This document shows positions 1 to 64,000 of a DNA stretch of 64,000 bases, piece after piece (within the stretch, counting starts at the first letter, position 1; each line of letters starts with the position of its first letter). Source of the stretch: Blasia pusilla (Eukaryota); the NCBI GenBank assembly GCA_050084515.1, contig CM114271.1, forward strand, positions 8,680,001 through 8,744,000, written 5' to 3'. The notes beneath the pieces are model-generated. The model saw only the letters and a list, made by a program, of their open reading frames with translations, had not been told where the DNA came from and searched no databases. Position numbers and translations under genes: made by a program.

Positions 1-2783
1 AGTGTTGTTGTTGCAGATGTCGATGCAATTAGAGGAGCAAGTGAGGCGAGTACATCTACCAGGCCTATGCAATATTCGACATGGCCTAGTACTGGCACGT
101 TACGAGAGATGGCGACGACATTGTGTAGCGTCCCACTATTTACGACCACAATTTTGTTGGTATGTGGAGGTCAACCAAGTGAGGTTTTCCGGTTGGCGGA
201 GACGCTTTGTGAGAGCAATGAGTTTGGTTCTTCTAGTGTTGAGACTCGCACAGAAGATGTGGCAGAAGTACCCTTGGAGCAAGTGCTCGGGACGAGGACC
301 ACACAGAGTTGGCATGCAACAGCGGCTAGAGTGGCGGAGTTGCTAGCTAGACCGACCATAGAGCGTGCAACCGTCTCACCATGAGTTTTTGTCTTGGACA
401 ACCGAGATTGAGTTTTCCAGTTGGTTGGTCCATGCGGAGTCGTGTATCGATTGCAGAGAGTGCTACTTGATTCAGAAGCACAACCCCTTATGTTAAGGAA
501 GGTGGCATGTGTAGGGATGGGATTGTGGAAGTGTGAGATCACTCCATGTCCATTCCACATTCAGACTTCTTTGGGAGGCACATCCTAGACACAATTCATG
601 ACTCGAGATGAGATTGCAGTAAGGATTCGGCCTTATCATCCTACGGATAGTGCGATGGTGCGAACGCGAGCGATTGTGACACCGGCCGAGTCTTATGATG
701 TTTTGGTAGGGGCTACCGTATTGTATCCTCTAGGGTTCACACTTGATTTTTGGGAGGAGACATCCTCCTATCGACCAGGCTGGCAGTCACGTGAGGGACG
801 AGCCAGTGAGCTACCCGCGCAATTTGCAAGGAGACTTGATGGTTCACTCCGAGGGTCGACCACAACAATTGCTGCTTATTGTGGCACACTATGTTGGCCT
901 AGAGATATACTAGAGGGCAACGCCAATGCAGAGGATATTCCTGTGGAGGATAGTCCTGAGGAGGGGCATGCGATGACGAGCGTGCCTACATCTGTTGGCG
1001 ACACTTCTTCAGTTTTGTGGGGGACGAGCATGGATTTGCAGAGGAGAGTAGACGAGCTTGTGAGGCAGGCGTGGAGCCAAACCTGTGCTCTAGGAGTGGA
1101 GATGTTGACACCCTTGGACACCACACCGATCATGTGGCAGTATCGCAAGAAGGGTGTGCGTATACTAGATCTCTTTGGAGGGATAAGTACAGCATTGGCT
1201 GCATTGTTGCAGGCAAGAGTACGAGTACAACATTACTTGTATGTGGAGAGAGAGATGAGACTGCACGTAGAGTCTCATTATATCATGTGTCGAGACTAGT
1301 CCAACAGTATCCTCAGTTATTGCTAGTGTCTATAGTTAGGGGATATCAACATGTATTACCGGCTGACATTTTGTTGTTGGGGGCGCCATGTGTAGATAGG
1401 GTTGGTCCGATACACTTGGTGGCGGCAAGGTGGCCATGTCAGGGTCATACTTCGGCGAGTCGGGGACTTGGTTTGCAGGACCCAAGGTCGGCCATGTTTT
1501 GGGAGATGTTGCGAGTTCTTTGTCACTTGCAGACTACCCAGCGATGTTCTCCAGCCTACATTTTGGAGAATGTCCCTTTGTTAGGTAACACTCAAGCCCG
1601 AGTGATGGCAAGTGTACATCTGGTGCGGTTTTGGATAGGACCGGCAGTGATGTTGGATGCGGCGAGCATTGGATCGCACGCATACCATCCACGATTGTGG
1701 TGGACGAATCTTTTACCATCTGTGTTGCTGAGGCCGGCTTATGATGGAGTCCACAGACCATCACTACTTACAGTGGATGGTCTAATCTTGTATCCACGTC
1801 GGCGATCTCATGTTGTTACTCATGATGATGTACCACCGTTGGCAGTGGCCAATCGGGTGGGCCAGCAGAGGGGAGCATTGCCTACGTTGGTGAGTTTTCC
1901 GGCATCTCATGCTTTTTGTCAAGGAGGACCAGGCATGATATGGGATAAGCATGCAGGTACACTAGTGGAGTCTTACGCCGACGAGCTAGAGCAAGCTATG
2001 GGGTTCTCTACAGGTACGATGGTGGTGCCTATGATGGCAGAGGCATCCCGCAGACAGGTATTGGGTCAGGCTATGGACCTGAACTGTCTTACTTGGCTGT
2101 TCAGTCTCGGTTTGGCTGAGCAGAGACGGATGCAAGAGACGTCTGTGACATTACGTCCACTTTGCGCAGCGTCTACCGCGACGGGTAAGACATTGGCTGG
2201 GGGCACGATGGTGATGGAGAGGCATCCATGGACTTCATGGGATAAGTCACAATAGCACAAAGAGATGGGAGTTCATTTCACTGATGCAAGACATAGTGGA
2301 GTGCCTAGAGAGTTGGTGTCTGAGTTGGGAGCGCATGTTGCTGCTCTAGAGGTTGCTAGTCAGCAACCACCACCCTCCTCTTCTCCGGAGGTCACGAGAG
2401 AGACTTGGGAGCCGATTGATTGGTCCTAGGTTGACAGGAGCGGAGAGGAGACGAGTGTTGCAATTCTTTTGGAGATTCAAGGATTGTTTTGCATATAGTA
2501 TGCACGACTTGGATACTCTTAAGGGTCCAGGTTTTTGGATCGAGTTGGAAAGTGATACTCCTATCTTCTGACGACCCTACAGGTATTTTGACAAGGAGCG
2601 AGACTTGATTCAGAGAAGGAGTCAAGACTTCGCTGACGCTGGACTAGTAGAAAGATTGCTTGGAGAGTATGCATCAACCACAGTTATGCCGGCAAAGAAG
2701 GACATGCATGGCCAACGGACCGATATGTGGATGTGCGGGCATTACCATCCTATCAATCGGCATACAAAGGCCGATCGCTATGC
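1..2783 (+). mobile_element. Ty3/Gypsy retrotransposon carrying a C5-DNA methyltransferase, copy A (protease-DNMT-RT N-terminus; degenerate, truncated by the MULE at 2784)
   Basis: Protease VLLDS(E)AQ at ~457 and YDVLVG at ~690. DNMT motifs at 1155-2120. RT start (IELESDTPIF..PYRY, YASTTVMPAKKD, MCGHYHPIN, DRYA) at 2540-2783. Colinear with the copies at 20710-25980 and 45528-54355. Confidence 0.9.
1155..2120 (+). pseudogene. C5-cytosine DNA methyltransferase domain in Gypsy pol (copy A), frameshifted near 1250
   Basis: Motif I LDLFGGIS (1165), motif II YLYVE, motif IV WPCQG (1431), motif VI YILENV (1566), motif VIII HPRLWWTN, motif X RRQVLGQAMD. Confidence 0.9.
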
Positions 2784-2835
2784 GAGGAGCGGTAAGAGGA
2801 GAGGAAGAGAGGAAGAGAGGAGAGAGGAGAGAGGA
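2784..2835 (+). repeat. Left terminal inverted repeat of MULE copy 1 (also at 10608-10660; inverted partner at 29296-29339)
   Basis: GTAAGAGGAGAGGAAGAGAGGAAGAGAGGAGAG matches the reverse complement of CTCTCCTCTCTTCCTCTCTTCCTCTCCTCTCTTAC at 29296-29330. Confidence 0.7.
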
Positions 2836-3189
2836 AACTAGGGTCAACCGAAATAGACACTCTTTTTTGAAGAGAGTTTCCGTTGGGTTGAAAAGAGGAA
2901 ACTTTTTGTTTGAAATCTTTTGCACTTTTTTGTTCATATATTAAGCAGTCCCACAGTTTTTTTTCCTCTTCCATATTTTGGCAACCCCTCTGAGTCCGAT
3001 GAGTTGCAAATTGCACAAAATTTAGAAAAGTGAAAAATCAGTGGAATCATAAGTGTGGAACCAATCACTTTTTCCATCCAAGGTCTCGAAATAATCAGTC
3101 ATTTGCCCAGGGCAGATTAGAGTTCAAGCTCGAAGTGAAGGTTGAGAAAAAAATAAAAGTACAATCTAAAACCTCCTTTGCATCCTCAA

Positions 3190-6100
3190 AGTGGTTTGTT
3201 TAAAATACTTCAAACTTCTTTGAGGGACAGAATTGGTTGGTGGATTCCTACTCCTACCTCCGACTCTCTTAAAACTACCAGCAACACATAGTACATGTGC
3301 TTACAAGGGAAATACCTTTTGCCACTTGTCTCTCTTTGGACAAAGTCATCACATGAACATGTGGGAAAGCAACAAATGTGCACCACATACACCCATGTGA
3401 CACTTGAATTTACAGTGTTATTCCTGACCCAATACAACCTTCCTATACCATTGCCACTCAAGACATCTTTCGTGGCGATGATCTCATTTTGCCTCCCGAG
3501 TGCGCATTCGCTTTGCTCTCTCCACCGTTGGCCTGCACATTCTATTTCTCTTCACCCCATTTCTGGACTCAAACAGAAATAATGGATTGAGATCATCCAC
3601 CTTCTCCGGGTACATGTTGACATCAATCTTGGGTTGAATAAAAAATGCGAGGGTCTCTGTAATGCGAACATGCTCCGAACTTCACCCGTCTACGAGTCTG
3701 AAACCGACACTTGTAAGATTGTCCACTTCGTCTTGAGTGCAGTTCGTGCCTGCGGCGATGGGCCAAATCATGGGGATATTCCCGGAAGCTCCAATGGCAG
3801 CCGGATAAGACTTCCGGAAAGCGCAAGATTCATTTCGGCAGAAGAAGTACTTCAATTGATCCCCGGTCCTTGTCAAACGATCAAAGGTTTTGAGTCCCCA
3901 AAACCCAGGCAGAGGTCGTCTAGTCCTTGTACAGTTCTTATTTAGGAAAGTGCCGCATGCTCTCCTAATGCCATCAGTTCCTGCCCTGCAGGTGGGTCCA
4001 CGTCCTGGGTTGCTCCGAGATATATGCCACCGTTTTAGGTTGCAATTCACCTCCATTATCGGAATCCCATATTGTTGAACCACCCTAGTGACAGGATGTT
4101 GCGAACTTCCAGCAACGGAGGGATTTTGAAATAAAACATTCACTGATTTTGGAGAAGTAACTCCATCACGGATTTGGGACGGGTCCGGGGTCCCCGAATA
4201 CCTGGGTGGTGTAATTTCCTCATCCAAATCAATCACCGGATTCGTTCTCGATCGCCTCTTCACCGCTTTGAAGTCAAGATACTTATCTGGTCTCCACGAG
4301 TCTCGTTCGACGGCTCTACCACCATCTCAGATGGGACATCTTGAAACCCGCCCACAAATATCCCCACCTATGTGTACGTCTTGCTCGAGTGGAGTTCCAC
4401 TACGCACCGGTTGAAGGCCGACATACAATTTTTCATCACAGATCTCACGGCCATTACGACATAGAGCTCATAGATCGACAGCCCTTTTCCTTTTGTTATG
4501 CCTTTTGTGAGAAAGATATGGGCATTTTCATGAACGTTAAATCCCTGCAACGACGGCAATGTTAGAAGGGAACGAAAATAACTCAGGATTCAAAGAAATA
4601 AGCGACCTGTCGGAACCAGACGGATTGCACGCCCGAGGCATCCCATGAACGACTCTGCGACCCGTCGGGTCGCGACGTGTTGTAACCTTAAACCCACCTA
4701 CTGCAACCCGTCGGAACCCGACGGATTGCAAGGCCGAGGCATCCCATGAACGACTCATTGACCCGTCGGGTCCCGACGGGTTGCACACTCGGGTTGTACC
4801 AAACATCAGGATGCAACCCGTTGGTTTGCACCCTCGGGCAACCCGTCGGTTTTCGTCGGGTTGCACACTCGGGCAACCCGTCGGTTTCCGTCAGGTTGCA
4901 CACTCGGGCAACCCGTCGCATCCGACAGCTTGCTTGGTTTCTTGGGTTTAAAATCCATATAATTCCCACGCTTCTCACCCTGAGCTACAACTTTACAAAC
5001 AATTCTCAACGTGAGCTTGATAAGACAAAATAGTGAACTCACCTGCCGCATGAAGTTTCCCCATTGTCTCATACGTACACTCCACCAACTCAACGAAGAG
5101 CACAACTCTTTGTACTTCCCCTCAATCGCATGCTTCCTCCTTCACCCATGAAGTTCTTCCTGGCATTCAATGGCCTGCTTCAAGGTTTTGCTGTCCTTGC
5201 AGCGTTGGAGTAGAGTGACATGCTCTATCCTCTTATTCTCCTTGATGCAAGATTTGGTGTACCGGGTCACAGACTGTTGCCAATGGAAGGCATCTGAACT
5301 TTCCCTCTCCGGTTGAACCTCTCCACCCCATAACACTTCCCGGATAGCAATCCACCCAAGTTGTGCATTGTCTGCCATGAACCCATAAATTTCCGGAGGT
5401 GGCCTTTTGTTTTCCTTCACCACCTCTAGTAAGAGTAACCAGCACATCTTCAAACTGCCAACGTCTTCTGCCTTTACTTCAAAGACAAATATAGTTTTGA
5501 GTCCCTTCTCCACATGGTCATAAACATGAGCACCCATCGTCAACCATCCGTTCAAAGACTCAGAGCAAATATCAAAGCTTACCCAACTCCCGTAAAGATC
5601 TTCCCTTCCTCATTCGATCTAAGATCGAGGCCACTCGAGGACTGTGGGTCGACATTTTGAAGACATAGGCCCTGGATCCTCGCCTCCTTGGCCCATGAAC
5701 TGCCATCTCTAAATGAATGGAAATCTGGAGTTGGCCTTGATTCTGGCGATGGCATCCATTTCGGCCGTCTTTCCATCCAGAACTCGTATGTGACGCAGCA
5801 AATTCCGGAAGCATTCAGGATCAGCGAAAAATGCGAGATTTACCCAAAGTTGTTTCTCCTCAACCGCCGTGATCTCGCCCTGTCCAGGGATTCCAAGCAA
5901 TTTTTCACAAATTTGTGATGCCGTTGTGAGCTTGATCGCTCCGGGCTTTGAACCCGGAGAGTTTCTGTACACCTCGGCTACTTTCTTTGCCACATCCTCC
6001 TTGATGTGTCTTTGAATTGCATCGGTCACAGGATGAGTGTGGGCGCCAACATGGACAACCAGCCTTGTATACTCTAACGTGGAGCCCAAGTCCTGGACAA

Positions 6101-7044
6101 TGAAAAATATGTATGCAAGACACCCTCCAACGCAGAAGGGCGATGCTTGACAATGAGGACATCGATGGCCTCCCGGTGGTATGGTGGCACCGACCTCGTA
6201 TGGAGTTTCTGCATTCTTGGGAGGCAATTGCGACGTATTGACTCGCCCGTTGCGCTCTAGAAACGGGCATGCTGGACTTCTACACTCCAAGGCTCCCACG
6301 CATTGGCGGCGGGAGACAATCCAAGGACCATCTGGAATTGAAGCACTGGTCCGTTGAAGCCCGCACCATCGATGACAATCAGACTTTCTGTCCATACCCT
6401 TCAGGCGTCCTCCATCCTTCTTTTGAGTAGGAGTAGCAAGTGGAGGCAACTCAAAAATGCAATTACCATCGTACATGGGCGGAAGCTCGTCGACAAGAAT
6501 GTGCTTGAACCTTTTCAAGGGCAGAGACGAAAGCAAACTATTGCCTGATACACGCAAGAGGAACGAGTAGGCGGACAGAGGGCCTGATTGGTGTCCGACA
6601 GATCCACTGAGGTTGATAACATCCGGAATCTCTTCAAGAAAAACAATATTGTTACGAGCGTGCGAAGTTGGAGTTGAAGCTGGATCTGCAGAGCTTGGAG
6701 TTGCAAATGTAGAGCTCGGAGCACTAGGAAATTCTAGACCGTCTACTTGGGAAACAGACGGTCAAAGGGGCCGTAAACTCTGTATTGACCATTTGCTAGA
6801 GGTAGGAGATTCCATACTTTACGGTCAGAGGTCACTGGCTGGACCGTCTCACCTATTATGTCTTTCGTACCGTCCACCATAACATCTTTGGATACAAAGA
6901 TGGTTCCAATTTGAAGAAAAATCGAACAGACAGAAAATTTTCATCCACTGCTATGAAAGACTCACGAGCTTGGGGTCCAATGATTTCCGATTGAGGAAAG
7001 GCCGCTTGATGACTGCCACAAGTGAGCTTAACATAATTATCCAT
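3190..7044 (-). pseudogene. MULE-type transposase with GCM-like Zn domain, DDE core and C-terminal SWIM finger (copy 1, frameshifted, one intron ~4546-5042)
   Basis: CVGALECRSPAC..HRCPHC..CVGGC..HVGAHTHP (WRKY/GCM1-like). Core WVSFDIC..GFMADNA..SDAFHW (D, D, CxxH-like). SWIM CSCDDF..FPCKH (~3295-3362). Donor CAG|GTGAG near 5042. Confidence 0.8.
4600..4930. repeat. Array of CAACCCGTCGG-N3-CCGACGGGTTG palindromes in the transposase intron (copy 1; equivalent array at 12590-12905)
   Basis: Repeated caacccgtcggtttccgtcgggttg-like units. Confidence 0.85.
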
Positions 7045-7309
7045 TCCAAGAAGATTCCAACGAGAGGAGACTGAGAATGAGAATGAGAATATTTAATTTA
7101 TAGTGAATAGGAAACAGATACTCCTGACAGATTTTTACTGACAAGATGAATTCGGTGGGTGACATTGTGTGACACAATGGATCCAATTCTGTAACACATT
7201 CTATTCTGTTGCAATATGTTACTGGATTTGGGAAGCAGAGGGTTGCGCATCACACTTGGAACGCGTCGGAGTCCTGGTAACTCAAAAATACCCGAAGCTA
7301 ACCGAAGCC

Positions 7310-7910
7310 TGCAACCCGTCGGCATCGCACGGGTTGCACGCTTCTGCTAAACATTGTCGAAGCAAGCAACCTATCGCTCTCCGACGAGTTGCTCGGATAC
7401 CTCGCCTTTTAGCCCAAAGACGGCGAGGCGTGCAACCCGTCTGTTTCCGACGGGTTACGCAAGGGCCTCGCCTTGTGGTGCACCCAGCCAGACTCTGACG
7501 ACTTGCACGGGAAGCCCTCATTCTTAACCCTTGATGAGGGAAGTGTGCAACCCAATGGTCTTTGACGGATTGCCCAAGATACGTCCCGTTCCCGTCCCAA
7601 ACACGGTGGAGGCGCGCAACATGTCGGTCTCCGACGGGTTGCGCGGGTACCTCGCATTCTTTTCCAAAGACGACGGAGGCGCTCAACCCGTGGGTCTCCA
7701 ACGGGTTGCACGTGCACGTGGCGAGGTACCCAGGATGGCGGAGGCGCGCAACATGTTGGTCTCCGACAGGTTGCGCGGGTACCTCGCGTTCTTTTCCGAA
7801 GACGACGGAGGCGCTCAACCCGTTGGTCTCCGATGGGTTGCTCGCGCACGTGGCGATGTACCCAGGATGGCGGAGCCGCGCAACCTATCGGACTCCGACG
7901 GGTTGCCATT
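7310..7910. repeat. Palindrome array in the divergent promoter region (copy 1; equivalent at 15197-15730)
   Basis: Multiple gcaacccgtcgg..ccgacgggttgc units, partly inside a ~120-bp tandem duplication. Confidence 0.85.
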
Positions 7911-7966
7911 TTTCACGTCCGGACTTCCGTAACATCCGGCACGTCGCCGTTGAAAGGACGACGGGA

Positions 7967-8003
7967 CCCAACGGTGAGCCTAACGGCTAGAAAAGTATAA
8001 ATA
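7967..8003 (+). promoter_or_regulatory. Two MSA-like (AACGG) elements plus TATA box upstream of the ParB-MTase gene, copy 1
   Basis: CCCAACGGTGA, CCTAACGGCTA, then TATAAATA at 7996-8003. Confidence 0.55.
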
Positions 8004-8294
8004 GGGCAGAAATCGCTCATTTCCGGTTTCTCATTTCGCGATCTTCATTCCTCACTCTCTCGCGGAGCAACTGATCAGATACAAAGGGGCATTTCACACG
8101 GCGACACATCGCGAGTCGATAGGAGGGATTGAGAGCGAGACTGTTCGACGCAGCGACAGCGAGACGGTTCAACCAAGCGATCGCGGGATCATTTGAGCTA
8201 CCCATCAAGGCAATTCGAGCTCCCATCTCGACATCAGCAAGGCGACTGATCAAGGGATTCATCGTGGACATAGGTGCAGGCATTTCCGAAAAAA

Positions 8295-10603
8295 ATGACG
8301 AGGAAAAAATCACAAGCCAACAAGTCTGGGAGCTTCACTCCGAAGTCCATTAGGACTCCTACGTTAGCTTCTCCTAGGCCTCGTTCGGCGAATGAAATTA
8401 GGCAGCAGGAAATCGAGGAGCGGGAAAGGGAAGCGGAGATGCACAACCAAGTGCTTCTTGCAAGACGTGTTCAAGAGGCGCTAGATAAACAGAACGCAGA
8501 GGCTGAGACGTCGCAGGCCTTGAAGAAAAGGATCGCGGCGACTTAAAAGAGAGAAAAGAAGCGTCTGGACGCGTCGGTGAGGAGGGCAGAATTGGCTAAA
8601 GCGAGGAGGGAAAAAGCGATAGCCATTGACGATAGCCCCGCCCGTCCAACTCCAAGTGTTGAGATGCGGGAAATGTCCCCCACAAAGTCCGGGGACACAA
8701 TCAACATTGTGGAAACACCAGAAGTTGAAATCGATGACGACGAGGTCATGAGGACCGCCAGCGTGGAGATGGTGGACATGGCCGAAGAAGCCGGAGGCCG
8801 GTCATTCTCGACTCCAAGCTCTGGTTACCGAGGAGGACTTGGAAAAGCTCGACACATTCTGGAGGATGCGAGACCAGGACTTCAGAAGGCAAGTTGAGGG
8901 CACGGAATTCAGCTGGATGAGGAATCTGCATTTCTTCATCTGGGATGGAAATCACAGTTTCATGGAGTGGACCAAGTTTGCGGAGGAGCGGACCAACTCA
9001 TTGGAGGCACATTTATGCGTGAAGGCAGTGGTCCTTCACCCATACCCTCATCACATGGCGACGGTGGAGATGGCAATGCATGCCATGAACACGTGAGTAT
9101 CTTTAACACTTTCGAAACTCGTCGGACTCCGATGAGTTGCTCGATTGATGAATGGGTTAGGTTTGTTTTTGCCAAAAGCAACTCGTCGGACTCCGACGGG
9201 TTGCTCGACTGCACGCTTTTTCGGATATTTTTTTAAGATTGCAACTCGTCGGACTCCGACGACTTGTTTGATTGACCATAGATTTAACTAGAGTTTGGCC
9301 CAAAGCAAATCGTCGGAGTCCGACGGGTTGATTTCGGCCAAAAACAGTTTCGAGGCAAGCAATCCGTCGGACTCCAACGGGTTGCTTTGGGGAAAAAACC
9401 TTCTAAACCTGCAGTGACTCGAACAACTCGTCGGAGTCCGACGAGTTGCATTCTTCAAAAAACATCCTCACAAGGCGGCCTATCGAGCAACCCGTCGGAC
9501 TCCGACGGTTTGCTTACCAAGCATTAGCAAATCTGAATGCAATCCGTCGGACTCCGACGGGTTGCATCATTTAGCTCGTTGCTAGAATCCAACCTTGAGC
9601 TGTGACGACCCGTCAGACTCCGACGGGTTGCAGGAGCCCATGTAATTTCCTGACGGGTTGAGTTTGGATGTGCAGGATTGTATCGGAGGGGAATGTCACC
9701 CATCACTGGATCCAGGACTGCGATCGGGTGAGGAAGGTGCTTACGACGAACCCGGGAGAGTACAAGGGGTTCTTGGGCGATGCCTTCGTCAATCAGATGC
9801 TTGCAAAGGGTGCTCAGATTAAGAAGAAAACTTGGGCAAATAAGTTTATTTCTCAAGATGCACCAGAACCATCCTTTTGCAAAGTTGAAGATACAGCCGT
9901 GAAGAAAAGTCTGCGACCGAGCCGGAGCGGAGGGAGAAGGTATCGCGTCTGAGCGCGCCAAATTCATCAAGCCGCAGATCTGCCGCAACGAAATACACGG
10001 CGAGCAAGATGCAGCGATACATCAAGATTCTCAACCCCGAACTTGGTCCGAGTTCTACAAGGAGCCAAGGCAATTATCAACCGCTGCGGAAGAGGGATGA
10101 AGATCCGCATGGTCGGATTGGGAGAAAGTGTCATTTGGATCGCGTGCATCGGTTTGCGTTGTCGGGATAAGCGAAGTTTAGGAGGATACGATCGGATGAA
10201 AATCGTCTCGAGGGCTCAAAGGCCTAGAAGAGGGCGCACACCATCCTCGGGTGTGTCGATCCGATGATCTTGCATTGGCTCGCGAATGGTCGTTCGGGAT
10301 GCGCATGGTAATCGGAAGTCCGTCTTTGGGACGGATGCAAGCGGAGCTCAGAAGATTAGAGCCCATTTCTCCAAGAGCAAACCTTGAAAGTTCTGGAGAT
10401 TTCGAGGTTTGGCTCGATGACATCCGGGACAAGCCAACCAAGAACCCATGATTCAAGACCATGTTCAAGGTTTGCGTCCTCCCTCAGGCAGAGCCTGACG
10501 AAGAAGTAGAGGGGAACAAACGGGATCAAGCGAAGAAGAAGCGAGATCTATAGGAGCATACGGCTGATTCTGTTCGACTAAAAGCTACCCAACGGATGGT
10601 CTT
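8295..10603 (+). pseudogene. ParB-like/methyltransferase gene, copy 1 (N-terminal half only, internal deletion, frameshifts)
   Basis: MTRKKSQANKS.. coiled-coil N-terminus and FFIWDGNHS at ~8944. Homologous to 16077-18978. Confidence 0.75.
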
Positions 10604-11010
10604 CAGGGAGGTGCGGTAAGAGGAGAGGAAGAGAGGAAGAGAGGAGAGAGGAGAGAGGAAACTACCTTCAACCGAAATAGATACTTTTTTTTGAAGAGAG
10701 TTTCCGCTGGGTTGAAGAGAGGAAACTTTTTGTGTGAATATTTTTGCACTGTTTTGTTCATTTATTAAACAATCCCACCGTTTTTTTTTCCTCTTCCATA
10801 TTTTGGCAACCCCTCTGAGTCCGACGAGTTGCAAATTGCACAAAATTTAGAAAAGTGAAAAATCAGTGGAATCATAAGTGTGGAACCAATCACTTTTTCC
10901 ATCCAAGGTCTGGAAAAAATCTATCATTTTCCCCGGGCTGAATAGAGTTCAAGCTCAAAGTGAAGGTTGAGGAAAAATAAAAGTACAATCTAAAACCTCA
11001 TTTTGCATCC

Positions 11011-14000
11011 TCAAAGTGGTTTGTTTAAAATACTTCGCACTTCTTTGAGGGATGAATTGGTTGGTGGATTCCTACTCCTACCTCCGACTCTCTTAAAACT
11101 ACCAAAGAACACATAGTACATGTGCTTACAAGGGAAATACCTTTTGCCACTTGTCTCTCTTTGGACAAAGTCATCACATGAACATGTGGGAAAGCAACAA
11201 ATGTGCACCACATACACCCCTGTGACACTTGAATTTACAGTGTTGTTCCTGACCCAATACATCCTTCCTATTCCATTGCCATTCAAGACATCTTACGTGG
11301 CGATGATCTCCATTTTTGCCTCCCGAGCTAATGCAATTCGCTTTGCTCTCTCCACCGTTGGCCTGCACATTCTGTTTCTCTTCACCCCATTTCTAGACTC
11401 AAACAAAAATAATGGATTGAGATCATCCACCTTCTCCGGGTACATGTTGACATCAATATTGGGTTGAATACAAAATGCGAAGGTCTCTGTAATGCGAACA
11501 TGCTCTGAACTTCCCCCGTCTACGAGTCTAAAACCGTCACTTGTAAGATTGTCAACTTCGTCTTGAGTGCAGTTCGTGCCTGCGGCGATGGGCCAAATCG
11601 TGGGGGTATTCCCGGGAGCTCCAATGGCAGCCAGATAAGACTTCCGGAAAGCGCAAGATTCATTTGGGCAGAAGAAGTACTTCAATTGATCCCCGGTCCT
11701 CGTGAAACGATCAAAGGTTTTGAGTCCCCAAAACCCAGGCAGAGGTCGTCGATCCTTATGCAGATTCTTATTTAGGAAAGTGCCGCATGCTCTCCTAATG
11801 CCATCAGATCCTGCCCTGCAGGTGGGTCCACGTCCTGGGTTGCTCCGAGATATATGCCACCGTTTTAGGTTGCAATTCACCTCCATTATCGGAATCCCAT
11901 ATTGTTGAACCACCCCAGTGACAGGATGTTGCGAACTTCCAGCAACGGAGGGCTTTTAAAATAAAACATTCACTGATTTTGGAGAAGTAACTCCATCACG
12001 GATTTGGGACGGGTCCGGGGTCCCCGAATACCTGGGTGGTGTAATTTCCTCATCCAAATCAATCACCGGATTCGTTCCTCGATGCTGCCTCTTCACATGC
12101 CTGAAGTCAAGATACTTATCTGATCTCCACGAGTCTCGTTCGGACAGCTCTACCACCATCTGTATGGGACGTCATGAAACCCGCCCACGAATATCCCCAC
12201 CTATGTGTACGTCTTGCTCGAGTGGAGTTCCAGCTACGCACCGGTTGAAGGCTTCGACATACAATTTTTCATCACCAGATCTCACAGCCGCCCTAACATA
12301 GAGCTCGTAGATCGACGGCCTTTTCCTTTTGTTATGCCTTTTGTGAGAAAGATATGGGATGCTACAGACTGTAGCATTGCTCTTGCCTGGTCTTGTTGGC
12401 ATGCCTCCACAAGTGAAATTCGTTGGCATGCTTGTGACGACCTCCAAGAGGAATGAACACTTTGTGCTCCACTTGTGTTGGGGCAGAGGGCATTTTAATG
12501 AACGTTCAATCCCTGCAACGACGGAAATGTTAGAAGGGAACGAAAATAACCCAGGAGTCAAAGAAATAAGCGACTTGTCGGAACCAGACAGGTTGCAGGC
12601 CCGAGGCATCCCATGAACGACTCTGCGACCCGTCGGGTCGCGACGTGTTGTAACCTTAAACCCACCTACTGCAACCCGTCGGAACTTGACAGGTTCAAGG
12701 CCGAGGCATCCCATGAACGACTTTGTGACCCGTCGGGTCCCGAATGGTTGCACACCCGGGACGACACCAAACATGTGGATGCAACCTGTCGGTTTCTGTC
12801 GGGTTACACACTCGGGCAACCCGTCGGTTTCCGTCAAGTTGCACACTTGGGCAACCCGTCGGTTTCCGTCGGGTTGCACACTCGGGAAACCCGTCGCATC
12901 CGACAGCTTGCTTGGTCTCTTGGGTTTAAAATCCATATAATACCCACGCTTCTCACCCTGAGCTACAACTTTACAAACAATTTTCAGCGTGAGCTTGACA
13001 AGATAATAGTGAACTCACCTGCCGCATGAAGTTACCCCATTGTCACATACGTACACTCCACCAACTCAACCAAGAGCACAACTCTTTGTACTTCCCCTCA
13101 ATCGCATGCTTCCTCCACCATCCATGAAGTTCTTCGTGGCATTCCATGGCCTGCTTCAAGGTTTTGCTGTCCTTGCAGCGTTGGAGTAGAGTGACATGCT
13201 CCGTCCTCTTATTCTCCTTGATGCAAGATTTGGTGTACGGGTCACTGATTATTGTTGCCAATGGAAAGCATCCGACCTTTCCCTCTCAGGTTGAACCTCT
13301 CCACCCCAGAACACTTCCCGGATAGCAATCCACCCAGGTTGTGCATTGTCCGCCATGAACCCATAAATTTCCGGAGGTGGCCTTTTGTTTTCCTTCACCA
13401 CTTCCAATAAGAGTAACAAACACATCTTCAAACTGCCAACATCTTCTGCCTTTACTTCACACACAAATATAGTTTTGAGTCCCTTCTCCACATGGTCAAA
13501 AACGTGAGCACCCATCGTCAACCATCCGTTCAGCACTCTGTAGCAAATATCAAAGCTTACCCAGCTCCCGTAAAGATCTTCCCCTTCCCTCATTCGATCT
13601 AAGATCGAGGCCACTCGAGGGACCTGTGGTTGACATTTTGAAGACATAGGCCCTGGATCCTTTGCCTCCTTGGCCCATGAATTGCCATCTCTCAATGAAT
13701 GGAAACCTGGAGTTGGCCTTGATTCTGGCGATGGCATCCATTTCGGCCGTCTTTCCATCCAGAACTCGTATGTGACGCAGCAAATTCCTGAAGCATTCAG
13801 GATCATCGAGAAATGCGAGATTTACCCAGAGTTGTTTCTCCTCAACCGCCGTGATCTCGCCCTGTCCAGCGATTCCAAGCAATTGTTCACAAATTTGTGA
13901 TGCCGTTGTGAGCTTGATCACCCCGGGCTTTGAACCCGGAGAGTTTCTGTAGACCTCGGCTACTTTCTTCGCCACATCCTCCTTGATGTGTCTTTGAATT

Positions 14001-14929
14001 GCATCGGTCACAGGATGAGTGTGGGAGCCAACATGAACTGCCACCCTTGTATTCTCTGAAGTGGAGCCCAAGTCGTGGACAATGAAAAATATGTATGCTA
14101 GACACCCTCCAACGCAGAAGGGCGATCCCTCACAATGAGGACATCGATGGCCTCCCGGAGGTATGGTGGCACCGACCTCGTATGGAGTTTCTGCATTCTT
14201 GGGAGGGAATTGCGACATATTGACTCGCCAGTTGCGCTCTAGATACGGTCATGCTGGACTTCTACACTCCAAGGCTCCCACGCATTGGCGGCGAGAGACA
14301 ATCCAAGGACCATCTGGAATTGAAGCACTGGTCTGTTGAAGCATGCACCATCGATGACAATCAGACTTTCTGTCCATACCCTTCAGGCGTCCTCCATCCT
14401 TCTTTTGAGCAGGAGCAGCAAGTGGAGGCAACTCGCAAGAGGAACGAGTAGGCGGACAGAGGGCCCGATTGGTGCCCGACAGATCCACTGAGGTTGATAA
14501 CATCCGGAATCTCTTGTGGAAAAACAACATTGTTACGAGCGTGCGAAGTTGGAGTCGAAGCCGGATCTGCAGAGCTTGGAGTTGCAAACGTAGAGCTCGG
14601 AGCACTAGGAAATTCTAGACCGTCTACTTGGGAAACAGACGAATTCAGGGGCACGCCGTAAACTCTGTATTGACCATTTGCTAGAGGTAGGAGATTCCAT
14701 ACTTTACGGTCTGAGGTCACTGGCTGGACCGTCTCACCTATTTTGTCTTTCGTACCGTCCACCCTAACATCTTTGGATACAAAGATGGTTCCAATTTGAA
14801 GAAAAATCGAACAGACAGAAAATTTTCATCCACTGCTATGAAAGACTCACGAGCTTGGGGTCGAATGATTTCCGATTGAGGAAGGGCCTCCAAATGACTG
14901 CCATAAGTGAGCTTAACATAATTATCCAT
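11011..14929 (-). pseudogene. MULE-type transposase with GCM-like domain, DDE core and SWIM finger (copy 2, frameshifted)
   Basis: ORFs 14738-14929, 14249-14605, 13550-14218, 13249-13806 (SFDICYR, FMADNAQ, DAFHW), 13043-13261, 11293-11913 and 11011-11286 (CSC..CKH). Confidence 0.8.
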
Positions 14930-15787
14930 TCCAAGAAGATTCCAACGAGAGGAGATTGAGAATGAGAATGAGAATATTTAATTTATAGTGAATAGGAAAC
15001 AGATACTCCTGACAGATTTTTACTGACAAGATGAATTCGGTGGGTGACATTGTGTGACACAATGGATCCAATTCTGTAACACATTCAATTCTGTTGCAAT
15101 ATGTTACCGGATTTGGGAAGCAGAGGGTTGCGCATCACACTTGGAACGCGTCGGAGTCCTGGTAACTCATAAATTACCCGAAGCTAGCAGAAGCCTGCAA
15201 CCCGTCGGCATCGGACGGGTTGCACGCTTCTGCTAAACATTGTCGAAGCGAGCAACCCGTCGCTCTCCGACGAGTTGCTCGGATACCGATCCTTCTTGCC
15301 CGAAGATGCCGGAGGCGTGCAAACCGTCTGTTCCTGACGAGTTCCGCGGGTGCCTCGCCTTTTAGCCCAAAGACGGCAAGGCGTGCAACCCGTCGCCCTC
15401 CAACGGGTTGCGCAAGGGCCTCGCCTTGTGGTGCAGCCAGCCAGACTCCGACGACTTGCACGGGAAGCCCTCATTCCTAACCCTTGATGAGGGAAGCGTG
15501 CAACCCAACGGTCTCCGACGGATTGCCCAAGATACGTCCCGTTCCCGTCCCAAACACGGCGGAGGCGCGCAACATGTCGGGCTCCGACGGGTTGCGCGGG
15601 AACCTCGCGTTCTTTTCCGAAGACGACGGAGGCGCTCAACCCGTCGGTCTCCGACGGGTTGCTTGCGCACGTGGCAACGGACATAGGAAGGCAGAGCCGC
15701 GCAACCTGTCGGACTCCGACGGGTTGCCATTTTTCACGTCCGGACTTCCGCAACATCCGGCACGTCGCCGTCGAAAGGACGACGGGA

Positions 15788-15824
15788 CCCAACGGTCAGC
15801 CCAACGGCTAGAAAAGTATAAATA
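15788..15824 (+). promoter_or_regulatory. Tandem MSA elements plus TATA box, copy 2
   Basis: CCCAACGGTCA (15788-15798) and CCCAACGGCTA (15800-15810) match YCYAACGGYYA. TATAAATA at 15817-15824, ~250 bp before the ATG at 16077. Confidence 0.6.
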
Positions 15825-17419
15825 GGGCAAAAATCGCTCATTTCCGGTTTGTCATTTTGCGATCATTATTCCTCACCCCTCACTCTCCCGCGCATCAGCT
15901 GATCAGATACGAAGGGGCATTTCACAGGGCGACACATCGCGAGTCGATAGGAGGGAACGAGAGCGAGACGGTTTGACCGAGCGATAGCGGGACGATTCGA
16001 GCTCCCATCTCGACATCAGCAAGGCGACTGATCAAGGAATTTGTCGTGGACATAGGTGGAGGCATTTCCGGCAAAAATGACGAGGAAAAAAACACAAGCC
16101 AACAAGTCAAGGAGCTTTACTCCCAAGTCCATTAGGACTCCTACGTCCGCTTCTCCTGGGCCTCGTTCGGCGAATGAAATTAGGCAACAAGAAATGGAGG
16201 AGCGGGAAAGGGAAGCGGAGATGCACAACCAAGTGCTTCTTGCGAGATGTGTTCAAGAGGCGCTAGATAAACAGAACGCAGAGGCCGAGACGTCGCAGGC
16301 CTTGAAGAAAAGGATCGCCGACGAAAAGAGAGAAAAGAAGCGCCAGGAAGTGTCGGTGAGGAGGGCAGAATTGGCTAAAGCGAGGAGGGAAAAAGCGATA
16401 GCCATTGACGATAGCCCAGCCCGTCCAACCGCCAGTGTTGAGATGCAGGAAATGTCCCCCACGAAGTCCGGGGACACAATCAACATAGTGGAAACTACAG
16501 AAGTTGAAATCGATGACGACGAGGTCATGAGGACCGCCAGCGTGTAGATGGTGGACATGGCCGAAGAAGCCGGAGAGCGGTCATTCTCAACTCCAAGCCC
16601 GGCGGAGGACATCGACCTCTATCGGATCGACGAGTTCCCAGTCGATTTTCCAGCCTCTGTCTCAGACAAGTTAGCTAGTCAAGAAACCGACCCCATTTTC
16701 GAATGCCCATTTCTTCCTTTTCTGGTCTTGTTGTGGCCTTCAGGTTTTGACTCTTTGAGTCCCCCTCTTTTGTACTTCCGATGGGTTTTCCATCACTCGT
16801 TTTTATCGAAGTGCATCTTTCTTCTTTTCGAGCGGGTAAGAGAGGTTCTGGGTTTTTTTAATTATGTGAATCGCAATTCATTGGGAGTTCATGTGTAGCT
16901 TATTCCTCTTGTCCCGGTTCTAATAGGTGGTGAAGCAGATGGCACTCATGGAGGGCCACAACGCCCCGAGGATTCCACTCTACCGATTGCGGACAATGGA
17001 ATACGTCCGCGAAATTCAGTCCGACGAGGACATTGCGAAGCTAAAACAATCGGCGGCGACAGCATCCTACGTCGACAACTTTCCTCCCTTCTATATTCAG
17101 CCTTACGACGAGCATGGAACCCAAGCTCTGGTTACCGATGAGGACTTGGAAAAGCTCGACACATTCTGGAGGATGCGAGACCAGGACTTCAGAAGGCAAG
17201 TTGAGGACACAAAATTCTGCTGGATGAGGAATCTGCATTTCTTCATTTGGGATGGGAATCACAGGTTCATGGCGTGGACCAAGTTTGCGGAGGAGCGGCC
17301 CAACTCATTGGAGGCACATTTCTACATGAAGGCAGTGGTCCTTCACCCATACCCTCATCACATGGCGACGGTGGAGATGGCAATGCACGCCATGAACACG
17401 TGAGTATCTTTAACACTTT

Positions 17420-18030
17420 CGCAACTCGTCGGACTCCGATGAGTTGCTCGATTGATGAATGGGTTAGGTTTGTTTTTGCCGAAAGAAACTCGTTGGACTC
17501 CGACGGGTTGCTCGACTGCACGCTTTTTCGGATCTTTTTTTAAGATTGCAACTCGTCGGACTCCGACGACTTGTTTGATTGAACATAGATTTAACTAGTT
17601 TTTGGCCCAAAGCAAACCGTTGGAGTCCGACGGGTTTCTCGACAGGCCGCCTTGTGAGGATGTTTTTTGAAGAATGCAACTCGTCGGACTCCGACGGGTT
17701 GATATGGGGAAAAATAGCTTCGAGGCAAGCAACCCGTCGGACTCCGACGGGTTGCTTTGGGGAAAAAACCTTCTAAACCTGCAGTCACTCGAGCAAATCG
17801 TCGGAGTCCGACGGGTTGCATTCTTAAAAGAACACCCTCACAAGGCGGCCTATCGAGCAACCCGTCGGACTCCGACGGTTTGCTTACCAGGCATTAGCAA
17901 ATCTGAATGCAATCCGTCTGACTCCGACGGGTTGCATCATTAAGCTCGTTGCTAGAATCCGACCTTGAGTGCGGACGACCGTCGAGTCCGACGGGTTGCG
18001 AAAACCCATGTAATTTCTCGACGGGTTCAG
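17420..18030. repeat. Palindrome array with a nested ~200-bp inverted repeat in a ParB-MTase intron (copy 1 equivalent 9115-9660)
   Basis: Perfect GCAACCCGTCGGACTCCGACGGGTTGC at 17729-17755. aggccgccttgtgagg.. (17644) is inverted at ..cctcacaaggcggcct (17851). Confidence 0.85.
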
Positions 18031-19916
18031 TTTGGATGTGGAGGATTGTATCGGAGGGGAATGTCACCCACCATCGATCCAAGATCTGCGATCGGGTGAG
18101 GAAGGTGCTTACAACGCACCCGGGGAGAGTACTGAGGGGTTCTTGGCGATGCCTCGTCAATCGATGCTTGCAAAGGGTGCTCGGATCAAGAAGAAAACTT
18201 GGGCAAACAAGTTTATTTCTCAAGATGCAACCGTAGCCATCCTTTGCTGGTCGAAGATTCAGGCCGCGAAGAAAAGCGCTGCACTGGAGCTGGAGCGGAG
18301 GGAGAAGGTAACTGCGTCTGAGTGCGCCAAATTCATCCAAGTTGCAGTATCTGCTGCAACGAAATACACGGCGAGCAAGATGCAGCGATACATCAGCATT
18401 CTCAACCCCGAACTTGGTTCCCAGTTCTACAAGGAGCTGAAGGCGATTATCAAGCGCCAGCGGAAGAGGGATGAAGATCCGCATGGTCGGATTGGGGAGA
18501 AAGTGTCGCAGGATCACGTGCATCGGTTTGCGTTGTCCGGGATAAGCGAGTTTAGAAGGATATGACTGATGAAAATCAGTCTTGAGGGCTCAGAGGCCCA
18601 GAAGAGGGCGGCACACCATCCTCCCGGTGTGTATGATCCAGTGATCTCGCATTGGCTACGCGAATGGTCCTTCTGGGACGCGTTGCGGGTAATCGGAAAG
18701 TCCGTCTTTGGACGATGCAAGCGAGCTCGAAGATTGGAGCCCATTCCGCCGGAAGCAAACCTTGAAAGTTCTGGAGATTACGAGGTTTGGCTCAACGACA
18801 TCCGGGACAAGCCAGCAAAAAACCCAGGATTCAAGACCATGTTCAAGGTTTGCGTCCTCCCTCAGGCAGAGCTTGACGAAGAAGTAGAGGGGAACAAACG
18901 GGATCAAGCGAAGAAGAAGCGAGATCTACAGAGCAGACGGCCGATTCGTTTCGATTTAAAGTCGCCCAACGGATGGTCTTGTGTACCTCGCCCGTGTAAG
19001 AACGCAGGTACGTGGGGAAAATTACCGGTAGCCTTGAAGTTGTGGGCTTTGCTGCCGGATGCAGAGACATTCTCCATGTACGACGTGGAGATGGGGCAGC
19101 ACATGTTCGATTGGGAGGTGGAGAATTGCCCCATTTGGCTCGACTTCAACGACCCTGAAGACATCACGGATAAGGACTTACGAGTGCTTCATGATGCAGT
19201 GACCTCAGGACAAGACGACATCCCCAATTTTGTCCAGCCTGAAGACTTCTTCAAGGAGATGCAGAAGAGCAGGCCCACGAGACAGCTGAGTTCGCTTCCA
19301 AGGTCCGGACAACCAAAGACAAATCCACAATGGTCTCAAAGGCAAGGCGAGGGGAGGGAAAATTCAGAGGCCGAGTCTTCCCAAAGAGAGGTCAAGATTC
19401 AAGGCCAGAGGCGGAATCGTCGGACGAAAGCGGGGAGAGAGGGTCGGACGGATCCTCGGCGAAAAAAAACGCCACGAATCCGAGGTCATAGAAACCTGAC
19501 AAGCCATCCCAGGCTAGGAGAAGCGGAGCGAGAGGTGCCTGGGTTGTCCCAAGGAGAATACTGACCCCATCGCCTTGGGAAGACACAGACAAACAACGAC
19601 CGAACAAGCGTCCTCCTTGATTCCTCCTTTATTGGATGAGTGAAGCCTTGATTCTCAAGTGTCGACACCGACCATCAAAATCGACAACGTTGGGACGGAA
19701 GCTCCAACGAAACGGGCACGCTGCCTGGACGGTGAATGGAGTGGTCGAAGAGGTTGCGGTGGATCTCTTGATCGCCGATCTGCCCTCGGGGTTGCGACTT
19801 TGGGGCGAGAATCCGTTGGACGAGGTACCTGAGTGGAATGTGCCACTCACTTATGACCAGATTGCACTTTTGTTCTCCTTTGCATACGCCTATCTGAGTG
19901 ACAGGGGCTGCTTTCT

Positions 19917-20709
19917 CCCTCGATCGCCATTTCCAAGCCAACTCATTCAGATCTCCTCCTCATTTCTTGCGTCCCTCCTTGAGCGTCTGAGTCTAGCCGC
20001 TACCTTTGAGTTTCCCTAAGCAACCGGTTGATCCCACGACCCCAAGTTCTCGCTCACCAAGGATTTGCTCTGATACCACTTGTCGCGCCCCTACTCTCCT
20101 TGAACGTCAATCTTTAGTATTGCGGAAGCGTACGTTCAGTAGGTCACGAACTCATCGCCGATCTAACACCCAAACACGCACTCGTTAGTCGGGTCCGGGC
20201 CAACCGGCGTCCAACCCACCGAGTCCTCAACTCGGCGTCTCATCAAGCTCAACCTTCCTTAGTTCCTAGTTTCCAAAACATGGCAAGTCCTTCAAGACTT
20301 GGAACAGACTTCCTGGTTAGTCCAGGGATCTGAAGCGGCACTTGCGCGCCTAGCGATCCCAACTGTTCAACGGTCCTCGGGGGAGTTCCGAACCGAGACC
20401 CAAGTAATTGAGTCGCGGGGTGGAATCCAAGAGGGATGTCTAAAATCGCCTCAATGGACTTGGTGCAGGTTTTCCAACCCAACCCCCAAACTCGCGTTCC
20501 GTTCCATGCCCTTGAGCCGCCCCGCGGCGCCCAAAGTGGGGTTTGGGTTCCAAGCACTCTCAGAGACCTTCCCCCTTTTTAGTACTTCTGAGGTTCTCTA
20601 ATAACCCCTCCCCTTAGGGAAAAGAGGGTCGGGCCCTTCATTGTGGCCCTCAACCCGACTCCACTTACAGTCGTTTTCGGGTTGTATCTCGGCCGCTGCT
20701 TATGCGTTT
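19917..20709 (-). mobile_element. Chromovirus fragment: partial 5' LTR (20081-20709), tRNA-iMet PBS (20067-20078) and a short internal piece
   Basis: GCTCTGATACCA is the reverse complement of TGGTATCAGAGC. The adjacent LTR matches 42750-43751 and 46832-47835. Confidence 0.85.
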
Positions 20710-23700
20710 TGGATCTGAGGACTCACCATCCAACCTCCCTCTTGGAGTGGATGCCTCCTATTGACCAGACATAGCCAACAGACACTAATCGGCAGATGCG
20801 TGCCAACTCGGCACCATCTCCTCAACACTCTCATCATGCCACCTAGCTCCACTCGCATCGCTCTGGCTCGTGCATGGATTATAGCTCAACCCGTCTGCAT
20901 CCTGGTTTAGATGTCATGGGCGATGGACAACCTGAAAATCATACTCATGCAATAGGAGTGACCATCTGGCAAGCTTCCCTGTAAGCTTGTCAAACTCCAT
21001 CAACCATCTCAGTGGCTGATGATAAATGATGAGCGAGAAAGGATTCCCGAACAAATAACATCTAAAATGGGCCACTGCCCATACTGCAGCTAAGCACTCC
21101 CCCTCATAGGAACTCTACTTTGCCTCCGCAGCGTTGTTTGAGCAGCTCGAATATGCCACAACAAACTCCTTCCTCTCATCATCTCTCTGAGTGAGCACCG
21201 CTCTTAATCCCAACACACTTCGGTCTGTATGTAACTGGAACGGACAACCACGCATAGGTCTCCTCAAAATGGGCAAGGACATCAACCTGTCCTTGAGCTC
21301 CTGAAATGCTCGCTCTTGATCATCTCCCCAAAACCACTCCTTGTCCAACCTAGTCAACAAAGTTAGTGCCTTCGCAATCGCACTAAAGCCCTTCACGTAC
21401 CATCGGTAGTAGTTTGTCAATCCCATAAAACCTTGAACTCGACTCACATCTATAGGGCCGGCAATGCGTGTTGTGGCCTCCACCTTTGTGTGTTGAACTC
21501 CAATACCCCTTGATAAATGATGGCATCCAAGGTGCTCAATCTGGTCATGGAAGAACCTGCACTTGCCTAGAAGTAACTTCAGCCCATGTAATTACAATCG
21601 TCAAAACACCTCCTCCAGATGTCTCTCATGCTCCTCAACAGTAGCACTGAAGACAATAATGTCATCGATGTAACATCTCGCATAATCCGAACTAGCCAAA
21701 ATCTTATCCATAACTCGCTGAAAACCCGTAGGGGCGTTCTTCAACCTAAATAGTAAGAACCGCCACTAGTACAAACAATCCATCCCGAAAGGGTGTATCC
21801 CCCAAAATGTTGTCTTCTCCCTATCTTCCACTCGGATGGGCAACTAATGATAGCCACACGCACATCCAAACAACTAAAGATTCTTGCATGTCCCACCGCA
21901 TCAAAGATCTCCTCACGAGTAGGCATAGCATAGCAATCGACCTTCGTATGCCGATTGATAGGACGATAATCTCCACACATCCGCCTATCCGTCCATTGGC
22001 CATGCATGTCCTTCTTTGCCGGCATAACTGTGGTAGATGCATACTCTCCAAGCGATCTCTCCACCAATCTAGTCTCAGCCAAGTATCGACTCCTACTCTG
22101 AATCAAGGCTCGCTCCATGTCGGAATACTTGTAGGGTCGTCGAAAGATAGGAGTATCACTATCCAACTTGATCCGAATACATGGACCCTTCAGTGTGCCT
22201 AAGTCATGCATACTATATGCAAAATGGTCCCTAAATCTCCACAATAATTTCAATATTCATCTCCTCTCCGCTCTTGTCAACCTAGGAGCAATCATCGGCT
22301 CCCAAGTCTCTCTCATGACCTTTAGAGAAGAGGAGGGTGGTGGTTGCTAACTAGCAACCTCTAGAGTAGCAACATGCGCTCCCAAATCGAACACCAACTC
22401 TCTAGGCACTCCACGATGTCCTGCATCGGCAAAATGAACTGCCATCTCTCTATAATCTTGTGACATGTCCCATGAAGTTCATGGATGCCTCTCCATCACC
22501 ATCGCGTCCCCTGGCATTGTCTTACCCATCCCGGTAGACGTTGCGATGCAAAGTGGATGTAATGTCACACACGCCTCTTGCATCCATCTTTGCTCAGCCA
22601 AACCAAGACTGAACACCCAAGTAAGATAGTTCAGGTCCATAGCCTGACCCAATACATGTTTGTGGGATGCCTGTGCTATCACAGGCACCGTCACCGTACC
22701 TGTAGAGAACCCCATAGCTTGCTCTTGCTCGTCAACATTGAGCTCCACCAGTGTACCTGCCTGCTCATCCCATATCATTTCTGGTCCTCCCTAACAAAAA
22801 GCATGAGATGCCGGAAAACTCACCAACACAGGAAATCAGGCCCACCCGATTGGCCACTGCCAACGGTGGTACATCATCACGAGTAACAACCTGAGATCGC
22901 TACCCTGGATCAAAGATCGCATCCACCGTAAGTAGTGATAGTTTGTGGACTCCATCATGAGCCCGCCTTAGTAACTTGGATGGTAAAAGGTTCATCCATC
23001 ACAATCGTGGACGGTGTGCGCGCAATCCAACACTCGCCGCATCCAACATCACCGTAAGTCCTATCCACGACTGCACTTTATGTACACTCACCATCACTCG
23101 GGCTTGAGTGTTACCTAAAAATGGGATGTTCTCTAAAATGTAAGCTGGAGAACATCGTTGGGTAGTCTGCAAGTGTCGAAGAATGCGCAACAGCTCCCAA
23201 ACCATCGCCGACCTCGGGTCCTGCAAACCAAGTCCCCGACCTCCCAAAGAATGACCCTGACATGGCCACCCTGCCACCACCAAGTGTATCGGACCAACCA
23301 TATTCATATGTGGCGCCCCCAACAACGAATATCGCCCATAAATACATGCTGATATCCCTTGACTGCAGACATTGGCAATAACTGAGGATATTGCAGGACT
23401 AGTCTCGACACGTGATGTAATGAGACTCTACATGCAATCTCATCTCTCTCAACATACAAGTACTATTGTACTCGTACTTTGACCTACAACACTGGAACCA
23501 ACGTTGTACTAATCCCTCCAAAGAGATCTAGTATACGTACACCCTCCTCAGGATACTGCCACACAATCGATGTGGTGTCCAAGGGTGTCACCGTCTCTAC
23601 TCTTAGAGCACGTGGTAACTCTATCCCATCTCGCTCTAGAGCATAGGCTTGGCTCCACGCCTACCTCGTGAGCTCATCTGCTCTCCTCTACAAATCGATG

Positions 23701-25980
23701 CTCGTCCCCCATAAAGCTGAAGAAGTGTGGCCATCAGATGTAGCCATGCTCGTCATTGCATGCCACTCCTCAAGACTATTCTCTGCATCGGCGTTCCCCT
23801 CCAATAAATCTCCAGGCCAACATAATGTGCCATAATAAGAAGCAACTATTGTGGTCGACCCTTGGAGTGAACCATCAAGTCTCCCTGCATACTACACGGG
23901 TAGCTGAGTAGCTCATCCCTCGCCTGACTGCTAACCTGATTGAAAGGAGGCTATCTCCTCCCAAAAGTCAAGTGTGAACCCTAGAGGATACAATACCGTA
24001 GCCCCTACCAAAACATCATAAGACTTGGCCGGTGTCACAACCGCTTGTGTCGGCACCATCGCACTATCCATAGGATGATCGGGCCGAATCCTCTCTGCAA
24101 TCTCATCGCGAGTCATGAACTATGTCGGGGATGTGCCTCCCTGTGAAGTCTGAATCTGGAATGGACATGGAGTGATCTCACACTTCCGCAATCCCATCGT
24201 TACACATGCCGCCTTCCCCAACATAAGGAGTTGTGCTCCTGAATCAAGTAGCACTCTCCGCGGTCGATACATGATTTCGGATGGACCAACCAACTAGAAA
24301 ACTCCATGTCGGTTGTCTAAGACAACAATTCTTGGTGAGACGGCTGCACGCTCTATCGCTGGTCTAGTTGGAAACTCCACCACTCTAGCCATTGCTGCAT
24401 GCCAACTCTCTGTGGCTCTCGTCTCGAGCACTTGCTCTAAGGGTACCTCTAGAACATCTCCTTTGCGAGTCTCAACACTAGAAGAACCAAACTCATTGCT
24501 CTCACAAAGCGTCGCCGCCAACCGGAAAACCTCAGTTGGTCGACCTCCACAAGTCAACAAATCTCTAGCCGTAAATAGTGGGATGCTACACAAAGCCATT
24601 TCCATCTAGATCCGGAAGTCGACGTTGTCCCCTACATCTCATGTAGATGTCTATTGGGCCATCATAGTCTCAAGGCGTTGCTCCAACTGAGCTATCCCCG
24701 CCAAAGCTGCCTCTGATGCAAATGTTGCACTCGCTTTGGCAGGTGGTGGGGTCCTGCCTCCACCACATCCTCGTCCTCCTACACCTCGTCTTCTGCCACC
24801 TCCACGTCCTTGACCTCCCTCTAGGCGCAACTCAGGTGGAGCTCAAAACATCTCTCACGTGTGTGCCCATATCTCTGGAAATGATCACACTAAGGTAAGG
24901 GTGGCCTCCCCTGGGCCGCCTCATATACAACTGATGGTGATGCCTGTAGTCCACTCTAATGTCTTCAATCTTGCTGACAATGTGATCCTCCACACGTCCA
25001 ACAAGAAATCCCTAAGCCCTGCTACCCAACGTATGACAGAATTGGTCGTGGTCGTTGCTCCTGGGAAGCTCCCGTAGCCCTCGGTCCCATGACTCTATCT
25101 CGAGTTGTGCGCTGCAACACTCATGGAGACACCATCACTCGTGTCATCTCCCTCGAAGATGATCTGCATGTCGTCAAAACTCTCTCCTCAAGTATTTTGA
25201 GCTGAATCCGCTTCGCCAACAAAAATACAGACTTGAGAGTAGGCAAACCAATATGTAAGAGAGTTGCATCTTGCACTCTCTTCTGCAACTCGCAGTCTAG
25301 CATCGCATACCAAAATTGAATTTCTTGTTCCTCCGTCACACCCTGAGTCGCTATGATCAACCGTTGGAGCCGTGCATAGGCCTCTAGAAGACTCTCTCCG
25401 CTCTCCGTTGAAACTCATGAATCGACTTTAGCACGGGTCCTCACCCCTTGATAGTTCCTCCCCAACTCTCGGAAGAACTCAACCAATGGGTTGAACATGG
25501 GTGATACTCGACTGGTCACAGTTGTAAGACTCGGGTCGACAACTCCTCCAAGTGTCTCCTCTTCGCGGTTAGTGGGTGCTTCTGCAGGCGCCACATCATA
25601 CATCGCGCGCCCTATGAGGAACATATATCCTGCAGACCAAAATAGTCCCCACGCCTCGATCTCCGTCTCATGGAGAATCCAAAACTTGTGGTAATCATCC
25701 ATGGGAGGGCCCTCCAGATGTTGAAAAAGTCCCTTCCACGCCATAAAGGGGTTGAATCTCTCCTGGTTCCGCATCCTTTGTGCATCGCACCAACTATCAA
25801 ACTCCTCCATAAAATCATCCAACTCAATGGTTTCCACGAGGCTTGAGAACCGTCCGAGTCCCTTCATGGACCCATACGTATTGCGATCATCCATGTCCCA
25901 CAACAAAAGTGTGGCAACAATCGCGACACTCCATGGCCTCTTGGATAACTCAGAATCCGCTAATGTCACCTTTAGAGTAA
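20710..25980 (-). mobile_element. Gypsy-DNMT retrotransposon, copy B (gag-protease-DNMT-RT-RNaseH; both ends truncated)
   Basis: gag-like 25415-25969. Protease VLLDSGAQ ~24235-24255. DNMT 22600-23545. RT 21500-22250 (CYIDDII). RNaseH CPFQLHTD..EFVVAY. Confidence 0.9.
22600..23545 (-). pseudogene. C5-DNA methyltransferase domain (copy B)
   Basis: LDLFGGIS, GWPCQG, YILENI, AHRPRL and VLGQAMDL motifs. Confidence 0.9.
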
Positions 25981-26199
25981 CTAGTGTTGACTGGAGGGAG
26001 CGAGGATGAGCTCTTCAACCTCCAGTGCGTCAAGAGGTCGCTAAAGTGGAGGACGGCACAATCGTGGATCATAAAAAATGAGTACCCACTCCGATCCGCG
26101 ACAAATCAGATTCGGGTAAGGCTCAATTCCTGTACAATAATTTCAATTATCTTATAATGATGTGTAGAATGAGAGTCAATCTGGTTTTTTTGTCCGTGA

Positions 26200-26600
26200 G
26201 CAACCCGTCGGAAGGCGACGGGTTGTCGGGTTTAGAGCGTGTTCTTCGGGCTTAGAGCGGCCAGGCTCGGCTGAGAGCAACCCGTCGGTTTCCGACGGGT
26301 TGCATCTTTCCCACATAGACAGGGAAAACGGCGGTGTACCTACAACCCGTCGGAACCCGACGGGTTGCAATTGCTTTTGTGTTTTCCCAGTTGATTTTGG
26401 TTTTTGGATGCAACCCGTCTGATAGCGACGGGTTGCTCTCAGGCGAGCATGGGCTGCTCTAGGCCAGCAACCCGTCGCCTTCCGACGGGTTGCATCCAAA
26501 AACCAAAATCAACTGGGAAAACCCAAAAGCAACTGCAACCCGTCGGGTTCCGACGGGTTGGTCCGGGACAAAACAACCCGTCGGACTCCGACAGGTTGAT
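26200..26600. repeat. Palindrome array and ~220-bp hairpin in the last intron of the MTase gene
   Basis: 26342-26437 is inverted at 26466-26560 (ttcccagttgattttggtttttggatgc / gcatccaaaaaccaaaatcaactgggaa). Confidence 0.85.
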
Positions 26601-29295
26601 CCAAAGTCAGTTATTGAAAATGTTCTCAAGGCGACTTCTTTAGTTTCTGACATTGTTTCCAACGTGCTGATTTACAGATGGACCACTCCTACGTCTACTG
26701 CTTCGTTCGGCCCGAGCACAATTTCCAGGTGTTCAAGATCCAGGATCCTGTGGATCCATGCTCAGATGGGTACAGCTTAGATAGTTTGTACAATTCCCCC
26801 CCGGGAATTTACATGCAAGACAGTACCCCACTTCTGGGAGGAAGGGAAAAGTCGCCAGCCCTGATGCAAACGCTCATCGAGCTCTGCTCAAGGCCGGGTG
26901 ACTTGGTGTTCGACTTAGTGGGACTTTCAGGGGCAAGTATCAAAGGCGCCTGGCAGAGTGGCAGGAACATTCTCTGCCTCGAGGGAAGGCAGGAACTGTT
27001 TGACCTTTGCAAGGAGGCAAAGGCAGAATACGAAAGGCTCGTTGGGGCGTACAACTCTCCACCAAAGCCGAGAGCTCCGGTTCCAGAGCCACCCTTGGTA
27101 GTGACTCCATCGTCACTTCCAACGATTCCCAAAATCAGGAGGGCAAGGCCGAAAGTGATTTTGCAAGAGCTCCCAGACGATGACGAGTGAGTTCAAAGAA
27201 CTCAGCGACTTGACGGCTTATTGCGGCGTTTGGAGTAGGGAGTTTTTGATAATGAGGCAAAAGATTTCATATAATAGATCAAATGTACAGATTCGAGCTT
27301 TTTTCGGATGATATAAAGCAGAAGATTTTTTCGATCGATGGTGCTTGTAAATGTTTGCTGATCATTTTTCTTTTCGAATGTGATCGTCTATGTACTCCAC
27401 GGACTTCTACTTTGCAACCCGTCGGATTTCTCCTGCTTGCAACTTTCACTTTATGACCACTGTAACCCGTCGGATTTCTCCTCCTTGCAACTTTTCGCTT
27501 TTTGACCACTGCACCCTTTTTACCACCTCCAGGCAACCTCTCTGATTCCGACAAGTTGCCTAATCGGACCCTTTCCCTGTTGGTCCAACTTAAGAGGCAG
27601 TCTGGCGGGCTTCTTCCCTTGGCACCTTCCCCTCAACTCGTAAAGGCAGGCGTAGGCTTCTTTTCTTCTCTCAGACGTGTTGGATTCCTTCTACCTGTGC
27701 GATTGCCATAATGGTATTACCGGGGACGGAGCAGATATTGATTCTGGATGTGTTGTATAGCGATGTGTATGCGCATAACAAGCCTCATGGGCCTGGTATC
27801 GGCACTTACACTAGAAGACGTTGTTCGCGCTGTATCTGATCAGGGGCCAGGGGCAGAATGCCCCAACATATATAGATTGTTCTTGAGCACACACATTGCA
27901 AGTATGTCACCTTGCTTATGTCTGATGATGCATGCACCGTCTTGAAGTGCCAGACTGCCTCCAAACAGGTCGTGTCTTAACATAGAGAAAAGGTTCTTTA
28001 TCAGACCTAGTACGTGTAGAACATCTTCGATCATGATGTCACATTGCAGAGCGTACAAGGTATACTGCCGAGGAAGGCGGTGGGACTCGAGACAGGTTAC
28101 ATAGGACCGTTATGGTGTACCTAGGGGGGGGCCAAGGCTCTCGAATTCGCCAACATTTTTTATCCGCGTCTACAATCGGCCAGAGGAGCCACTTGAATCC
28201 CAAGACATTCCTTTGGTGCTGTCACCGAGGAGAGTTAGGAGTAAATTTTTAGATGACGAGGTTGAAGAAATCATAGACTAGGTGAAATGTAAATTTCCGA
28301 GGTTCCTTCGGAGGTAATAAAGGACAAGATTTTTTCAACCCATAATGGTGTTTGTAAAAGTTTGCTGGAATATGTTTTTGGACTTGTGGATTGTGTTCTT
28401 TTAGCTACTGAGAATTACAATTCTGCAACCCGTATGATTCCGACTTTTTGCTTTTTGCCCAGTGCAATTTTTTAACCATTTCCAGGCAACTTGTCAGATT
28501 CCGACAGGTTGAGTGCTTGAGTGATCCGACTCTATCCCGGTGAGACCAACTTCTGGCGCATTGTGGCGGGCTTCTTGACTTTTGGCTCGTTCCCCTTCAT
28601 TCGTCCAACCAGTTGTAGGCTTCTTTTCTTATCTAAGATGTGCAGGATTGCTACTACCTGTCGGATTGCCATTTCGGATTCCCAACCTGTTAGATTGTCG
28701 TGGGTGCAGGGTGGAAGAAAATCACTTCTAAAAATCTTTCCTTTCTTATGGTGAGCTTTCTTACGGGTTGGGAGGGGTGCAGCTTCTTGGTTTCTCAGCT
28801 TTAGGATCTGAATGAAGGGACATCAGTTCCTCTTTACTCCAGACAGCTAACAATATTTTGGTTCAATTATCCTCTCATGTGTTCATATTTCACAAAGTTG
28901 GTCTTGAGTAGACACCATTCATAACCAACAGAAAGTTCGTTATGGGGCAATTCAGGGGAGGCCATGATGCAGGCAACAATCCCTGCAAAAAGAGAGGTTG
29001 GCATCCGGGTGGTCCTCCAACAAAAATACCCATGGGCACTGCTTTTTGTAGACCGAGACAGGTAATGTTAAGAAACTTAGGCTCACATGGAGAGTGATGG
29101 AAAAATGTTTGTAGTGATCTTATGATGTCTACTTTTTTTTTGCCCCCAGGAAAAAGGAGGTTTTTTTAGGGCCAAATGTGGACCACTACCTACTCTCTTC
29201 TAAAGATTTCCTGAATTTGAAAGCAAACAAAATTTTCAAATGTCATAAAGTTTTGAAGAGAGGAGGCGGATTTGGCCCTTTTTTTTTAAGAGAGA

Positions 29296-29339
29296 CTCTC
29301 CTCTCTTCCTCTCTTCCTCTCCTCTCTTACTCTCTCCTG
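29296..29339 (-). repeat. Right terminal inverted repeat of the MULE
   Basis: Reverse complement CAGGAGAGAGTAAGAGAGGAGAGGAAGAGAGGAAGAGAGGAGAG resembles the left ends at 2784 and 10604. Confidence 0.65.
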
Positions 29340-29376
29340 CCAGAATACCAGCCCCCCCTAAAAAATCGTGACAATT

Positions 29377-30504
29377 GTATGTGATAGGATACGGGGATGG
29401 TTCAATGATCCAACACCACACTTGCATCCTTTACCAATCATGGGATTAGGGTATCGCTGGAGTTTAGACTTTGCATGGCCTTTACCATTGACAAGACGCC
29501 ATAGTCGGTACGTGTTGGTCATGGTGGAGCACTTCTCCAAGTGGATCGAGTTGGTAGCATTGTTGGAGGGGTCGAGTGAGGGAGCGGCTTATGCATTTCT
29601 TGATAGAGTGCTTAGTCACTTCGGCGCACCAACAGAGGTGTTAACAGACCAGGGTACTGATTTTAGGAGTGACTTTCAGGCCTTGTATGATCAGGCACTG
29701 ATATATCATTGTACGACTTCTCGAGATCATCCGGAGGCAGATGGTTTGGTAGAGAGAGTTTGGCAGACGGTGAAGAGAGGATTGCGCAAGTATGGACTGT
29801 AGAGAGGACATTTTCTAGATTGGGACCTACAGTTGCCATGGTTGGCGATGGGTTACCGCTTCAGTCGGTAAGCATCCTTGGCATCATTTTCACCATATTT
29901 CTTGCTCTATGGGAGAGAGCCAGAGTTATAGGCGTCAATTTGACGATATGTGGTTGAGATACTTGACCTCGATGATCTAGACGTATGGTTGCGAGCATGT
30001 TCTCAGCGGGCTAAGCTCCTTTGGAGAGTCATGCCTATGGCGTTTGAGAACTTGGCTATCAAACAACATTGCGATACTCTGAGATACACGACTACGCGTG
30101 GAGGAGGCTATCAATGAGAGATTCAGCAATTCCATCCTGGCGATTATATCCACCTACAGTAGACAATGCCGATAACATTGGACGTGACGGTGGGATGCAC
30201 TATTTTGTGAGTGCGAGAGATTTTACCTTCAGAAGTCCTTGTTTTAGAGGGTCATGACGGTACCGTTTGGAAAGATCGTGTGCGTAATTGTGCGCCATGT
30301 CATCTTCCAAATGTAGATGGGAGGATTGATCCGAGCTTGGCAGTTGATCCTGCGGGCTTGAGATGCATGTTGTATGGGTCTGCCAGAGGCGCAGCCACGA
30401 TGCTAGTTTGTAATGGGTATTTTCGATGATGGCATATGTCATGTTTGACACCGCCTCTTGACTTGGTTCCTCAGGGACGTTGGCTTCTTCCCAGATGTAC
30501 ATAG
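29377..30504 (+). pseudogene. Gypsy-DNMT family integrase with a C-terminal PHD finger (degenerate)
   Basis: RWSLDFAWP..VEHFSKW..LTDQGTDF..HPEADGLVER, followed by CML(Y)..MLVCNG(Y)..WHMSCLTPPL..VPQGRWL(L)PRC* at 30364-30504. Confidence 0.85.
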
Positions 30505-30680
30505 GTGTGATAGGTAGATACAAGATGACTCTTGATATTATGGATTGCAGGAAGGTGACTAATGATAGGACCACATAGCACCCGACCTCTTGATCTAAGC
30601 ACCGAAAAGATGCATAATATTTAGACTTATTTTGTAGGCTATTTGGAGTTAGAGGCAACTAACCACTAGCTAGGGGGCGA

Positions 30681-31537
30681 TTGGGATTGTCTAGTCATTC
30701 ATGCGTAGAGATGTTAGGATTCATAGCTAGATGGATCTTAGACATGTGTGTGCATGACAATCGATGTATGTTGGGAGTAATGTGTATTTGCACGACAGTT
30801 GCCATAGTAGATGACGCGTAGGGCGAGATAGTATCAAGGCCTTAGAGGGGTCTTGTACTTCCCTATTTGGAGGGGTCATATATGACTTGCTCTTAGGAGG
30901 TGACCTACGAGTGTAAGTCACCCTTCCCTTGATAAGGAGTGGCAACCTTGGAGAGGTTGACCTTCCCAGCCATGTATGGCTCCACTTGGTCCTATAGGGT
31001 CATGGGTTAGTTGGTAGTTGGTCTCATGAGGGGACCACATGTGTAGTTGTTAGAGAGCTAGTATGGGTGTACTATAGGTTGGTAATGACCTACTAGGAAG
31101 GAGGTGACCTGTGTGTACATGTCACCCATGGAAGTGCCCAGGAGGATATACCTCGGATGAGTCTCATTTGGAGTTCTTCTCCTTAGGATTGCAAACCCTT
31201 GTTAGGATTTGTGATACACTACGACGTACATGTATAGAACCTGGATTCTCTCTTGAAGAGTGAGCTAAGAATGATCAATAAGAAGATCACACATTTTGGG
31301 AATCTGTATACTTTCTCTTGCTATAACACCAGTGCGTATCAAAATTATAAGTATGGCTGTTTGGATGAAGCATGGTTGATTGCAGATTTCATCAGAGTTT
31401 ACGATTCATATTCAATTTTATATTAGGGTGGTCAATCATTCATGTGTAGAGATGTTAGATTCATAGCTAGATGGATCTTAGATATATGCGTGCGTGACAG
31501 CCGATTTTTGTTGGCAGCGATGTGTATTCGCACAACA
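30681..31537 (+). repeat. 3' terminal repeats of the Gypsy-DNMT family: B1 (30681-30797), A-like segment, B2 (31423-31537)
   Basis: A ~115-bp direct repeat ends CACGACA/CACAACA and follows the purine tract CTAGGGGGCGA. The spacer has ggaggtgacc..tatacctc motifs shared with the A repeat at 40880-41390. Confidence 0.6.
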
Positions 31538-32796
31538 CTGTGGCCACTCCAACTATTGTTAAGGTCAAAAGAAATCCAAGTTAGATAATCTACAAGTCAC
31601 CTCAAAATGAAGCTACTACTATCAAAACCGATGCATTTACTTTGAGCACCATAGGATGCACCATACAAAACTCAATTTCTCACAGAGTGCTCGACACAAT
31701 CTATTTGCTGGTCGGATAAGTGTCAAAGGTCCATAGGGCCCATATTATCTCCATCTTTGTTGTTACAAGACAAGCATATTTTGACAAGCCCAAGCTTCTT
31801 GTAAGCTTCACGAGACACATGAGAACCGATCCAAACAATTTTCACCGATTTCTCCATTTAACTGCAGAGAAGTTCCTCTTCGAGAGGATACTCATACGTT
31901 TCAAGCGAAAAGCACAACCTCGTATCCTCGTGAAATTTTGACAACCGTTCAATTTCATAAACACATTCTTGACTCAATATGGATTAGCCTCCAACATATA
32001 TTTATTTTACAACCCCTATCAAAAGGAAGTGCGTGACTGAGGAAGACAACAGAGTGACGGAGTGAGATAGTACTTGGCTAGAGTTCCATTATCCCTTAAA
32101 TCCAACTAGTTCTCTAGTCTTAAAGTTGGACTGAAGACCGGTGGATCCGCATTACTAAAGCAATGTTTACCTTTCCTTGTCACGCAATCAGTCCCTTTCC
32201 TCATAACAATTGGCAATTGGTTCTCTTTGTCATCATCGTCATCACGGATAAATATGTGCAGTGAATGAGGTGCCTCTACAAAGCTCACTCGTCTACAGAT
32301 AGACCTCCTCTTGTGCCACTTCCTTCCAAGAACACTCTTATTCTCAGTTCCATATAAGGATGTGTCTCCAAAGCTCGACCGCTCATGTGGATGGGTAACA
32401 AAGGTTTCCCGCTACTCATCTCAAAGTACTGGAAAATATGTCATGCGCCAAGTTCCTTTCACAAAGCACTTGATTTTATCTGGCTATCCGGATGAAATCG
32501 CGACTCTCTCTCAATCTAGAAGAGAGACTTATATTTCCTCAATTGCACCAATTCTGAAATCGTTTGTAGACATTAGTCAGTCTTGGATTTATCTCTCTCT
32601 CTCTCTCACACCAAGGCGCGGGGTCAATTGGTCCAAGGCTACAACACGTAATGCTTAATAAGCATAATCTCTCTCTGCATCGTCCAACTAGGGTGTGGGT
32701 CTATGAGCACAGTCTAGCCAAGGCGCGGGGTCTACAACAGGAACTACTTACGCACATTCATTCATTTTCTTCAAATGAAGAGTTCGTGAGTTTAAT

Positions 32797-32799
<3 letters not shown>

Positions 32800-32860
<61 letters not shown>
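32800..32860. repeat. (GA)n microsatellite
   Basis: Direct observation; a second imperfect tract lies at 33708-33783. Confidence 0.95.
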
Positions 32861-32864
<4 letters not shown>

Positions 32865-33707
32865 AACGCGTGGAAAAGAGAATATAAGGCTTTCAAGCGG
32901 AGAGATATGGAGACATGGAGAGTCCCTAAAACTTAAAGCTGGAAATCTGGTGGTCTAGACTTAACGTGGAAAGAAACCAAATGAAGTCTCTCTTAATTAA
33001 GCATTCACTGGTATGCAATATTCATAAGTCTGCAAACGCGTCTCCTCTCTCCGCAATCGCACTCGCTCGTTCTTGTCGTCACACTATACGCGAGGCTACT
33101 TTTGCAAAACCGTGCTCGCTCCTTCTCCTTGTCTTTTTTAGCTACGCTTCTCTTTCTTGTCGTCTATTCTCTCCGCAACCGCTGTTGATCTCTCCGTAGC
33201 TTCGCTTGTCTCACTCTCGTCTTGATCCGCAACCGCGCTCGTCCCACTCTCATCCGCCACCGTAGTTGCACTCGCTCTTGTGCTCATCCTTAGCTCACTC
33301 CCAAGCTCGTCTCTAGCCATTGAGTGTAGATGCTCTCTCTCTCTCTCTCTCTTACATTAGATCCACAACCCCCCACCACCAATCAAATATCTGCCTCTCC
33401 ACCCTCAAAATGTTGCGCGCATCAAAACCTACGATGAAAAGGAGCAACTGTGACAATACCACCAGCATAAGTGCGAATGGCTTTAGCTCCCATCGCATGG
33501 CAAGAGACACACACATACAACAATCACTCCCTACTATTGCCTCTATAAGTATGATGCAACACCGACCACCAATTCCAGCCCTTCTCACTCCAAGCCCTTG
33601 TGGCGCATGGGCTGGTTGCAACTCCCCACCTCCCGCTGAGCCCAATCGATCGTAGCGTAACGGAACGGAATAGAACATAACCAAACGGAAAGCACTGGGA
33701 TGGAATG

Positions 33708-33746
<39 letters not shown>

Positions 33747-34489
33747 AAAGAGAGAGAGAGAGAGAAAAAGAAAGAAAGAGAGATTACCTGCGAGTTTTAG
33801 CGAGAGATATGCTTACAAATTTGAAGATGTACTCAAGAGGGTTTCACTCTTCTTACCCAAACATTTGCATGCGGCAAACTCTGAAAAATGTGGCACCTCT
33901 ACTTGCTGAACTGCCACATTCACGCGCACACACACTCCTTGGTGCTTCACTTGCTTCCAATGCCAACGTGTCCTAATTCCCTACCCCATAGGTGCATTCC
34001 TGCACATTGAATCAAACCTCTCCCGCCAAAGGGACCTAATTTGTTAGGACCACGTCGTACCTTACATGTCCGATCGTCTACCAAGAGCCCCACATGAGCA
34101 TTCTCTCCCATATTCCATCACTCACCTCATGAGTTAAGTCAACACTTAGTTATCCAATGTGGTCCAATGATGAGAAATCCACGTTACGAGTACTCCTAGC
34201 TCATTAAAATCATAACTACCCGTTTGCTTTAAGACATGATAGGAAAGTGTAGGTGTAGAATGGGGGAGCCAAACAAGGTTCTAGATTTTGTTTCTAGGGG
34301 TATCTCAAAATTGGTTTAAAATCAGATTTTATTAGTCTTGGCTATAAAATGCCCATAATGTTCTCTTCCTATGGAAATACTACCCTAAATACTAAGACCC
34401 TTATCCACCCCCTTTGAGAGGGAGGGGAATTTTTGTTGGGGTTACAAATCATACCTATTTGATTATTTTCAGTACATTCTCCTATCCAT

Positions 34490-37280
34490 ATTTTGTCACA
34501 ACATGGAATTGAGTGTCAGGGTTTCCAAAAAAAATTAAAAAATCTTCAAATGCCCAACTAGAAAGGGAATAAAAAGTCCAAAACACTAAATATGGTCTCC
34601 CAATTTGAAATTGAACATGAAATATTATATAGAAGATCCATACCGTCCAACATCAAGAGGGACTTTGCAACCCCACGTCCTTCATGTTTCAGCTCCATCC
34701 AACCGTGGAAACTCAAGATGCTTCACTACAAAGGTCACAATTGAAAAAAGATTTGGAACATAACCTGTAGATTACCAATCATCCTCTTTGTTCTTCATTT
34801 TCAAGCCCTCCTCTTCATAACAAAATGCCTAAATCATGAATGCTTTTCACAACATGCACTTTAGCGTCAATATCCCAGTGGAAAGATAAAATCTCCAAAT
34901 GATCATCCATAGAGGGAATTTAAAATCCAAAACCCTAAATATGGTCTCCCAATTTTAAAGTGAACATGAAGTATGATTTGGAAGATCCATACCATCCAAC
35001 AACGAGAGGGCCTTTGCAATCCCAAATCCCTCATGTTTTAGCTCCATCCATCGGTGGGAACTCAAGTTGTTTCAATACGAAGGTCAAAATCCCAAAAGGA
35101 CTTGGAAAGAGGTCATTCCCAACCCTACAACCCTCATGTTTCACCTCAATCCAACAGCAGGAGCTTCGGGTATGTGGGTAAGACGACCAAAATTCAAAGA
35201 AGACTTTGAACAATACTTGTTCATCACTCATCTTCCTCTTTCTTCAACAATTTTTGGGCCCCCTCTTCTTCCTGTGGCCCATAAATCATGAATTTTTTCA
35301 CAACATTAACTGTATGAGATCCCAATGGAGAAATAAAATCTTCAAAGGACCACACTTAGATTGAATAAAAAATCAAATATGCTAAATATGGTTTCTTAAT
35401 TTTAAATTGAATATGGAGGTAGATATAAAAAATACACACCGTCCAAGGGCAAGAGGACACCCCCAAACCCATGTCCTTCATGTTTCACATCAATCCAACG
35501 GTGGGAGCTCTAGGTATGCGGGTAAGATGACAAAAATTCAAATAAGATCAGGAATATTACTCATGCATCACTCATCTTCCTTTTTCTTCAACATTTTCTG
35601 ACCCTCCTATTCTTTCTAAGATCCATAAGTCATGAAACTTTGTCACAACATGAAATTCAGTGTCAAAATTCCAATGGAAAAAGAAAATCTCCAAATGATC
35701 ACACAAAGAGGGAATTAAAAATCAAAATCCCTAAATGTGGTTGATGAATTTTAAATTGAACATGGAGGTGAATATCAAAGATCCACACCGTCCAAGGGTA
35801 AGAGGGAATCCCCAACCCCATATCCCTCATGTTTCACCTCAATCCAATGGTGGGAGCTTCCGGTGTGTGGTTAGGACGACCAAAATTCAAAGAAGACGTG
35901 GAACATTACTTGTACATCACTCATCTTCTTCTTTCTTCAACAATTTTTTGCCCTCCTATGGTCCATAAATCATGAAATTTTTTCCAAACATGCAATTCAG
36001 TGTCAAGATCCCAATGGAGAAAGTAGATCTTCAAACGACCACACATAGATTGAATAAAAAAAAAGCAAAATCTGGTTTCTTAATTTTAAATTGAATATGG
36101 AGGTAGATATCAAACTCCACACCATCCAAGGGCAAGAGGACACCCCCAACCCCACATCTCTCATGTTTCACGTCAAACCAACGGCGGAAGCTCCAATTAC
36201 CTGGATAAGACGACAAAAATTCAAAGAAGACTTGGAATATTACTCGTGCATCACTCATCTTCCTCCTAAGGTCCATAAATCATAAAACTTTGTCATAATA
36301 TTAAATTGAGTGTCAAAAATCCAATGGGAAAAAGAAAATCTCCAAACGGCCACACATAGAAGAAATTAAAAATCAAAAGCCCTAAATGTTGTTTATGAAT
36401 TTTAAATTGAACATGGAGGTGGATATTAAAAATCCACTCCATCTGAGGATAAGAGGGAATCCCGAACCCCACGTCCCTCATGTTTCACTTCAATCCAATT
36501 GTGGGAACTCTGGGTGCGTGGGTAAGACGACCAAAATTCAAAGAAGACTTGGTATATTACTCGTACATCACTCATCTTCCTCCTAAGGCCCATAAATCAT
36601 GAAACTTTGTCACAACATCTCCAAACGACTACACATAGAGGGAATTAAAAATCAAAAACCCTAAATTAGGTTTCTGAATTTTAAATTGAATGTAGAGGTG
36701 GATATAAAAGAACCACACCGTCCAAGGGCAAGAGGGCATTCCCAACCCCACATCTCTCATGTTTCAGGTCAATCCAACGGTGGGAGCTCTAACAGCGTCG
36801 ATAAGACAACCAAATTTCAAAGAAGACTTGGAACATTACATGTAGATTACTCCCCGTTGTCTATCTTCTTCATATTTTGGCCTTCCTCTTCCTCCTAAAG
36901 CCCATAAATCATGAAAATTTGTTATATCATGCCCCTATGTGTCAAAACCCAATGGAAAAAGAAAATCTCCAAACAACCTCATAGAGAGGGAATTAAAAAT
37001 TGAAAACACTAAATGCGGTTTCGAAATTTTTAATTGAACATGAAGGATATCAAGGATCCACATTGTCCAAGGGCAAGAGGGCATTCCCAACCCCATTTCC
37101 GTGATTTTTTAGCTCCATCCAACGGTGGAAACGAATGATGCTAGAGTAAAAACAAAAAAATTCAAAGAACTCTTGGAACGCTCTTGGTGAGTTGCTCATC
37201 TTCTTTTTTTCTTCTTCATTTTTTCGACCTCCTTTTTACCACCAAGCCCATTAATCATGAAATTTTTTCTTAACATGTGT
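34490..37280. repeat. Diverged tandem array, ~8 units of ~310-450 bp (mostly ~340)
   Basis: Recurring cacaacatg..gtgtcaa..ccaatgg and ttttaaattgaacatggagg..ccgtccaagggcaagagg at ~34496, 34848, 35297, 35643, 35985, 36293, 36610, 36923. Confidence 0.9.
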
Positions 37281-37419
37281 TTGGAAATTATAAATATAAT
37301 TGCAAACTTGAAGTGGTGCGCAATTGTCATATGGGCATTGTTCAACATCTACATTTGGCCATATATATATATGGCCACACTCAAGATGTATTATTGGAGC
37401 ATGAAATCAATAACACACG

Positions 37420-37636
37420 TAAGTCATTGTTTATGACTCACAACTACTAGGCAAGTGCACCAACTATGATTTGTCATGACTAAAGGTTATTGCTAACTAC
37501 GTGTCTCAAAAGCAGATGACTAGGTAAGTCGCACGATCCTAAATTTTATGACTAAACCATTTTAGTCATAGTTTGAGTCATTATTTCTGTTAGTCATTTA
37601 AACTTTAGTCATAAAAACCATACATTTCTTCTAGTG
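37420..37636 (-). mobile_element. CACTA (EnSpm) transposon terminus with subterminal repeats
   Basis: Ends ...TTTCTTCTAGTG (reverse complement CACTAGAAGAAA). ATGACTAA/TTAGTCAT is repeated in both orientations. Confidence 0.75.
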
Positions 37637-37708
37637 GTGAGTCCACTAAAGTTCTGATGTTCCGCTTGGTGCCTACATGGTGTTCGTTTGGTTATGAGGG
37701 TCGCGACA
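37637..37708 (-). mobile_element. Terminal fragment of the chromovirus LTR
   Basis: ..ttggttatgagggtcgcgaca matches the LTR ends at 43751 and 45315. Confidence 0.8.
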
Positions 37709-39367
37709 TGTGTCTTTTCCTGTTTCATATAGATTGGAGTACGTTAGGGCTTGGAGCGGTGCTCACCCAACATGACGATGAGGGTAAAGAGTTCGTGATG
37801 GCTTACGCTAGTCGCTCTAACAACGTTGTAGAGGCAAAGTATAGTTTGTATGAGGGTGAGTGCTTGGCCATAGTGTGGGCTATCGCACAATTCATGTGTT
37901 ACTTATTCATAAATCCCTTTTACCATCATTCCTGATCATCAATCACTTAAGTGATTGATGGAGTCCGACAAGCTTACAAGGAAGCTTGCAAGGTGGGCTT
38001 TGTTGTTGCAGGAGTATGATTTCCAGGTGGTATATAGACATGGGATGCTCAACCAAGATGCAGATGGGTTGAGCCGTAACCCATGCTTGAGTTAGCGAGA
38101 TGCGACTAGAGCTCGTTGGCATGGAGAGAGTGATGAGAAGTTGGTATCAGGATGGCACATATTAGCCTATTTGGGCTTGTTGGCTATGGAGAGCCAAATT
38201 GTTGAGACTTCGATGACGAGGTCTGACAAAGAATCCATAGAATCTAGAGGCCAGTGAGGAGGCAACAAGTGGCCGGGATATTCAAGAGGATGGAGTAGTC
38301 TTGGAGTACCTGCGTATTTGCAACATTGCTAACAAAATGGATACTAGAGAGCGGGATCGGATCCTATAGTGAGCTTGACGGTTTTGGTGGGAGGAGACAC
38401 ATGTGTTACGAGTTTGAGAGGATGGTAGAGTACGTGTAGTGCCTCACCTTTTGCAGAGAGCACGTTTGGTACAACATGCTATGAGAGTTGGATCATTTTG
38501 GAGTGAAGCGGATGTACAAATTACTCTAGATACAGTATTGGTGGCGAGGCATGCAGATTGACATTCAAAAGTTTGTTGCCATGTGCATGGTGTGTGATCG
38601 GGATCTAGGCATCATTCAATGCTCCAACTCCAGAGTTGCATCCACTATTGATTATGGGTTAAGGTTATAGATGGAGTTTGGATTTTGCACGACCTTTATC
38701 TACGATGGAGCGCCATAGTCGTTATATGTAGGTGATGGTCGAGCACTTCTCGAAGTGGATAGAGTTGGTTATATTATGTGACAACGCAAGTGAAGGAGTA
38801 GCGTATGCCTTCCTAGATCGAGTGTTGAGTCATTATGGTGCAGCAGTTGAGATGTTGACAAACCAAGATATGGAGTTTTGTGGGGAGTTTCAGTCCTTGT
38901 GTGATTAGGCACTGATTAACAACCACACCACTTCGCAAGATCATCCTGAGGCGGATAGATTAGCGGAGAGGGTTTTGCAGACGACCAAGAGATGGATGGC
39001 ATATGGCATGTCTAATGCCACTTTCACTAGGGTTCCTCGGGGACGATGGATGTGCCCCAGATGTACATAGAGTAGATAGTTATAGATTCGGACTTGTGTC
39101 TTTGATATGGATGAAAAGAAGGCGACTAACGACGGGGCCACATGAGAACCTGCCTTTTTGCTCTTATCCAGCGTCCTAGAGATGTATGTCATGGTAAGTA
39201 GGGATAGGTGGCTACATGGAGTTAGAAAGACCTAATCACAAACTAGGGGATAATTGGAGATATTTTGGTACTTGATCGTCTCGGTGTGTGGATGCCACGA
39301 GGTAGCATAGTATCTTGTGTGTGTGTTCGGTGATAACGATGTTTATTGTGTAGCGATATGTATGCAT
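37709..39367 (+). mobile_element. Gypsy-DNMT family fragment: RNaseH-integrase-PHD (internally deleted), 3' region and B repeat (39253-39367)
   Basis: HIDWSTLGLGAVL..EFVMAYASRS, RWSLDFA and HPEAD motifs. PHD tail GWHMACL..VPRGRWMCPRCT* ends at 39070. CTAGGGGATAAT is followed by the B repeat. Confidence 0.85.
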
Positions 39368-40754
39368 CTCGGGGGGGTCACTATATGAAAGGCTCTACAT
39401 CACCTACAACGTTTCAGGGTCTAGACCCCCTAACTTATAAGTGAAAAAATAATTTTTTCTCACCCTTATGTACTTTAAAGGAATCATTTTTAATTTTTGG
39501 TACCCCTAAAATTCTTTAAGTATAGCAATCACTTGAAATAAGTAAGGCCTTGAAAAAAAAGAAAAGTACCAAGTTAAGTTAACATCCAACATGTCATCCT
39601 TGGACTATGATAGATGGGGATTCAACCCCTAATTGAGCAATAAGCTCAATCAGCCAATCTATCATCCCCTAGCCTACTCTCTCCTACTAACCTACTCACA
39701 ATTCAACATTGTCAAGTACACTCTAAGCACAATCCACACAAATATTGAATCCAACATGTCTCAAATATAAAAAAGCTCACCAAAATCAACTCACACTATG
39801 AATATATGTAGTCAAAGCATATAAGTCAACTGAATCAAGTGTGTGTGTATATATATATATATATTCTATCTTGTACCCCTAATTTCATTGTCAAGTTCAC
39901 ATTAGAAATCACCATTTAAATATCAATCCATTGGACATCTATTGCATCATAATTGAACTAGCTTTTGTTGTTACCATGACCGGGAGATTTGTACCAATTA
40001 CACATTATAGGAAAAATGCTTCCCTTTTGTCCAAGAGGAGGTACATGCATGCCCATTAAGTTGGGCAATGAGTATCACACTCCTTTCCCTTGTGAGTAGT
40101 GTAATATGTCTTTTGGGCTATTCAAGTTAGCCTGTACTTTGATAGGAAAGGATTGCAAGACAATTGATTTTACAAGGGTGGATTTAGAGATCTTGCCCTC
40201 ATAAGTTACAGTATGCAATATTGCATGGGGAATCACCATAATAGTCACGTTTTCTTGACAACCACGCTCACAAAGAGTTGCGAATTTTCAAGTGTTTTTG
40301 GAGAGCTCAAAGATTAAAATATAATGGGTCACATGCTTACCTCAATCAGCCAGAAAAAAAGAGGGTGGATAACAATAAGCCGACCAATTCCAAACAATGG
40401 TGAACCAACTTCAACAATAAGCCGAAACGATGAACATACACGAACGATTCCAGAGAAGCACAGTTCGTCCGTTCTAAGTTCCAGTGTCGCAGGATATAGA
40501 TCCAATTGAAAAAAAAACCGGCCTTGAGTTGCTTCACACGTAGGTATTAGTCACCACGGATCAAAAAAAGCTTTTCAACCTATCCGCTATTCGGGAAGAA
40601 CTCGATAAAGGATTGATCGAACCTTGCTCCATCATCAAACTTGCCGGCAACTTGCTTGCAAGCTCCTCTTTCGAGTGGCGGTTAAGTTGTTTGTCTTTCC
40701 TTAAATCCAAACCCGGTTCAAGTCTACTTGGGAGAAATAGGGGGAAAATTTTCG

Positions 40755-41390
40755 TACGCATACACACCGCTACACAACATACATCACTATCACCGAACAC
40801 ACACACAAACACGCACGATCCCATGCTAACTCATGACATCCAAACAACGAGACAAGAAGTACCAAAATATTTCCAATAAAATAAGATCCAATCTCTCTCT
40901 ACACCATCTCACACCATAGCTCTCAAAGGTGTGCACTCTCTCTCATGTCAAACCAAACCCACTCTCCTAATGAGAGGCTTGGGTTACACTCACAAGGCAA
41001 GGGACTTTAGATCCGCCGCCTTATGCCAAGAGGTTCAACAAAGAGAGAATGAGCTCTCAAGCTATCTCTCCTTGAGGTATACCCCTCCCCTCTCCCACGC
41101 TCTCTCCATGTTAACCTATTCTCACAAGTCACCTCCTTGGCACTTGACCTGATGTAGGAGGTCAAGGGCCACTTACCAAAAATAGAAAGTCAATCATATA
41201 CTCAAAATGGTACATACCTAAAATAGTAAGTTACTCAATATGGCTCCAAATGAGCCGAAACGAAGGGGAAACCTGCTCTCTCAAGTTTTGCGGGGCCTCA
41301 ATAGGTCATCCTCAACCTCATAGGCCTGTCCTCCACTACTCTTGAAGACGCTCTACTAGATCTCACCGATCTATCATAAAGGACGTGACA
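40755..41390 (-). repeat. Solo A+B terminal-repeat unit of the Gypsy-DNMT family
   Basis: Minus strand starts TGTCACGTCC (A, 41390-40880, matching 54095-54355) and runs directly into B (40878-40755, matching 39253-39367). Confidence 0.7.
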
Positions 41391-41802
41391 AAATGGTTAA
41401 GGAGGGAAACCATTTTAAAAAAACTATATTTTCCCCTCTAAATTTCCGTGCAACAAATCAAAGAATTTTCTACCTAGGGAGGAAATTTATTATATAAAAT
41501 AAATTTGAAATAAATATAATGAAATTTTATGCAATAAATATTTATTATATATTTTTTATGAGTATTATCACTATCTTATGTGAACGTCTTCCATGGAAGG
41601 GCAACTAATATAAAGATCCTATTGTTCTTTTAAGAGCGCCATGGAATAAATCAAACCCTATTGTTCTTCCACAAAACTTAATAAGTCTTCCGAGGGACGC
41701 AATTAAAAAACCCCTTACTTTGTCGTACGTGATGGGGCGTATTTGTGGAAGTGAGACCCCCCGAGGTATGCGTACGAAAACTTTCACATCTTTTAGTACT
41801 AT

Positions 41803-42430
41803 GGTGCGCATACACAATGCTACACAACATACATCGCTGTCACCGAACACACACACGATCCCCTGCTAACTCATGACTTGCTCTCTTAAGTTTCGCGGGG
41901 CCTCAGTAGTTGATTCTCTCAGGTTTTGTGGGGACTCAGTAGGTGATTCTTGACCTAGTGAGCATGTCCTCCGCTACTCACGAAGACACTGTACTAGATC
42001 TCACCGATCTATCCTAAGAGACGTGATAGTATAGATCAATGAGATCTAGTAGAGCGCCTTTGAGGATATTGGAGGACAGCCTCAAGAGGCGGAGTATGAC
42101 TTGCTGAGGCCATAGGTAACGTGAGAGAGCAAGTTTCTCCCTTGTTTCGGCTCAATTGGAGTCATATTGAGAAACTTACTATTTCAAGTAAGTTACTATT
42201 TTGAGCATAGTTGACTTTCTATTTTGGGAAGTGATCCTTGACCTCCTACAATAGGCAAGAGCCAAGGAGGTGACTTGTAAGCATAGGTTATCATGGAGAG
42301 AGCATGAGAGCTCAATCTCTCTTTGTTGAACCTCTTGGCGTGAGGTAACAAAGCTATAGTCCTCCTTGCCTTGTGTGTGTAACCCAAACGTCTTATTAGG
42401 AGAGTGGGCTTGGTTTGGCATGAGAGAGTA
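41803..42430. repeat. Internally deleted A+B unit (-, 41803-42028) abutting an inverted A fragment (+, 42030-42430)
   Basis: ctagatctcaccgatctatc..cgtgata is immediately followed by its reverse-complement homolog atagatcaatgagatctagtag. Confidence 0.7.
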
Positions 42431-42529
42431 GAGTAGATTTTAGTCCACAAGAAGTAGACGTGGCTTATGGGACCCCTTCCACATATGTAAAGTTGACATC
42501 GCATCCGACGGGCACCTTCACATCTAGAT

Positions 42530-42749
42530 TTGGTTTTTGTTTTTTTTCTTTGTAAAGGCCTAGAATTTTATCCAGATTTCTAACCAGGGAGCATATTCAA
42601 GGCACACAAGGCGTTCTCTCTCGAACATGGACCATCCATGCCCTAGGTAGGGGAAGCCACTGCCTTGGGGTTGAGACCTCCCCCCACTTTCCAAGGAAGA
42701 GTTGAACCCAAGACCTCTTCAAGAGGACCTTATGTTTGTTCAGCTAATG
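42530..42749 (-). mobile_element. Possible tRNA-derived SINE remnant
   Basis: Minus-strand box-B-like GGGTTCAACTC near 42700 and an A-rich tail (T-run at 42530-42551). Confidence 0.3.
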
Positions 42750-45315
42750 TGTCGTGCGCCTACTCTCCTTGAACGTTAATCTTGTTGTTGCGGAAGCATG
42801 CGTTCAGTAGGTCACGCTCTCAACGTTGATCTGCATCCAAACGTGCACTCTGGTTAGTCGGGTCTTGGATCAATCAGCGGGCTAACTTTCCGAGTTTTCG
42901 TCTCGGTCTCTCATCAAGCTCAACCTTCCAAGTTTCGTGGTTTACAACTCGGCAAGTCTCGCAAGACTTGGGACAAACTTTATGGTCGATTTAATAACCT
43001 CAAACAGCGTTTTGCGCCTGGCGGTTCCAACTGTCCGATGGACATCCAATGAGTCCCTAACCAAGACTCTCGGGTTGGAATCCAAGTGTGGCGTACAAAG
43101 TCCACTTCCTTGGATCAGGTTTGGGTTTCGAGTTCCAACGCCAAACTCTCGTACCTTCCCATGCCTATGAGATGCTGTTTGGTGCTCAAAGTGGGGATTT
43201 GTGTTCCAAGACATCTTGGAGAGACTCCTCCCTCACTAGTACTTCTAGGGATCTTCGGAGTCCCCCTACCTTTAGGGAAAGACACCGGGCCTCTCCAAGT
43301 GGCCCTCAACCCGATTGCTCTCATTGTCATTTTCAGCCAATATCTCAATTTGTACTTATGCGTTTTTGTAATTCTTTAATGTGTTGGAAGTGTCTCAAGA
43401 TAAGCTTTCCAACGCGCCCTTACTTGTCCCAATCGCATCTTAGGGCTAAACGTTATGGTCCAAAACAAAGTCAAATTCCCCAAACGCTAGTCGTGTTCCA
43501 AAACTGGCTCTCACCTCCTTGGTAACCAACCTTCCAAGACTCAACTCATCTCAAGTCTTGGCTCGTGTCTGGTCTAGTTTTCCTGAATGCACAAAACACA
43601 CAACTCTGTTCTGTGTTTCGTCTCTTGGACTTTTCCAAGAGACCTTTCCAAACGCCTCTCTAAAGCGCAAACATCGCAGCCAAACTCCACTTGAGTTATG
43701 ATGTTCCGCTTGGTGTCTATTTGGTGTTGTTTGGTTATGAGGGTCACGACACTCATCCCTCCTTAGAAGGTTGATGTCCTCATCAACGCAAACCTTATTA
43801 ATGTTAAGTTCTGGGAAGCCAACCCCTTAACACTGAATCACGTTCTGGTAGCTAAACCGCAATTCCACTTTTGGCTTGAGTGTTAGGTTGTCGCTTGCAG
43901 AACTTAGAATTATTAGCTTCTTCACTTCAATTAGCCTAGACTAGTTCTGCAGAACTAATCTAAACTATCAAAATAAGCTAACTAAGTCTGCAACCTAACA
44001 CTTCACTCACTGTTTGTAAACAACCGCCTGCTTACCTAGCCAACTTGTACTACTTTTGGGTCACTCGTATTCTACTTAGGCGCGTCACTAAGTTCACTCA
44101 TGCAACATGAATGAGATCACCACAAACCCCAAGATAGACTAATCTGCCCCGGCGACGTTAGGGCGAGCCCAAATGCTAGTACTTCAAAACTTGGTCCTGA
44201 TCTAGATGCCTTATCTGAATACAAGCTCTCACCTCAAATACTCATTGTTTGGCCTCCTTGACTTACATCCTAAGCATATGAAGAAGTGCTTATTGCCATG
44301 CACTACCAAACTCTAAATTGCAATCACAAGCATTGAATCTCCAAATCCATGCATTCTTTATTGCAACAACTAAATATTTATAGTTACAACGGGTTATCGG
44401 CCCAAGCTTCCCGGTCACAAGTTATGTCCTTTGCTTCACCATGTACTAACGCATGTGTCTATCTTGCATCCATTTGAAGTCTCGCAATGCTTCTTGCGCG
44501 TGTTCAAGCTCCGCCTCTGCAATCCAAGTCGCCTCTTTCACATGATAGCCTTTCTACTTCACCAAGTACTCGTACTTGGTGGCTCTACATCTAGACGGCA
44601 GAATGGTCTCAATACCATCCTTCATTCCAGACGCTCATTGTCTTGAAGACACTTCTTCAATAATAACACATGAAAAGTCGGGTGAATCTTGAACTCGTTT
44701 GGCAGCTCTAATGTGTACACATCCTCAAACAACTTTGCCTTGATCACATATGGTCTAGCATACTTGGCTGACAATTTCGCGGAAAATTTCTTCTGAAGAG
44801 TGAGATTCTTTACACTCAACCACACTTGTTCCCAAACTTGGAAACTCACTTGGCGTTGACTTTTGTTAGTATGCTTCACGTACCTTAGTTGAGCCTTGGC
44901 AAGAATTTTCATCACTCACTCTTGTCGTTCCTGCATTTCCACAAACAAAAATTGTGACGTTGCTTGACGAATGTGTGCCGATGTAGCGCTCTTCGAAAGA
45001 GCCAAGTCAAGAGGCCCTTTTGGTTCTCTTTGATACGCCAGAAGAAACGGAGATTCTCCGGCTGCTGAATGCTTGGTCGAGTTGTAACAATACTCAGCCA
45101 TACTTAGCCACTTGGCCCAATCTCTCTGGTCATTACTCACGTAATTCCTTAAGTATTGGTTCACAACCAAGTTTACTATTTCCAAGAGACCTTTCCAAAT
45201 GCCTCTCCAAAGCGCAAACAGCGCAGCGTGAGTCCACTTGAGTTCTGATGTTCCACCTCATCAGAACACCAAATAGGTGCCTATTTGGTATTGTTTGGTT
45301 ATGAGGGTTGCGACA
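42750..45315 (-). mobile_element. Internally deleted chromovirus (Ty3/Gypsy): 3' LTR 42750-43751, PPT, chromodomain, integrase C-terminus, 5' LTR stub 45180-45315
   Basis: TG..CA LTR ends. PPT AAGGAGGGATGAG at 43752-43764. YEYLVK*KGYHVKEATW chromodomain ~44500-44580. KYARPY..IHPTFHV motif. TSD TAATG/TAATC. Confidence 0.9.
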
Positions 45316-45327
45316 TAATCTCTTGGT

Positions 45328-45527
<200 letters not shown>

Positions 45528-46831
45528 GCGCATGCATACATGTCGCTACACACTATACATCACTGTCATCGAACATACATACAAACACACACGATCCCAT
45601 GCTAACTCATGGCATCCATACATAGAGCCGAGAAGTACCAAAATAGCAAGTATGGCTTGCAGAGAGGTCACCTAGGAGATTGGGACCTCCAATTGCCATG
45701 GTTGGCGTAAACCCCTCTTCACCGTCTACACAACTTTCTCCTCTAATCCATCCGCCTCGAGATGATCTCGCGAAGTCGTGCGGTGATCGATCAGCGCCTG
45801 ATCACATAAGGCCTGAAACTCACCGCAAAAATCGGAACCCTGGTCTGTCAACACCTCAGCCGGTGTTGGAAGCCATAATGACTCAACACTCTGTTAAGGA
45901 AGGCATAAGCTAATTCCTCACAGGCTTTGTCAGGCAATGCAACCAACTCGATCCACTTCGAGAAGTGCTCGACCATCACCAACACATAACGACCGTGATG
46001 CTCCATCAAAGGCAAAGGTCCTACAAAATCCAAACTCCATCTATACCCTAAGCCCATGATAGGTAATGGATGAAACTGTGGAGTTGGGGCATTCAACGAT
46101 GCTCGGACCCGATCACACACCATGCACCTGGAAACAAACTACTGAACGTCACTCTGAATGCCTTGCCACCAATACTGAATCTGGATCAAGCTGTACGTCC
46201 ACTTTACCCCGAAGTGACCCAACTCCTGGTGGGCATGCTGCACTAGTCGTGCTCTGTGCAAAGGATGCGGCACTACGCGTACTCTACCATCCTCCCAAAC
46301 CCTCAAAACATGTGTCCCCTCCCAACGGAACCGTATGGCCCGCTGTAGGATCCGATCCCGCTCTCTAGCATCCACGGTGCTCGCAACGTTGCCAGTTCAA
46401 AGGTACTCCAATACTACTCCATCATCATGAATATCTCAACCACTTGTGGTCTCCTCACTGGCCTCGGGATCCAAGGACTCTCCACTAGACCTCGCCATCG
46501 AAGTCTCCACATCTAGCTCTCCATAGCCAACATGCCTAAATAGGCTGACGCATGCCATCTTGGCACTGACTCCTCATCACTCTCTCCATGCCATTGAGCT
46601 CCAGTCGCATCTCGATGACTCGGGCATGGGTTGCGGCTCAACCCATCTGCATCCTGGTTGAGCTTCCCACGTCTATGTACCATATGAAAATCATACTCCT
46701 AAAACAACAGAGTCCATCCTTGTAAGCTTTTTGGACTCCATCAACCACTTTAGTGGTTGATAATCAGTGATGATGGTAAAGGGGTTGTCGAATAAGTAAC
46801 ACATGAAATGCGCGACATCCCACACTGTAGT

Positions 46832-47835
46832 TGTCGTGTGCATACTCTCCTTGAACGTCAATCTCTAGTATTGCGGAAGCGTACGTTCAGTAGGACACGC
46901 TCTCATCATCGACCTGCACCCAAACGCACCCACATTAGTTTGGCTTTGGATCAAACGGTCTTCCAGCCCACCGAGTCTTCTACTCGGCGTCTCATCAAGC
47001 TCACCCTTCCTTACTTCCTAGGTTCCCAACATGGCAAGTCCTTCAAGACTTGGAACAGATTTTCTGGTTAGTCCAGGAACCTAAAATGGCACCTGCGCAC
47101 CTAGCGTTTCCAACAGTTCAACGGACCTCGTGCGAGTTCCTAACTGGGACCCAAGTAATTGAGTCACGGGTTGGACCCCAAGAGGGATTTCTAAAATCAC
47201 CTCAATAGATTTGGTTCAGGTTTTAAAGTCCCAACACCAAACTCCCGATCCGTTCCATGCCCTTGAGCCGCCCCGCGGCGCCCCAAAGTGGGGTTCGAGT
47301 CCCAAGCACCCTTGGAGACCTTCCGCCTCACTAGTACTTATGGGGTTCTCCAATAACCCCTCCCCTTTAGAAAAGGACGATCGGGCCCTTCATTGTGGCC
47401 CTCAACCAAACTCTACTTACAATCGTGTTCGGGTCGTTTCTTAACTGCTACTTATGCGTTTGCAAAGATCAATAGTGCGTCTGGACCAACTTTCCATAAG
47501 CTTTCCAACGCATCCTTATTCGTCTCAAACGCATCTTGGCGCTAAAATTTATGGCCATAAATACAATCAGAAACTCTCAAACGCTAGTGGTGTCCCAACT
47601 CCGGATTCCTTCCTTCGGCGACCCACTTCCTAGACTTGACTCCTCTCAAGTCTTGCTCCGCATTTGGTCCAGGTTTCTCAGTCGTGACCACAACCTACGA
47701 AACGCGAAGCCTTGCTTGCGTCTCATCTCTTGTCTCTTCTCCGAGACCACTCCAACGCGCAAACCATCTAAGCGTGAGCCCGCTAGTGTTCCGATGTTCT
47801 GCTTTGGCCCTCGTTTGGTCATGAGGGTCACAATA
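46832..47835 (-). mobile_element. Chromovirus solo LTR inserted in the RNaseH of copy C
   Basis: ~1004 bp, homologous to 42750-43751. Flanks GTAGT/GCAGC (5-bp TSD with C>T decay). Host sequence rejoins across it. Confidence 0.9.
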
Positions 47836-49399
47836 GCAGCCAAGCACTCACCCTTATACGAGTTGTACTTTGCCTCTGCAGCATTGTTCAAGCGACTAGC
47901 ATAAGCCACCACGAACTCTCTATCCTCATCATCATGGTGGGTGAGCACCGCTCCAAGTCCCAACATGCTCCAATCTGTGTGCAATTGGAAAGGACATCCC
48001 CTGATCAATCTCCTCAAGTTGGGGGCGGACGTCAACCTATCCTTGAGCAACTGAAATGCTTGCTCTTGCTCATCCCCCCAATGCCACTCGTGATCCACCT
48101 TGGTCAGCAACGTTAGCGGCTTCGCAATCAAATTGAATCCCTTGACGTACCGCCGATAGAAGTTTTCCAATCCAATAAATGCGCGAACACGGCTCACATC
48201 TGTAGGGCGTGGAATGCGTGAGATAGCCTCTACCTTTGTCTACTAGACACCAAGCCCCCTTTGGTATATTGTATGAACCAAGTACTCAATCTAGTCGTAG
48301 AAGAACTTGCACTTGCCTGGATGTAGCTTCAGCCCATGTGATTGTAATCGTCAAAATACCTCCTCTAGATGTCGCTCATGCTCCTCAACCATGGCGCTAA
48401 AGACTACGATGTCATCAATATAACACCTAGCAAAATTGAGACCAGCCAAGATCCTATCCATGACCCTCTGAAACTCAGCCATGGCGTTCTTTAACCCAAA
48501 TATTAAGAACTGTCACTGGTACAAACGATCCTTCTCGTGAGGATCGATGCCCAAAAATGCCGTCTTCAACCTCTCCTCCAATCTGATAGGCAGCTCATGG
48601 TATCCGGCTCGCAAATCCAATGAACTGAAGACCTTTGCGTGACCAATTGCATCAAAGATCTCCTCAGGGGTGGACATGGCATACCTATCGGACTCCGTCT
48701 ACCGATCCATAGGTCGGTAATCCCCACACATCCGCCTATCTGTCCAGTTGCCATGCACATCCTCTTGGCGGGCATGATAGTGGCAGATGCATACTCCCCA
48801 TGCGATATCTCCACTAGTCTTGCTCCGACCAAGTTCTGGCTCCTACTCTGAATCAGAGCCCTCTCCATATCACTGTACCTGTAGGATCATCGGAAGATCA
48901 GCATATCACTCGACAACTGAATGCGGATCTCCGGTCCCTTCAGCATACCCAAATTCTCCATGCTAAATGCAAAGCAACTCCTATAACTCATGAGGAACTG
49001 ATATATTTGGCGCCGCTCTCCTCCTGTCAACTTAGGGCCCATATATGGCTCCCACGTCTCCATTGTGACTATGGTAGGACTCTCCGGCGCGGGTATCGAT
49101 GGTTGCTATGGTGCAACCCCGTCTCTAACAACAACACTCAATCGCTCTCCTATAGCCAACTGCAAGCTCTGATCTCCTCCACGTGTAGTGCTTGGAGCCA
49201 TGCTCGATGTTGTGGCTATCATCTCCTGGCGTGCCTGCAAAACATCCCAAGAAGTCCAAGGATGTCTCTCCTGATCTCCCATGATGTGTCGATCTCCTTA
49301 GGTCTCGCCCCCAGCCACTACCTCCACCGTCTCGGTAGGCATGGGGCTCACCAACGCAACCGCTGTGATCTGGCGTGATCTCATCTGACCCTGCTGAAC

Positions 49400-50350
49400 C
49401 ACTCCCAAGCTGAAGATCCATGTCAAGCATTTCAGGTCTATCGCCTGACCCAAGACATGGTGTCGTGAAGCCTCTGATACTGACGGTACTGCCGTCATTC
49501 TTGTGGAAAATCCCATCACCTGCTCTCTCTCGTCGGCGTTGGGCTCCACCAACCTCTGAACCTGGTCATCCCAAACCAAGCCAGGACTGGCCTCCTTGTA
49601 TGCATAGGACGCGGGAAAACTCACAAACATGGGAAAGGCTGCCCGCGGCCTGCCTACCATATTGACCACAGTCAACGATGGTCGATCATCGTGCCTCACT
49701 GCCTGTGACCGATGACCTGGATCCAAAATGGAATCCACTAACAAATGGGAGGGGCGCTCCACTCTTGCATACGCCCTCCATAACACCGCTTGGGGCACCA
49801 AGTTGGTCCACCATAAACGAGGGCGATGGGCTCTAGAACCTACACTCGCCGCATCCTAGAACACTGTTGGGCCGATCCAGGCACGCACCTGATGAGCACT
49901 TGTCACCACCCGTGATCTGGAGTCTCCTAAGATCAACACATTCTCTAGAATGTAGGGTGGAGAATGAGACTGGTGCTCCTACAACTTCCGTAAGACCCAT
50001 CAACATCTCCCAAAATAACATGGACCGAGTGTTAGCCAACACGTTGCCTCGTCCAGCACTCGATTGGCCCTGACATGGCCAATTGGCAATGACCAAATCA
50101 ATGGTCCCTACCCGCTCTAAGTCCTGCGCCCCGAGCAACAAAATATCCCTCGGTAGGTAACTCTGGTATCCTTGTATCGCGGACGCAGACAATAAGTCGG
50201 GAAAACGTAGGCGTAACTGCGCCACATGTCGTAGTGAGACGCGCCTCGCAACATCATCACTCTCCACATACAAGTACTTTTGTACTCGCACTCCTGCCTG
50301 CAAAACAACAGCTAACCCGGTGCTAATCCCTCCAAAGAGATCTAACACTC
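49400..50350 (-). pseudogene. C5-DNA methyltransferase domain (copy C, diverged subfamily)
   Basis: LDLFGGISTG, YLYVE, NWPCQG, ILENV, AHRPRLWWTN and VLGQAIDL motifs. Confidence 0.9.
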
Positions 50351-53300
50351 AAATACCCTCCTCCGGGGTGTACCACACAATGGGTGTGGTATCCAAGGGT
50401 GTCATCCTAGCACTCCTTGCTACCTCGGGTTTCTCATACCCGTCATGCTCCGGTGCAAAAGCCTCACTCCACGCGGTCTGCAAGTGCTCATTTGCCAATC
50501 GTTGAAGCTCTTGAGTCGAGCCCCACAGTGGCACCTCTCCTCCATGGAATGATGCGGCTACCATAACACTCCTCTCCATAGAAATGTGAGGAACGGGAGT
50601 AGCCTCTGCATAGACATGTCCCTTAATCAAATCACTAGGCCAAGTGATGGCACTGCTAAATGCTGCTAAGGTCGCCATCTCTCCTGGCCGTTAGGCGCCC
50701 ATCACGTGACTGCCATCTTGGTCTCTAGGACGTTGACTCCTCCCAATAATCCTGGGAAAACCCCATCGGGTATAACACTGCTCCACCAACCAAGACGTCG
50801 TAGGACTCTACATCAGTCACTATCACCTTGGCTCGCACCACAGACTCATCTGTAGAATGTCTCGGGAAAATCCTTACCATGACCTCCTGCGGCGGCCTCC
50901 ATCTAGGCAATCCCGTAGGATCCAACCAGGATCCTCTAGATCTCTGGCTGCTCCATATGATGTCGATGCCACGGATCCGGCATCGGGTAACCTCCATGCC
51001 ATAGCTGCAATCTGCTCTTGTAGCTGTTGTATATGAGTAGCCATCCCAGCCTCAAGTCCAGCGTCTCCCTCGGCGCGTCTAGATGGTGGTACTCTACCTC
51101 CTCCATGGGCAACTCCACCACCCTATCGGGCAACTCCAGCTCCTCGTCCCCCAACGGGACCACCTGGTGCACAATCTCTAGGCCCACCTAGACTGGATAC
51201 TCGCTCTAGTGCCCTCTCTGGCCCTCGGCCCGGACGTAACTCAAGATGTAAACTAAAACACACGGAGCATGTATGACCATACCTCTGACAATAGTCAAAC
51301 TGAAAACTTCCTAGTGCAGCACCATCTCCTCCTCCATGCTGAGGCACATATCCATGACCCTAACGAGTGCAATCACGATGATGATGGGCTCCACCACAAG
51401 ACCAATAAGTAATAGTAGGCGGCTGCTGCTGAGTCGTAAATGAAGGCGCAAGTCTTTGTGGCACGGCCTCCCGGTATCCTCCCTGAGCTCGCGGTGCCAC
51501 AGTCAACCTATCTCAGAGTCCACGTTGTTGCAGAGGTGGTGCAGACAATCGCGACCACTCTCACCCAGAACCCATGGTAGCTACGCTCTCCTCCACCATG
51601 TTGCGCTCAATGTTCTCGGCGGTCCTAAAAACATCTCTCAACATAGGGGAGGTGTTCATAAGAAGCACCCCCTCCCACACCCGTGTCCACAAGGTCCGGT
51701 CCAACATCGAATACCATGACTAGATAACCTGAGCCTCTGTCACCCCCTAAGTGACGTTGATCAACAGGTGCAAGTGAGTGTAAGCTCACGCAAACTCTCT
51801 CCCGGGCGCCTCTAGAAGTCGTGGGTGCTCCGCAACTCCTCCGTCCGTACCCCTTGGTAGCTCGCTCTCAACTCAACAAAGAACTCAACCATAGGGTTGA
51901 ACCTGGGACGAACCCGACTAGACGGTGCAACTACTCCCGTGCGAGTGACCCCTCCTAAAATGTCAATAGTGGAAGAGGAAGTAGCCTCTCCTGACTCCTC
52001 CTCCTCCTCATCTGGGAACGGCTCCGTCCATGACACATAATGTGGGTCATAGTAGAGCCTCCACGCCTTGATCTCACGTGCATATCTCTGAGAGAACTCA
52101 TGGTAATCGTCCATAGGCGCCCCCTCTAAATGCTAGAACATACCGTTCCATGATGTAAATGGGTTGAACTCTCTAGAGTTCCTGGCCCGTTGGGAGTCGC
52201 ACCAACTCCTAAACTCTGCTATGAAATCGTGCAACTCAATTGTGCCTATTGCACCTGAAACCTACGTGGTCTTCTACCCTGGTCGTCCATCTCGTACGCC
52301 CAACTGGTAGGACCACTCACAATATATGGCGATGTGCTCACAAACTCCTCTACACCCTCCCCCTTGTCTGACGATGACACAAAAGGAGATCAAGGTGGTC
52401 CCTCACGTGGAGACCCTCGGAACCTCGCGCCACTCCGCGTAAAACCTCTAGGGCTACTCTTGGGTTCACCACCTTGCCTCTCAAAGTCTCGAATGGACTT
52501 CGTGATGACCCTCGTGCCCCTCTCACCCGATCACTCTCAACCTCATGAGTAATCCCTCAATCACTCATCCCAAACATGCGGCACTCAATCTACACTCTCC
52601 CTCCCCGAGACGTGTAACGTGCGGCAACACGCGGTGTGGTGCGACAAATCGACCAGGCTATCATCTCATCGACAACCTACCCTCAACTCCGCACATCCCA
52701 CACAAGTCTATGTCCCCTAAACCACATCCATAAATGATGCTCTCAGCATCTACACACCCAATATCCCCAAATAAACTACCCAAATCCCAGAATCCCTCAC
52801 ACGTGCAGGGTAAAAGACCATAATGGGTAACCTGAACACATGTAGATGTCCCTCCTCAGCAACTACAAATCTCGACCCTAACTCGGTCGTGGAGACAATA
52901 CCTCCAATCAGCAAGTCATACTCTTCCCGTACTGACGCTGCTCAAAACTCCTCGATAGACAGTGCGGTTCCCGCGGAACGGTGCGGCGTTATAGACGGCA
53001 CAGAACGACTACGAACGGCACGACCTTCGATGGTGGGATGCGGCACTCGGTGGAATACCCTCCTCAATCAACAATAAACCCATACTTTGCTCTGCAATGA
53101 TGGTGCAATGCAGCCACGAGCGGCACGGTGCGGCAATCGGCGGCGCGTTGCGGCTACGGGCGTCACGCCACGGTACTCGATCGTCGTCGAGCGGCTACCA
53201 ATCACAACATAGCAGCATGAAATCCAAACTCAAACACCACAACCGGAGGTCATCCGCCATCACTAGTTGATGACAAAATTTCAATGACGGTGGCGTCCAA

Positions 53301-54353
53301 AACAAAGGACATGGTGGTGACACAAGTCAAAGAATCAACGAACATCGTGGAAGACCCTCCACTCCGTAATGGCGGTAATGACAACCAAAGGGTGGACAAC
53401 GGACGGTGGACCCTTGACGGTGACGGTTGACCGTTGATGGTGATGATTGATTGTCGACTGTGATGGTTGACCTTCGATGGAGGACGGTTGATGGTGACTA
53501 TGACCGCGACGGCCGCCGCCGACATGGCGGCTGGTTTAGGGTTTGAACAATTTAACCCTCAAAATTGCCTAGCAATTGCATTTATGCAAGATTAACCATA
53601 ACTTTTGGATCGCAACTCCAAATTGCGCATTTTTTGTTGCACAATGTGCACAACTTCACGTTCTAGAACAGCATAAAAAAGTATTTATAATTGGATATTC
53701 CAGTAAAAGTCGATAGGGATTGTTGAAAAGCCCAATGTCTCTTTCTCCTGCACAAAATTTGGCAGCGCTTCCGCGCTGATTTCTCCCAACAAAAATGTAA
53801 AACCTATAAAAATACAAATCAGCAAGCTACATGGTGCTCTTGAGAGCACTGGAATGGGGCAACCCACCCCATACTCAATCCCTATAAAAATTGGGCAGCG
53901 CTTCTACACGCCACTCTTCCACAAAAAAAATCGGCAAATGCAAAGAACAATCAAAGCAGCCCTTGCTCCGATGAGCACTCCCATGAGCCTCTGAATAGGG
54001 AATACGGTCCCCAACGTGCAAAAACAGCAAGTGACCAATGAGCTCCCCTATGAAGCTCTCTCACTCTCTCATTCTCTCATTCCCTCTTTGTAAAGTAAGA
54101 TCCAATCTCTCTTTATACCATCTCACACCGTAACTCTCAAAAGTGTGCACTCTCTCTCATGTCAAACCAAACCCACTCTCCTAATGAAAGGCTTGGGTTA
54201 CACTAACAAGGCAAGGGACCATAGCTCCGCCGCCTTATGCCAAGAGATTCAACAAAGAGAGAATGAGCTCTCAAGCTCCCTCTCTTGGAGGTATACCCCT
54301 TCCCTTTCCCAAGCTCTCTCAATGGTAACCTATGCTCGCAGGTTACCTCCTTG

Positions 54354-54355
<2 letters not shown>

Positions 54356-54435
<80 letters not shown>

Positions 54436-54675
54436 TTTGTGTGCACCATGGAGAATTTGTTGTGAGAGATCTACTTGATTTAATTGGAGATATTTTGGTA
54501 CTTGATCATCTCGATGTGTGGACACCATGGAGAATTTATTGTGAGAGATCTACTTGATTTAATTGGAGATATTGGTATTTGATCATCTTGATGTGTGGAT
54601 GCCATGAGGTACCATAGTATCTTGGGTGTTTTTGTGTGTGTGTGTGTTGGGTGATAGTGATGTGTATGCGCATGA
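54356..54675 (+). repeat. (GA)n tract (54356-54432) followed by an ~80-bp tandem duplication and a B repeat
   Basis: caccatggagaattt..gagagatctacttgatttaattggagatatt occurs twice, then a B-like tail gtgtatgcgcatgata. Confidence 0.75.
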
Positions 54676-56699
54676 TAAAAGGGACTCGAATGGGTAACGT
54701 ATATATATATATATACATCGTCACTCTACTACACGGTCAACACTGACTACTCCATGTGGTGCAGCAACCTCCGCTGCACGACAATCTCCTTAAGCAGCAT
54801 GTTGAACCTCCCGTCAACAGATGCCGACAACCCATCGGCATTAGCGCATATGTCTCCACCAGTGACACTCCAACACAGACCATCAATGCCAATAACCCAT
54901 CTTGATCCTAATCAAAGCTATACTAGCCACTTGAAACTCCATCAAAACTCTTAACTGCCAACACATATCACAAACCACGACATGAAAGTACCATGTCGAA
55001 AAAATCTCTCCTACTATATAGCCCGAATCAATCATGTTTGGATCCAACCATGTCAATCCGTCTACCGCGGCTTCCTCTGACCGACTACGTTGCCCACCTT
55101 GCTATTGCCACCCATCTCGACCACTCCCAACTCTCCCACCTCTCCCAATCCCGCAACCGGCTCTCAACCTCCTTAACTCAACTTTGCAACTATGTTGGCA
55201 ACCCGCGTCAAAGGGGCTAGCCCTGACTATGGCTTCTTCAACTTGGGCGTTCATACCCCAACCTCTTGTCCTAGAATCGCGGAGCTCCCTCGACTCGATC
55301 TAAGTATATGACTCCTCTTAGAGCTCCCTATGGCTCCCTTTTGTCCGTGGGCTACTTTGATTGTGACCTCCCAATTTTTTTCCCTTCCGGAATTTCTACC
55401 AACTTTGGCCTTGGCGTGGGCTCTGCCTTCACTCCTTATGTCCATGCATGCGTCTCTATGGACATGACTCCCCGTAACCCAACTCCTTCTCTTGCACGCG
55501 TTCCTTGTATCGCTCGCAGACCTTGAACTCGCTTGCCTATCTGCAAACAACGCATTCCCCCTGACCCCTTGCCTTTTTCTCATGTAAAATGAGAGTAAAA
55601 TGGCTCACCGGGCCAACTCCACTCTTGAATCTACGTCGGCATATGGAGCCACATCCATCCTCTACTATAAGGAAATCGGGATGCTAACACCCTAGTTCCT
55701 ACTTACACACAAGCAAGAGAGTTGCTCCAAAGGGTCAACATGAGAAAAATGGCTTGAGAAAGCCATCTCTCCCTCTCTTATAACCTTAGGAAGAGCCAAA
55801 AGGCTTTTCCTCCAAAACTAGCGTCTCTAATTGTAACCTACAAGCACAATTTACCAGGTGACCGTTGACTCGGTCTACAAGTCATATGGCCAGAAATAGA
55901 AAAGAAGGGAAATTGTAAAAAATGACGCTCCCAACGCAATGGACCGTCATCAACCTCATGCGACACCTCAAGACAAAGTCATACCAACAACGTCCGTTGA
56001 CTCTCTATGGCGTCAACGCGGTAGAACTCTACTTGTCGACTAACTAAGATGGGAAAGATGTAATAATTTGTTTCTTCAAGAAATGTAGATGCATTCAAAT
56101 ATTGACTTTCCATCACAAAATTCATGGTAATAGAAGCAATCTCAAAAGTACCAGTAATCACAATAGTACTAACATCACCAAACTTGTATTGGATGTACAA
56201 AGCACGAAAGACATTATGCAAGACAATAAAGTTGAGAATTGCTTCCCTATTGAATTACTTTTCTTATTGAGTAAAGATTGGTAAAATTGAAGAGATGAGA
56301 ATGAAAGACTTCCATGTTGTGCGCGAGTATTTTAATCTCTCTTCATTGAAAAAAAGCCCTCCCAAGTTGGAAACCTTAAAGCATGGCCTCTATCAGTTGC
56401 CTTCGTGGTGGATCGCGTCCTAACAATCAAGAACAACAAGATGTTTAAAACATTAAAAATAAATTCATCACTATAAGTATTGGAGTGCACATTTGAGTTG
56501 TAGTTAAAATTGCGGAGTATGCCGCAAGGCCTTGGCAACTTGATCAAAAGAGACAAAGCCATAAGGAAAGGTGTTTGAAAGCCCATGGGGGACTTTCTTA
56601 GATAGATTAGTATTTCTTAAAGGATGAAGCATAATAGTTAGGTGAGTTATCCATGAATCATATGTGGAGGTTTAGGATTTCTCATATATCCCATGTTAC

Positions 56700-57480
56700 A
56701 AATCTATATATTATCTATATTATTATGGGAGACTGCATTCTTGATTTGCAAACACCTCTATGCTTGACACGTGGCAACTGGGCAACAAAAAAATATTTCA
56801 CATGCTACTGGAAGCAAATAAAAATTTGGATTTATGTGCAATATCATTAACCTCTTTCCTTCACGGGTTATACTCTAACTCTTCAAACACTTTTTTATTT
56901 CCCTTTCATTGCACGGACATCTTGTTTATATTATTATGGGAGAGTGCCTTCTTGATTTGCAAACACCTCTATGCTTGACACCTGGTAATTGGACAACAAG
57001 AAAATGTTTCACATGATACGGGCAGCAAATAAAAATTTGAATTTATGTGCAACATCATTAATCTCTTCCCTTCACGGGTTATACACTAACTCTTCAAACA
57101 TTTTTTAATTTCATGTGCATCACACGGGCACCTTATCTATATTATTGTGGGAGAGTGCCTTCTTAATTTGCAAATACCTCTATGCTTGACACGTGGCAAC
57201 TGGGCAACAAGAAAATATTTCATATGTTACGGGTAACAAATAAAAATTTGAATTTATGTGCAACATCATTGACCTCTTCTCTTCACGAGTTATACACTAA
57301 CTCTTTGAACACTTTTTAATTTCCCTTGCATCGCATGGGCACCTTATTTATATTATTATGGGAGGAGGTCCTAATTGATTTGCAATTTGACACGTTGCAA
57401 CAAGAAAATGTTCAAATTTAAATAAATTTACATGGAGCATCATTAATCTCTTCCCATAAGTATTATCTCTAAACACTTTT
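56700..57480. repeat. AT-rich tandem array, ~211-bp unit, ~3.5 copies
   Basis: tatattattatgggagagtgc..gacacgtggcaactgg at ~56717, 56927, 57138, 57349. Confidence 0.9.
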
Positions 57481-57746
57481 TAATGAGGGGGAATTAAAAC
57501 GTGCTTATTATTAAGAGTCCAATTTTTTAAAGAAACATTTTTCTATTACCTAAATAGAATGGCTCCATGTCCGGCCACTAGTTCCCACGAATTCAATTGT
57601 AATTCAAAAATATACATCCCCACTAGGTAGTTACCTTCCATTCTGCCAGTGCGATTTGGAAAATTGACGAGCGCTCTGTCACCGAGGGCCTTCTAAGTGA
57701 CAATTCCGACGAAAGAAATTCTTGAGGCTTTCACATTCGTGAAGAT

Positions 57747-59378
57747 ATGGAGACGATGAACGCCAGCGTAGTGGAGGGCGCCCAACTGAAAGAGCTCAAG
57801 GAAGCGTGAGTTGCGGTACACTGGATTCTGGTGGTTTCGCATGCCTAGAGTGTGGAAGTTGTAAATTATATCTCCGCTCGTCGTTTGAATGGTGAAAGCT
57901 GCAATGGAAGCGAGTGAATTACTGGATCTTATTTGCTTGCATCAAGGTGCTCTATGCTTCGTTGATTTTTCTTGTGTTACTCCGACTTGATGGCCTCTTG
58001 GGGTTTCGCTTTCCAGTTCGTACAAAGTAAGATCAGGAAGGGGTTTTGAATGCTTTTTCTGTGGACTCCGATCTGCACTGTTGTAGCTTCTTACTGAGAC
58101 TACGTCAAATGTCCAGATTCGTGAGTAATTTGCATGGCTCGACAATGCTGGAGATTGCTGCACTTTCAGCTGTCGTACCTGTAAGTGATCACTATTTTCG
58201 ACTCGTGCTCTAGTTGAACGCAATGAATCACATCTGGCTTATTTCCGTAGAGGTCGTGGTTTTTACAGCTTTACTGTTGCCTCAAGATTTATGGAACCTT
58301 TTCTCATTAGTAACAGGACGAGAAAAAAGAAGAAAAACTGGAACCTGTTCTCCGCTGTTGGTTCAATTCGCAATGATCCATTGAATATCAGCTTCTCTGG
58401 AGCCTAATGTGGATTTAGATACAATTAACTTCTCATGTTGTGAAATTTTATCTTAGAGATCTCATGCTCATGGTTCAGATGTTTTCTCCGCTTGTCACAT
58501 TCATGACCTACTTATATTCTGGTCGCAGGCGTTTATCATCTTGCGCCAAATCGGTGGCCTTCTCTTTGAGTCTGGTGAGTTAAACCTTAAGACCCAGAGT
58601 ATGTAATTTACATGGCTGGTGATTACTCTTGATTTCGTTACTTGAGGTGAGCAGAGCTCAGACCGTGTTTCTAATGTACGTTTGTGCCACGTTGGGGAGC
58701 ACTATAACTAATAGCCCTATTCGAGTTTTCTGGCCTTCTTTTCTAATCAGGTTGCGTTAACTTGTAGCTACAGAGTCCCATGTGCAGTGGCTAGCATAGA
58801 ACACTACCTTCAAAATTTTTGGCTGTCCTGTGCAGGATGTGGGAATGTCGATACCAGCAGTCAGCATGCGAAGGAGAAGAAAAAAGAGATAGGATGTGGT
58901 GCCAGTAGATCTGGAACCCTGCTGCTTAATGATTTCATATTTGTCATTGTGCCGACTCTCGCTTGCCTGACGGTAAGAGGCATTCCTTAGAGCTACTTCT
59001 GAGGATGCAACTACTTCCAATTTGGTATACAATGAATCATTGTCATGGAGGTCAGGCCTCACACCTTGCACCGTCCAGAGAGCTTTGTATGGTAGATGAA
59101 TACATGCCAGAAAAGGTCATAGATAGACATGGTTGCGAGGGGGTCAGCTAGGGTACTTAGCTGGGGCAAGGAATACCGGCATATCTGTGGCTATGAGCCT
59201 TGCCCGGTGTGGTCATCATCCACTGTGCTTTGAGAGGAATTCATGTATGGCTTCAAATAGACCTGCATGTGTGCAGTTGGTGGGTTTTCTGTTTATTGCA
59301 GGTTCTTGCTGACTGGATATACAGCATAACTGCAGTTGCACTTTGCCTTGCAGTCGTAGCAGTTACAGTCGCTGTAAG
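57747..59378 (+). CDS. PIGW: GPI inositol acyltransferase PIG-W/GWT1, first five exons (57747-57805, 58117-58180, 58529-58574, 58836-58972, 59302-59378); gene continues beyond
   Basis: Phase-compatible GT-AG splicing gives METMNASVVEGAQLKELKEAFVSNLHGSTMLEIAALSAVVPAFIILR..NDFIFVIVPTLACLTVLADWIY, matching the GWT1 N-terminal KE.FVS.L.GS...EI signature. Confidence 0.85.
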
Positions 59379-60366
59379 GTAATCTCTAATGGTCTTCCTA
59401 TTGCCATGGCATTCTTGCTTTATAGATATGTCTGCCATATTGAGTTTTTGAAGTCCTACTTTATTAGCTTTTCCAGGATAAGCGAGCGGGAAGTAGGGAA
59501 AGTTGTCACATTTCAAAAATCTTGTGGGCTTCGGTTTACAAGACTCCTTTTAGAATCATATGTAGGTGTGGTTTGCAGGTTTAGATGTCAGAACTGGTCT
59601 TGGCTCCTCTGTAGATTGTTACTTGAGAGACTTCTCACATGTGGATTTGGAGTTGGTGTGTTAGTCGTTCTCAATTCCTTTCAGTGCTACAGTTTTAATT
59701 ATTTGAGTCTTGTGTATCTTTAACATGTAGATCAACACCACAAACTAGAGGGGCTTCCCTTTCTCAAGGTGAAGGAGTTGGTACAGACTCTCGCAAGGAT
59801 TTTTTGTCATCTTTCAGGTTTACAATGGTAAAACTCAGTCACAGACCAGGAAGAATTGCTTTGCTTTGTCGTATGGTTTCCTGTTAATATCGCTCGCATG
59901 CCCTGTTTTATGGGTGAAATGTGCATGGCATAAACGTTTGAACCCACTGACTGCTGAAACTTACCTCTCAGTGTGTGCTTATAGATGTTGGTGACTTGTG
60001 TTAGCATTCTTGCTGTGGACTTCAATGTCTTCCCAAGGCGCTATGCAAAAACAGAGACATACGGCACTGGACTGGTATGATTTCTGAAGGTGTTCTATGA
60101 GTTGCTTAATTGGGTATTCTGAATTTCGAGATCAGATTTGGCTGCATCTCTTTGGTAATGAAGATTGGGCATAGTCTGGTTGATCAACTTACAGATGAAG
60201 CTAGTCCCATCCATGTTTGAACAGAGTTCCTGTGATGAAGAAAATTCAAACCAATTAATTGCATCTTTGAAGAGTTTTGTAGATGGAACTTGTGAATCGA
60301 AACAATGAACTAACTCTAACACTCCCACTGAGCTAGGATAATCTAGCTGGAAGAACATGCAGCTGT

Positions 60367-63300
60367 CTACTCGAAAAGAGTCGTATCTCCCACGCAGTTG
60401 CATATCCTACATCCTAATATTTGGAGTAAGAAATAATGTTGGTCTTTAGATAGACTTTTAGTCAAAACATCAGCAGCCTGAACTGAGGATCTACATTCTT
60501 GTAGACGAATATTTTGTTGTTGAATGTGTTCTGATATGAAGAAGAATTTTAGTTCCAAATGTCGGATTTTGGAATTGGAACAAAAATTATTTGATAGTTG
60601 AATTGCAGCTTGATTGTCTTCGTAAAGAATTGTTGGAGTTTGCTGTAAAAAACCAATCTCAGCAAGTAAATGTCGAATCCAAAGTATTTCTTTGGTGGCC
60701 TCATTAAGGGCTATATATTCAGCTTCTGTAGTAGACTGTGCAGTAACTGTCTGCTTCCTTGAGGCCCAATGTACTGCACCTCCTGCCATGATAAGAACAA
60801 ATCCTGAAATAGATTTTCTATCATCTTTAGAAGAAGCGAAACTGGCATCTGCATAGGCCTGAAGAGTAAAATCATGGGTGGAACCATCAAAGGTGATACC
60901 CATATTCAAGTTCCTTCAAATACCTTAGAACATGCATGGCAGCTTGCCAATGCTCAATAGAATAGTTGGACATGTATTTACATAACTGGCCGACACTGAA
61001 AGAGATGTCAGGACGAGTCATGGTTGAAGCATACATAAGACTTCCAACTATCGTAGCATATGGATATTGCTGAAAATGAGCAAGATCATCACTTGTAGGA
61101 GCAGATGTGGGCTTGGACAATGTTGTCCCAGGCACAGAAGGGGTAGAAACTGTATGACAATCTTTCATACCGAATTCTACAAGTTTTTCACAGATATACC
61201 TTTGTTGGTGCAAAGAAATCTTGTGATGTGCCCTGTCTCTTACCACCTGAAGTCCTAACAAGTGATGAAGCTCTCCCATGTCAACCATTTAAAAAATGGA
61301 CTGAACATGAATTTTAAATTGTTGTAGCTGAATGAGATTATCTGCTAGGATAGCAAGATCATCTACATATACAGCAATTATGAGTAATTGATCTGTAGAA
61401 GATCGTTTGTGATATAGACAAGGATCATAAGTACTTCTGAAAAAACCTGCAGAAGTCAAATATCCATCCATCTTTTGATACCAAGCTCGGGAGGATTGCT
61501 TCAAGCCATAAAGAGCTTTCTTCAGAAGACATACCTGTGGACCTTGATCAGTTACCTCAAAACCGGGAGGTTGATGCATGTGTATGATTTCTTGTAGATC
61601 ACCATGAAGAAAAGCAGTCTTGACGTCCATTTGATGTAGTTCAGCATTGCGAACAGCAGCAATGGAAAGCAGCATCCGGAGAGAAGTGATATTTATGACA
61701 GGAGAAAATGTTTCTTTGTAATCAATTCCTTCTTTCTGTGAATAACCTTTGGCTACCAGCCTGGCTTTGTACTTGAGAATACTTCCTGAAGAAGACCGTT
61801 TGATCTTAAAAACCCATTTACAAGAGACTATATTGGTAGTATCTGTGGATGACTTGTGCTTTTTAAGGGTTTGTCACAAGAATCCAGGTTTTGTTTTCAT
61901 GAAGAGAGGCAATTTCAGCTTCCATAGCAGTTTGCCATTCATGAGAATCTGATCTAGAGAGAGCTTCTGTTCTAGTGAGTGGATCAGATTGGATACAAGA
62001 AGAGAGAAGAATGTTTGAGCAAGCAGCATCATACATATGTACTGGTACAGATGTTCGTGATGATCGCCTAGGATGAAAAGATGTGGGCAGATGTCCCATG
62101 GATTTCTCTAAAGCAACAGCACCTGTTTCTTTTGAAGTATCTCCCACTATTTCAGTATTTGTCTGAACTGTAGTTTTTCTTACTGCTTTAGGGACAGTTA
62201 TCAGTTCAGAGTTTTCTACTGGGAAATAATAAAAAAATGGAGAGTAAGTAGAGTGAAAAACAGGAGAGAAGGAGAAAGGAGTATCTTCATTGAAGACAAC
62301 ATCTTTGCTGAGAAAAACACGTTTTGTATTGGGATTGAAAAGTTTATAACATCTAGAACCAATCTGATAACCAAGGAATATACATTCTTCACCCATAGAA
62401 TCCATCTTTCTTCTTCTCTCAGCTGGAATGAGAGCAAATGCTTGACATCCAAACACTCGAAGATGTGTGAGAGTAGGTTTGAGACCACTCCAAGCTTCAG
62501 AAGGTGTTGTTGAAAGAGTTTGAGTAGGACTCAAGTTGCGAAGATAGTTAGCTGTAACAATTGCTTCTCCCCAAAATGATATAGGAAGGCGCATGTGAAT
62601 GAGCATACATCTTTCCGTTTCCTGTAGTGTGCGGTTGAGTCTTTCAGCAGATCCATTCTGCATAGGAGAATCTCTTCCTGTGCGTTGATGAAGAATACCA
62701 AAAGTCTGAAGAAAAACTTGGAAAGAAGAGTCTATGTATTCACCACCTCCATCTGTTCTGAGAACACGAATCTGGAGGCCAGTTTCTTTCTCAACCATGA
62801 TTTTGAACTTCTGGAATGTAGAAAAGACATCTGACTTCTTGTGAAGAATATAGACAAAGGATTTCTTTGTATATTGGTCAAGAAAAGTACAGAAATAGTA
62901 GGCGTTTCCAATACTGGGTGTCTTCATTGGTCCTGCCAGATCACTGTGAATCAGATCTAGAGCCTTTTGAACTGGAAGATCTTGTCCATCTCCTGTGATA
63001 TGTTGCCTGATGAGCTTGCCTTTAGCACAGCTTGTACAGAAATTGAGATCATTGACATGATCTAGACCTTGAACCATTTTCTTTTGATGTAGTTGCAATA
63101 AATGCTGATTGTTGAGATGTCCCATACGATTGTGCCAGAGGTTGGATGAACTTCTGGCTATCAAAATTGTCGATGGAGTACAAGGTTGACATTCAATTAG
63201 ATACATGCCATGCCTGGCAAAACCTGTACCTAAACAATGACCTTGCTTGATGAGTTCAAAAGACATATTGTGAGAATAGAAAAGGGTATCTATAGAGTTT

Positions 63301-64000
63301 TCAGCAAGTTTCTTCACAGAAACAATATTGTGCTGTCCTGTAGGAATGAACAGAACATTGGAAAGAGTATGTAATTCGAAAGAGCCTTTGACAAAAAGCT
63401 TTAATTGAACATTCCCAGTAGCTGTAGCATATATTTTGCCATTGCCTATTCCAGAAATGAGAATGGAGAAATAGGAAGGAAATTAGAGAACAGTTCTCTT
63501 TGACAGCAAACATGGGAATTTGAACCAGAATCAAGGATCCAAAGTTTGGAAAGATCTGGGAAAATAGATGTAGAGGATCTTTGTATCATAAACAGATAGA
63601 GTGGTTCATCTGGTTGTAGTTCCTCAGATGTGGAGCATGTTAATGCTTGAGTGATAGGTGAAGTATTGAGTAGTAAAGATGAGGTATCTTCTGGTTGAGT
63701 TTTGCAGAACTCACGGAATTTCTTGAGAAATTTTCTGTTAGGACATTTGCTAGAGATGTGATCTTTCTCATTACAAATGTAACAGTAAGGCTGTTTTCCA
63801 TTCCTCTGAGGAATGTTTCTTTGATACTGAGTAGATATAGACTGAAATGGACGTTTCCTGGTAGAATTATTAATAGAATTGGAAACTAGAATACTTTCAA
63901 AATTGGAAGGTTTATCTAGTTCAGAATCATACAATACTCCAGTTTGAAGATCGTCAAAAGAAGGTTTATCTTTCTGCATCAATACGTGAATGAGAGATTT
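60367..64000 (-). mobile_element. Ty1/Copia retrotransposon gag-pol (few frameshifts/stops; runs off the window); 3' LTR probably ~59726-60386
   Basis: Zn knuckle CYICNEKDHISSKC. Protease WILDSG. LWHNRMGH. Integrase HSDLAGP/RTDGGGEY/NGSAER. RT YKARLVAKGY/MDVKTAFLHG/YVDDL. RNaseH YADAS/TEAEY/ADVLTK. Confidence 0.95.

Follow-up and report, generated by a model that had tools for sequence, protein, structure and literature searches.

Decayed copies of a Ty3/Gypsy retrotransposon family in Blasia pusilla with a DNMT3-like methyltransferase domain in gag-pol

Does a cytosine-C5 methyltransferase domain found among retrotransposon sequences belong to the element around it and, if so, of what type is it and what might it do there? 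The question is raised by a stretch of 64,000 nucleotides from Blasia pusilla (hereafter the window), which contains three decayed copies (c1, c2 and c3) of one Ty3/Gypsy retrotransposon family with its own DNMT3-type methyltransferase (DNMT). An earlier note on this DNA had described three such domains, near 1155-2120, 22600-23545 and 49400-50350, lying between protease and reverse transcriptase (RT) in two diverged subfamilies. We mapped the domains to 1168-2165, 23528-22550 and 50342-49351, with the protease upstream and RT downstream in c1, c2 and c3 (Pfam, tblastn). Two subfamilies were also recovered: c1 and c2 share 83.8% identity over 2713 nt, and c3 shares about 65% with either (blastn).

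Three decayed copies and the order of their domains

The copies and fragments of the element in the window are as follows.

1-2783, plus strand: copy c1 (blastn of 107-2783 against 24607-21928, 83.8% identity; tblastn with the relatives P0058 and P0064)
415-772, plus strand: aspartic protease region of c1 (tblastn mapping, active-site motif read)
1168-2165, plus strand: DNMT3-like domain of c1 (tblastn against P0058, an intact Marchantia relative; PF00145 at 21.3 bits)
2416-2783, plus strand: start of RT of c1, truncated at 2783 (tblastn, P0064 residues 699-821, 57.7% identity)
about 25876-20818, minus strand: copy c2 (Pfam, blastn, tblastn)
25876-24818, minus strand: gag of c2 (tblastn alignment to P0058 gag)
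24299-23942, minus strand: protease of c2 (DSG intact)
23528-22550, minus strand: DNMT3-like domain of c2 (tblastn against P0058; PF00145 at 32.6 bits)
22304-20818, minus strand: RT-RNase H of c2 (tblastn)
about 52258-45681, minus strand: copy c3, second subfamily (Pfam, blastn, tblastn)
52258-50955, minus strand: gag of c3 (tblastn alignment to P0058 gag)
50889-50724, minus strand: C-terminal part of the protease of c3 (tblastn)
50342-49351, minus strand: DNMT3-like domain of c3 (tblastn against P0058; PF00145 at 21.2 bits)
49054-47832, minus strand: RT of c3 (tblastn)
46831-46570, minus strand: RNase H of c3 (tblastn)
46471-45681, minus strand: integrase of c3 (tblastn)
37654-39000, plus strand: RNase H-integrase fragment of this or a closely related Gypsy family (blastn, tblastn)
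29374-30688, plus strand: further fragment, integrase and 3' region (blastn, tblastn)

At its 5' side c1 is cut off by the window start, where its first residue corresponds to residue 496 of P0058, and the copy is interrupted at 2783 by an unrelated 7.8-kb repeat. Its protease active site is mutated (LLDSEAQ in place of LLDSGAQ), and in-frame stops lie at 382, 409 and 586. Copy c2 is truncated, ending after RNase H without an integrase, and when mapped on P0058 contains 19 in-frame stops and 3 frame changes. For c3, tblastn gave no alignment to P0058 residues 424-684, the stretch in which the protease active site lies. The integrase of c3 follows RT, which places the copy in Ty3/Gypsy; the Pfam domains on the minus strand are RVT_1 (48354-48512), RT_RNaseH_2 (47649-48239), Integrase_H2C2 (46142-46396) and rve (45729-46138), and the tblastn mapping agrees. 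All three copies are dead, with frameshifts and stops, and the three insertions are old, inactivated and members of two subfamilies. Both additional fragments (37654-39000 and 29374-30688) stop short of the DNMT region.

A foreign insertion of about 1 kb (46832-47831) divides the RNase H of c3 (blastn). The same repeat recurs at 42750-43582 and at 20080-20709, where it adjoins the end at which c2 is truncated. The fragment at 37711-38991 bridges the flanks of c3 without this insertion (37868/37872 versus 47839/46826).

Relatives from other genomes share the domain order. P0071 and P0073 have zf-CCHC, Asp_protease and DNMT in the same order (Pfam), P0064 reads DNMT-RVT_1-RNase H, and P0096 has the whole domain series. 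The zf-CCHC domain is present in P0073, P0096, P0101 and P0107, and was found by Pfam in none of the 116 window ORFs scanned. The DNMT precedes RT in 19 of the 94 proteins in which RT or integrase could be placed. Among relatives from other genomes, both gag-protease-DNMT and DNMT-RT are spanned by single ORFs or by alignments in a single frame.

Around c2 and c3, which are truncated or decayed, no LTRs were found in the window; a sensitive blastn search (word size 7) gave short low-complexity matches only. Three of nine metagenome loci examined contain 9.0-9.07-kb elements with 345-bp TG...CA LTRs and the complete domain order. In the relatives L033, L029 and L007 the paired LTRs are about 345 bp long, 86-94% identical and about 8.7 kb apart, and this one terminal direct pair is the sole repeat at E<=1e-10 and a length of at least 80 bp. 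Five DNA sequencing runs share 0.05-0.14 of the query words; no RNA run was among those listed.

As a single gag-pol polyprotein the element has the order gag(CCHC)-protease-DNMT-RT-RNase H-integrase, with the DNMT as one of its integral parts. The window is a mosaic of nested, truncated repeats, and in such a repeat-rich region fragments of a host DNMT3 gene might come to lie beside retrotransposon fragments by chance. We give this explanation almost no weight: the junctions on both sides of the domain are the same in three copies of two subfamilies, and ORFs span the domains in relatives. The DNMT has one and the same position in pol in c1, c2 and c3 and in dozens of relatives found in other genomes, which bears out the earlier proposal that the domain moved with the element.

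The DNMT3-like domain and selection on it

The motifs of a C5 methyltransferase lie along the sequence in the order I, IV, VI, VIII, X, that is, collinearly. Copies c1 and c3 agree in motifs I (DLFGGIS), VI (ILENV) and VIII (RLWWTN), and c2 has ILENI as its motif VI. Every copy has WPCQG as motif IV and either LGQAMD or LGQAID as motif X. In c1 the motifs start at 1168 (I), 1431 (IV), 1560 (VI), 1692 (VIII) and 2061 (X); a single frameshift at about 1243-1248 separates motif I from motifs IV-X, and the domain is stop-free inside. The DNMT of c2 has two frame changes (about 23316 and 22835-22842) and five stops (23486, 23465, 23001, 22902 and 22793), and its motif VIII reads RL*WMN, with an in-frame stop. 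In c3 all five motifs are readable; there is one frame change at about 50003-49996, with stops at 49981 and 49858, and motif VI lies in a different frame from motif IV. The five motifs are collinear, with motif VIII of c2 broken by a stop and the motifs of c1 and c3 spread across frames.

A Pfam check of the domain had been set beforehand. Among 116 ORFs of at least 45 aa on the relevant strands, PF00145 matched three, one in each copy: 960-2252 (21.3 bits), 23002-23427 (32.6 bits) and 49836-50348 (21.2 bits). With a curated cut-off of 22 bits, c2 is above it and c1 and c3 are just below, because the domain is split over frames. The relatives score 27.5-46 bits, and homology to proteins carrying PF00145 is beyond doubt (best E 2e-127). 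The ESM Atlas gave generic PF00145 clusters alone, one of them streptophyte and two mostly viral. In an alignment of 21 diverse family members (A1, numbered after its first row, the window ORF 960-2252), C160, Q161, E203, W248, N250, R364 and G369 are invariant and N204 is near-invariant. The catalytic Cys (PCQ), the Glu of ENV and residues of motifs VIII and X are conserved across the family.

Searched against the PDB, the A1 profile matched DNMT3A (7.7e-23), DNMT3C (2.2e-21) and DNMT3B (4.3e-21), followed by tobacco DRM (8e-11), M.HhaI (4e-10), DRM2 (about 1e-8) and DNMT2 (1.6e-8). A structure model of the relative P0003 (pLDDT 90.6) was compared with known structures using Foldseek; among the matches listed, all were DNMT3A/B/C (best E 3.8e-19), with TM 0.81-0.86 to DNMT3 chains of catalytic-domain length. 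By sequence profile and by predicted fold the domain is DNMT3-like. DRM chains align to A1 in two separate pieces with much lower scores, and the collinear, not circularly permuted, motif order rules out a DRM-like domain; of the earlier description as DNMT3/DRM-like, the DNMT3 half is kept and the DRM half is dropped. Taken together, the locus very probably represents decayed copies of a Ty3/Gypsy family with a collinear DNMT3-type C5 methyltransferase catalytic domain in gag-pol.

The DNMT was under purifying selection during the divergence of the subfamilies, as strongly as RT. Its dN/dS between subfamilies is 0.23 (c1-c3) and 0.20 (c2-c3), estimates that are weakened by saturated dS (1.6-1.9) and by codon pairing through protein-guided tblastn; the values for comparison are 0.19-0.21 for RT-RNase H and 0.21 for gag. 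Since dN/dS of the DNMT is about 0.2, equal to that of RT-RNase H, selection maintained the domain during the active period of the lineage. Between c1 and c2 dN/dS is 0.70 (bootstrap interval 0.49-1.02), almost neutral, and with the window copies out of frame and carrying stops, nothing in the window is functional. Neutral evolution, which had been named as a result that would count against the domain, is not seen at the level of the subfamilies.

Relatives and a second architecture

The closest named relatives are from liverworts and mosses (Calypogeia, Marchantia, Riccia and Sphagnum), with Closterium more distant; in Marchantia polymorpha many gene models of the family are annotated but undescribed. 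These matches make the family a land-plant lineage, of bryophytes, with related sequences in Closterium, in keeping with the land-plant-type lineage that had been suggested.

Within Gypsy pol, related DNMT domains occupy two sites: one precedes RT, and the other lies between RNase H and integrase. The Closterium elements have the protease-DNMT-RT order, as in bryophytes. Other Ty3/Gypsy elements, for example the 'pol' of Scenedesmus sp. PABB004, carry a homologous DNMT3-like domain with 30-39% identity to the window ORF; here the order is RT-RNase H-DNMT-integrase-PHD, the DNMT lying after RNase H and directly before integrase, with a PHD finger behind the integrase. In an unrooted tree of retroelement DNMTs only (51 rows, LG+G4), the Scenedesmus-type DNMTs form a separate group (SH-aLRT 95). 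The tree omits domains covering fewer than 270 profile positions (two Sphagnum proteins were removed), all proteins with the DNMT directly before integrase only, and every second type-B protein.

These relationships may mean that Gypsy-DNMT3 is an old, diverse green-lineage clade that extends into liverworts and mosses and has two pol architectures, one in Closterium and bryophytes and one in chlorophytes such as Scenedesmus; we hold this tentatively, at somewhat below an even chance. If true, it points to one capture of a DNMT3, after which the domain changed place within pol or passed between Gypsy lineages. Bryophytes still have a host DNMT3. The DNMT3 of expressed bryophyte elements could then, if the same reading is true, contribute de novo methylation to the genome.

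The only Gypsy element of this kind described in the literature, as far as the sources consulted extend, is KnitGypsy-Dnmt3 of Klebsormidium nitens, in which a DNMT3 lies in Gypsy elements (de Mendoza et al. 2018, PMC5890265); later papers contain one-line mentions of 'streptophytes (Gypsy-DNMT3)', and supplements may list bryophyte copies. Bryophyte elements may have captured a DNMT3 independently of KnitGypsy-Dnmt3, by convergence and not by shared descent. Word-indexed protein searches returned no Klebsormidium protein, nor was one among the 20 representatives named; as shared words and length restrict what such searches find, this is weak evidence. Independent capture would also fit the two different pol sites of the DNMT among related elements and the repeats of the Klebsormidium elements, described as DIRS-like (PMC5890265), in place of which full-length relatives of the present family show one simple pair of LTRs. 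Against it, DNMTs of one architecture resemble those of the other (30-42% identity, E down to 1e-60) much more closely than the family profile resembles DNMT3A (84 bits), and the protease-DNMT-RT order is also that of the Closterium elements. We regard independent capture as rather unlikely.

Possible function and comparison with known methyltransferases

An element that takes up a silencing enzyme of its host is a rare case of a parasite co-opting epigenetic machinery. On expression of an active copy, the DNMT would be produced as part of the polyprotein. It could then methylate cytosines of the element's own new cDNA, or of the freshly integrated copy, and the new copy might thereby look like DNA methylated by the host or have its chromatin state set. 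This hypothesis, with self-methylation of cDNA, was put forward for elements of this type by de Mendoza et al. (2018, PMC5890265); for the present family we consider it possible but well short of an even chance. CpG observed/expected is 0.67-0.70 in the copies and 0.72 in the whole window, so CpG depletion does not discriminate as a sign of methylation.

The DNMT might instead have been retained for another target or role, acting on RNA, as a non-catalytic, DNMT3L-like partner of the host DNMT3, or on host DNA at the integration site. The element DNMT has no PWWP or ADD targeting module. The one Gypsy DNMT that has been assayed, that of Klebsormidium, produced no de novo DNA methylation that could be detected in yeast, which its authors regard as inconclusive (PMC5890265), and purifying selection indicates some function and leaves its kind unspecified. 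A dead, DNMT3L-like partner is at odds with the catalytic Cys, ENV Glu and motif VIII/X residues, which are invariant or nearly so in 21 members, and the fold agrees with DNA-bound DNMT3A/B structures across the whole domain. A role of this other kind seems to us rather unlikely.

The published Gypsy example comes from one charophyte, with an enzyme that gave no readable activity (PMC5890265). The liverwort and moss family brings the question into Marchantia polymorpha, for which methylomes, transformation and genome editing are available. The window itself contributes dead copies only; what makes it useful is that it leads to the family and to the second architecture.

Among host enzymes, the catalytic domains of DNMT3A, 3B and 3C (PDB 6w89, 6f57, 6kda and 8tci) are the best profile and fold matches and share the collinear motifs I-X. 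Unlike host DNMT3A/3B, the element's domain is without PWWP or ADD (no Pfam match to either among 31 relatives scanned) and sits between protease and RT within a retroelement polyprotein. The element has WPCQG as motif IV where the DNMT3A alignment has PCN, and the element domain is about 320 residues long, whereas the DNMT3A chains in crystal structures have about 285.

Two elements of Symbiodinium, SymbioDIRS-Dnmt3 and SymbioLINE-Dnmt, are likewise retrotransposon-borne C5 methyltransferases, the former DNMT3-type and within Pol, but both the retroelement class (LINE, or DIRS with a tyrosine recombinase) and the host kingdom differ (PMC5890265). Our searches gave a weak match to a Symbiodinium kawagutii protein (E 7e-6).

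By its published description, the nearest counterpart is KnitGypsy-Dnmt3 (PMC5890265). Both are streptophyte LTR Gypsy elements with a non-rearranged DNMT3-type domain within Pol; conserved key catalytic residues and purifying selection are common to both, with Ka/Ks < 0.2 reported for KnitGypsy-Dnmt3 (PMC5890265) and about 0.2 here between subfamilies. The repeats are DIRS-like (A-coding-B-A-B) in KnitGypsy-Dnmt3 and a plain LTR pair in the full-length relatives here, and the host is the charophyte Klebsormidium there and a land plant here (PMC5890265). Since Gypsy-DNMT3 was already published for Klebsormidium (PMC5890265), the kind of element was known before, and the present family adds to it.

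Anatomy of the Gypsy copies

The window is eukaryotic and rich in repeats. In a Pfam scan of 116 stop-to-stop ORFs of at least 45 aa from the relevant strands of three regions, exactly three matched PF00145 (C-5 cytosine methylase; curated cut-off 22), one in each of three Ty3/Gypsy copies: 960–2252 (+) in c1 (21.3 bits), 23002–23427 (−) in c2 (32.6 bits) and 49836–50348 (−) in c3 (21.2 bits). RVT_1 and RT_RNaseH matches lie downstream of the methyltransferase (DNMT) on the same strand in c2 and c3, as do Integrase_H2C2 and rve in c3; the start of the c1 RT was detected by tblastn only. Self-comparison of the window aligned 107–2783 (+) with 24607–21928 (−) at 83.8% identity over 2713 nt, and ~50404–48679 (−) with both of these stretches at only ~65–70%. 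The copies were mapped codon by codon with tblastn onto two intact relatives from Marchantia, P0058 (1278 aa; gag-protease-DNMT) and P0064 (protease-DNMT-RT-RNase H).

Domains of the three copies (tblastn mapping)
415–772, +, c1 protease, active site changed to DSE
1168–2165, +, c1 DNMT, one frameshift near 1243–1248, no internal stops
2416–2783, +, c1 RT start, interrupted at 2783 by an unrelated 7.8-kb repeat
25876–24818, −, c2 gag
24299–23942, −, c2 protease, DSG intact
23528–22550, −, c2 DNMT, two frame changes, five stops
22304–20818, −, c2 RT-RNase H; the copy stops here, without integrase
52258–50955, −, c3 gag
50342–49351, −, c3 DNMT, one frame change, two stops
49054–47832, −, c3 RT, then a 1-kb foreign insertion and RNase H
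down to 45681, −, c3 integrase

Copy c1 starts at the window edge, the c3 protease is partial, and a search for LTRs in the window found none. Every copy in the window is a pseudogene. The DNMT domains carry motifs I (DLFGGIS), IV (WPCQG), VI (ILENV or ILENI), VIII (RLWWTN; RL*WMN in c2) and X (LGQAMD or LGQAID) in collinear order. Together with the PF00145 matches, these motifs bear out the claim of the earlier note that a Gypsy family here carries a C5-cytosine methyltransferase between protease and RT; the finding is real and was correctly read in its essentials.

The repeat that cuts c1 is a ~7.8–8.4 kb unit present twice, head to tail (2784–10603 and 10608–18980; 86–94% identity), with a CpG observed/expected ratio of 0.92–0.93, above the rest of the window, and no Pfam match in four of its longer ORFs. 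A ~0.6–1 kb repeat occurs three times (20080–20709, 42750–43582 and 46832–47461), one copy lying inside the c3 RNase H and one adjoining c2 where it is truncated. Long (GA)n/(CT)n microsatellites stand on both sides of c3 (45136–45552 and ~54200–54465), and a tandem array with a period of ~345–350 bp and 65–79% identity among units occupies 34490–37277. Adjoining the gag end of c2, outside the copy, a 179-aa ORF (26651–27187, +) weakly matches beta-class N6/N4 DNA methyltransferases at their AdoMet-binding end (PF01555, 23 bits, under the 26.7 cut-off; M.RsrI, E 0.012); it is possibly a remnant of another DNA methyltransferase gene or element, unrelated to the first. At 61863–63479 (−), an uninterrupted 538-aa ORF with gag_pre-integrs, rve and SH3_retrovirus represents the integrase portion of a Ty1/Copia element, which seems considerably younger than the copies with DNMT3.

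Type of methyltransferase and selection

The domain is a collinear DNMT3-type catalytic domain, a call that rests on profile scores, modelled structure and invariant catalytic residues. The c1 ORF (960–2252) alone found DNMT3A as its best solved relative, weakly (E 0.007). A profile of 21 family members matched DNMT3A at 7.7e-23 (84 bits), DNMT3C at 2.2e-21 and DNMT3B at 4.3e-21 in the PDB, ahead of tobacco DRM (8e-11, aligned as two permuted pieces), M.HhaI (4e-10), Arabidopsis DRM2 (~1e-8) and DNMT2 (1.6e-8). The AlphaFold model of a relative 66% identical to the c1 ORF is confident (pLDDT 90.6, pTM 0.89), and all Foldseek matches listed, to rank 49, are DNMT3A, 3B or 3C; the strongest has E 3.8e-19, and chains of catalytic-domain length give TM 0.81–0.86. 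The profile is invariant at the motif IV catalytic Cys-Gln, the ENV Glu, the motif VIII W and N, and the motif X R and G. The domain had also been called DRM-like, a label that fails here: the collinear motifs and far lower DRM profile scores rule out a rearranged DRM. In contrast to animal-type DNMT3, no PWWP or ADD domain was matched by Pfam among 31 element relatives scanned.

Nei-Gojobori dN/dS for the DNMT is 0.23 for c1–c3 (308 codons) and 0.20 for c2–c3 (299 codons), close to the between-subfamily values for RT-RNase H (0.19–0.21), gag (0.21, c2–c3) and the protease region (0.22–0.28), with between-subfamily dS saturated (1.6–1.9) and all values biased downward by protein-guided pairing of codons via the coordinates of the relative. 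This similarity shows that, during divergence of the two subfamilies, the DNMT was preserved in the same way as the canonical pol domains. Within a subfamily (c1–c2), the near-neutral values for the DNMT (0.70, bootstrap 0.49–1.02) and protease region (0.77) are what decay following insertion would produce.

Relatives and two pol architectures

Among 57 similarly sized proteins matched by the c1 ORF, one from Calypogeia fissa ranks first (E 2e-127, 63% identity); Sphagnum species, Riccia sorocarpa and Marchantia polymorpha also contribute matches. A further 23 matches at E≤1e-10 are to longer proteins; 15 of these are named M. polymorpha models (949–1333 aa), and Sphagnum fallax and Closterium are represented. 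When 1.84 billion cluster representatives were searched exhaustively with HMMER, 1044 matched at E≤1e-3, of which 470 reached E≤1e-10 and 70 reached E≤1e-30.

Pfam scans and local RT and integrase placement revealed two architectures; among 244 DNMT-profile proteins, RT or integrase could be placed in 94. The DNMT precedes RT, as in the window, in 19/94, a type linked by name look-up to Closterium species. It follows RT-RNase H in 54/94 (41 of them also with the DNMT immediately ahead of integrase), a type linked likewise to a 'pol' of Scenedesmus sp. PABB004; the other 21 show it only as immediately preceding an integrase. Most RNase H-DNMT-integrase proteins scanned against Pfam have a C-terminal PHD finger after integrase. 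This second architecture (for example P0097, P0117, P0129 and P0209, from outside the window) is the more numerous, and no description of it was found in the literature searched. In an unrooted tree built from 51 DNMT domains (LG+G4, quick search), c1 and c2 are sisters, and all three copies group with Calypogeia and Marchantia sequences in a 12-member clade (SH-aLRT 100); sequences of the Closterium type and of the RNase H-DNMT-integrase type fall into separate groups. This placement makes a liverwort the probable host.

Full-length relatives and published systems

Scanning metagenome contigs yielded 331 relative-encoding stretches among 532 pattern-matching ones; 80 were kept, and nine loci with long flanks were examined. 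Three (L033, L029 and L007) hold full-length elements of 9016–9070 bp, bounded by ~345 bp direct repeats (86–94% identical) that start with TG and end with CA and enclose gag-protease-DNMT-RT-RNase H-integrase. L007 keeps a single frame from gag through the DNMT to the start of RT. The layout is that of an ordinary LTR retrotransposon.

Gypsy elements carrying DNMT3 are an already known kind. According to the sections consulted of de Mendoza et al. 2018 (PMC5890265), Klebsormidium nitens Gypsy elements encode DNMT3 domains in the Pol ORF, with conserved catalytic residues and Ka/Ks < 0.2; expression in yeast gave no methylation, which its authors judged inconclusive. Self-methylation of cDNA was proposed there. 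By extension from that published hypothesis, the present elements might methylate their own cDNA or new insertions, a function we regard as possible but less likely than not. Marchantia, liverworts, mosses and Sphagnum are nowhere mentioned in that paper, and a full-text literature search found no description of bryophyte elements of this kind, which supplements may list. One-line references in later papers, in the portions consulted, concern 'streptophytes (Gypsy-DNMT3)' (bioRxiv 10.64898/2026.05.21.726589) and DNMT3 in streptophyte retrotransposons (PMC12344493). Whereas a DIRS-like repeat arrangement is reported for the Klebsormidium elements (PMC5890265, same sections), the full-length relatives have a plain LTR pair. 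To the known kind we add land-plant members, a plain LTR structure and a second architecture.

What the first reader, a model, noticed from the sequence alone, without database searches (positions are those of the whole stretch)
4600..28690. Dozens of 25-27-bp palindromes (GCAACCCGTCGG-N3-CCGACGGGTTGC) fill the non-coding compartments of the MULE: parS-like loading sites?
Seen: the palindrome clusters in the transposase intron, the divergent promoter, two ParB-MTase introns and the right subterminal region, in both copies. I did not see it in exons or outside the element. Established: bacterial ParB proteins load at palindromic parS sites, and transposases also bind iterated subterminal motifs. 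Inference: a cis-acting recognition array for the element's ParB-MTase or GCM-like domain, i.e. a sequence-specific self-targeting system analogous to VANC anti-silencing in Arabidopsis VANDAL MULEs.
Basis: partly seen in the sequence, partly recalled or inferred. Interest (0 to 1): 0.8.

Follow-up and report, generated by a model that had tools for sequence, protein, structure and literature searches.

The report
Transposon's own palindromic protein-docking arrays
A dead plant "jumping gene" carries about sixty copies of one 27-letter palindrome in its promoter and introns, most likely as docking sites for a bacterial-type ParB-methylase protein that it encodes; this has been proposed for algal transposons but never tested.

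Summary
The palindrome GCAACCCGTCGG-N3-CCGACGGGTTGC occurs 42 times at 3 or fewer mismatches (0 expected) and 62 times at 6 or fewer. All copies lie at 2981-28512, in five clusters of a tandemly duplicated MULE-like element. None lies in mapped exons, the nested retroelement or the other 35 kb.

Within arrays the palindromes stay 71-85% alike while the spacers are at shuffled level. 27 of 38 intervals are 63-69 bp.

The flanking gene has a true ParB N-terminal fold (Z 9.5) plus a weak N6/N4-methylase tail, an architecture shared with liverwort and fern paralogs.

20 of 80 distant relatives from metagenomes carry their own, different palindrome arrays beside the ParB exon, against 1 of 160 shuffles. 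Related proteins share related palindromes.

Best reading: element-specific docking sites, probably for the ParB-methylase (0.5). The transposase is the main rival.

Binding is untested, no DNA-reading domain was found, and both copies here are dead. The idea is already published for algal transposons, so this is a new member of a known kind. The scan's earlier notes held nothing on it.

The parts
2784..2837 (.). Left terminal inverted repeat (GA-rich) of copy 1
   Evidence: Matches the reverse complement of 29296-29335 (30/30 core); the similarity between copy 1 and copy 2 starts here.
2981..3007 (.). Single degenerate palindrome about 195 bp inside the left end (copy 1)
   Evidence: 4 mismatches.
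3210..6761 (-). MULE-like transposase gene, copy 1. ORF blocks: 5709-6761, 5142-5609, 3682-4326, 3210-3551.
   Evidence: SWIM finger E 0.0046, below cut-off; Atlas features: 23 of 30 hits are clusters carrying PF10551 MULE, score 0.94. Pfam itself gave no MULE hit.
4602..4933 (.). Array A1: 6-8 palindromes between two transposase ORF blocks (probable intron)
7258..7906 (.). Array B1: 9 palindromes in the spacer between the divergent transposase and ParB-methylase genes, ending about 90 bp before TATAAATA at 7996-8003
8274..10603 (+). 5' part of the ParB-methylase gene, copy 1. Degenerate: about 520 bp of the ParB exon is missing, it has a frameshift, and it is cut off at 10603.
9093..9675 (+). 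Intron of the ParB-methylase gene filled by array C1 (palindromes 9114-9661)
   Evidence: GTGAGT donor, CAG acceptor and in-frame join; homolog P0008 residues 263/264 bridge 9090 to 9677.
10608..10660 (.). Left terminal inverted repeat of copy 2
10806..10832 (.). Single palindrome near the left end of copy 2
11011..14825 (-). Transposase gene, copy 2 (ORFs broken; 101-bp gap relative to copy 1)
12570..12911 (.). Array A2
15143..15727 (.). Array B2 (divergent promoter region, copy 2)
16056..20019 (+). ParB-methylase gene, copy 2. ParB-fold exon 16927-17399, middle region 18014-19564 with an in-frame stop at 18563-18565, motif-IV-like exon 19621-20019.
17421..17999 (.). Array C2, in the intron after the ParB exon; holds 92-117-nt higher-order inverted repeats
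20080..26100 (-). Nested retroelement (gag-like, C5-DNMT-like, RT, RNase H) inserted in the last ParB-methylase intron; boundaries approximate; not part of the system
26200..26599 (.). Array E: 7 palindromes between the motif-IV exon and the motif-I exon; includes 95-nt arms that are 95% complementary
26677..27190 (+). Last exon of the ParB-methylase gene (motif I; N6_N4_Mtase-like)
   Evidence: Pfam E 8.9e-5, 23 bits, cut-off 26.7; maps to P0121 residues 1057-1180; acceptor TTTACAG ends at 26676.
27414..28512 (.). Four degenerate palindromes or half-sites in the right subterminal region
   Evidence: 5 mismatches each.
29296..29340 (.). Right terminal inverted repeat (GA-rich)

Best explanation
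The 27-bp palindromes are cis-acting recognition sites that the transposon keeps for a sequence-specific protein of its own. That protein is most probably a dimer of the ParB-fold/methylase-like accessory protein, whose promoter and introns they fill.

Inferred mechanism. Dimers dock on the two 12-bp half-sites. The arrays, spaced at about 64 bp (about six helical turns, so all sites face the same way), assemble a multi-dimer complex at the bidirectional promoter and inside the gene. From there the protein does one or both of two things. It may regulate the element's own promoters, as the plasmid ParB relative KorB does (KorB biology is recalled). Or it may use the NTP-gated ParB domain to spread from these sites and mark or protect the element's chromatin through its methylase-like domain. 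Either would give self-specific action with little effect on the host genome, as with VANC.

Shown here: the array anatomy, the conservation of palindromes against spacers, the ParB fold, the conserved ParB-plus-methylase architecture, and the lineage-specific co-variation of palindromes.

Inferred: who binds, NTP dependence, spreading, and any methylation.
For: 1) Enrichment and confinement to the element's non-coding parts.
2) Within arrays the palindromes are 71-85% identical pairwise. Spacers, compared in their best orientation, are 0.50-0.56 against 0.45-0.51 for shuffled spacers. The palindrome, not the repeat unit, was preserved.
3) 27 of 38 centre-to-centre intervals in arrays B, C and E are 63-69 bp (my count).
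4) The ParB exon model has pLDDT 89.7. All 12 top Foldseek hits are ParB or Noc. VIA-align gives Z 9.5, rmsd 2.0 A over 95 residues to Caulobacter ParB 42-137, with sulfiredoxins lower at Z 5-6.5. The motif W-D-G-N-H-R is nearly invariant in 44 sequences.
5) The full-length liverwort homolog P0121 maps collinearly onto the window, from the ParB exon to the methylase motif-I exon. At least 31 Riccia paralogs exist.
6) 20 of 80 metagenome loci that encode relatives have a palindrome family of 3 or more sites, against 1 of 160 shuffled loci. Each lineage has its own sequence: L041 GGTATTGGCG-N4-CGCCAATACC at an exact 64-bp period, L006 with 14-16 sites, L003, L028, L040 and others. In the 10 array-bearing loci of 8-20 kb other than L047 (L039, L040, L042, L043, L045, L046, L061, L065, L066, L069, L071 minus none), the sites lie within about 2.7 kb of the ParB exon, upstream and downstream, as arrays B and C do here. 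L047 is the exception.
7) Proteins 77-83% identical (L040, L065, L066) share the AACTTTTGG core. L045 and L061 (54% identical) share TATGGT. Proteins 45% identical or less have unrelated palindromes.
8) The terminal inverted repeats, which the transposase must recognise, are GA-rich and unrelated to the palindrome.
9) Literature. Red-algal Plavaka (CACTA-type) elements have tandem arrays of inverted repeats next to their ParB-domain accessory gene (preprint section 8). What that case and this one share is the ParB domain, not the transposase superfamily.
Against: - No binding data of any kind exist.
- No DNA-reading domain was identified. The region after the ParB domain is helical, but its superposition on ParB's HTH domain is poor (rmsd 5.5-6.7 A).
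- Co-variation with lineage would be seen for any element-encoded binder, including the transposase.
- Array A lies inside the transposase gene, and single sites lie near both ends, which fits a transposase role.
- The methylase assignment rests on sub-threshold Pfam hits. Motif IV is D-[LMI]-P-[ST]-G, not (D/N/S)PP(Y/F/W) (the canonical motif is recalled), so catalysis is doubtful.
- Since the two copies split, arms (39/526, 7.4%), spacers (55/770, 7.1%) and the rest of the element (399/6079, 6.6%) have diverged equally. No constraint acts on these dead copies.
- 60 of 80 relatives' loci showed no array, though most of those are only 1-2.5 kb long.
- Arrays C and E contain recent inverted duplications, so part of the pattern comes from repeat turnover.
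Confidence: 0.5

Rival explanations
1. The palindromes are binding sites for the MULE transposase, through its N-terminal zinc-finger region. They would act as subterminal or internal sites for transpososome assembly, or as the cis-network through which the transposase activates the element's own promoters.
For: Array A sits within the transposase gene and array B in the shared promoter. Single or degenerate sites lie about 195 bp from the left end and 0.8-1.9 kb from the right end. The lineage co-variation fits any element-encoded binder. A 2026 preprint (abstract only) reports that an Arabidopsis Mutator transposase is by itself a sequence-specific transcriptional activator of cognate copies.
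Against: The termini are unrelated in sequence to the palindrome. Most sites are 1.8-10 kb from the ends. In relatives the arrays hug the ParB exon on both sides. Only 2 weak transposase matches were found among the 80 loci. A comparable repeat-plus-ParB arrangement is described in a different transposon superfamily. The zinc-finger or GCM-like domain was not confirmed by Pfam.
Confidence: 0.2
2. The arrays are a structural by-product with no dedicated binder. Hairpin- or cruciform-prone GC-rich palindromes would spread within non-coding DNA by slippage, template switching and inverted duplication, and are tolerated only in introns and spacers. Alternatively they are bound by a host factor.
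For: Higher-order inverted duplications are recent: 95-nt arms at 95% complementarity in E, and 92 nt at 90% in C. Whole-unit indels of about 64 and 132 bp separate the two copies. There has been no constraint since the copies split.
Against: Slippage copies spacers together with palindromes, yet the spacers are at random-level similarity while the palindromes are kept. Spacing is regular. Independent lineages keep different palindromes at the same place relative to the ParB exon. The motif is absent from the nested retroelement and the other 35 kb of the window.
Confidence: 0.15
3. The intronic arrays act as RNA. Once transcribed they would form many short hairpins and, in arrays C and E, hairpins of about 100 bp. 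These could be small-RNA precursors through which the host silences the element, or could affect its splicing.
For: Arrays C and E lie in introns of a transcribed strand. The stretch 26330-26575 folds at -123.6 kcal/mol against -39.3 for shuffles, z -21 (folded with DNA parameters). RdDM targets the non-coding repeat regions of VANDAL elements (abstract).
Against: Array B and the relatives' upstream arrays lie in promoter DNA. That position does not show them to be untranscribed, but it is not explained by intron RNA. The conserved unit is a symmetric 12+3+12 site, typical of dimeric DNA binders. Long hairpins exist in only some arrays and look recent. No expression data could be obtained.
Confidence: 0.1

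Closest known systems
Plavaka (CACTA/EnSpm-type) giant transposons of red algae, with accessory gene PAG3 (ParB-like N-terminus plus 2OG oxygenase) and adjacent tandem arrays of inverted repeats (Petroll et al., bioRxiv 10.1101/2025.02.11.637652, section 8 read; cited as Curr Biol 2025)
   Same: A ParB-domain accessory gene carried by a DNA transposon, with tandem arrays of inverted repeats beside it. The authors make the same proposal, that the protein binds and modifies its own element. Those accessory genes are also reported in Chondrus Mutator elements.
   Different: Here the ParB domain is fused to a methylase-like domain rather than an oxygenase. The host is a land plant (nearest named relatives are a liverwort and a fern). 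The carrier is MULE-like. The arrays also fill introns. Sequence homology to PAG3 was not tested because no PAG3 sequence was on hand, and that preprint's figures and supplements were not visible.
ParB-like plus DNA methyltransferase accessory protein of the 21.5-kb Sola1-1_Ec32 transposon of Ectocarpus (Genome Biol 2025, PMC12477816; passages read), and the ParB-HTH-fused 'chlorophyte-type Dam' methylases noted by Iyer et al. 2015 (PMC4738411; passages)
   Same: The two-domain architecture (ParB-like plus N4C/N6A-type methylase), about 1100-1200 residues, on the strand opposite the transposase, proposed to bind and epigenetically modify its own transposon.
   Different: The passages read describe no recognition repeats for that element. 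It belongs to a different superfamily (Sola1) and lineage (brown alga). Homology to the window's protein was not tested.
VANC anti-silencing proteins of Arabidopsis VANDAL (MULE) elements (Hosaka et al. 2017, PMC5735166; Sasaki et al. 2023, PMC10398659; abstracts read)
   Same: The targets are short motifs that form tandem repeats in non-coding regions of the element and differ between related elements. The action is self-specific.
   Different: VANC is not a ParB-fold protein. No VANC homolog was looked for or seen here. The VANC abstracts do not describe the targets as 27-bp palindromes. Hypomethylation cannot be tested from sequence.
Bacterial and plasmid ParB-family clamps with palindromic loading sites (ParB/parS, Noc/NBS, KorB/OB), and phage ParB-CTPase fusions to N6_N4 methylases (PNAS 2025, PMC12704722; passages)
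   Same: The N-terminal domain has the same fold (Z 7.5-9.5). The binding sites are palindromic and iterated. The ParB-plus-N6_N4-methylase fusion is reported as frequent in phages.
   Different: No HTH DNA-binding domain, C-terminal dimerisation domain or ParA partner was shown. The sites are 27 bp with 12-bp arms. The P-motif reads G-N-H-R, not G-E-R-R (the bacterial motif is recalled). The setting is a eukaryotic nucleus and a transposon.
En/Spm TnpA and its iterated 12-bp subterminal motifs (recalled; a link between TnpA and transposases is in the abstract)
   Same: An element-encoded accessory regulator binds many short motifs, in direct and inverted orientation, in the element's non-coding DNA.
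   Different: TnpA motifs are subterminal. Here most sites are internal, in the promoter and introns. The protein families are unrelated.

Membership tests
Transposon-borne ParB-domain accessory gene with adjacent inverted-repeat arrays (Plavaka PAG3 / Sola1 ParB-methylase kind) | ParB-like domain in a gene carried inside a DNA transposon, separate from the transposase | tested here: met
   ParB-fold exon 16927-17399 lies between GA-rich terminal repeats at 10608 and 29340, divergent from a MULE-like transposase gene.
Transposon-borne ParB-domain accessory gene with adjacent inverted-repeat arrays (Plavaka PAG3 / Sola1 ParB-methylase kind) | [quoted passage not shown] | tested here: met
   Arrays B (upstream), C and E (introns) in the window. 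20 of 80 relatives' loci also have arrays, against 1 of 160 shuffles.
Transposon-borne ParB-domain accessory gene with adjacent inverted-repeat arrays (Plavaka PAG3 / Sola1 ParB-methylase kind) | Fused or neighbouring nucleic-acid-modifying enzyme domain | tested here: inconclusive
   N6_N4_Mtase matches are below Pfam's 26.7-bit cut-off: window 23.0 bits, P0121 23.7, P0119 26.2. P0146 carries a precomputed PF01555 hit. Motif order is IV then I, but motif IV is D-[LMI]-P-[ST]-G.
Transposon-borne ParB-domain accessory gene with adjacent inverted-repeat arrays (Plavaka PAG3 / Sola1 ParB-methylase kind) | Sequence homology to the published algal proteins | not tested
Bacterial ParB/parS (ParABS) partition system | ParB N-terminal CTPase fold | tested here: met
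   VIA-align Z 9.5, rmsd 2.0 A, 95 residues against 7bm8_A residues 42-137. 11 chains have Z of 8 or more, all ParB, KorB or Noc. Foldseek E-values are only 1.8e-3 to 0.05.
Bacterial ParB/parS (ParABS) partition system | Helix-turn-helix DNA-binding domain directly after the N-terminal domain | tested here: inconclusive
   The model of P0008 has a confident helical region at 274-400. Superposition on ParB NTD plus HTH gives rmsd 5.5-6.7 A at Z 8.5-8.9, which is no better than the N-terminal domain alone.
Bacterial ParB/parS (ParABS) partition system | Conserved P-motif arginine (GxxR) for NTP binding | tested here: inconclusive
   G110-N111-H112-R113 is nearly invariant in 44 sequences. Residue-level equivalence to GERR was not checked in a structural alignment.
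Bacterial ParB/parS (ParABS) partition system | ParA ATPase partner and a 16-bp parS-type site | tested here: not met
   The sites are 27 bp (12+3+12), not 16 bp (the parS length is recalled). No ParA-like family appeared among the 34 window ORFs scanned against Pfam. ParA was not searched for specifically.
Mutator-like element (MULE) | MULE/Mutator DDE transposase with a C-terminal SWIM finger | tested here: inconclusive
   Atlas features: 23 of 30 hits are clusters carrying PF10551, top score 0.94. SWIM scores E 0.0046 at 16.9 bits against a 19.6 cut-off. Pfam gives no MULE hit and the word-index search found nothing.
Mutator-like element (MULE) | Long terminal inverted repeats and a 8-11-bp target-site duplication (the TSD length is recalled) | tested here: inconclusive
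   A GA-rich inverted repeat of about 35-50 bp is present. No duplication was seen around the composite. That is expected if the outer ends come from two different copies.
VANDAL/VANC anti-silencing system | VANC-family protein | not tested
   No VANC sequence or profile was searched.
VANDAL/VANC anti-silencing system | Target motifs form tandem repeats in non-coding regions and differ between related elements | tested here: met
   This is likeness of mechanism only.
Dispersed MITE or satellite | The motif is common outside the element family | tested here: not met
   One weak half-site in the 35.5 kb beyond 28512, none in 1-2980, and one weak half-site in the 6-kb nested retroelement. Zero exact matches in the metagenome, prokaryote-genome and viral collections. 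A scan of the host genome was not possible because no genome is held.

The most novel reading that the evidence does not exclude
Land-plant transposons run a eukaryotic counterpart of the bacterial parS/ParB (or KorB) system. An NTP-gated ParB clamp, fused to an amino-methylase-like domain, loads at element-specific 24-27-bp palindromes arrayed on one face of the helix. It then slides along the element and writes (6mA or 4mC) or blocks a chromatin mark. This gives each transposon lineage a private 'self' address that co-evolves with its protein and lets it escape or tune host silencing.
Probability: 0.3. Interest if true: 0.85.

Novelty: new member of a known kind. Interest (0 to 1): 0.55.

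Why it matters
If the ParB-methylase does dock on these palindromes, transposons of plants and algae would have a programmable self-recognition module taken from phages or plasmids. It would consist of a private DNA address plus an enzyme that acts only at that address. That bears on how transposons evade silencing with little host damage. It would extend the reach of the ParB NTP-switch into eukaryotic chromatin. It could also yield sequence-specific epigenome-editing tools.

This analysis adds three things to the published proposal. First, a land-plant, MULE-borne case with exact sites. Second, evidence that the palindromes, not the repeat units, were preserved. Third, more than ten independent lineages whose palindromes differ and track the protein. 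Together these provide ready pairs of protein and site for binding tests.

Tried and rejected
- Whole-genome scan: no genome is held for this window.
- Run search: no RNA holder was listed. 14 rows hold part of the stretch, none holds half of its words, and none was laid. No conclusion was drawn.
- Word-index homology searches with the ParB exon and the transposase core (both set to 'longer'): nothing scored.
- Pfam on 34 window ORFs: no ParB, MULE or GCM/WRKY family. The only hits were sub-threshold SWIM, N6_N4_Mtase, DNA_methylase and DUF1015.
- Pfam on 20 homologs: 0 families.
- Profile against PDB sequences: only a ribosomal protein at E 0.14.
- Search for an HTH after the ParB domain: unresolved.
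- Exact palindrome in metagenome, prokaryote-genome and viral collections: 0, 0, 0. Half-sites at 2 or fewer mismatches reach two or more in only one of the 80 related loci (L034, 2 hits), so relatives do not share this sequence.
- Window transposase and methylase ORFs against the 80 loci: 1 locus each for four ORFs and none for the others. Too divergent to say which loci are MULEs.
- Pfam on 36 ORFs of long loci: only copia-type RT and integrase in L040 and a bacterial solute-binding protein in L058. Some weak loci may therefore not be plant elements.
- Continuation of the interrupted retroelement, or a target-site duplication, after the right end: none found.
- Selection since the copies split: none detectable.
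- Earlier notes of this scan: none for this genome; one unrelated phage note by sequence.
- First attempt at search for related loci with the 44-sequence alignment failed for lack of a conserved stretch. A 9-sequence alignment worked.
- The Bostrychia preprint's figures and supplements, which may show its repeat sequences, could not be seen.

Full report
OBSERVATION

The pattern GCAACCCGTCGG-N3-CCGACGGGTTGC matches 42 times at 3 or fewer mismatches. None of 100 dinucleotide-preserving shuffles gave a single match. Allowing 6 mismatches in the 24 specified positions gives 62 sites, all between 2981 and 28512. Of 120 half-sites at 2 or fewer mismatches, 119 lie in that range. One of those is a weak site inside a nested retroelement (20886), and the single one outside is a weak site at 54827.

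The sites form clusters:
- A: 4602-4933 and 12570-12911
- B: 7258-7906 and 15143-15727
- C: 9114-9661 and 17421-17999
- E: 26200-26599
- Single sites at 2981 and 10806
- Four degenerate sites at 27414-28512

ANATOMY OF THE ELEMENT

The window is eukaryotic, with microsatellites and LTR-type retroelements.

Stretches 2784-10603 and 10608-18980 are head-to-tail copies, 88-95% identical. Both begin with a GA-rich repeat (2790-2837, 10614-10660). Its inverted partner lies at 29296-29335. The fuller copy therefore runs from about 10608 to about 29340. It is interrupted at about 20080-26100 by a retroelement (RT/RNase H at 21115-22256 on the minus strand). A second copy of that retroelement (121-2783) abuts the left end of copy 1.

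On the minus strand lie the transposase ORF blocks.
- Protein-language-model features place block 5142-5609 with MULE transposases. 23 of 30 hits are clusters carrying PF10551, top score 0.94.
- A SWIM finger is weakly seen at 3210-3551 (E 0.0046, below cut-off).
- Pfam and a word-index search gave nothing more.
'MULE-like' is therefore probable, not proven.

On the plus strand, divergent from the transposase, lies the accessory gene.

THE ACCESSORY GENE

An exhaustive phmmer search with the exon 16927-17403 found 118 relatives. The best has E 1e-20, and identity is 37% or less. None of the 20 scanned carries a Pfam family. The named ones come from the liverwort Riccia sorocarpa and the fern Adiantum nelumboides. 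Riccia has at least 31 long paralogs, as expected for a transposon gene.

The full-length Riccia protein P0121 (1207 aa) maps collinearly onto the window: 16966-17397, 18191-19198 and 26684-27091. P0011 and P0123 add 19711-19929.

The last exon and its Riccia counterparts match the C-terminal (motif I) part of Pfam N6_N4_Mtase at E 9e-6 to 9e-5. All of these scores are below the curated cut-off.

The upstream motif-IV position reads D-L-P-S-G in the window and D-[LMI]-P-[ST]-G in 20 or more Riccia paralogs. It reads D-V-P-F-G in a fern protein. This is not the canonical (D/N/S)PP(Y/F/W), which I recall rather than tested. Catalytic competence is therefore uncertain.

An AlphaFold model of the exon, built on 44 sequences, has mean pLDDT 89.7.
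- Foldseek's 12 best PDB hits are all ParB or Noc, though at E 1.8e-3 to 0.05.
- VIA-align gives Z 9.5, rmsd 2.0 A over 95 residues to Caulobacter ParB residues 42-137. KorB and Noc score Z 7.3-8.4, and sulfiredoxins Z 5-6.5.
- The motif W-D-G-N-H-R is nearly invariant.
The ParB N-terminal (CTPase) fold is therefore established.

A model of the 570-aa homolog P0008 shows a confident helical region after that domain. Its likeness to ParB's HTH domain is unresolved.

Both copies in the window are dead.
- Copy 1 lacks about 520 bp of the ParB exon, changes frame, and stops at 10603.
- Copy 2 has an in-frame stop at 18563-18565, the retroelement insertion, and broken transposase ORFs.

WHERE THE ARRAYS SIT

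- Array C fills an intron exactly. The ParB exon ends at a GTGAGT donor (9093) and the next exon starts after a CAG acceptor (9675). The join is in frame. Homolog P0008's residues 263/264 bridge 9090 to 9677.
- Array E lies between the motif-IV exon and the motif-I exon, whose acceptor ends at 26676.
- Array B lies between the two divergent genes and ends about 90 bp before a TATAAATA at 7996-8003.
- Array A lies between two transposase ORF blocks. That fits an intron, but I could not verify it.
- No site lies in any stretch to which homologs map.

ARE THE PALINDROMES MAINTAINED?

Within each array the palindromes are 71-85% identical pairwise. The spacers between them, compared in whichever orientation fits better, average 0.50-0.56 identity. 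Shuffled spacers average 0.45-0.51. A few spacer pairs are recent duplicates (maximum 0.89-0.95).

Simple decay of a tandem 64-bp repeat would erode palindrome and spacer alike. Here only the palindrome was kept.

Spacing is regular. 27 of 38 intervals in arrays B, C and E are 63-69 bp (my count). That is about six helical turns.

Arrays C and E also hold higher-order inverted duplications: 92 nt at 90% and 95 nt at 95%. The segment 26330-26575 folds at -123.6 kcal/mol, z -21. Array turnover therefore includes inverted duplication.

Deviations from the consensus are mostly C-to-T and G-to-A changes (91 of 172), in CpG and non-CpG positions alike.

Since the two copies separated, arms (39/526), spacers (55/770) and the rest of the element (399/6079) have diverged equally, at 6.6-7.4%. 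This fits dead copies drifting. It also means the constraint is inferred for the ancestors, not for these copies.

COMPARATIVE TEST

A scan of metagenome contigs with a 9-sequence ParB-exon alignment returned 80 loci that encode relatives. At least one is a plant contig, since L040 carries a copia-type RT. A few weak ones may be bacterial, since L058 carries a solute-binding protein.

None shares the window's palindrome. However, 20 of 80 loci have their own palindrome family of 3 or more sites. For shuffled loci the figure is 1 of 160. A stricter criterion gave 8 of 80 against 0 of 400.

Examples:
- L041: GGTATTGGCG-N4-CGCCAATACC, six sites at a 64/64/64/64/65-bp period
- L006: TGAGGTGCCG-N4-CGGCACCTCA, 14-16 sites
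- L003: GGTTTGGGTC-N4-GACCCAAACC, at 32-35 bp
- L028: a 75-bp period
- L039, L040, L042, L043: CCAACTTT(T/C)G-N4-C(A/G)AAAGTTGG, with six sites 0.8-1.6 kb upstream and six sites 2.1-2.7 kb downstream of the ParB exon
- L066, L069, L071: similar
- L011: sites directly after the exon

After merging near-identical loci, this is about 13 distinct loci. Two of them (L047, L063/L064) are doubtful.

The 60 loci without arrays are mostly 1-2.5 kb, too short to judge. Among loci of 4 kb or more, about half show arrays (my reading).

Proteins that are 77-83% identical share a palindrome core. The pair at 54% identity shares TATGGT. Pairs at 45% or less have unrelated palindromes.

So a palindrome array on either side of the ParB exon is a conserved trait of this gene family, and the sequence of the palindrome evolves with the lineage.

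INTERPRETATION

The data favour a cis-acting site kept for an element-encoded, sequence-specific dimeric DNA binder.

I favour the ParB-methylase as that binder, at about 0.5, for three reasons.
1) The arrays hug its exon in all lineages.
2) The element's termini, which the transposase must recognise, are unrelated to the palindrome.
3) Red-algal CACTA-type elements, with a different transposase, show the same pairing of a ParB-domain accessory gene with adjacent tandem inverted repeats.

The transposase remains a serious rival at about 0.2. Co-variation cannot separate linked genes. Array A and the near-terminal sites fit a transposase role. A recent preprint abstract also reports a Mutator transposase acting as a sequence-specific activator of cognate copies.

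A binder-free structural origin (about 0.15) and an RNA-hairpin role (about 0.1) explain less of the pattern.

Loading, NTP gating, spreading and methylation are all inference.

COMPARISON WITH WHAT IS KNOWN, AND NOVELTY

- ParB-CTPase folds fused to N6_N4 methylases are reported as frequent in phages (passages).
- ParB-HTH-fused Dam-type methylases were noted in chlorophytes and chytrids (passages).
- A 1104-aa ParB-plus-methylase protein, divergent from the transposase, was described in an Ectocarpus Sola1 element. The authors suggest that such proteins bind and modify their own transposon (passages).
- The Bostrychia genome paper reports tandem inverted-repeat arrays next to the ParB-domain gene PAG3 and makes the same proposal, citing VANC (section 8).

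My two literature searches for the ParB/Mutator/palindrome combination found no land-plant case. These searches cover open-access papers and bioRxiv only.

The finding is therefore a new member of a known, experimentally untested kind. It adds a land-plant, MULE-like carrier, exact sites, and comparative evidence for maintenance and co-variation.

VERDICT

- Observation: confirmed.
- Interest: 0.55.
- Most novel reading not excluded: a eukaryotic parS/ParB-like self-addressing system (probability 0.3, interest if true 0.85).

Noticed in passing
window 121-2783 (+) and about 20080-26100 (-): Two copies (85% identical) of an LTR-type retroelement. Its internal region carries a C5 cytosine DNA-methyltransferase-like ORF (PCQ and ENV motifs visible; Pfam DNA_methylase E 2e-4, just below cut-off) between gag-like and RT/RNase H ORFs. 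One copy is cut by the MULE's left end. The other is nested in the last intron of the ParB-methylase gene.
   Followed up: partly
window 19621-20019 and homologs P0011, P0121 and others: The methylase's motif-IV position is D-[LMI]-P-[ST]-G in the window and in 20 or more liverwort paralogs, and D-V-P-F-G in a fern homolog. It is conserved but non-canonical, which could mean an inactive enzyme or an unusual substrate.
   Followed up: partly
window 26343-26560: Array E contains a near-perfect long inverted repeat (95-nt arms, 95% complementary, 28 nt apart). The surrounding 246 nt fold at -123.6 kcal/mol, z -21. If transcribed with the intron it would form a hairpin of about 100 bp.
   Followed up: partly
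window 10603/10608 junction: The two MULE copies lie head to tail. Copy 1 is cut off inside the ParB-methylase gene exactly where the left terminal repeat of copy 2 begins. No target-site duplication was seen around the composite. How this arrangement arose is unexplained.
   Followed up: partly
L041:3-347; L003:7-195; L040:12465-12743: Relatives' arrays have periods of 64 bp (L041), 32-35 bp (L003), 51 bp (L040), 75 bp (L028) and about 138 bp (L006). Most are close to whole numbers of helical turns. The helical-phasing reading is my inference and was not tested statistically.
   Followed up: no
window 20080-20709, 42750-42980, 46831-47461; 37872-38983 vs 45723-46826: Further dispersed repeats (77-84% identical) shared between the start of the nested retroelement region and the right half of the window. 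Possibly LTRs or another element. Not analysed.
   Followed up: no
window 35107-36618 and 56711-57385: Tandem repeats with units of 349/317 bp (4.4 copies) and 211 bp (3.2 copies), plus several long (GA)n tracts.
   Followed up: no
window 29362-29802 (+): An integrase-core ORF (rve, E 3.6e-11) lies directly after the MULE's right end. It shows no detectable similarity to the DNMT-bearing retroelement copies.
   Followed up: partly

Follow-up and report, generated by a model that had tools for sequence, protein, structure and literature searches.

A Mutator-like transposon family in the liverwort Blasia pusilla with an accessory gene of predicted amino-methyltransferase fold and arrays of palindromes

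Does a land-plant DNA transposon encode its own DNA methylation writer? The question arises from a 64,000-nt stretch of the Blasia pusilla genome (hereafter the window), in which an initial annotation had described a transposon at 10604-29339 carrying a ParB-like plus amino-methyltransferase gene and had proposed that the element makes its own 4mC/6mA writer. As detailed below, we consider it moderately probable (roughly 0.6) that the locus holds two decayed Mutator-like copies with an accessory gene whose methylase-fold product would have weak or altered catalysis and would recognize its own element through palindromes.

Two decayed copies with head-to-head genes

Positions 2784-29339 contain two decayed copies of a single Mutator-like DNA transposon family, neither assigned a strand. 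Copy A (2784..10603), which the initial annotation did not note, is a MULE-like element cut short at 10603: it runs from the left end through the transposase gene into the accessory gene, of which it has the 5' part. Copy B (10604..29339) is full length save for a nested retroelement and has a terminal inverted match. In a self-BLAST, 2784-10603 and 10608-18980 align in collinear blocks of 88.6-95.3% identity, with no equivalent in copy A of copy B positions 16598-17121. The proposed element limits at 10604 and near 29339 are borne out by a terminal inverted repeat: the GA-rich left repeat of copy B (10604..10660, plus strand), which begins CAGGGAGGTGCGGTAAGAGG, aligns in inverted orientation with the right repeat (29290..29339, minus strand; end approximate) over about 45-50 nt, including a 30-nt perfect core matching 29296-29325 (blastn-short E 2.8e-11). 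The same left-end sequence is present in copy A at 2784-2836. No target-site duplication was found by pairing with the left end of either copy A or copy B.

The transposase gene of copy B (11011..14825, minus strand) is spread over several frames or exons and contains a DDE-type core at 13249-13563 (WVSFD, GFMAD, SDAFHW), an IMEVNCNLKRW stretch at 11857-11889, and a SWIM-like finger (CxC...CxH) at 11113-11184. Copy A has a 350-aa open reading frame (ORF) at 5709-6761 where copy B is split. Pfam called no MULE domain in the transposase of either copy, and SWIM scored E 0.0046 on copy A (16.9 bits, under the 19.6 cut-off) and E 0.032 on copy B; among 30 protein atlas matches to the copy A ORF at 5142-5609 (minus strand), 23 belong to the PF10551 MULE set and a further 3 to PF10551+PF21056. 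The terminal repeats, PF10551 atlas matches, and SWIM-like finger support a MULE-like, terminal-repeat-bounded element, and the original description of a spliced second gene running divergently from the transposase is likewise supported.

That second, accessory gene is multi-exon and lies head-to-head with the transposase gene on the opposite strand, across a shared intergenic region (14826..16076, unstranded) that holds seven palindromes at 15199-15725. All of its exons are on the plus strand. A putative first coding exon (16077..16547), Lys/Glu-rich and placed from its ORF and a Met codon at 16077, gave no homologue match. The N-terminal domain exon (16954..17399), containing PRIPLYRL at 16966-16989 and FFIWDGNHR at 17239-17265, is matched by six Riccia proteins in tblastn (E 5e-23 to 7.5e-11) and is followed by a GTGAGT donor at about 17400. 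The middle exon (18030..19564, start approximate; tblastn matches at 18179-19240) encodes a helical region and a low-complexity linker, with WEVENCPIW at 19112-19138. Motif IV lies in the next exon part (19650..19917), with DLPSG at 19777-19791 and DRGCF at 19900-19914; the retroelement interrupts this exon after 19917, and by family alignment the exon continues (LVLTGGSEDELF...) at 25981..26113, with LVLTGG at 25981-25998 and a GTAAGG donor at about 26114. The last exon (26678..27190, tblastn E 5.7e-14) contains GGREKSP at 26837-26857, motif I (DLVGLSGAS) at 26912-26938, motif II (ILCLEG) at 26969-26986, and the stop codon at 27188-27190. The peptides quoted in the initial annotation were thus all found in place, and the in-frame join that it drew across 19917/25981 is real: tblastn alignments of all eight Riccia proteins end at 19917, exactly at the 6,063-nt insert, and the family consensus DDRGC[LI]IILH spans the exact point.

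The insert itself (19918..25980, minus strand; boundaries within about 3 nt) is a retroelement, with gag-like, C5 DNA methylase (22999-23427; Pfam PF00145 E 7.3e-8; AGWPCQGHS at 23248-23274), RT, and RT_RNaseH_2 (21115-21591; Pfam E 1.7e-15) ORFs. A second copy, about 85% identical, lies at 121-2783 (plus strand). Neither the nature of this insert nor its own C5-DNA-methylase ORF was noted in the initial annotation.

The accessory exons are collinear with Riccia sorocarpa P0026, P0043, and P0030, full-length Riccia proteins ranging from 1089 to 1244 aa. For P0026 (1244 aa), residues 153-300 align to 16966-17397 (E 1e-21), 354-536 to 18200-18736, 877-937 to 19732-19917, and 981-1143 to 26669-27181. 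The DGNHR exon and the methylase part are therefore linked, as had been supposed, since full-length Riccia proteins carry them in one polypeptide; a MULE transposase accompanying this accessory gene is observed only in the window's two related copies.

Both in-window copies are pseudogenes. In copy A, the motif reads DGNHS (8932-8958) where copy B has DGNHR, and the copy has several frame breaks. Copy B has the retroelement insert, a frameshift near 18110-18130, in a stretch that copy A reads through in one frame, and an in-frame stop at 18563-18565, where Riccia proteins have the conserved E of KIELL; the stop and the frameshift are additions to the earlier description. Substitutions between the copies are about equally frequent at the three codon positions (15/12/16 in the DGNHR exon, for example). 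Because neither copy is intact, this locus cannot encode the 4mC/6mA writer proposed for the transposon, and the question passes to the protein family.

A predicted beta-class fold with an altered motif IV

A search of 1.84 billion representatives returned nine matches, seven of them true relatives. A profile search of Riccia sorocarpa identified 41 proteins at E<=1e-3, on many large contigs, and Ceratodon purpureus has two family proteins; judged by sequence similarity, the accessory protein family exists in multiple copies in a liverwort and occurs in a moss as well. The pattern W[DE]GN[HY][RQ] occurs in 5 of 52 stored proteins, all five of which also have motif IV, and P0026 and P0030 carry the pattern together with motifs IV and I. 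The layout comprises an N-terminal DGNHR domain, a long helical or low-complexity middle, and a C-terminal beta-class amino-methyltransferase fold, in roughly 1,100-1,250 aa.

Structure prediction indicates that the C-terminal domain truly folds as a beta-class N6/N4 DNA amino-methyltransferase. The AF2 model of Riccia P0019 (pLDDT 72.5, pTM 0.72) matched CcrM in Foldseek (E 1e-11), with 136 chains at E<=1e-3, and in VIA-align scored Z 18.0 against CcrM (3.0 A, 209 aligned), 17.8 against M.MboIIA, 17.2 against N4CMT, and 16.2 against M.PvuII, with MT-A70 enzymes at only 11-12.6. An hhalign comparison with four phage methylases gave 98.2% (E 3.8e-14) and placed D-L-P-S on their D-I-P-Y. The family profile matched M1.HpyAVI among PDB sequences (E 1.9e-6), and the last exon matched PHROGs DNA methyltransferase families (E 6e-6 to 1.5e-5) and Pfam N6_N4_Mtase (E 8.9e-5, 23.0 bits), although no Pfam N6_N4_Mtase score obtained reached the 26.7-bit cut-off (best 26.5). 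The original assignment to the beta class, with motif IV before motif I, is supported by fold, hhalign, and profile matches alike.

SAM-binding motifs are retained in the family, both G-x-x-G-A-S/T and the Glu of motif II (25/29), as are the motif IV Asp (27/28) and Pro (28/29). In place of the (D/S/N)-P-P-(Y/F/W) of active enzymes, the family has D-[L/M/I]-P-[S/T]-G: position 4 is Ser in 20 of the 29 sequences and Thr in 7, with one Glu and one Arg, and is aromatic in none. The DxPY motif IV that the initial annotation proposed to look for in other copies is thus not seen. The motifs had been described as degenerate and activity as unproven; DLPSG is indeed atypical, but it is a conserved family trait and not local decay. 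Since the aromatic residue is missing family-wide, a canonical 4mC/6mA writer is doubtful. Natural phage methylases already use D-I-P-Y, and therefore only loss of the aromatic residue would argue against activity. METTL14, which is non-catalytic, also lacks the motif IV aromatic residue.

Profile and fold tests all failed to confirm the label ParB-like given to the N-terminal domain. Pfam found no ParB_N in the DGNHR exon or in seven Riccia proteins, and PHROGs, NCBIfam, and PADLOC yielded no ParB. Searching PDB sequences returned no relevant match with the exon and only two low-complexity chance matches (E 8-9) with the N-terminal profile; tblastn of the domain against phages and plasmids gave no match; hhalign to three plasmid ParB_N domains gave 0.06%; and the AF2 model reached pLDDT 43.7. 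The DGNHR motif, a weak DUF1015 match (E 0.0074), and protein-atlas/language-model features speak for the label. We refer to a domain with a ParB/Srx-type DGNHR motif and a putative, unproven ParB/Srx fold.

Palindrome arrays and competing explanations

A 10+3+10 palindrome has 50 matches against 0.00 expected, all within the element (20 in copy A, 23 in the left part of copy B, 7 in its right part), in non-coding parts and about 64 nt apart. One intronic array (17421..17933, unstranded) holds nine palindromes (AACyCGTCGG-NNN-CCGACGGGTT) spaced by 52-64 nt and recurs in copy A at 9116-9629; the palindrome scan located a second intronic array, of seven, at 26202..26597 (unstranded), and others lie in the transposase intron and the shared promoter region. 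The palindrome core carries 1.5-1.7 bits per position, versus 0.17-0.5 in the flanks. We describe these palindromes here for the first time as candidate binding sites in cis, which could equally serve the transposase.

Our preferred reading is that the methylase-fold domain would serve to bind SAM and DNA and would have weak or altered catalysis, unlike a standard 6mA/4mC writer, and that the accessory protein would recognize its own element through the palindromes in the promoter region and introns, by analogy with VANC at VANDAL elements and with what has been proposed for ParB-domain accessory proteins of algal transposons. Such recognition may modulate silencing or expression of the element. 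That the palindromes are unrelated to the accessory protein, being sites for an N-terminal zinc finger of the transposase or selfish, hairpin-forming tandem repeats, is possible but rather doubtful: one of them, at 10808, sits about 200 nt inside the left end like a subterminal transposase site, and arrays with 64- and 127-132-nt periods could have grown by slippage, but the last 2.7 kb before the right end contain none, and a 23-27-nt core far better conserved than its spacers fits a protein-binding site better than plain slippage. Core conservation would nonetheless suit any binding protein, and the sites are candidates only.

An active N6-adenine or N4-cytosine methyltransferase, aimed by its ParB domain and marking the transposon's own DNA, seems to us an unlikely identity for the accessory protein. 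The modeled fold resembles active beta-class enzymes at Z 16-18, motif I is kept along with the motif II Glu and the catalytic Asp and Pro, the phage D-I-P-Y makes the first Pro dispensable, and the same function is proposed for an Ectocarpus Sola1 protein (PMC12477816). Set against this are the uniformly non-aromatic motif IV position, the DPPY or SPPY of the fetched bacterial methylases and the TSPPY given for MpDN4MT1 in bioRxiv 2021.02.12.428880, and the inability of the in-window copies to make protein. Far less probable still is a captured host gene or fragment without a function for the element: capture of host sequence is known from MULEs (Pack-MULEs, as cited in PMC12477816), and the N-terminal and middle regions go unnamed in all scanned libraries, but the gene spans its full length of about 1,100-1,250 codons and has exons and introns of its own, the family is multi-copy on many large Riccia contigs, key motifs are conserved across window, liverwort, and moss, the accessory introns share their palindromes with the transposase intron and promoter region, and the same architecture, opposite a transposase, is described in another transposon superfamily (PMC12477816).

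Relation to known systems

Among bacterial and phage beta-class enzymes (CcrM, M1.HpyAVI, M.MboIIA, M.RsrI, M.PvuII), fold, motif order, motifs I and II, and the motif IV Asp and Pro are shared with the window family; in contrast, the family lacks the aromatic residue, has G-x-R-x-K in place of HPTQKP, scores below the Pfam gathering cut-off throughout, and sets the domain within a 1,100-1,250-aa eukaryotic intron-containing gene. Bdelloid N4CMT (PDB 8s9m) and Marchantia MpDN4MT1a/b likewise have a beta-class fold in a eukaryote, and MpDN4MT1 is a liverwort gene, just as the window family has liverwort relatives. These, however, are host genes with canonical (T)SPPY and shown activity (bioRxiv 2021.02.12.428880, PMC8885841), whereas the window family is transposon-borne, with D-L-P-S-G and doubtful activity. 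Arabidopsis VANC is a MULE-encoded accessory protein with short, tandemly repeated DNA targets in non-coding parts of its own VANDAL element and a shown effect of 5mC loss (Hosaka et al. 2017, PMC5735166); it would be a functional analogy, having no methylase fold, and kinship of sequence or fold is not expected.

Closer parallels come from algae, here compared by their published descriptions. In Bostrychia, Plavaka (EnSpm) transposons carry PAG2 (N6-adenine methylase + SET) and PAG3 (ParB + 2OG oxygenase), which are also found in Chondrus Mutator elements, and tandem inverted-repeat arrays adjoining the ParB gene are proposed as ParB binding sites (Petroll et al., bioRxiv 2025.02.11.637652); ParB and methylase there belong to two proteins with other partner domains, in contrast to the one polypeptide here. 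The 21.5-kb Sola1-1_Ec32 of Ectocarpus is, like copy B, a large DNA transposon with an accessory protein encoded opposite the transposase. That protein, some 1,100 aa long, begins with a ParB-like domain and ends with an amino-methyltransferase domain, and its authors propose that it would bind the element encoding it and modify it (Dinatale et al. 2025, PMC12477816). The Ectocarpus transposon differs in being a Sola1 and not a MULE-like element, and in coming from a brown alga where the present family has bryophyte relatives. The same source describes ParB+methylase accessory genes of DNA transposons in Ectocarpus and cites them for green and red algae. The idea of a self-writing transposon was accordingly not new in kind, such genes having been published for algal DNA transposons in 2011 and 2025, and the window's element is a land-plant, MULE-borne variant of a kind already known but unstudied.

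Limits, affiliation and surroundings of the element

Comparison of the window with itself reveals two copies of one approximately 8-kb sequence, copy A at 2784-10603 and the corresponding part of copy B at 10608-18980, in collinear blocks of 88.6-95.3% identity. The two copies have a GA-rich left terminus in common, and because this terminus recurs in inverted orientation at 29296-29339, the stretch 10604-29339 is a unit bounded by terminal inverted repeats (the whole of copy B); copy A, to its left, is a truncated sister. The same terminus being present, inverted, at both ends, the limits of 10604-29339 proposed in the initial annotation are borne out. The terminal repeats have a 30-nt perfect core within approximately 45-50 nt, which is short for a Mutator-like element (MULE). 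A search of the flanks for a 9-10 bp target-site duplication yielded no direct repeat in either pairing of the ends. The locus is rearranged, so that its two ends probably stem from different insertion events; its layout resembles that of an element inserted in nested or tandem fashion and rearranged afterward. We also probed a simple insertion into the retroelement to the left; the right-hand flank, which holds an integrase core, does not resemble the copy of that retroelement nested in copy B.

The transposase ORFs lie on the minus strand, at 11011-14825 in copy B and 3210-6761 in copy A. Assignment of the element to the Mutator-like group is likely, although not proven: the terminal inverted repeats and, in the transposase, the language-model (protein atlas) neighbours, a SWIM-like finger and several motif strings argue for it, whereas a target-site duplication and a Pfam match to the MULE domain (PF10551; 10 transposase ORF pieces scanned) are both missing. 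Among 30 atlas neighbours of the copy A transposase core, 23 are PF10551 MULE clusters, with scores of up to 0.94, and three more combine MULE with ZSWIM. The transposase also contains the strings WVSFD, GFMAD, SDAFHW and IMEVNCNLKRW, which we take to be the Mutator D-D-D(2)H-E signature, and the string CSCDDF...PCKHMYY; its match to the SWIM finger (PF04434) has an E value of 0.0046 and 16.9 bits, just under the 19.6 cut-off. A C-terminal SWIM zinc finger is frequent among MULEs, but not universal. The CxxC...HxH string that had been labeled a "GCM" zinc finger is present as well, and none of the profile libraries scanned gives it that name. Used as a query against longer proteins, the transposase core found no homologue.

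Two retroelement copies, approximately 85% identical in the self-comparison, accompany the element, one to its left at 121-2783 (plus strand) and one nested within copy B at 19918-25980 (minus strand). The retroelement carries reverse transcriptase and RNase H and, upstream of these, a C5 DNA methylase ORF (22999-23427; PF00145, E 7.3e-8, motif AGWPCQGHS); the window self-BLAST showed no long terminal direct repeats. It resembles the KnitGypsy-Dnmt3 elements described from Klebsormidium (PMC5890265), and here such a methylase-bearing retroelement is nested in the methylase-like gene of another element. Directly to the right of the MULE end lies an integrase core (rve, 29362-29802, plus strand, E 3.6e-11). 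Farther on are a satellite-like, AT-rich tandem array at 34500-37270 (period approximately 280-350 nt, 7-8 units, 60-87% identity) and repeats, 79-84% identical, that link the nested retroelement in its 3' part (20080-20709) with two other places (37872-38983 and 45723-47461); these repeats probably belong, as terminal or internal ones, to related retroelements. Long GA/CT microsatellites occur at 32793-32896 and 33703-33778; the MULE termini are likewise GA-rich.

The accessory gene and its methylase-like domain

Head-to-head with the transposase stands a multi-exon accessory gene, with a DGNHR exon at 16954-17399 and a last exon at 26678-27190. The peptides quoted from it in the initial annotation are all present in the window, and the reconstruction offered there was right. 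A single protein comprises both the DGNHR exon and the methylase part, because relatives in the liverwort Riccia sorocarpa are collinear with the window and the family consensus (DDRGC[LI]IILH) runs continuously over the 19917/25981 join. Thus, in P0026, a Riccia protein of 1244 aa, residues 153-300 correspond to 16966-17397 (E 1e-21), residues 354-536 to 18200-18736, residues 877-937 to 19732-19917, and residues 981-1143 to 26669-27181; the alignment of all eight of eight Riccia proteins ends at 19917, and candidate GT donors and one AG acceptor are present at the expected exon ends. With the last exon as query, only nine proteins among 1.84 billion representatives reached E<=0.001, two of which were discarded as repeat artefacts, and the remaining seven come from R. 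sorocarpa, the moss Ceratodon purpureus and ENA/Logan records. A profile built from these relatives retrieved 41 Riccia proteins, spread over many large contigs, several of them 1048-1244 aa long. The DGNHR exon alone, queried against longer proteins, gave no homologue.

We consider the fold of the methylase-like domain and its beta-class motif order to be established, as had been proposed from the motifs. Models and alignments of a Riccia homologue show a class-I methyltransferase fold with motif IV placed N-terminal to motif I. The fold tests were run on the Riccia protein P0019 (36-row family alignment), and the window domain, which is split, was aligned to the homologue exon by exon. The AF2 model of P0019 has a pLDDT of 72.5 and a pTM of 0.72, with most of the core above 84; its top Foldseek matches are CcrM, M1.HpyAVI, M.BceJIV, M.MboIIA, the bdelloid N4CMT, M.RsrI and M.PvuII (E 1e-11 to 1.5e-7; 136 chains at E<=1e-3). 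Structural superposition with VIA-align gave a Z score of 18.0 against CcrM (rmsd 3.0 Å over 209 residues), 16.2-17.8 against the other beta-class enzymes of that top set, and 11-12.6 against MT-A70 enzymes. Profile comparison of the family with four phage methylases by hhalign returned 98.2% (E 3.8e-14, 194 columns), and the family profile matched the PDB sequences of M1.HpyAVI (E 1.9e-6) and CcrM (1.4e-3). In domain libraries, the last exon of the window matches N6_N4_Mtase (PF01555) at E 8.9e-5 and 23.0 bits, under the gathering cut-off of 26.7, and its homologues score 14.0-26.5 bits, none reaching that cut-off; a precomputed PF01555 label is attached to 3 of the 41 Riccia proteins, and DNA-methyltransferase families of PHROGs match the domain at E of about 1e-5. 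A tblastn search of phages with P0026 gave weak motif-I matches (E 0.2-0.9) to stand-alone methylases and nothing else, and candidates from eight metagenome loci fell outside the family, all being bacterial methylases of canonical type, in which DPPY or SPPY occurs together with DPFxGSGTT. Many family members (P0007, P0012, P0020, P0021 and other Riccia proteins) are named "Trimethylguanosine synthase" in UniRef, an automatic name that the beta-class DNA amino-methylase fold and motif order suggest is wrong.

Motif IV of this domain departs from the canonical (D/S/N)-P-P-(Y/F/W): the window has D-L-P-S-G (19777-19791), which had initially been called degenerate. It is not local decay; it is a family trait, common to Riccia, because the pattern is conserved over the family alignment. 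Across 29 family sequences, the fourth position is S in 20, T in seven, and E and R in one each, so that a DxPY consensus, which other copies might have revealed, is contradicted by an aromatic count of 0/29; the Asp is kept in 27/28 and the Pro in 28/29, with DAPEG in Ceratodon and DPPTD in one Riccia protein among the variants. The active eukaryotic relative MpDN4MT1 is described with TSPPY (bioRxiv 2021.02.12.428880). In the hhalign alignment, the D-L-P-S of the family falls on the D-I-P-Y of the phage enzymes; since the latter have D-I-P-Y, replacement of the first Pro is natural variation, and loss of the aromatic residue is not. The glycine-rich, putatively SAM-binding motif I is kept (family GDIVIDFAGGWGA[ST]; window GDLVFDLVGLSGAS, at 26912-26938), as is the motif II Glu in 25/29, and both motifs align with the GDVVxDxxxGSGST and GxE of the phage enzymes. 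From these alignments we infer that the methylase-like domain may be a module that binds SAM and DNA and whose catalysis is weak or altered.

Copy B has a frameshift near 18110-18130, where copy A has a single open frame, and at 18563-18565 an in-frame stop codon stands where the Riccia proteins have a conserved Glu; a 6,063-nt retroelement breaks its methylase domain, and its transposase ORF is split where that of copy A stays open. Copy A, in turn, lacks approximately 520 nt in the region of the DGNHR exon and has DGNHS in place of the motif; its frame is broken in several places, and it stops at 10603. Where A and B differ, the changes fall evenly on the three codon positions (15/12/16 and 9/10/12 are two examples), which indicates neutral decay since the two copies separated. 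Both copies in the window are dead pseudogenes encoding nothing functional; the proposal that the transposon carries its own 4mC/6mA writer therefore does not hold here, and the interest lies in the family.

The N-terminal domain and the palindrome arrays

A ParB-like identity for the N-terminal domain, the other half of the initial annotation, is plausible but unproven; we judge the label correct with odds of about two in three and do not assign the protein to the ParB family. In its favor, a ParB/Srx-type DGxHR/GxRR motif can be recognized by eye, without statistics, as FFIWDGNHR in the window and STW[DE]GNHR in five Riccia proteins. The surrounding domain is conserved in the same set (PRIPLYRL, VTDED..K.D..WRM, F..W[DE]GNHR, VIL.P and [IV]E[VM]AMH), and the order of its predicted elements is compatible with ParB/Srx. 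The DGNHR exon also matches DUF1015, presumably a member of the ParB clan, at E 0.0074 (15.7 bits versus a cut-off of 25.8), and its atlas neighbours (scores 0.92-0.94) include clusters with DUF3723 (31% of members), ParB_N (11%) and DUF6551 (98%). Against the label, no ParB family in Pfam, PHROGs, NCBIfam or PADLOC was found with the exon or full-length relatives as query. The N-terminal domain had no relevant match among PDB sequences and none by tblastn in phages or plasmids; hhalign against three plasmid ParB_N domains gave 0.06%, with very shallow profiles; and ParB_N was present in none of four phage records in which it was sought. The AF2 model of the domain, built from nine sequences, has a mean pLDDT of 43.7, too low to be of use, and with nine sequences the ParB tests have low power. 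Among the atlas neighbours of the DGNHR exon (16927-17403), a fungal cluster ranks first, the one in which 31% of members have DUF3723; Pfam shows no DUF3723 match in the exon. DUF3723 is described as a conserved cargo gene of the fungal Starship giant transposons (bioRxiv 2021.12.13.472469), and this neighbour hints, as a thin lead, at one accessory domain recurring across giant eukaryotic transposons.

The element further contains arrays of a palindrome, a feature absent from the initial annotation. With three mismatches allowed and the centre ignored, AACCCGTCGG-NNN-CCGACGGGTT has 50 matches versus 0.00 expected. Every one of them falls within the element: copy A has 20, the stretch 10808-17933 has 23, and 26202-26597 has seven, and there are none in the retroelements or the remaining sequence of the window. 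Spaced about 52-67 nt apart, the palindromes form arrays in the transposase intron (12627-12875), in the region shared between the transposase and accessory genes (15199-15725), directly after the DGNHR exon (17423-17933), and in the last intron of the accessory gene (26202-26597); information content is 1.5-1.7 bits per position in the core and 0.17-0.5 in the spacers. A CcrM-type GANTC was seen at the centre of 22/36 sites, but the search pattern itself held GANTC. Because the 3-nt centre differs between arrays under the centre-blind pattern, GANTC was rejected as a general feature and target.

We hypothesize that the palindromes are target sites of the accessory protein, which would thereby bind sites of its own element. 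The obvious alternative is that the transposase, rather than the accessory protein, is what binds them. The arrays recall two published cases, one of them the tandem target motifs reported for VANC in VANDAL MULEs (PMC5735166).

Known relatives and implications

Genes of this general kind have precedents. The Ectocarpus Sola1 element is described as encoding a 1104-aa ParB-like plus N4/N6-methylase protein on the strand opposite to the transposase (Dinatale et al. 2025, PMC12477816), adenine methylases fused to ParB-HTH occur in chlorophytes and chytrids (Iyer et al.), and Petroll et al. report the accessory genes PAG2 and PAG3 (bioRxiv 2025.02.11.637652). By description, the accessory protein is like that of Ectocarpus Sola1-1 in position, orientation, size (approximately 1,100 aa) and methylase domain, the ParB domain being unproven here. 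Among the papers that our searches covered, in their main texts, none described a bryophyte or other land-plant gene of the ParB-plus-methylase kind or the altered motif IV. Transposon accessory genes of this class are known but uncharacterised, and the locus presents a variant of them carried by a MULE in a land plant; its catalytic loop is non-canonical and conserved, it comes with a candidate array of cis sites, and in the window the gene is present only as pseudogenes. The observation that opened this analysis stands, and its interpretation is supported in part.

A broader reading, to which we assign a probability of roughly one in five, is that land-plant MULEs have a eukaryotic counterpart of ParB/parS, in which a transposon-encoded ParB/Srx-like clamp joined to a SAM-binding pseudo-methylase would load on the dozens of 10+3+10 palindromes in the promoter and introns of its own element and shield or re-programme the chromatin there. 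If so, the system would serve self-recognition and anti-silencing and would have an origin independent of that of VANC; the amino-methylase fold would have been put to a new purpose, reflected in the conserved D-[LMI]-P-[ST]-G loop.

In the arms race with host silencing, transposons with DNA-modifying or chromatin-directed proteins of their own have received little attention, and ParB-plus-methylase accessory genes have so far been noted only in passing, in algal transposons. To these the locus adds the occurrence of the gene type in a MULE-like element, with bryophyte proteins as nearest relatives, a catalytic loop altered in a conserved manner, and dense palindrome arrays as a candidate target of the accessory protein. 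Together these provide a concrete model that takes in the protein, the site, and whether or not 6mA/4mC is present, and that can be tested in Marchantia and Physcomitrium, where the genetics are good.
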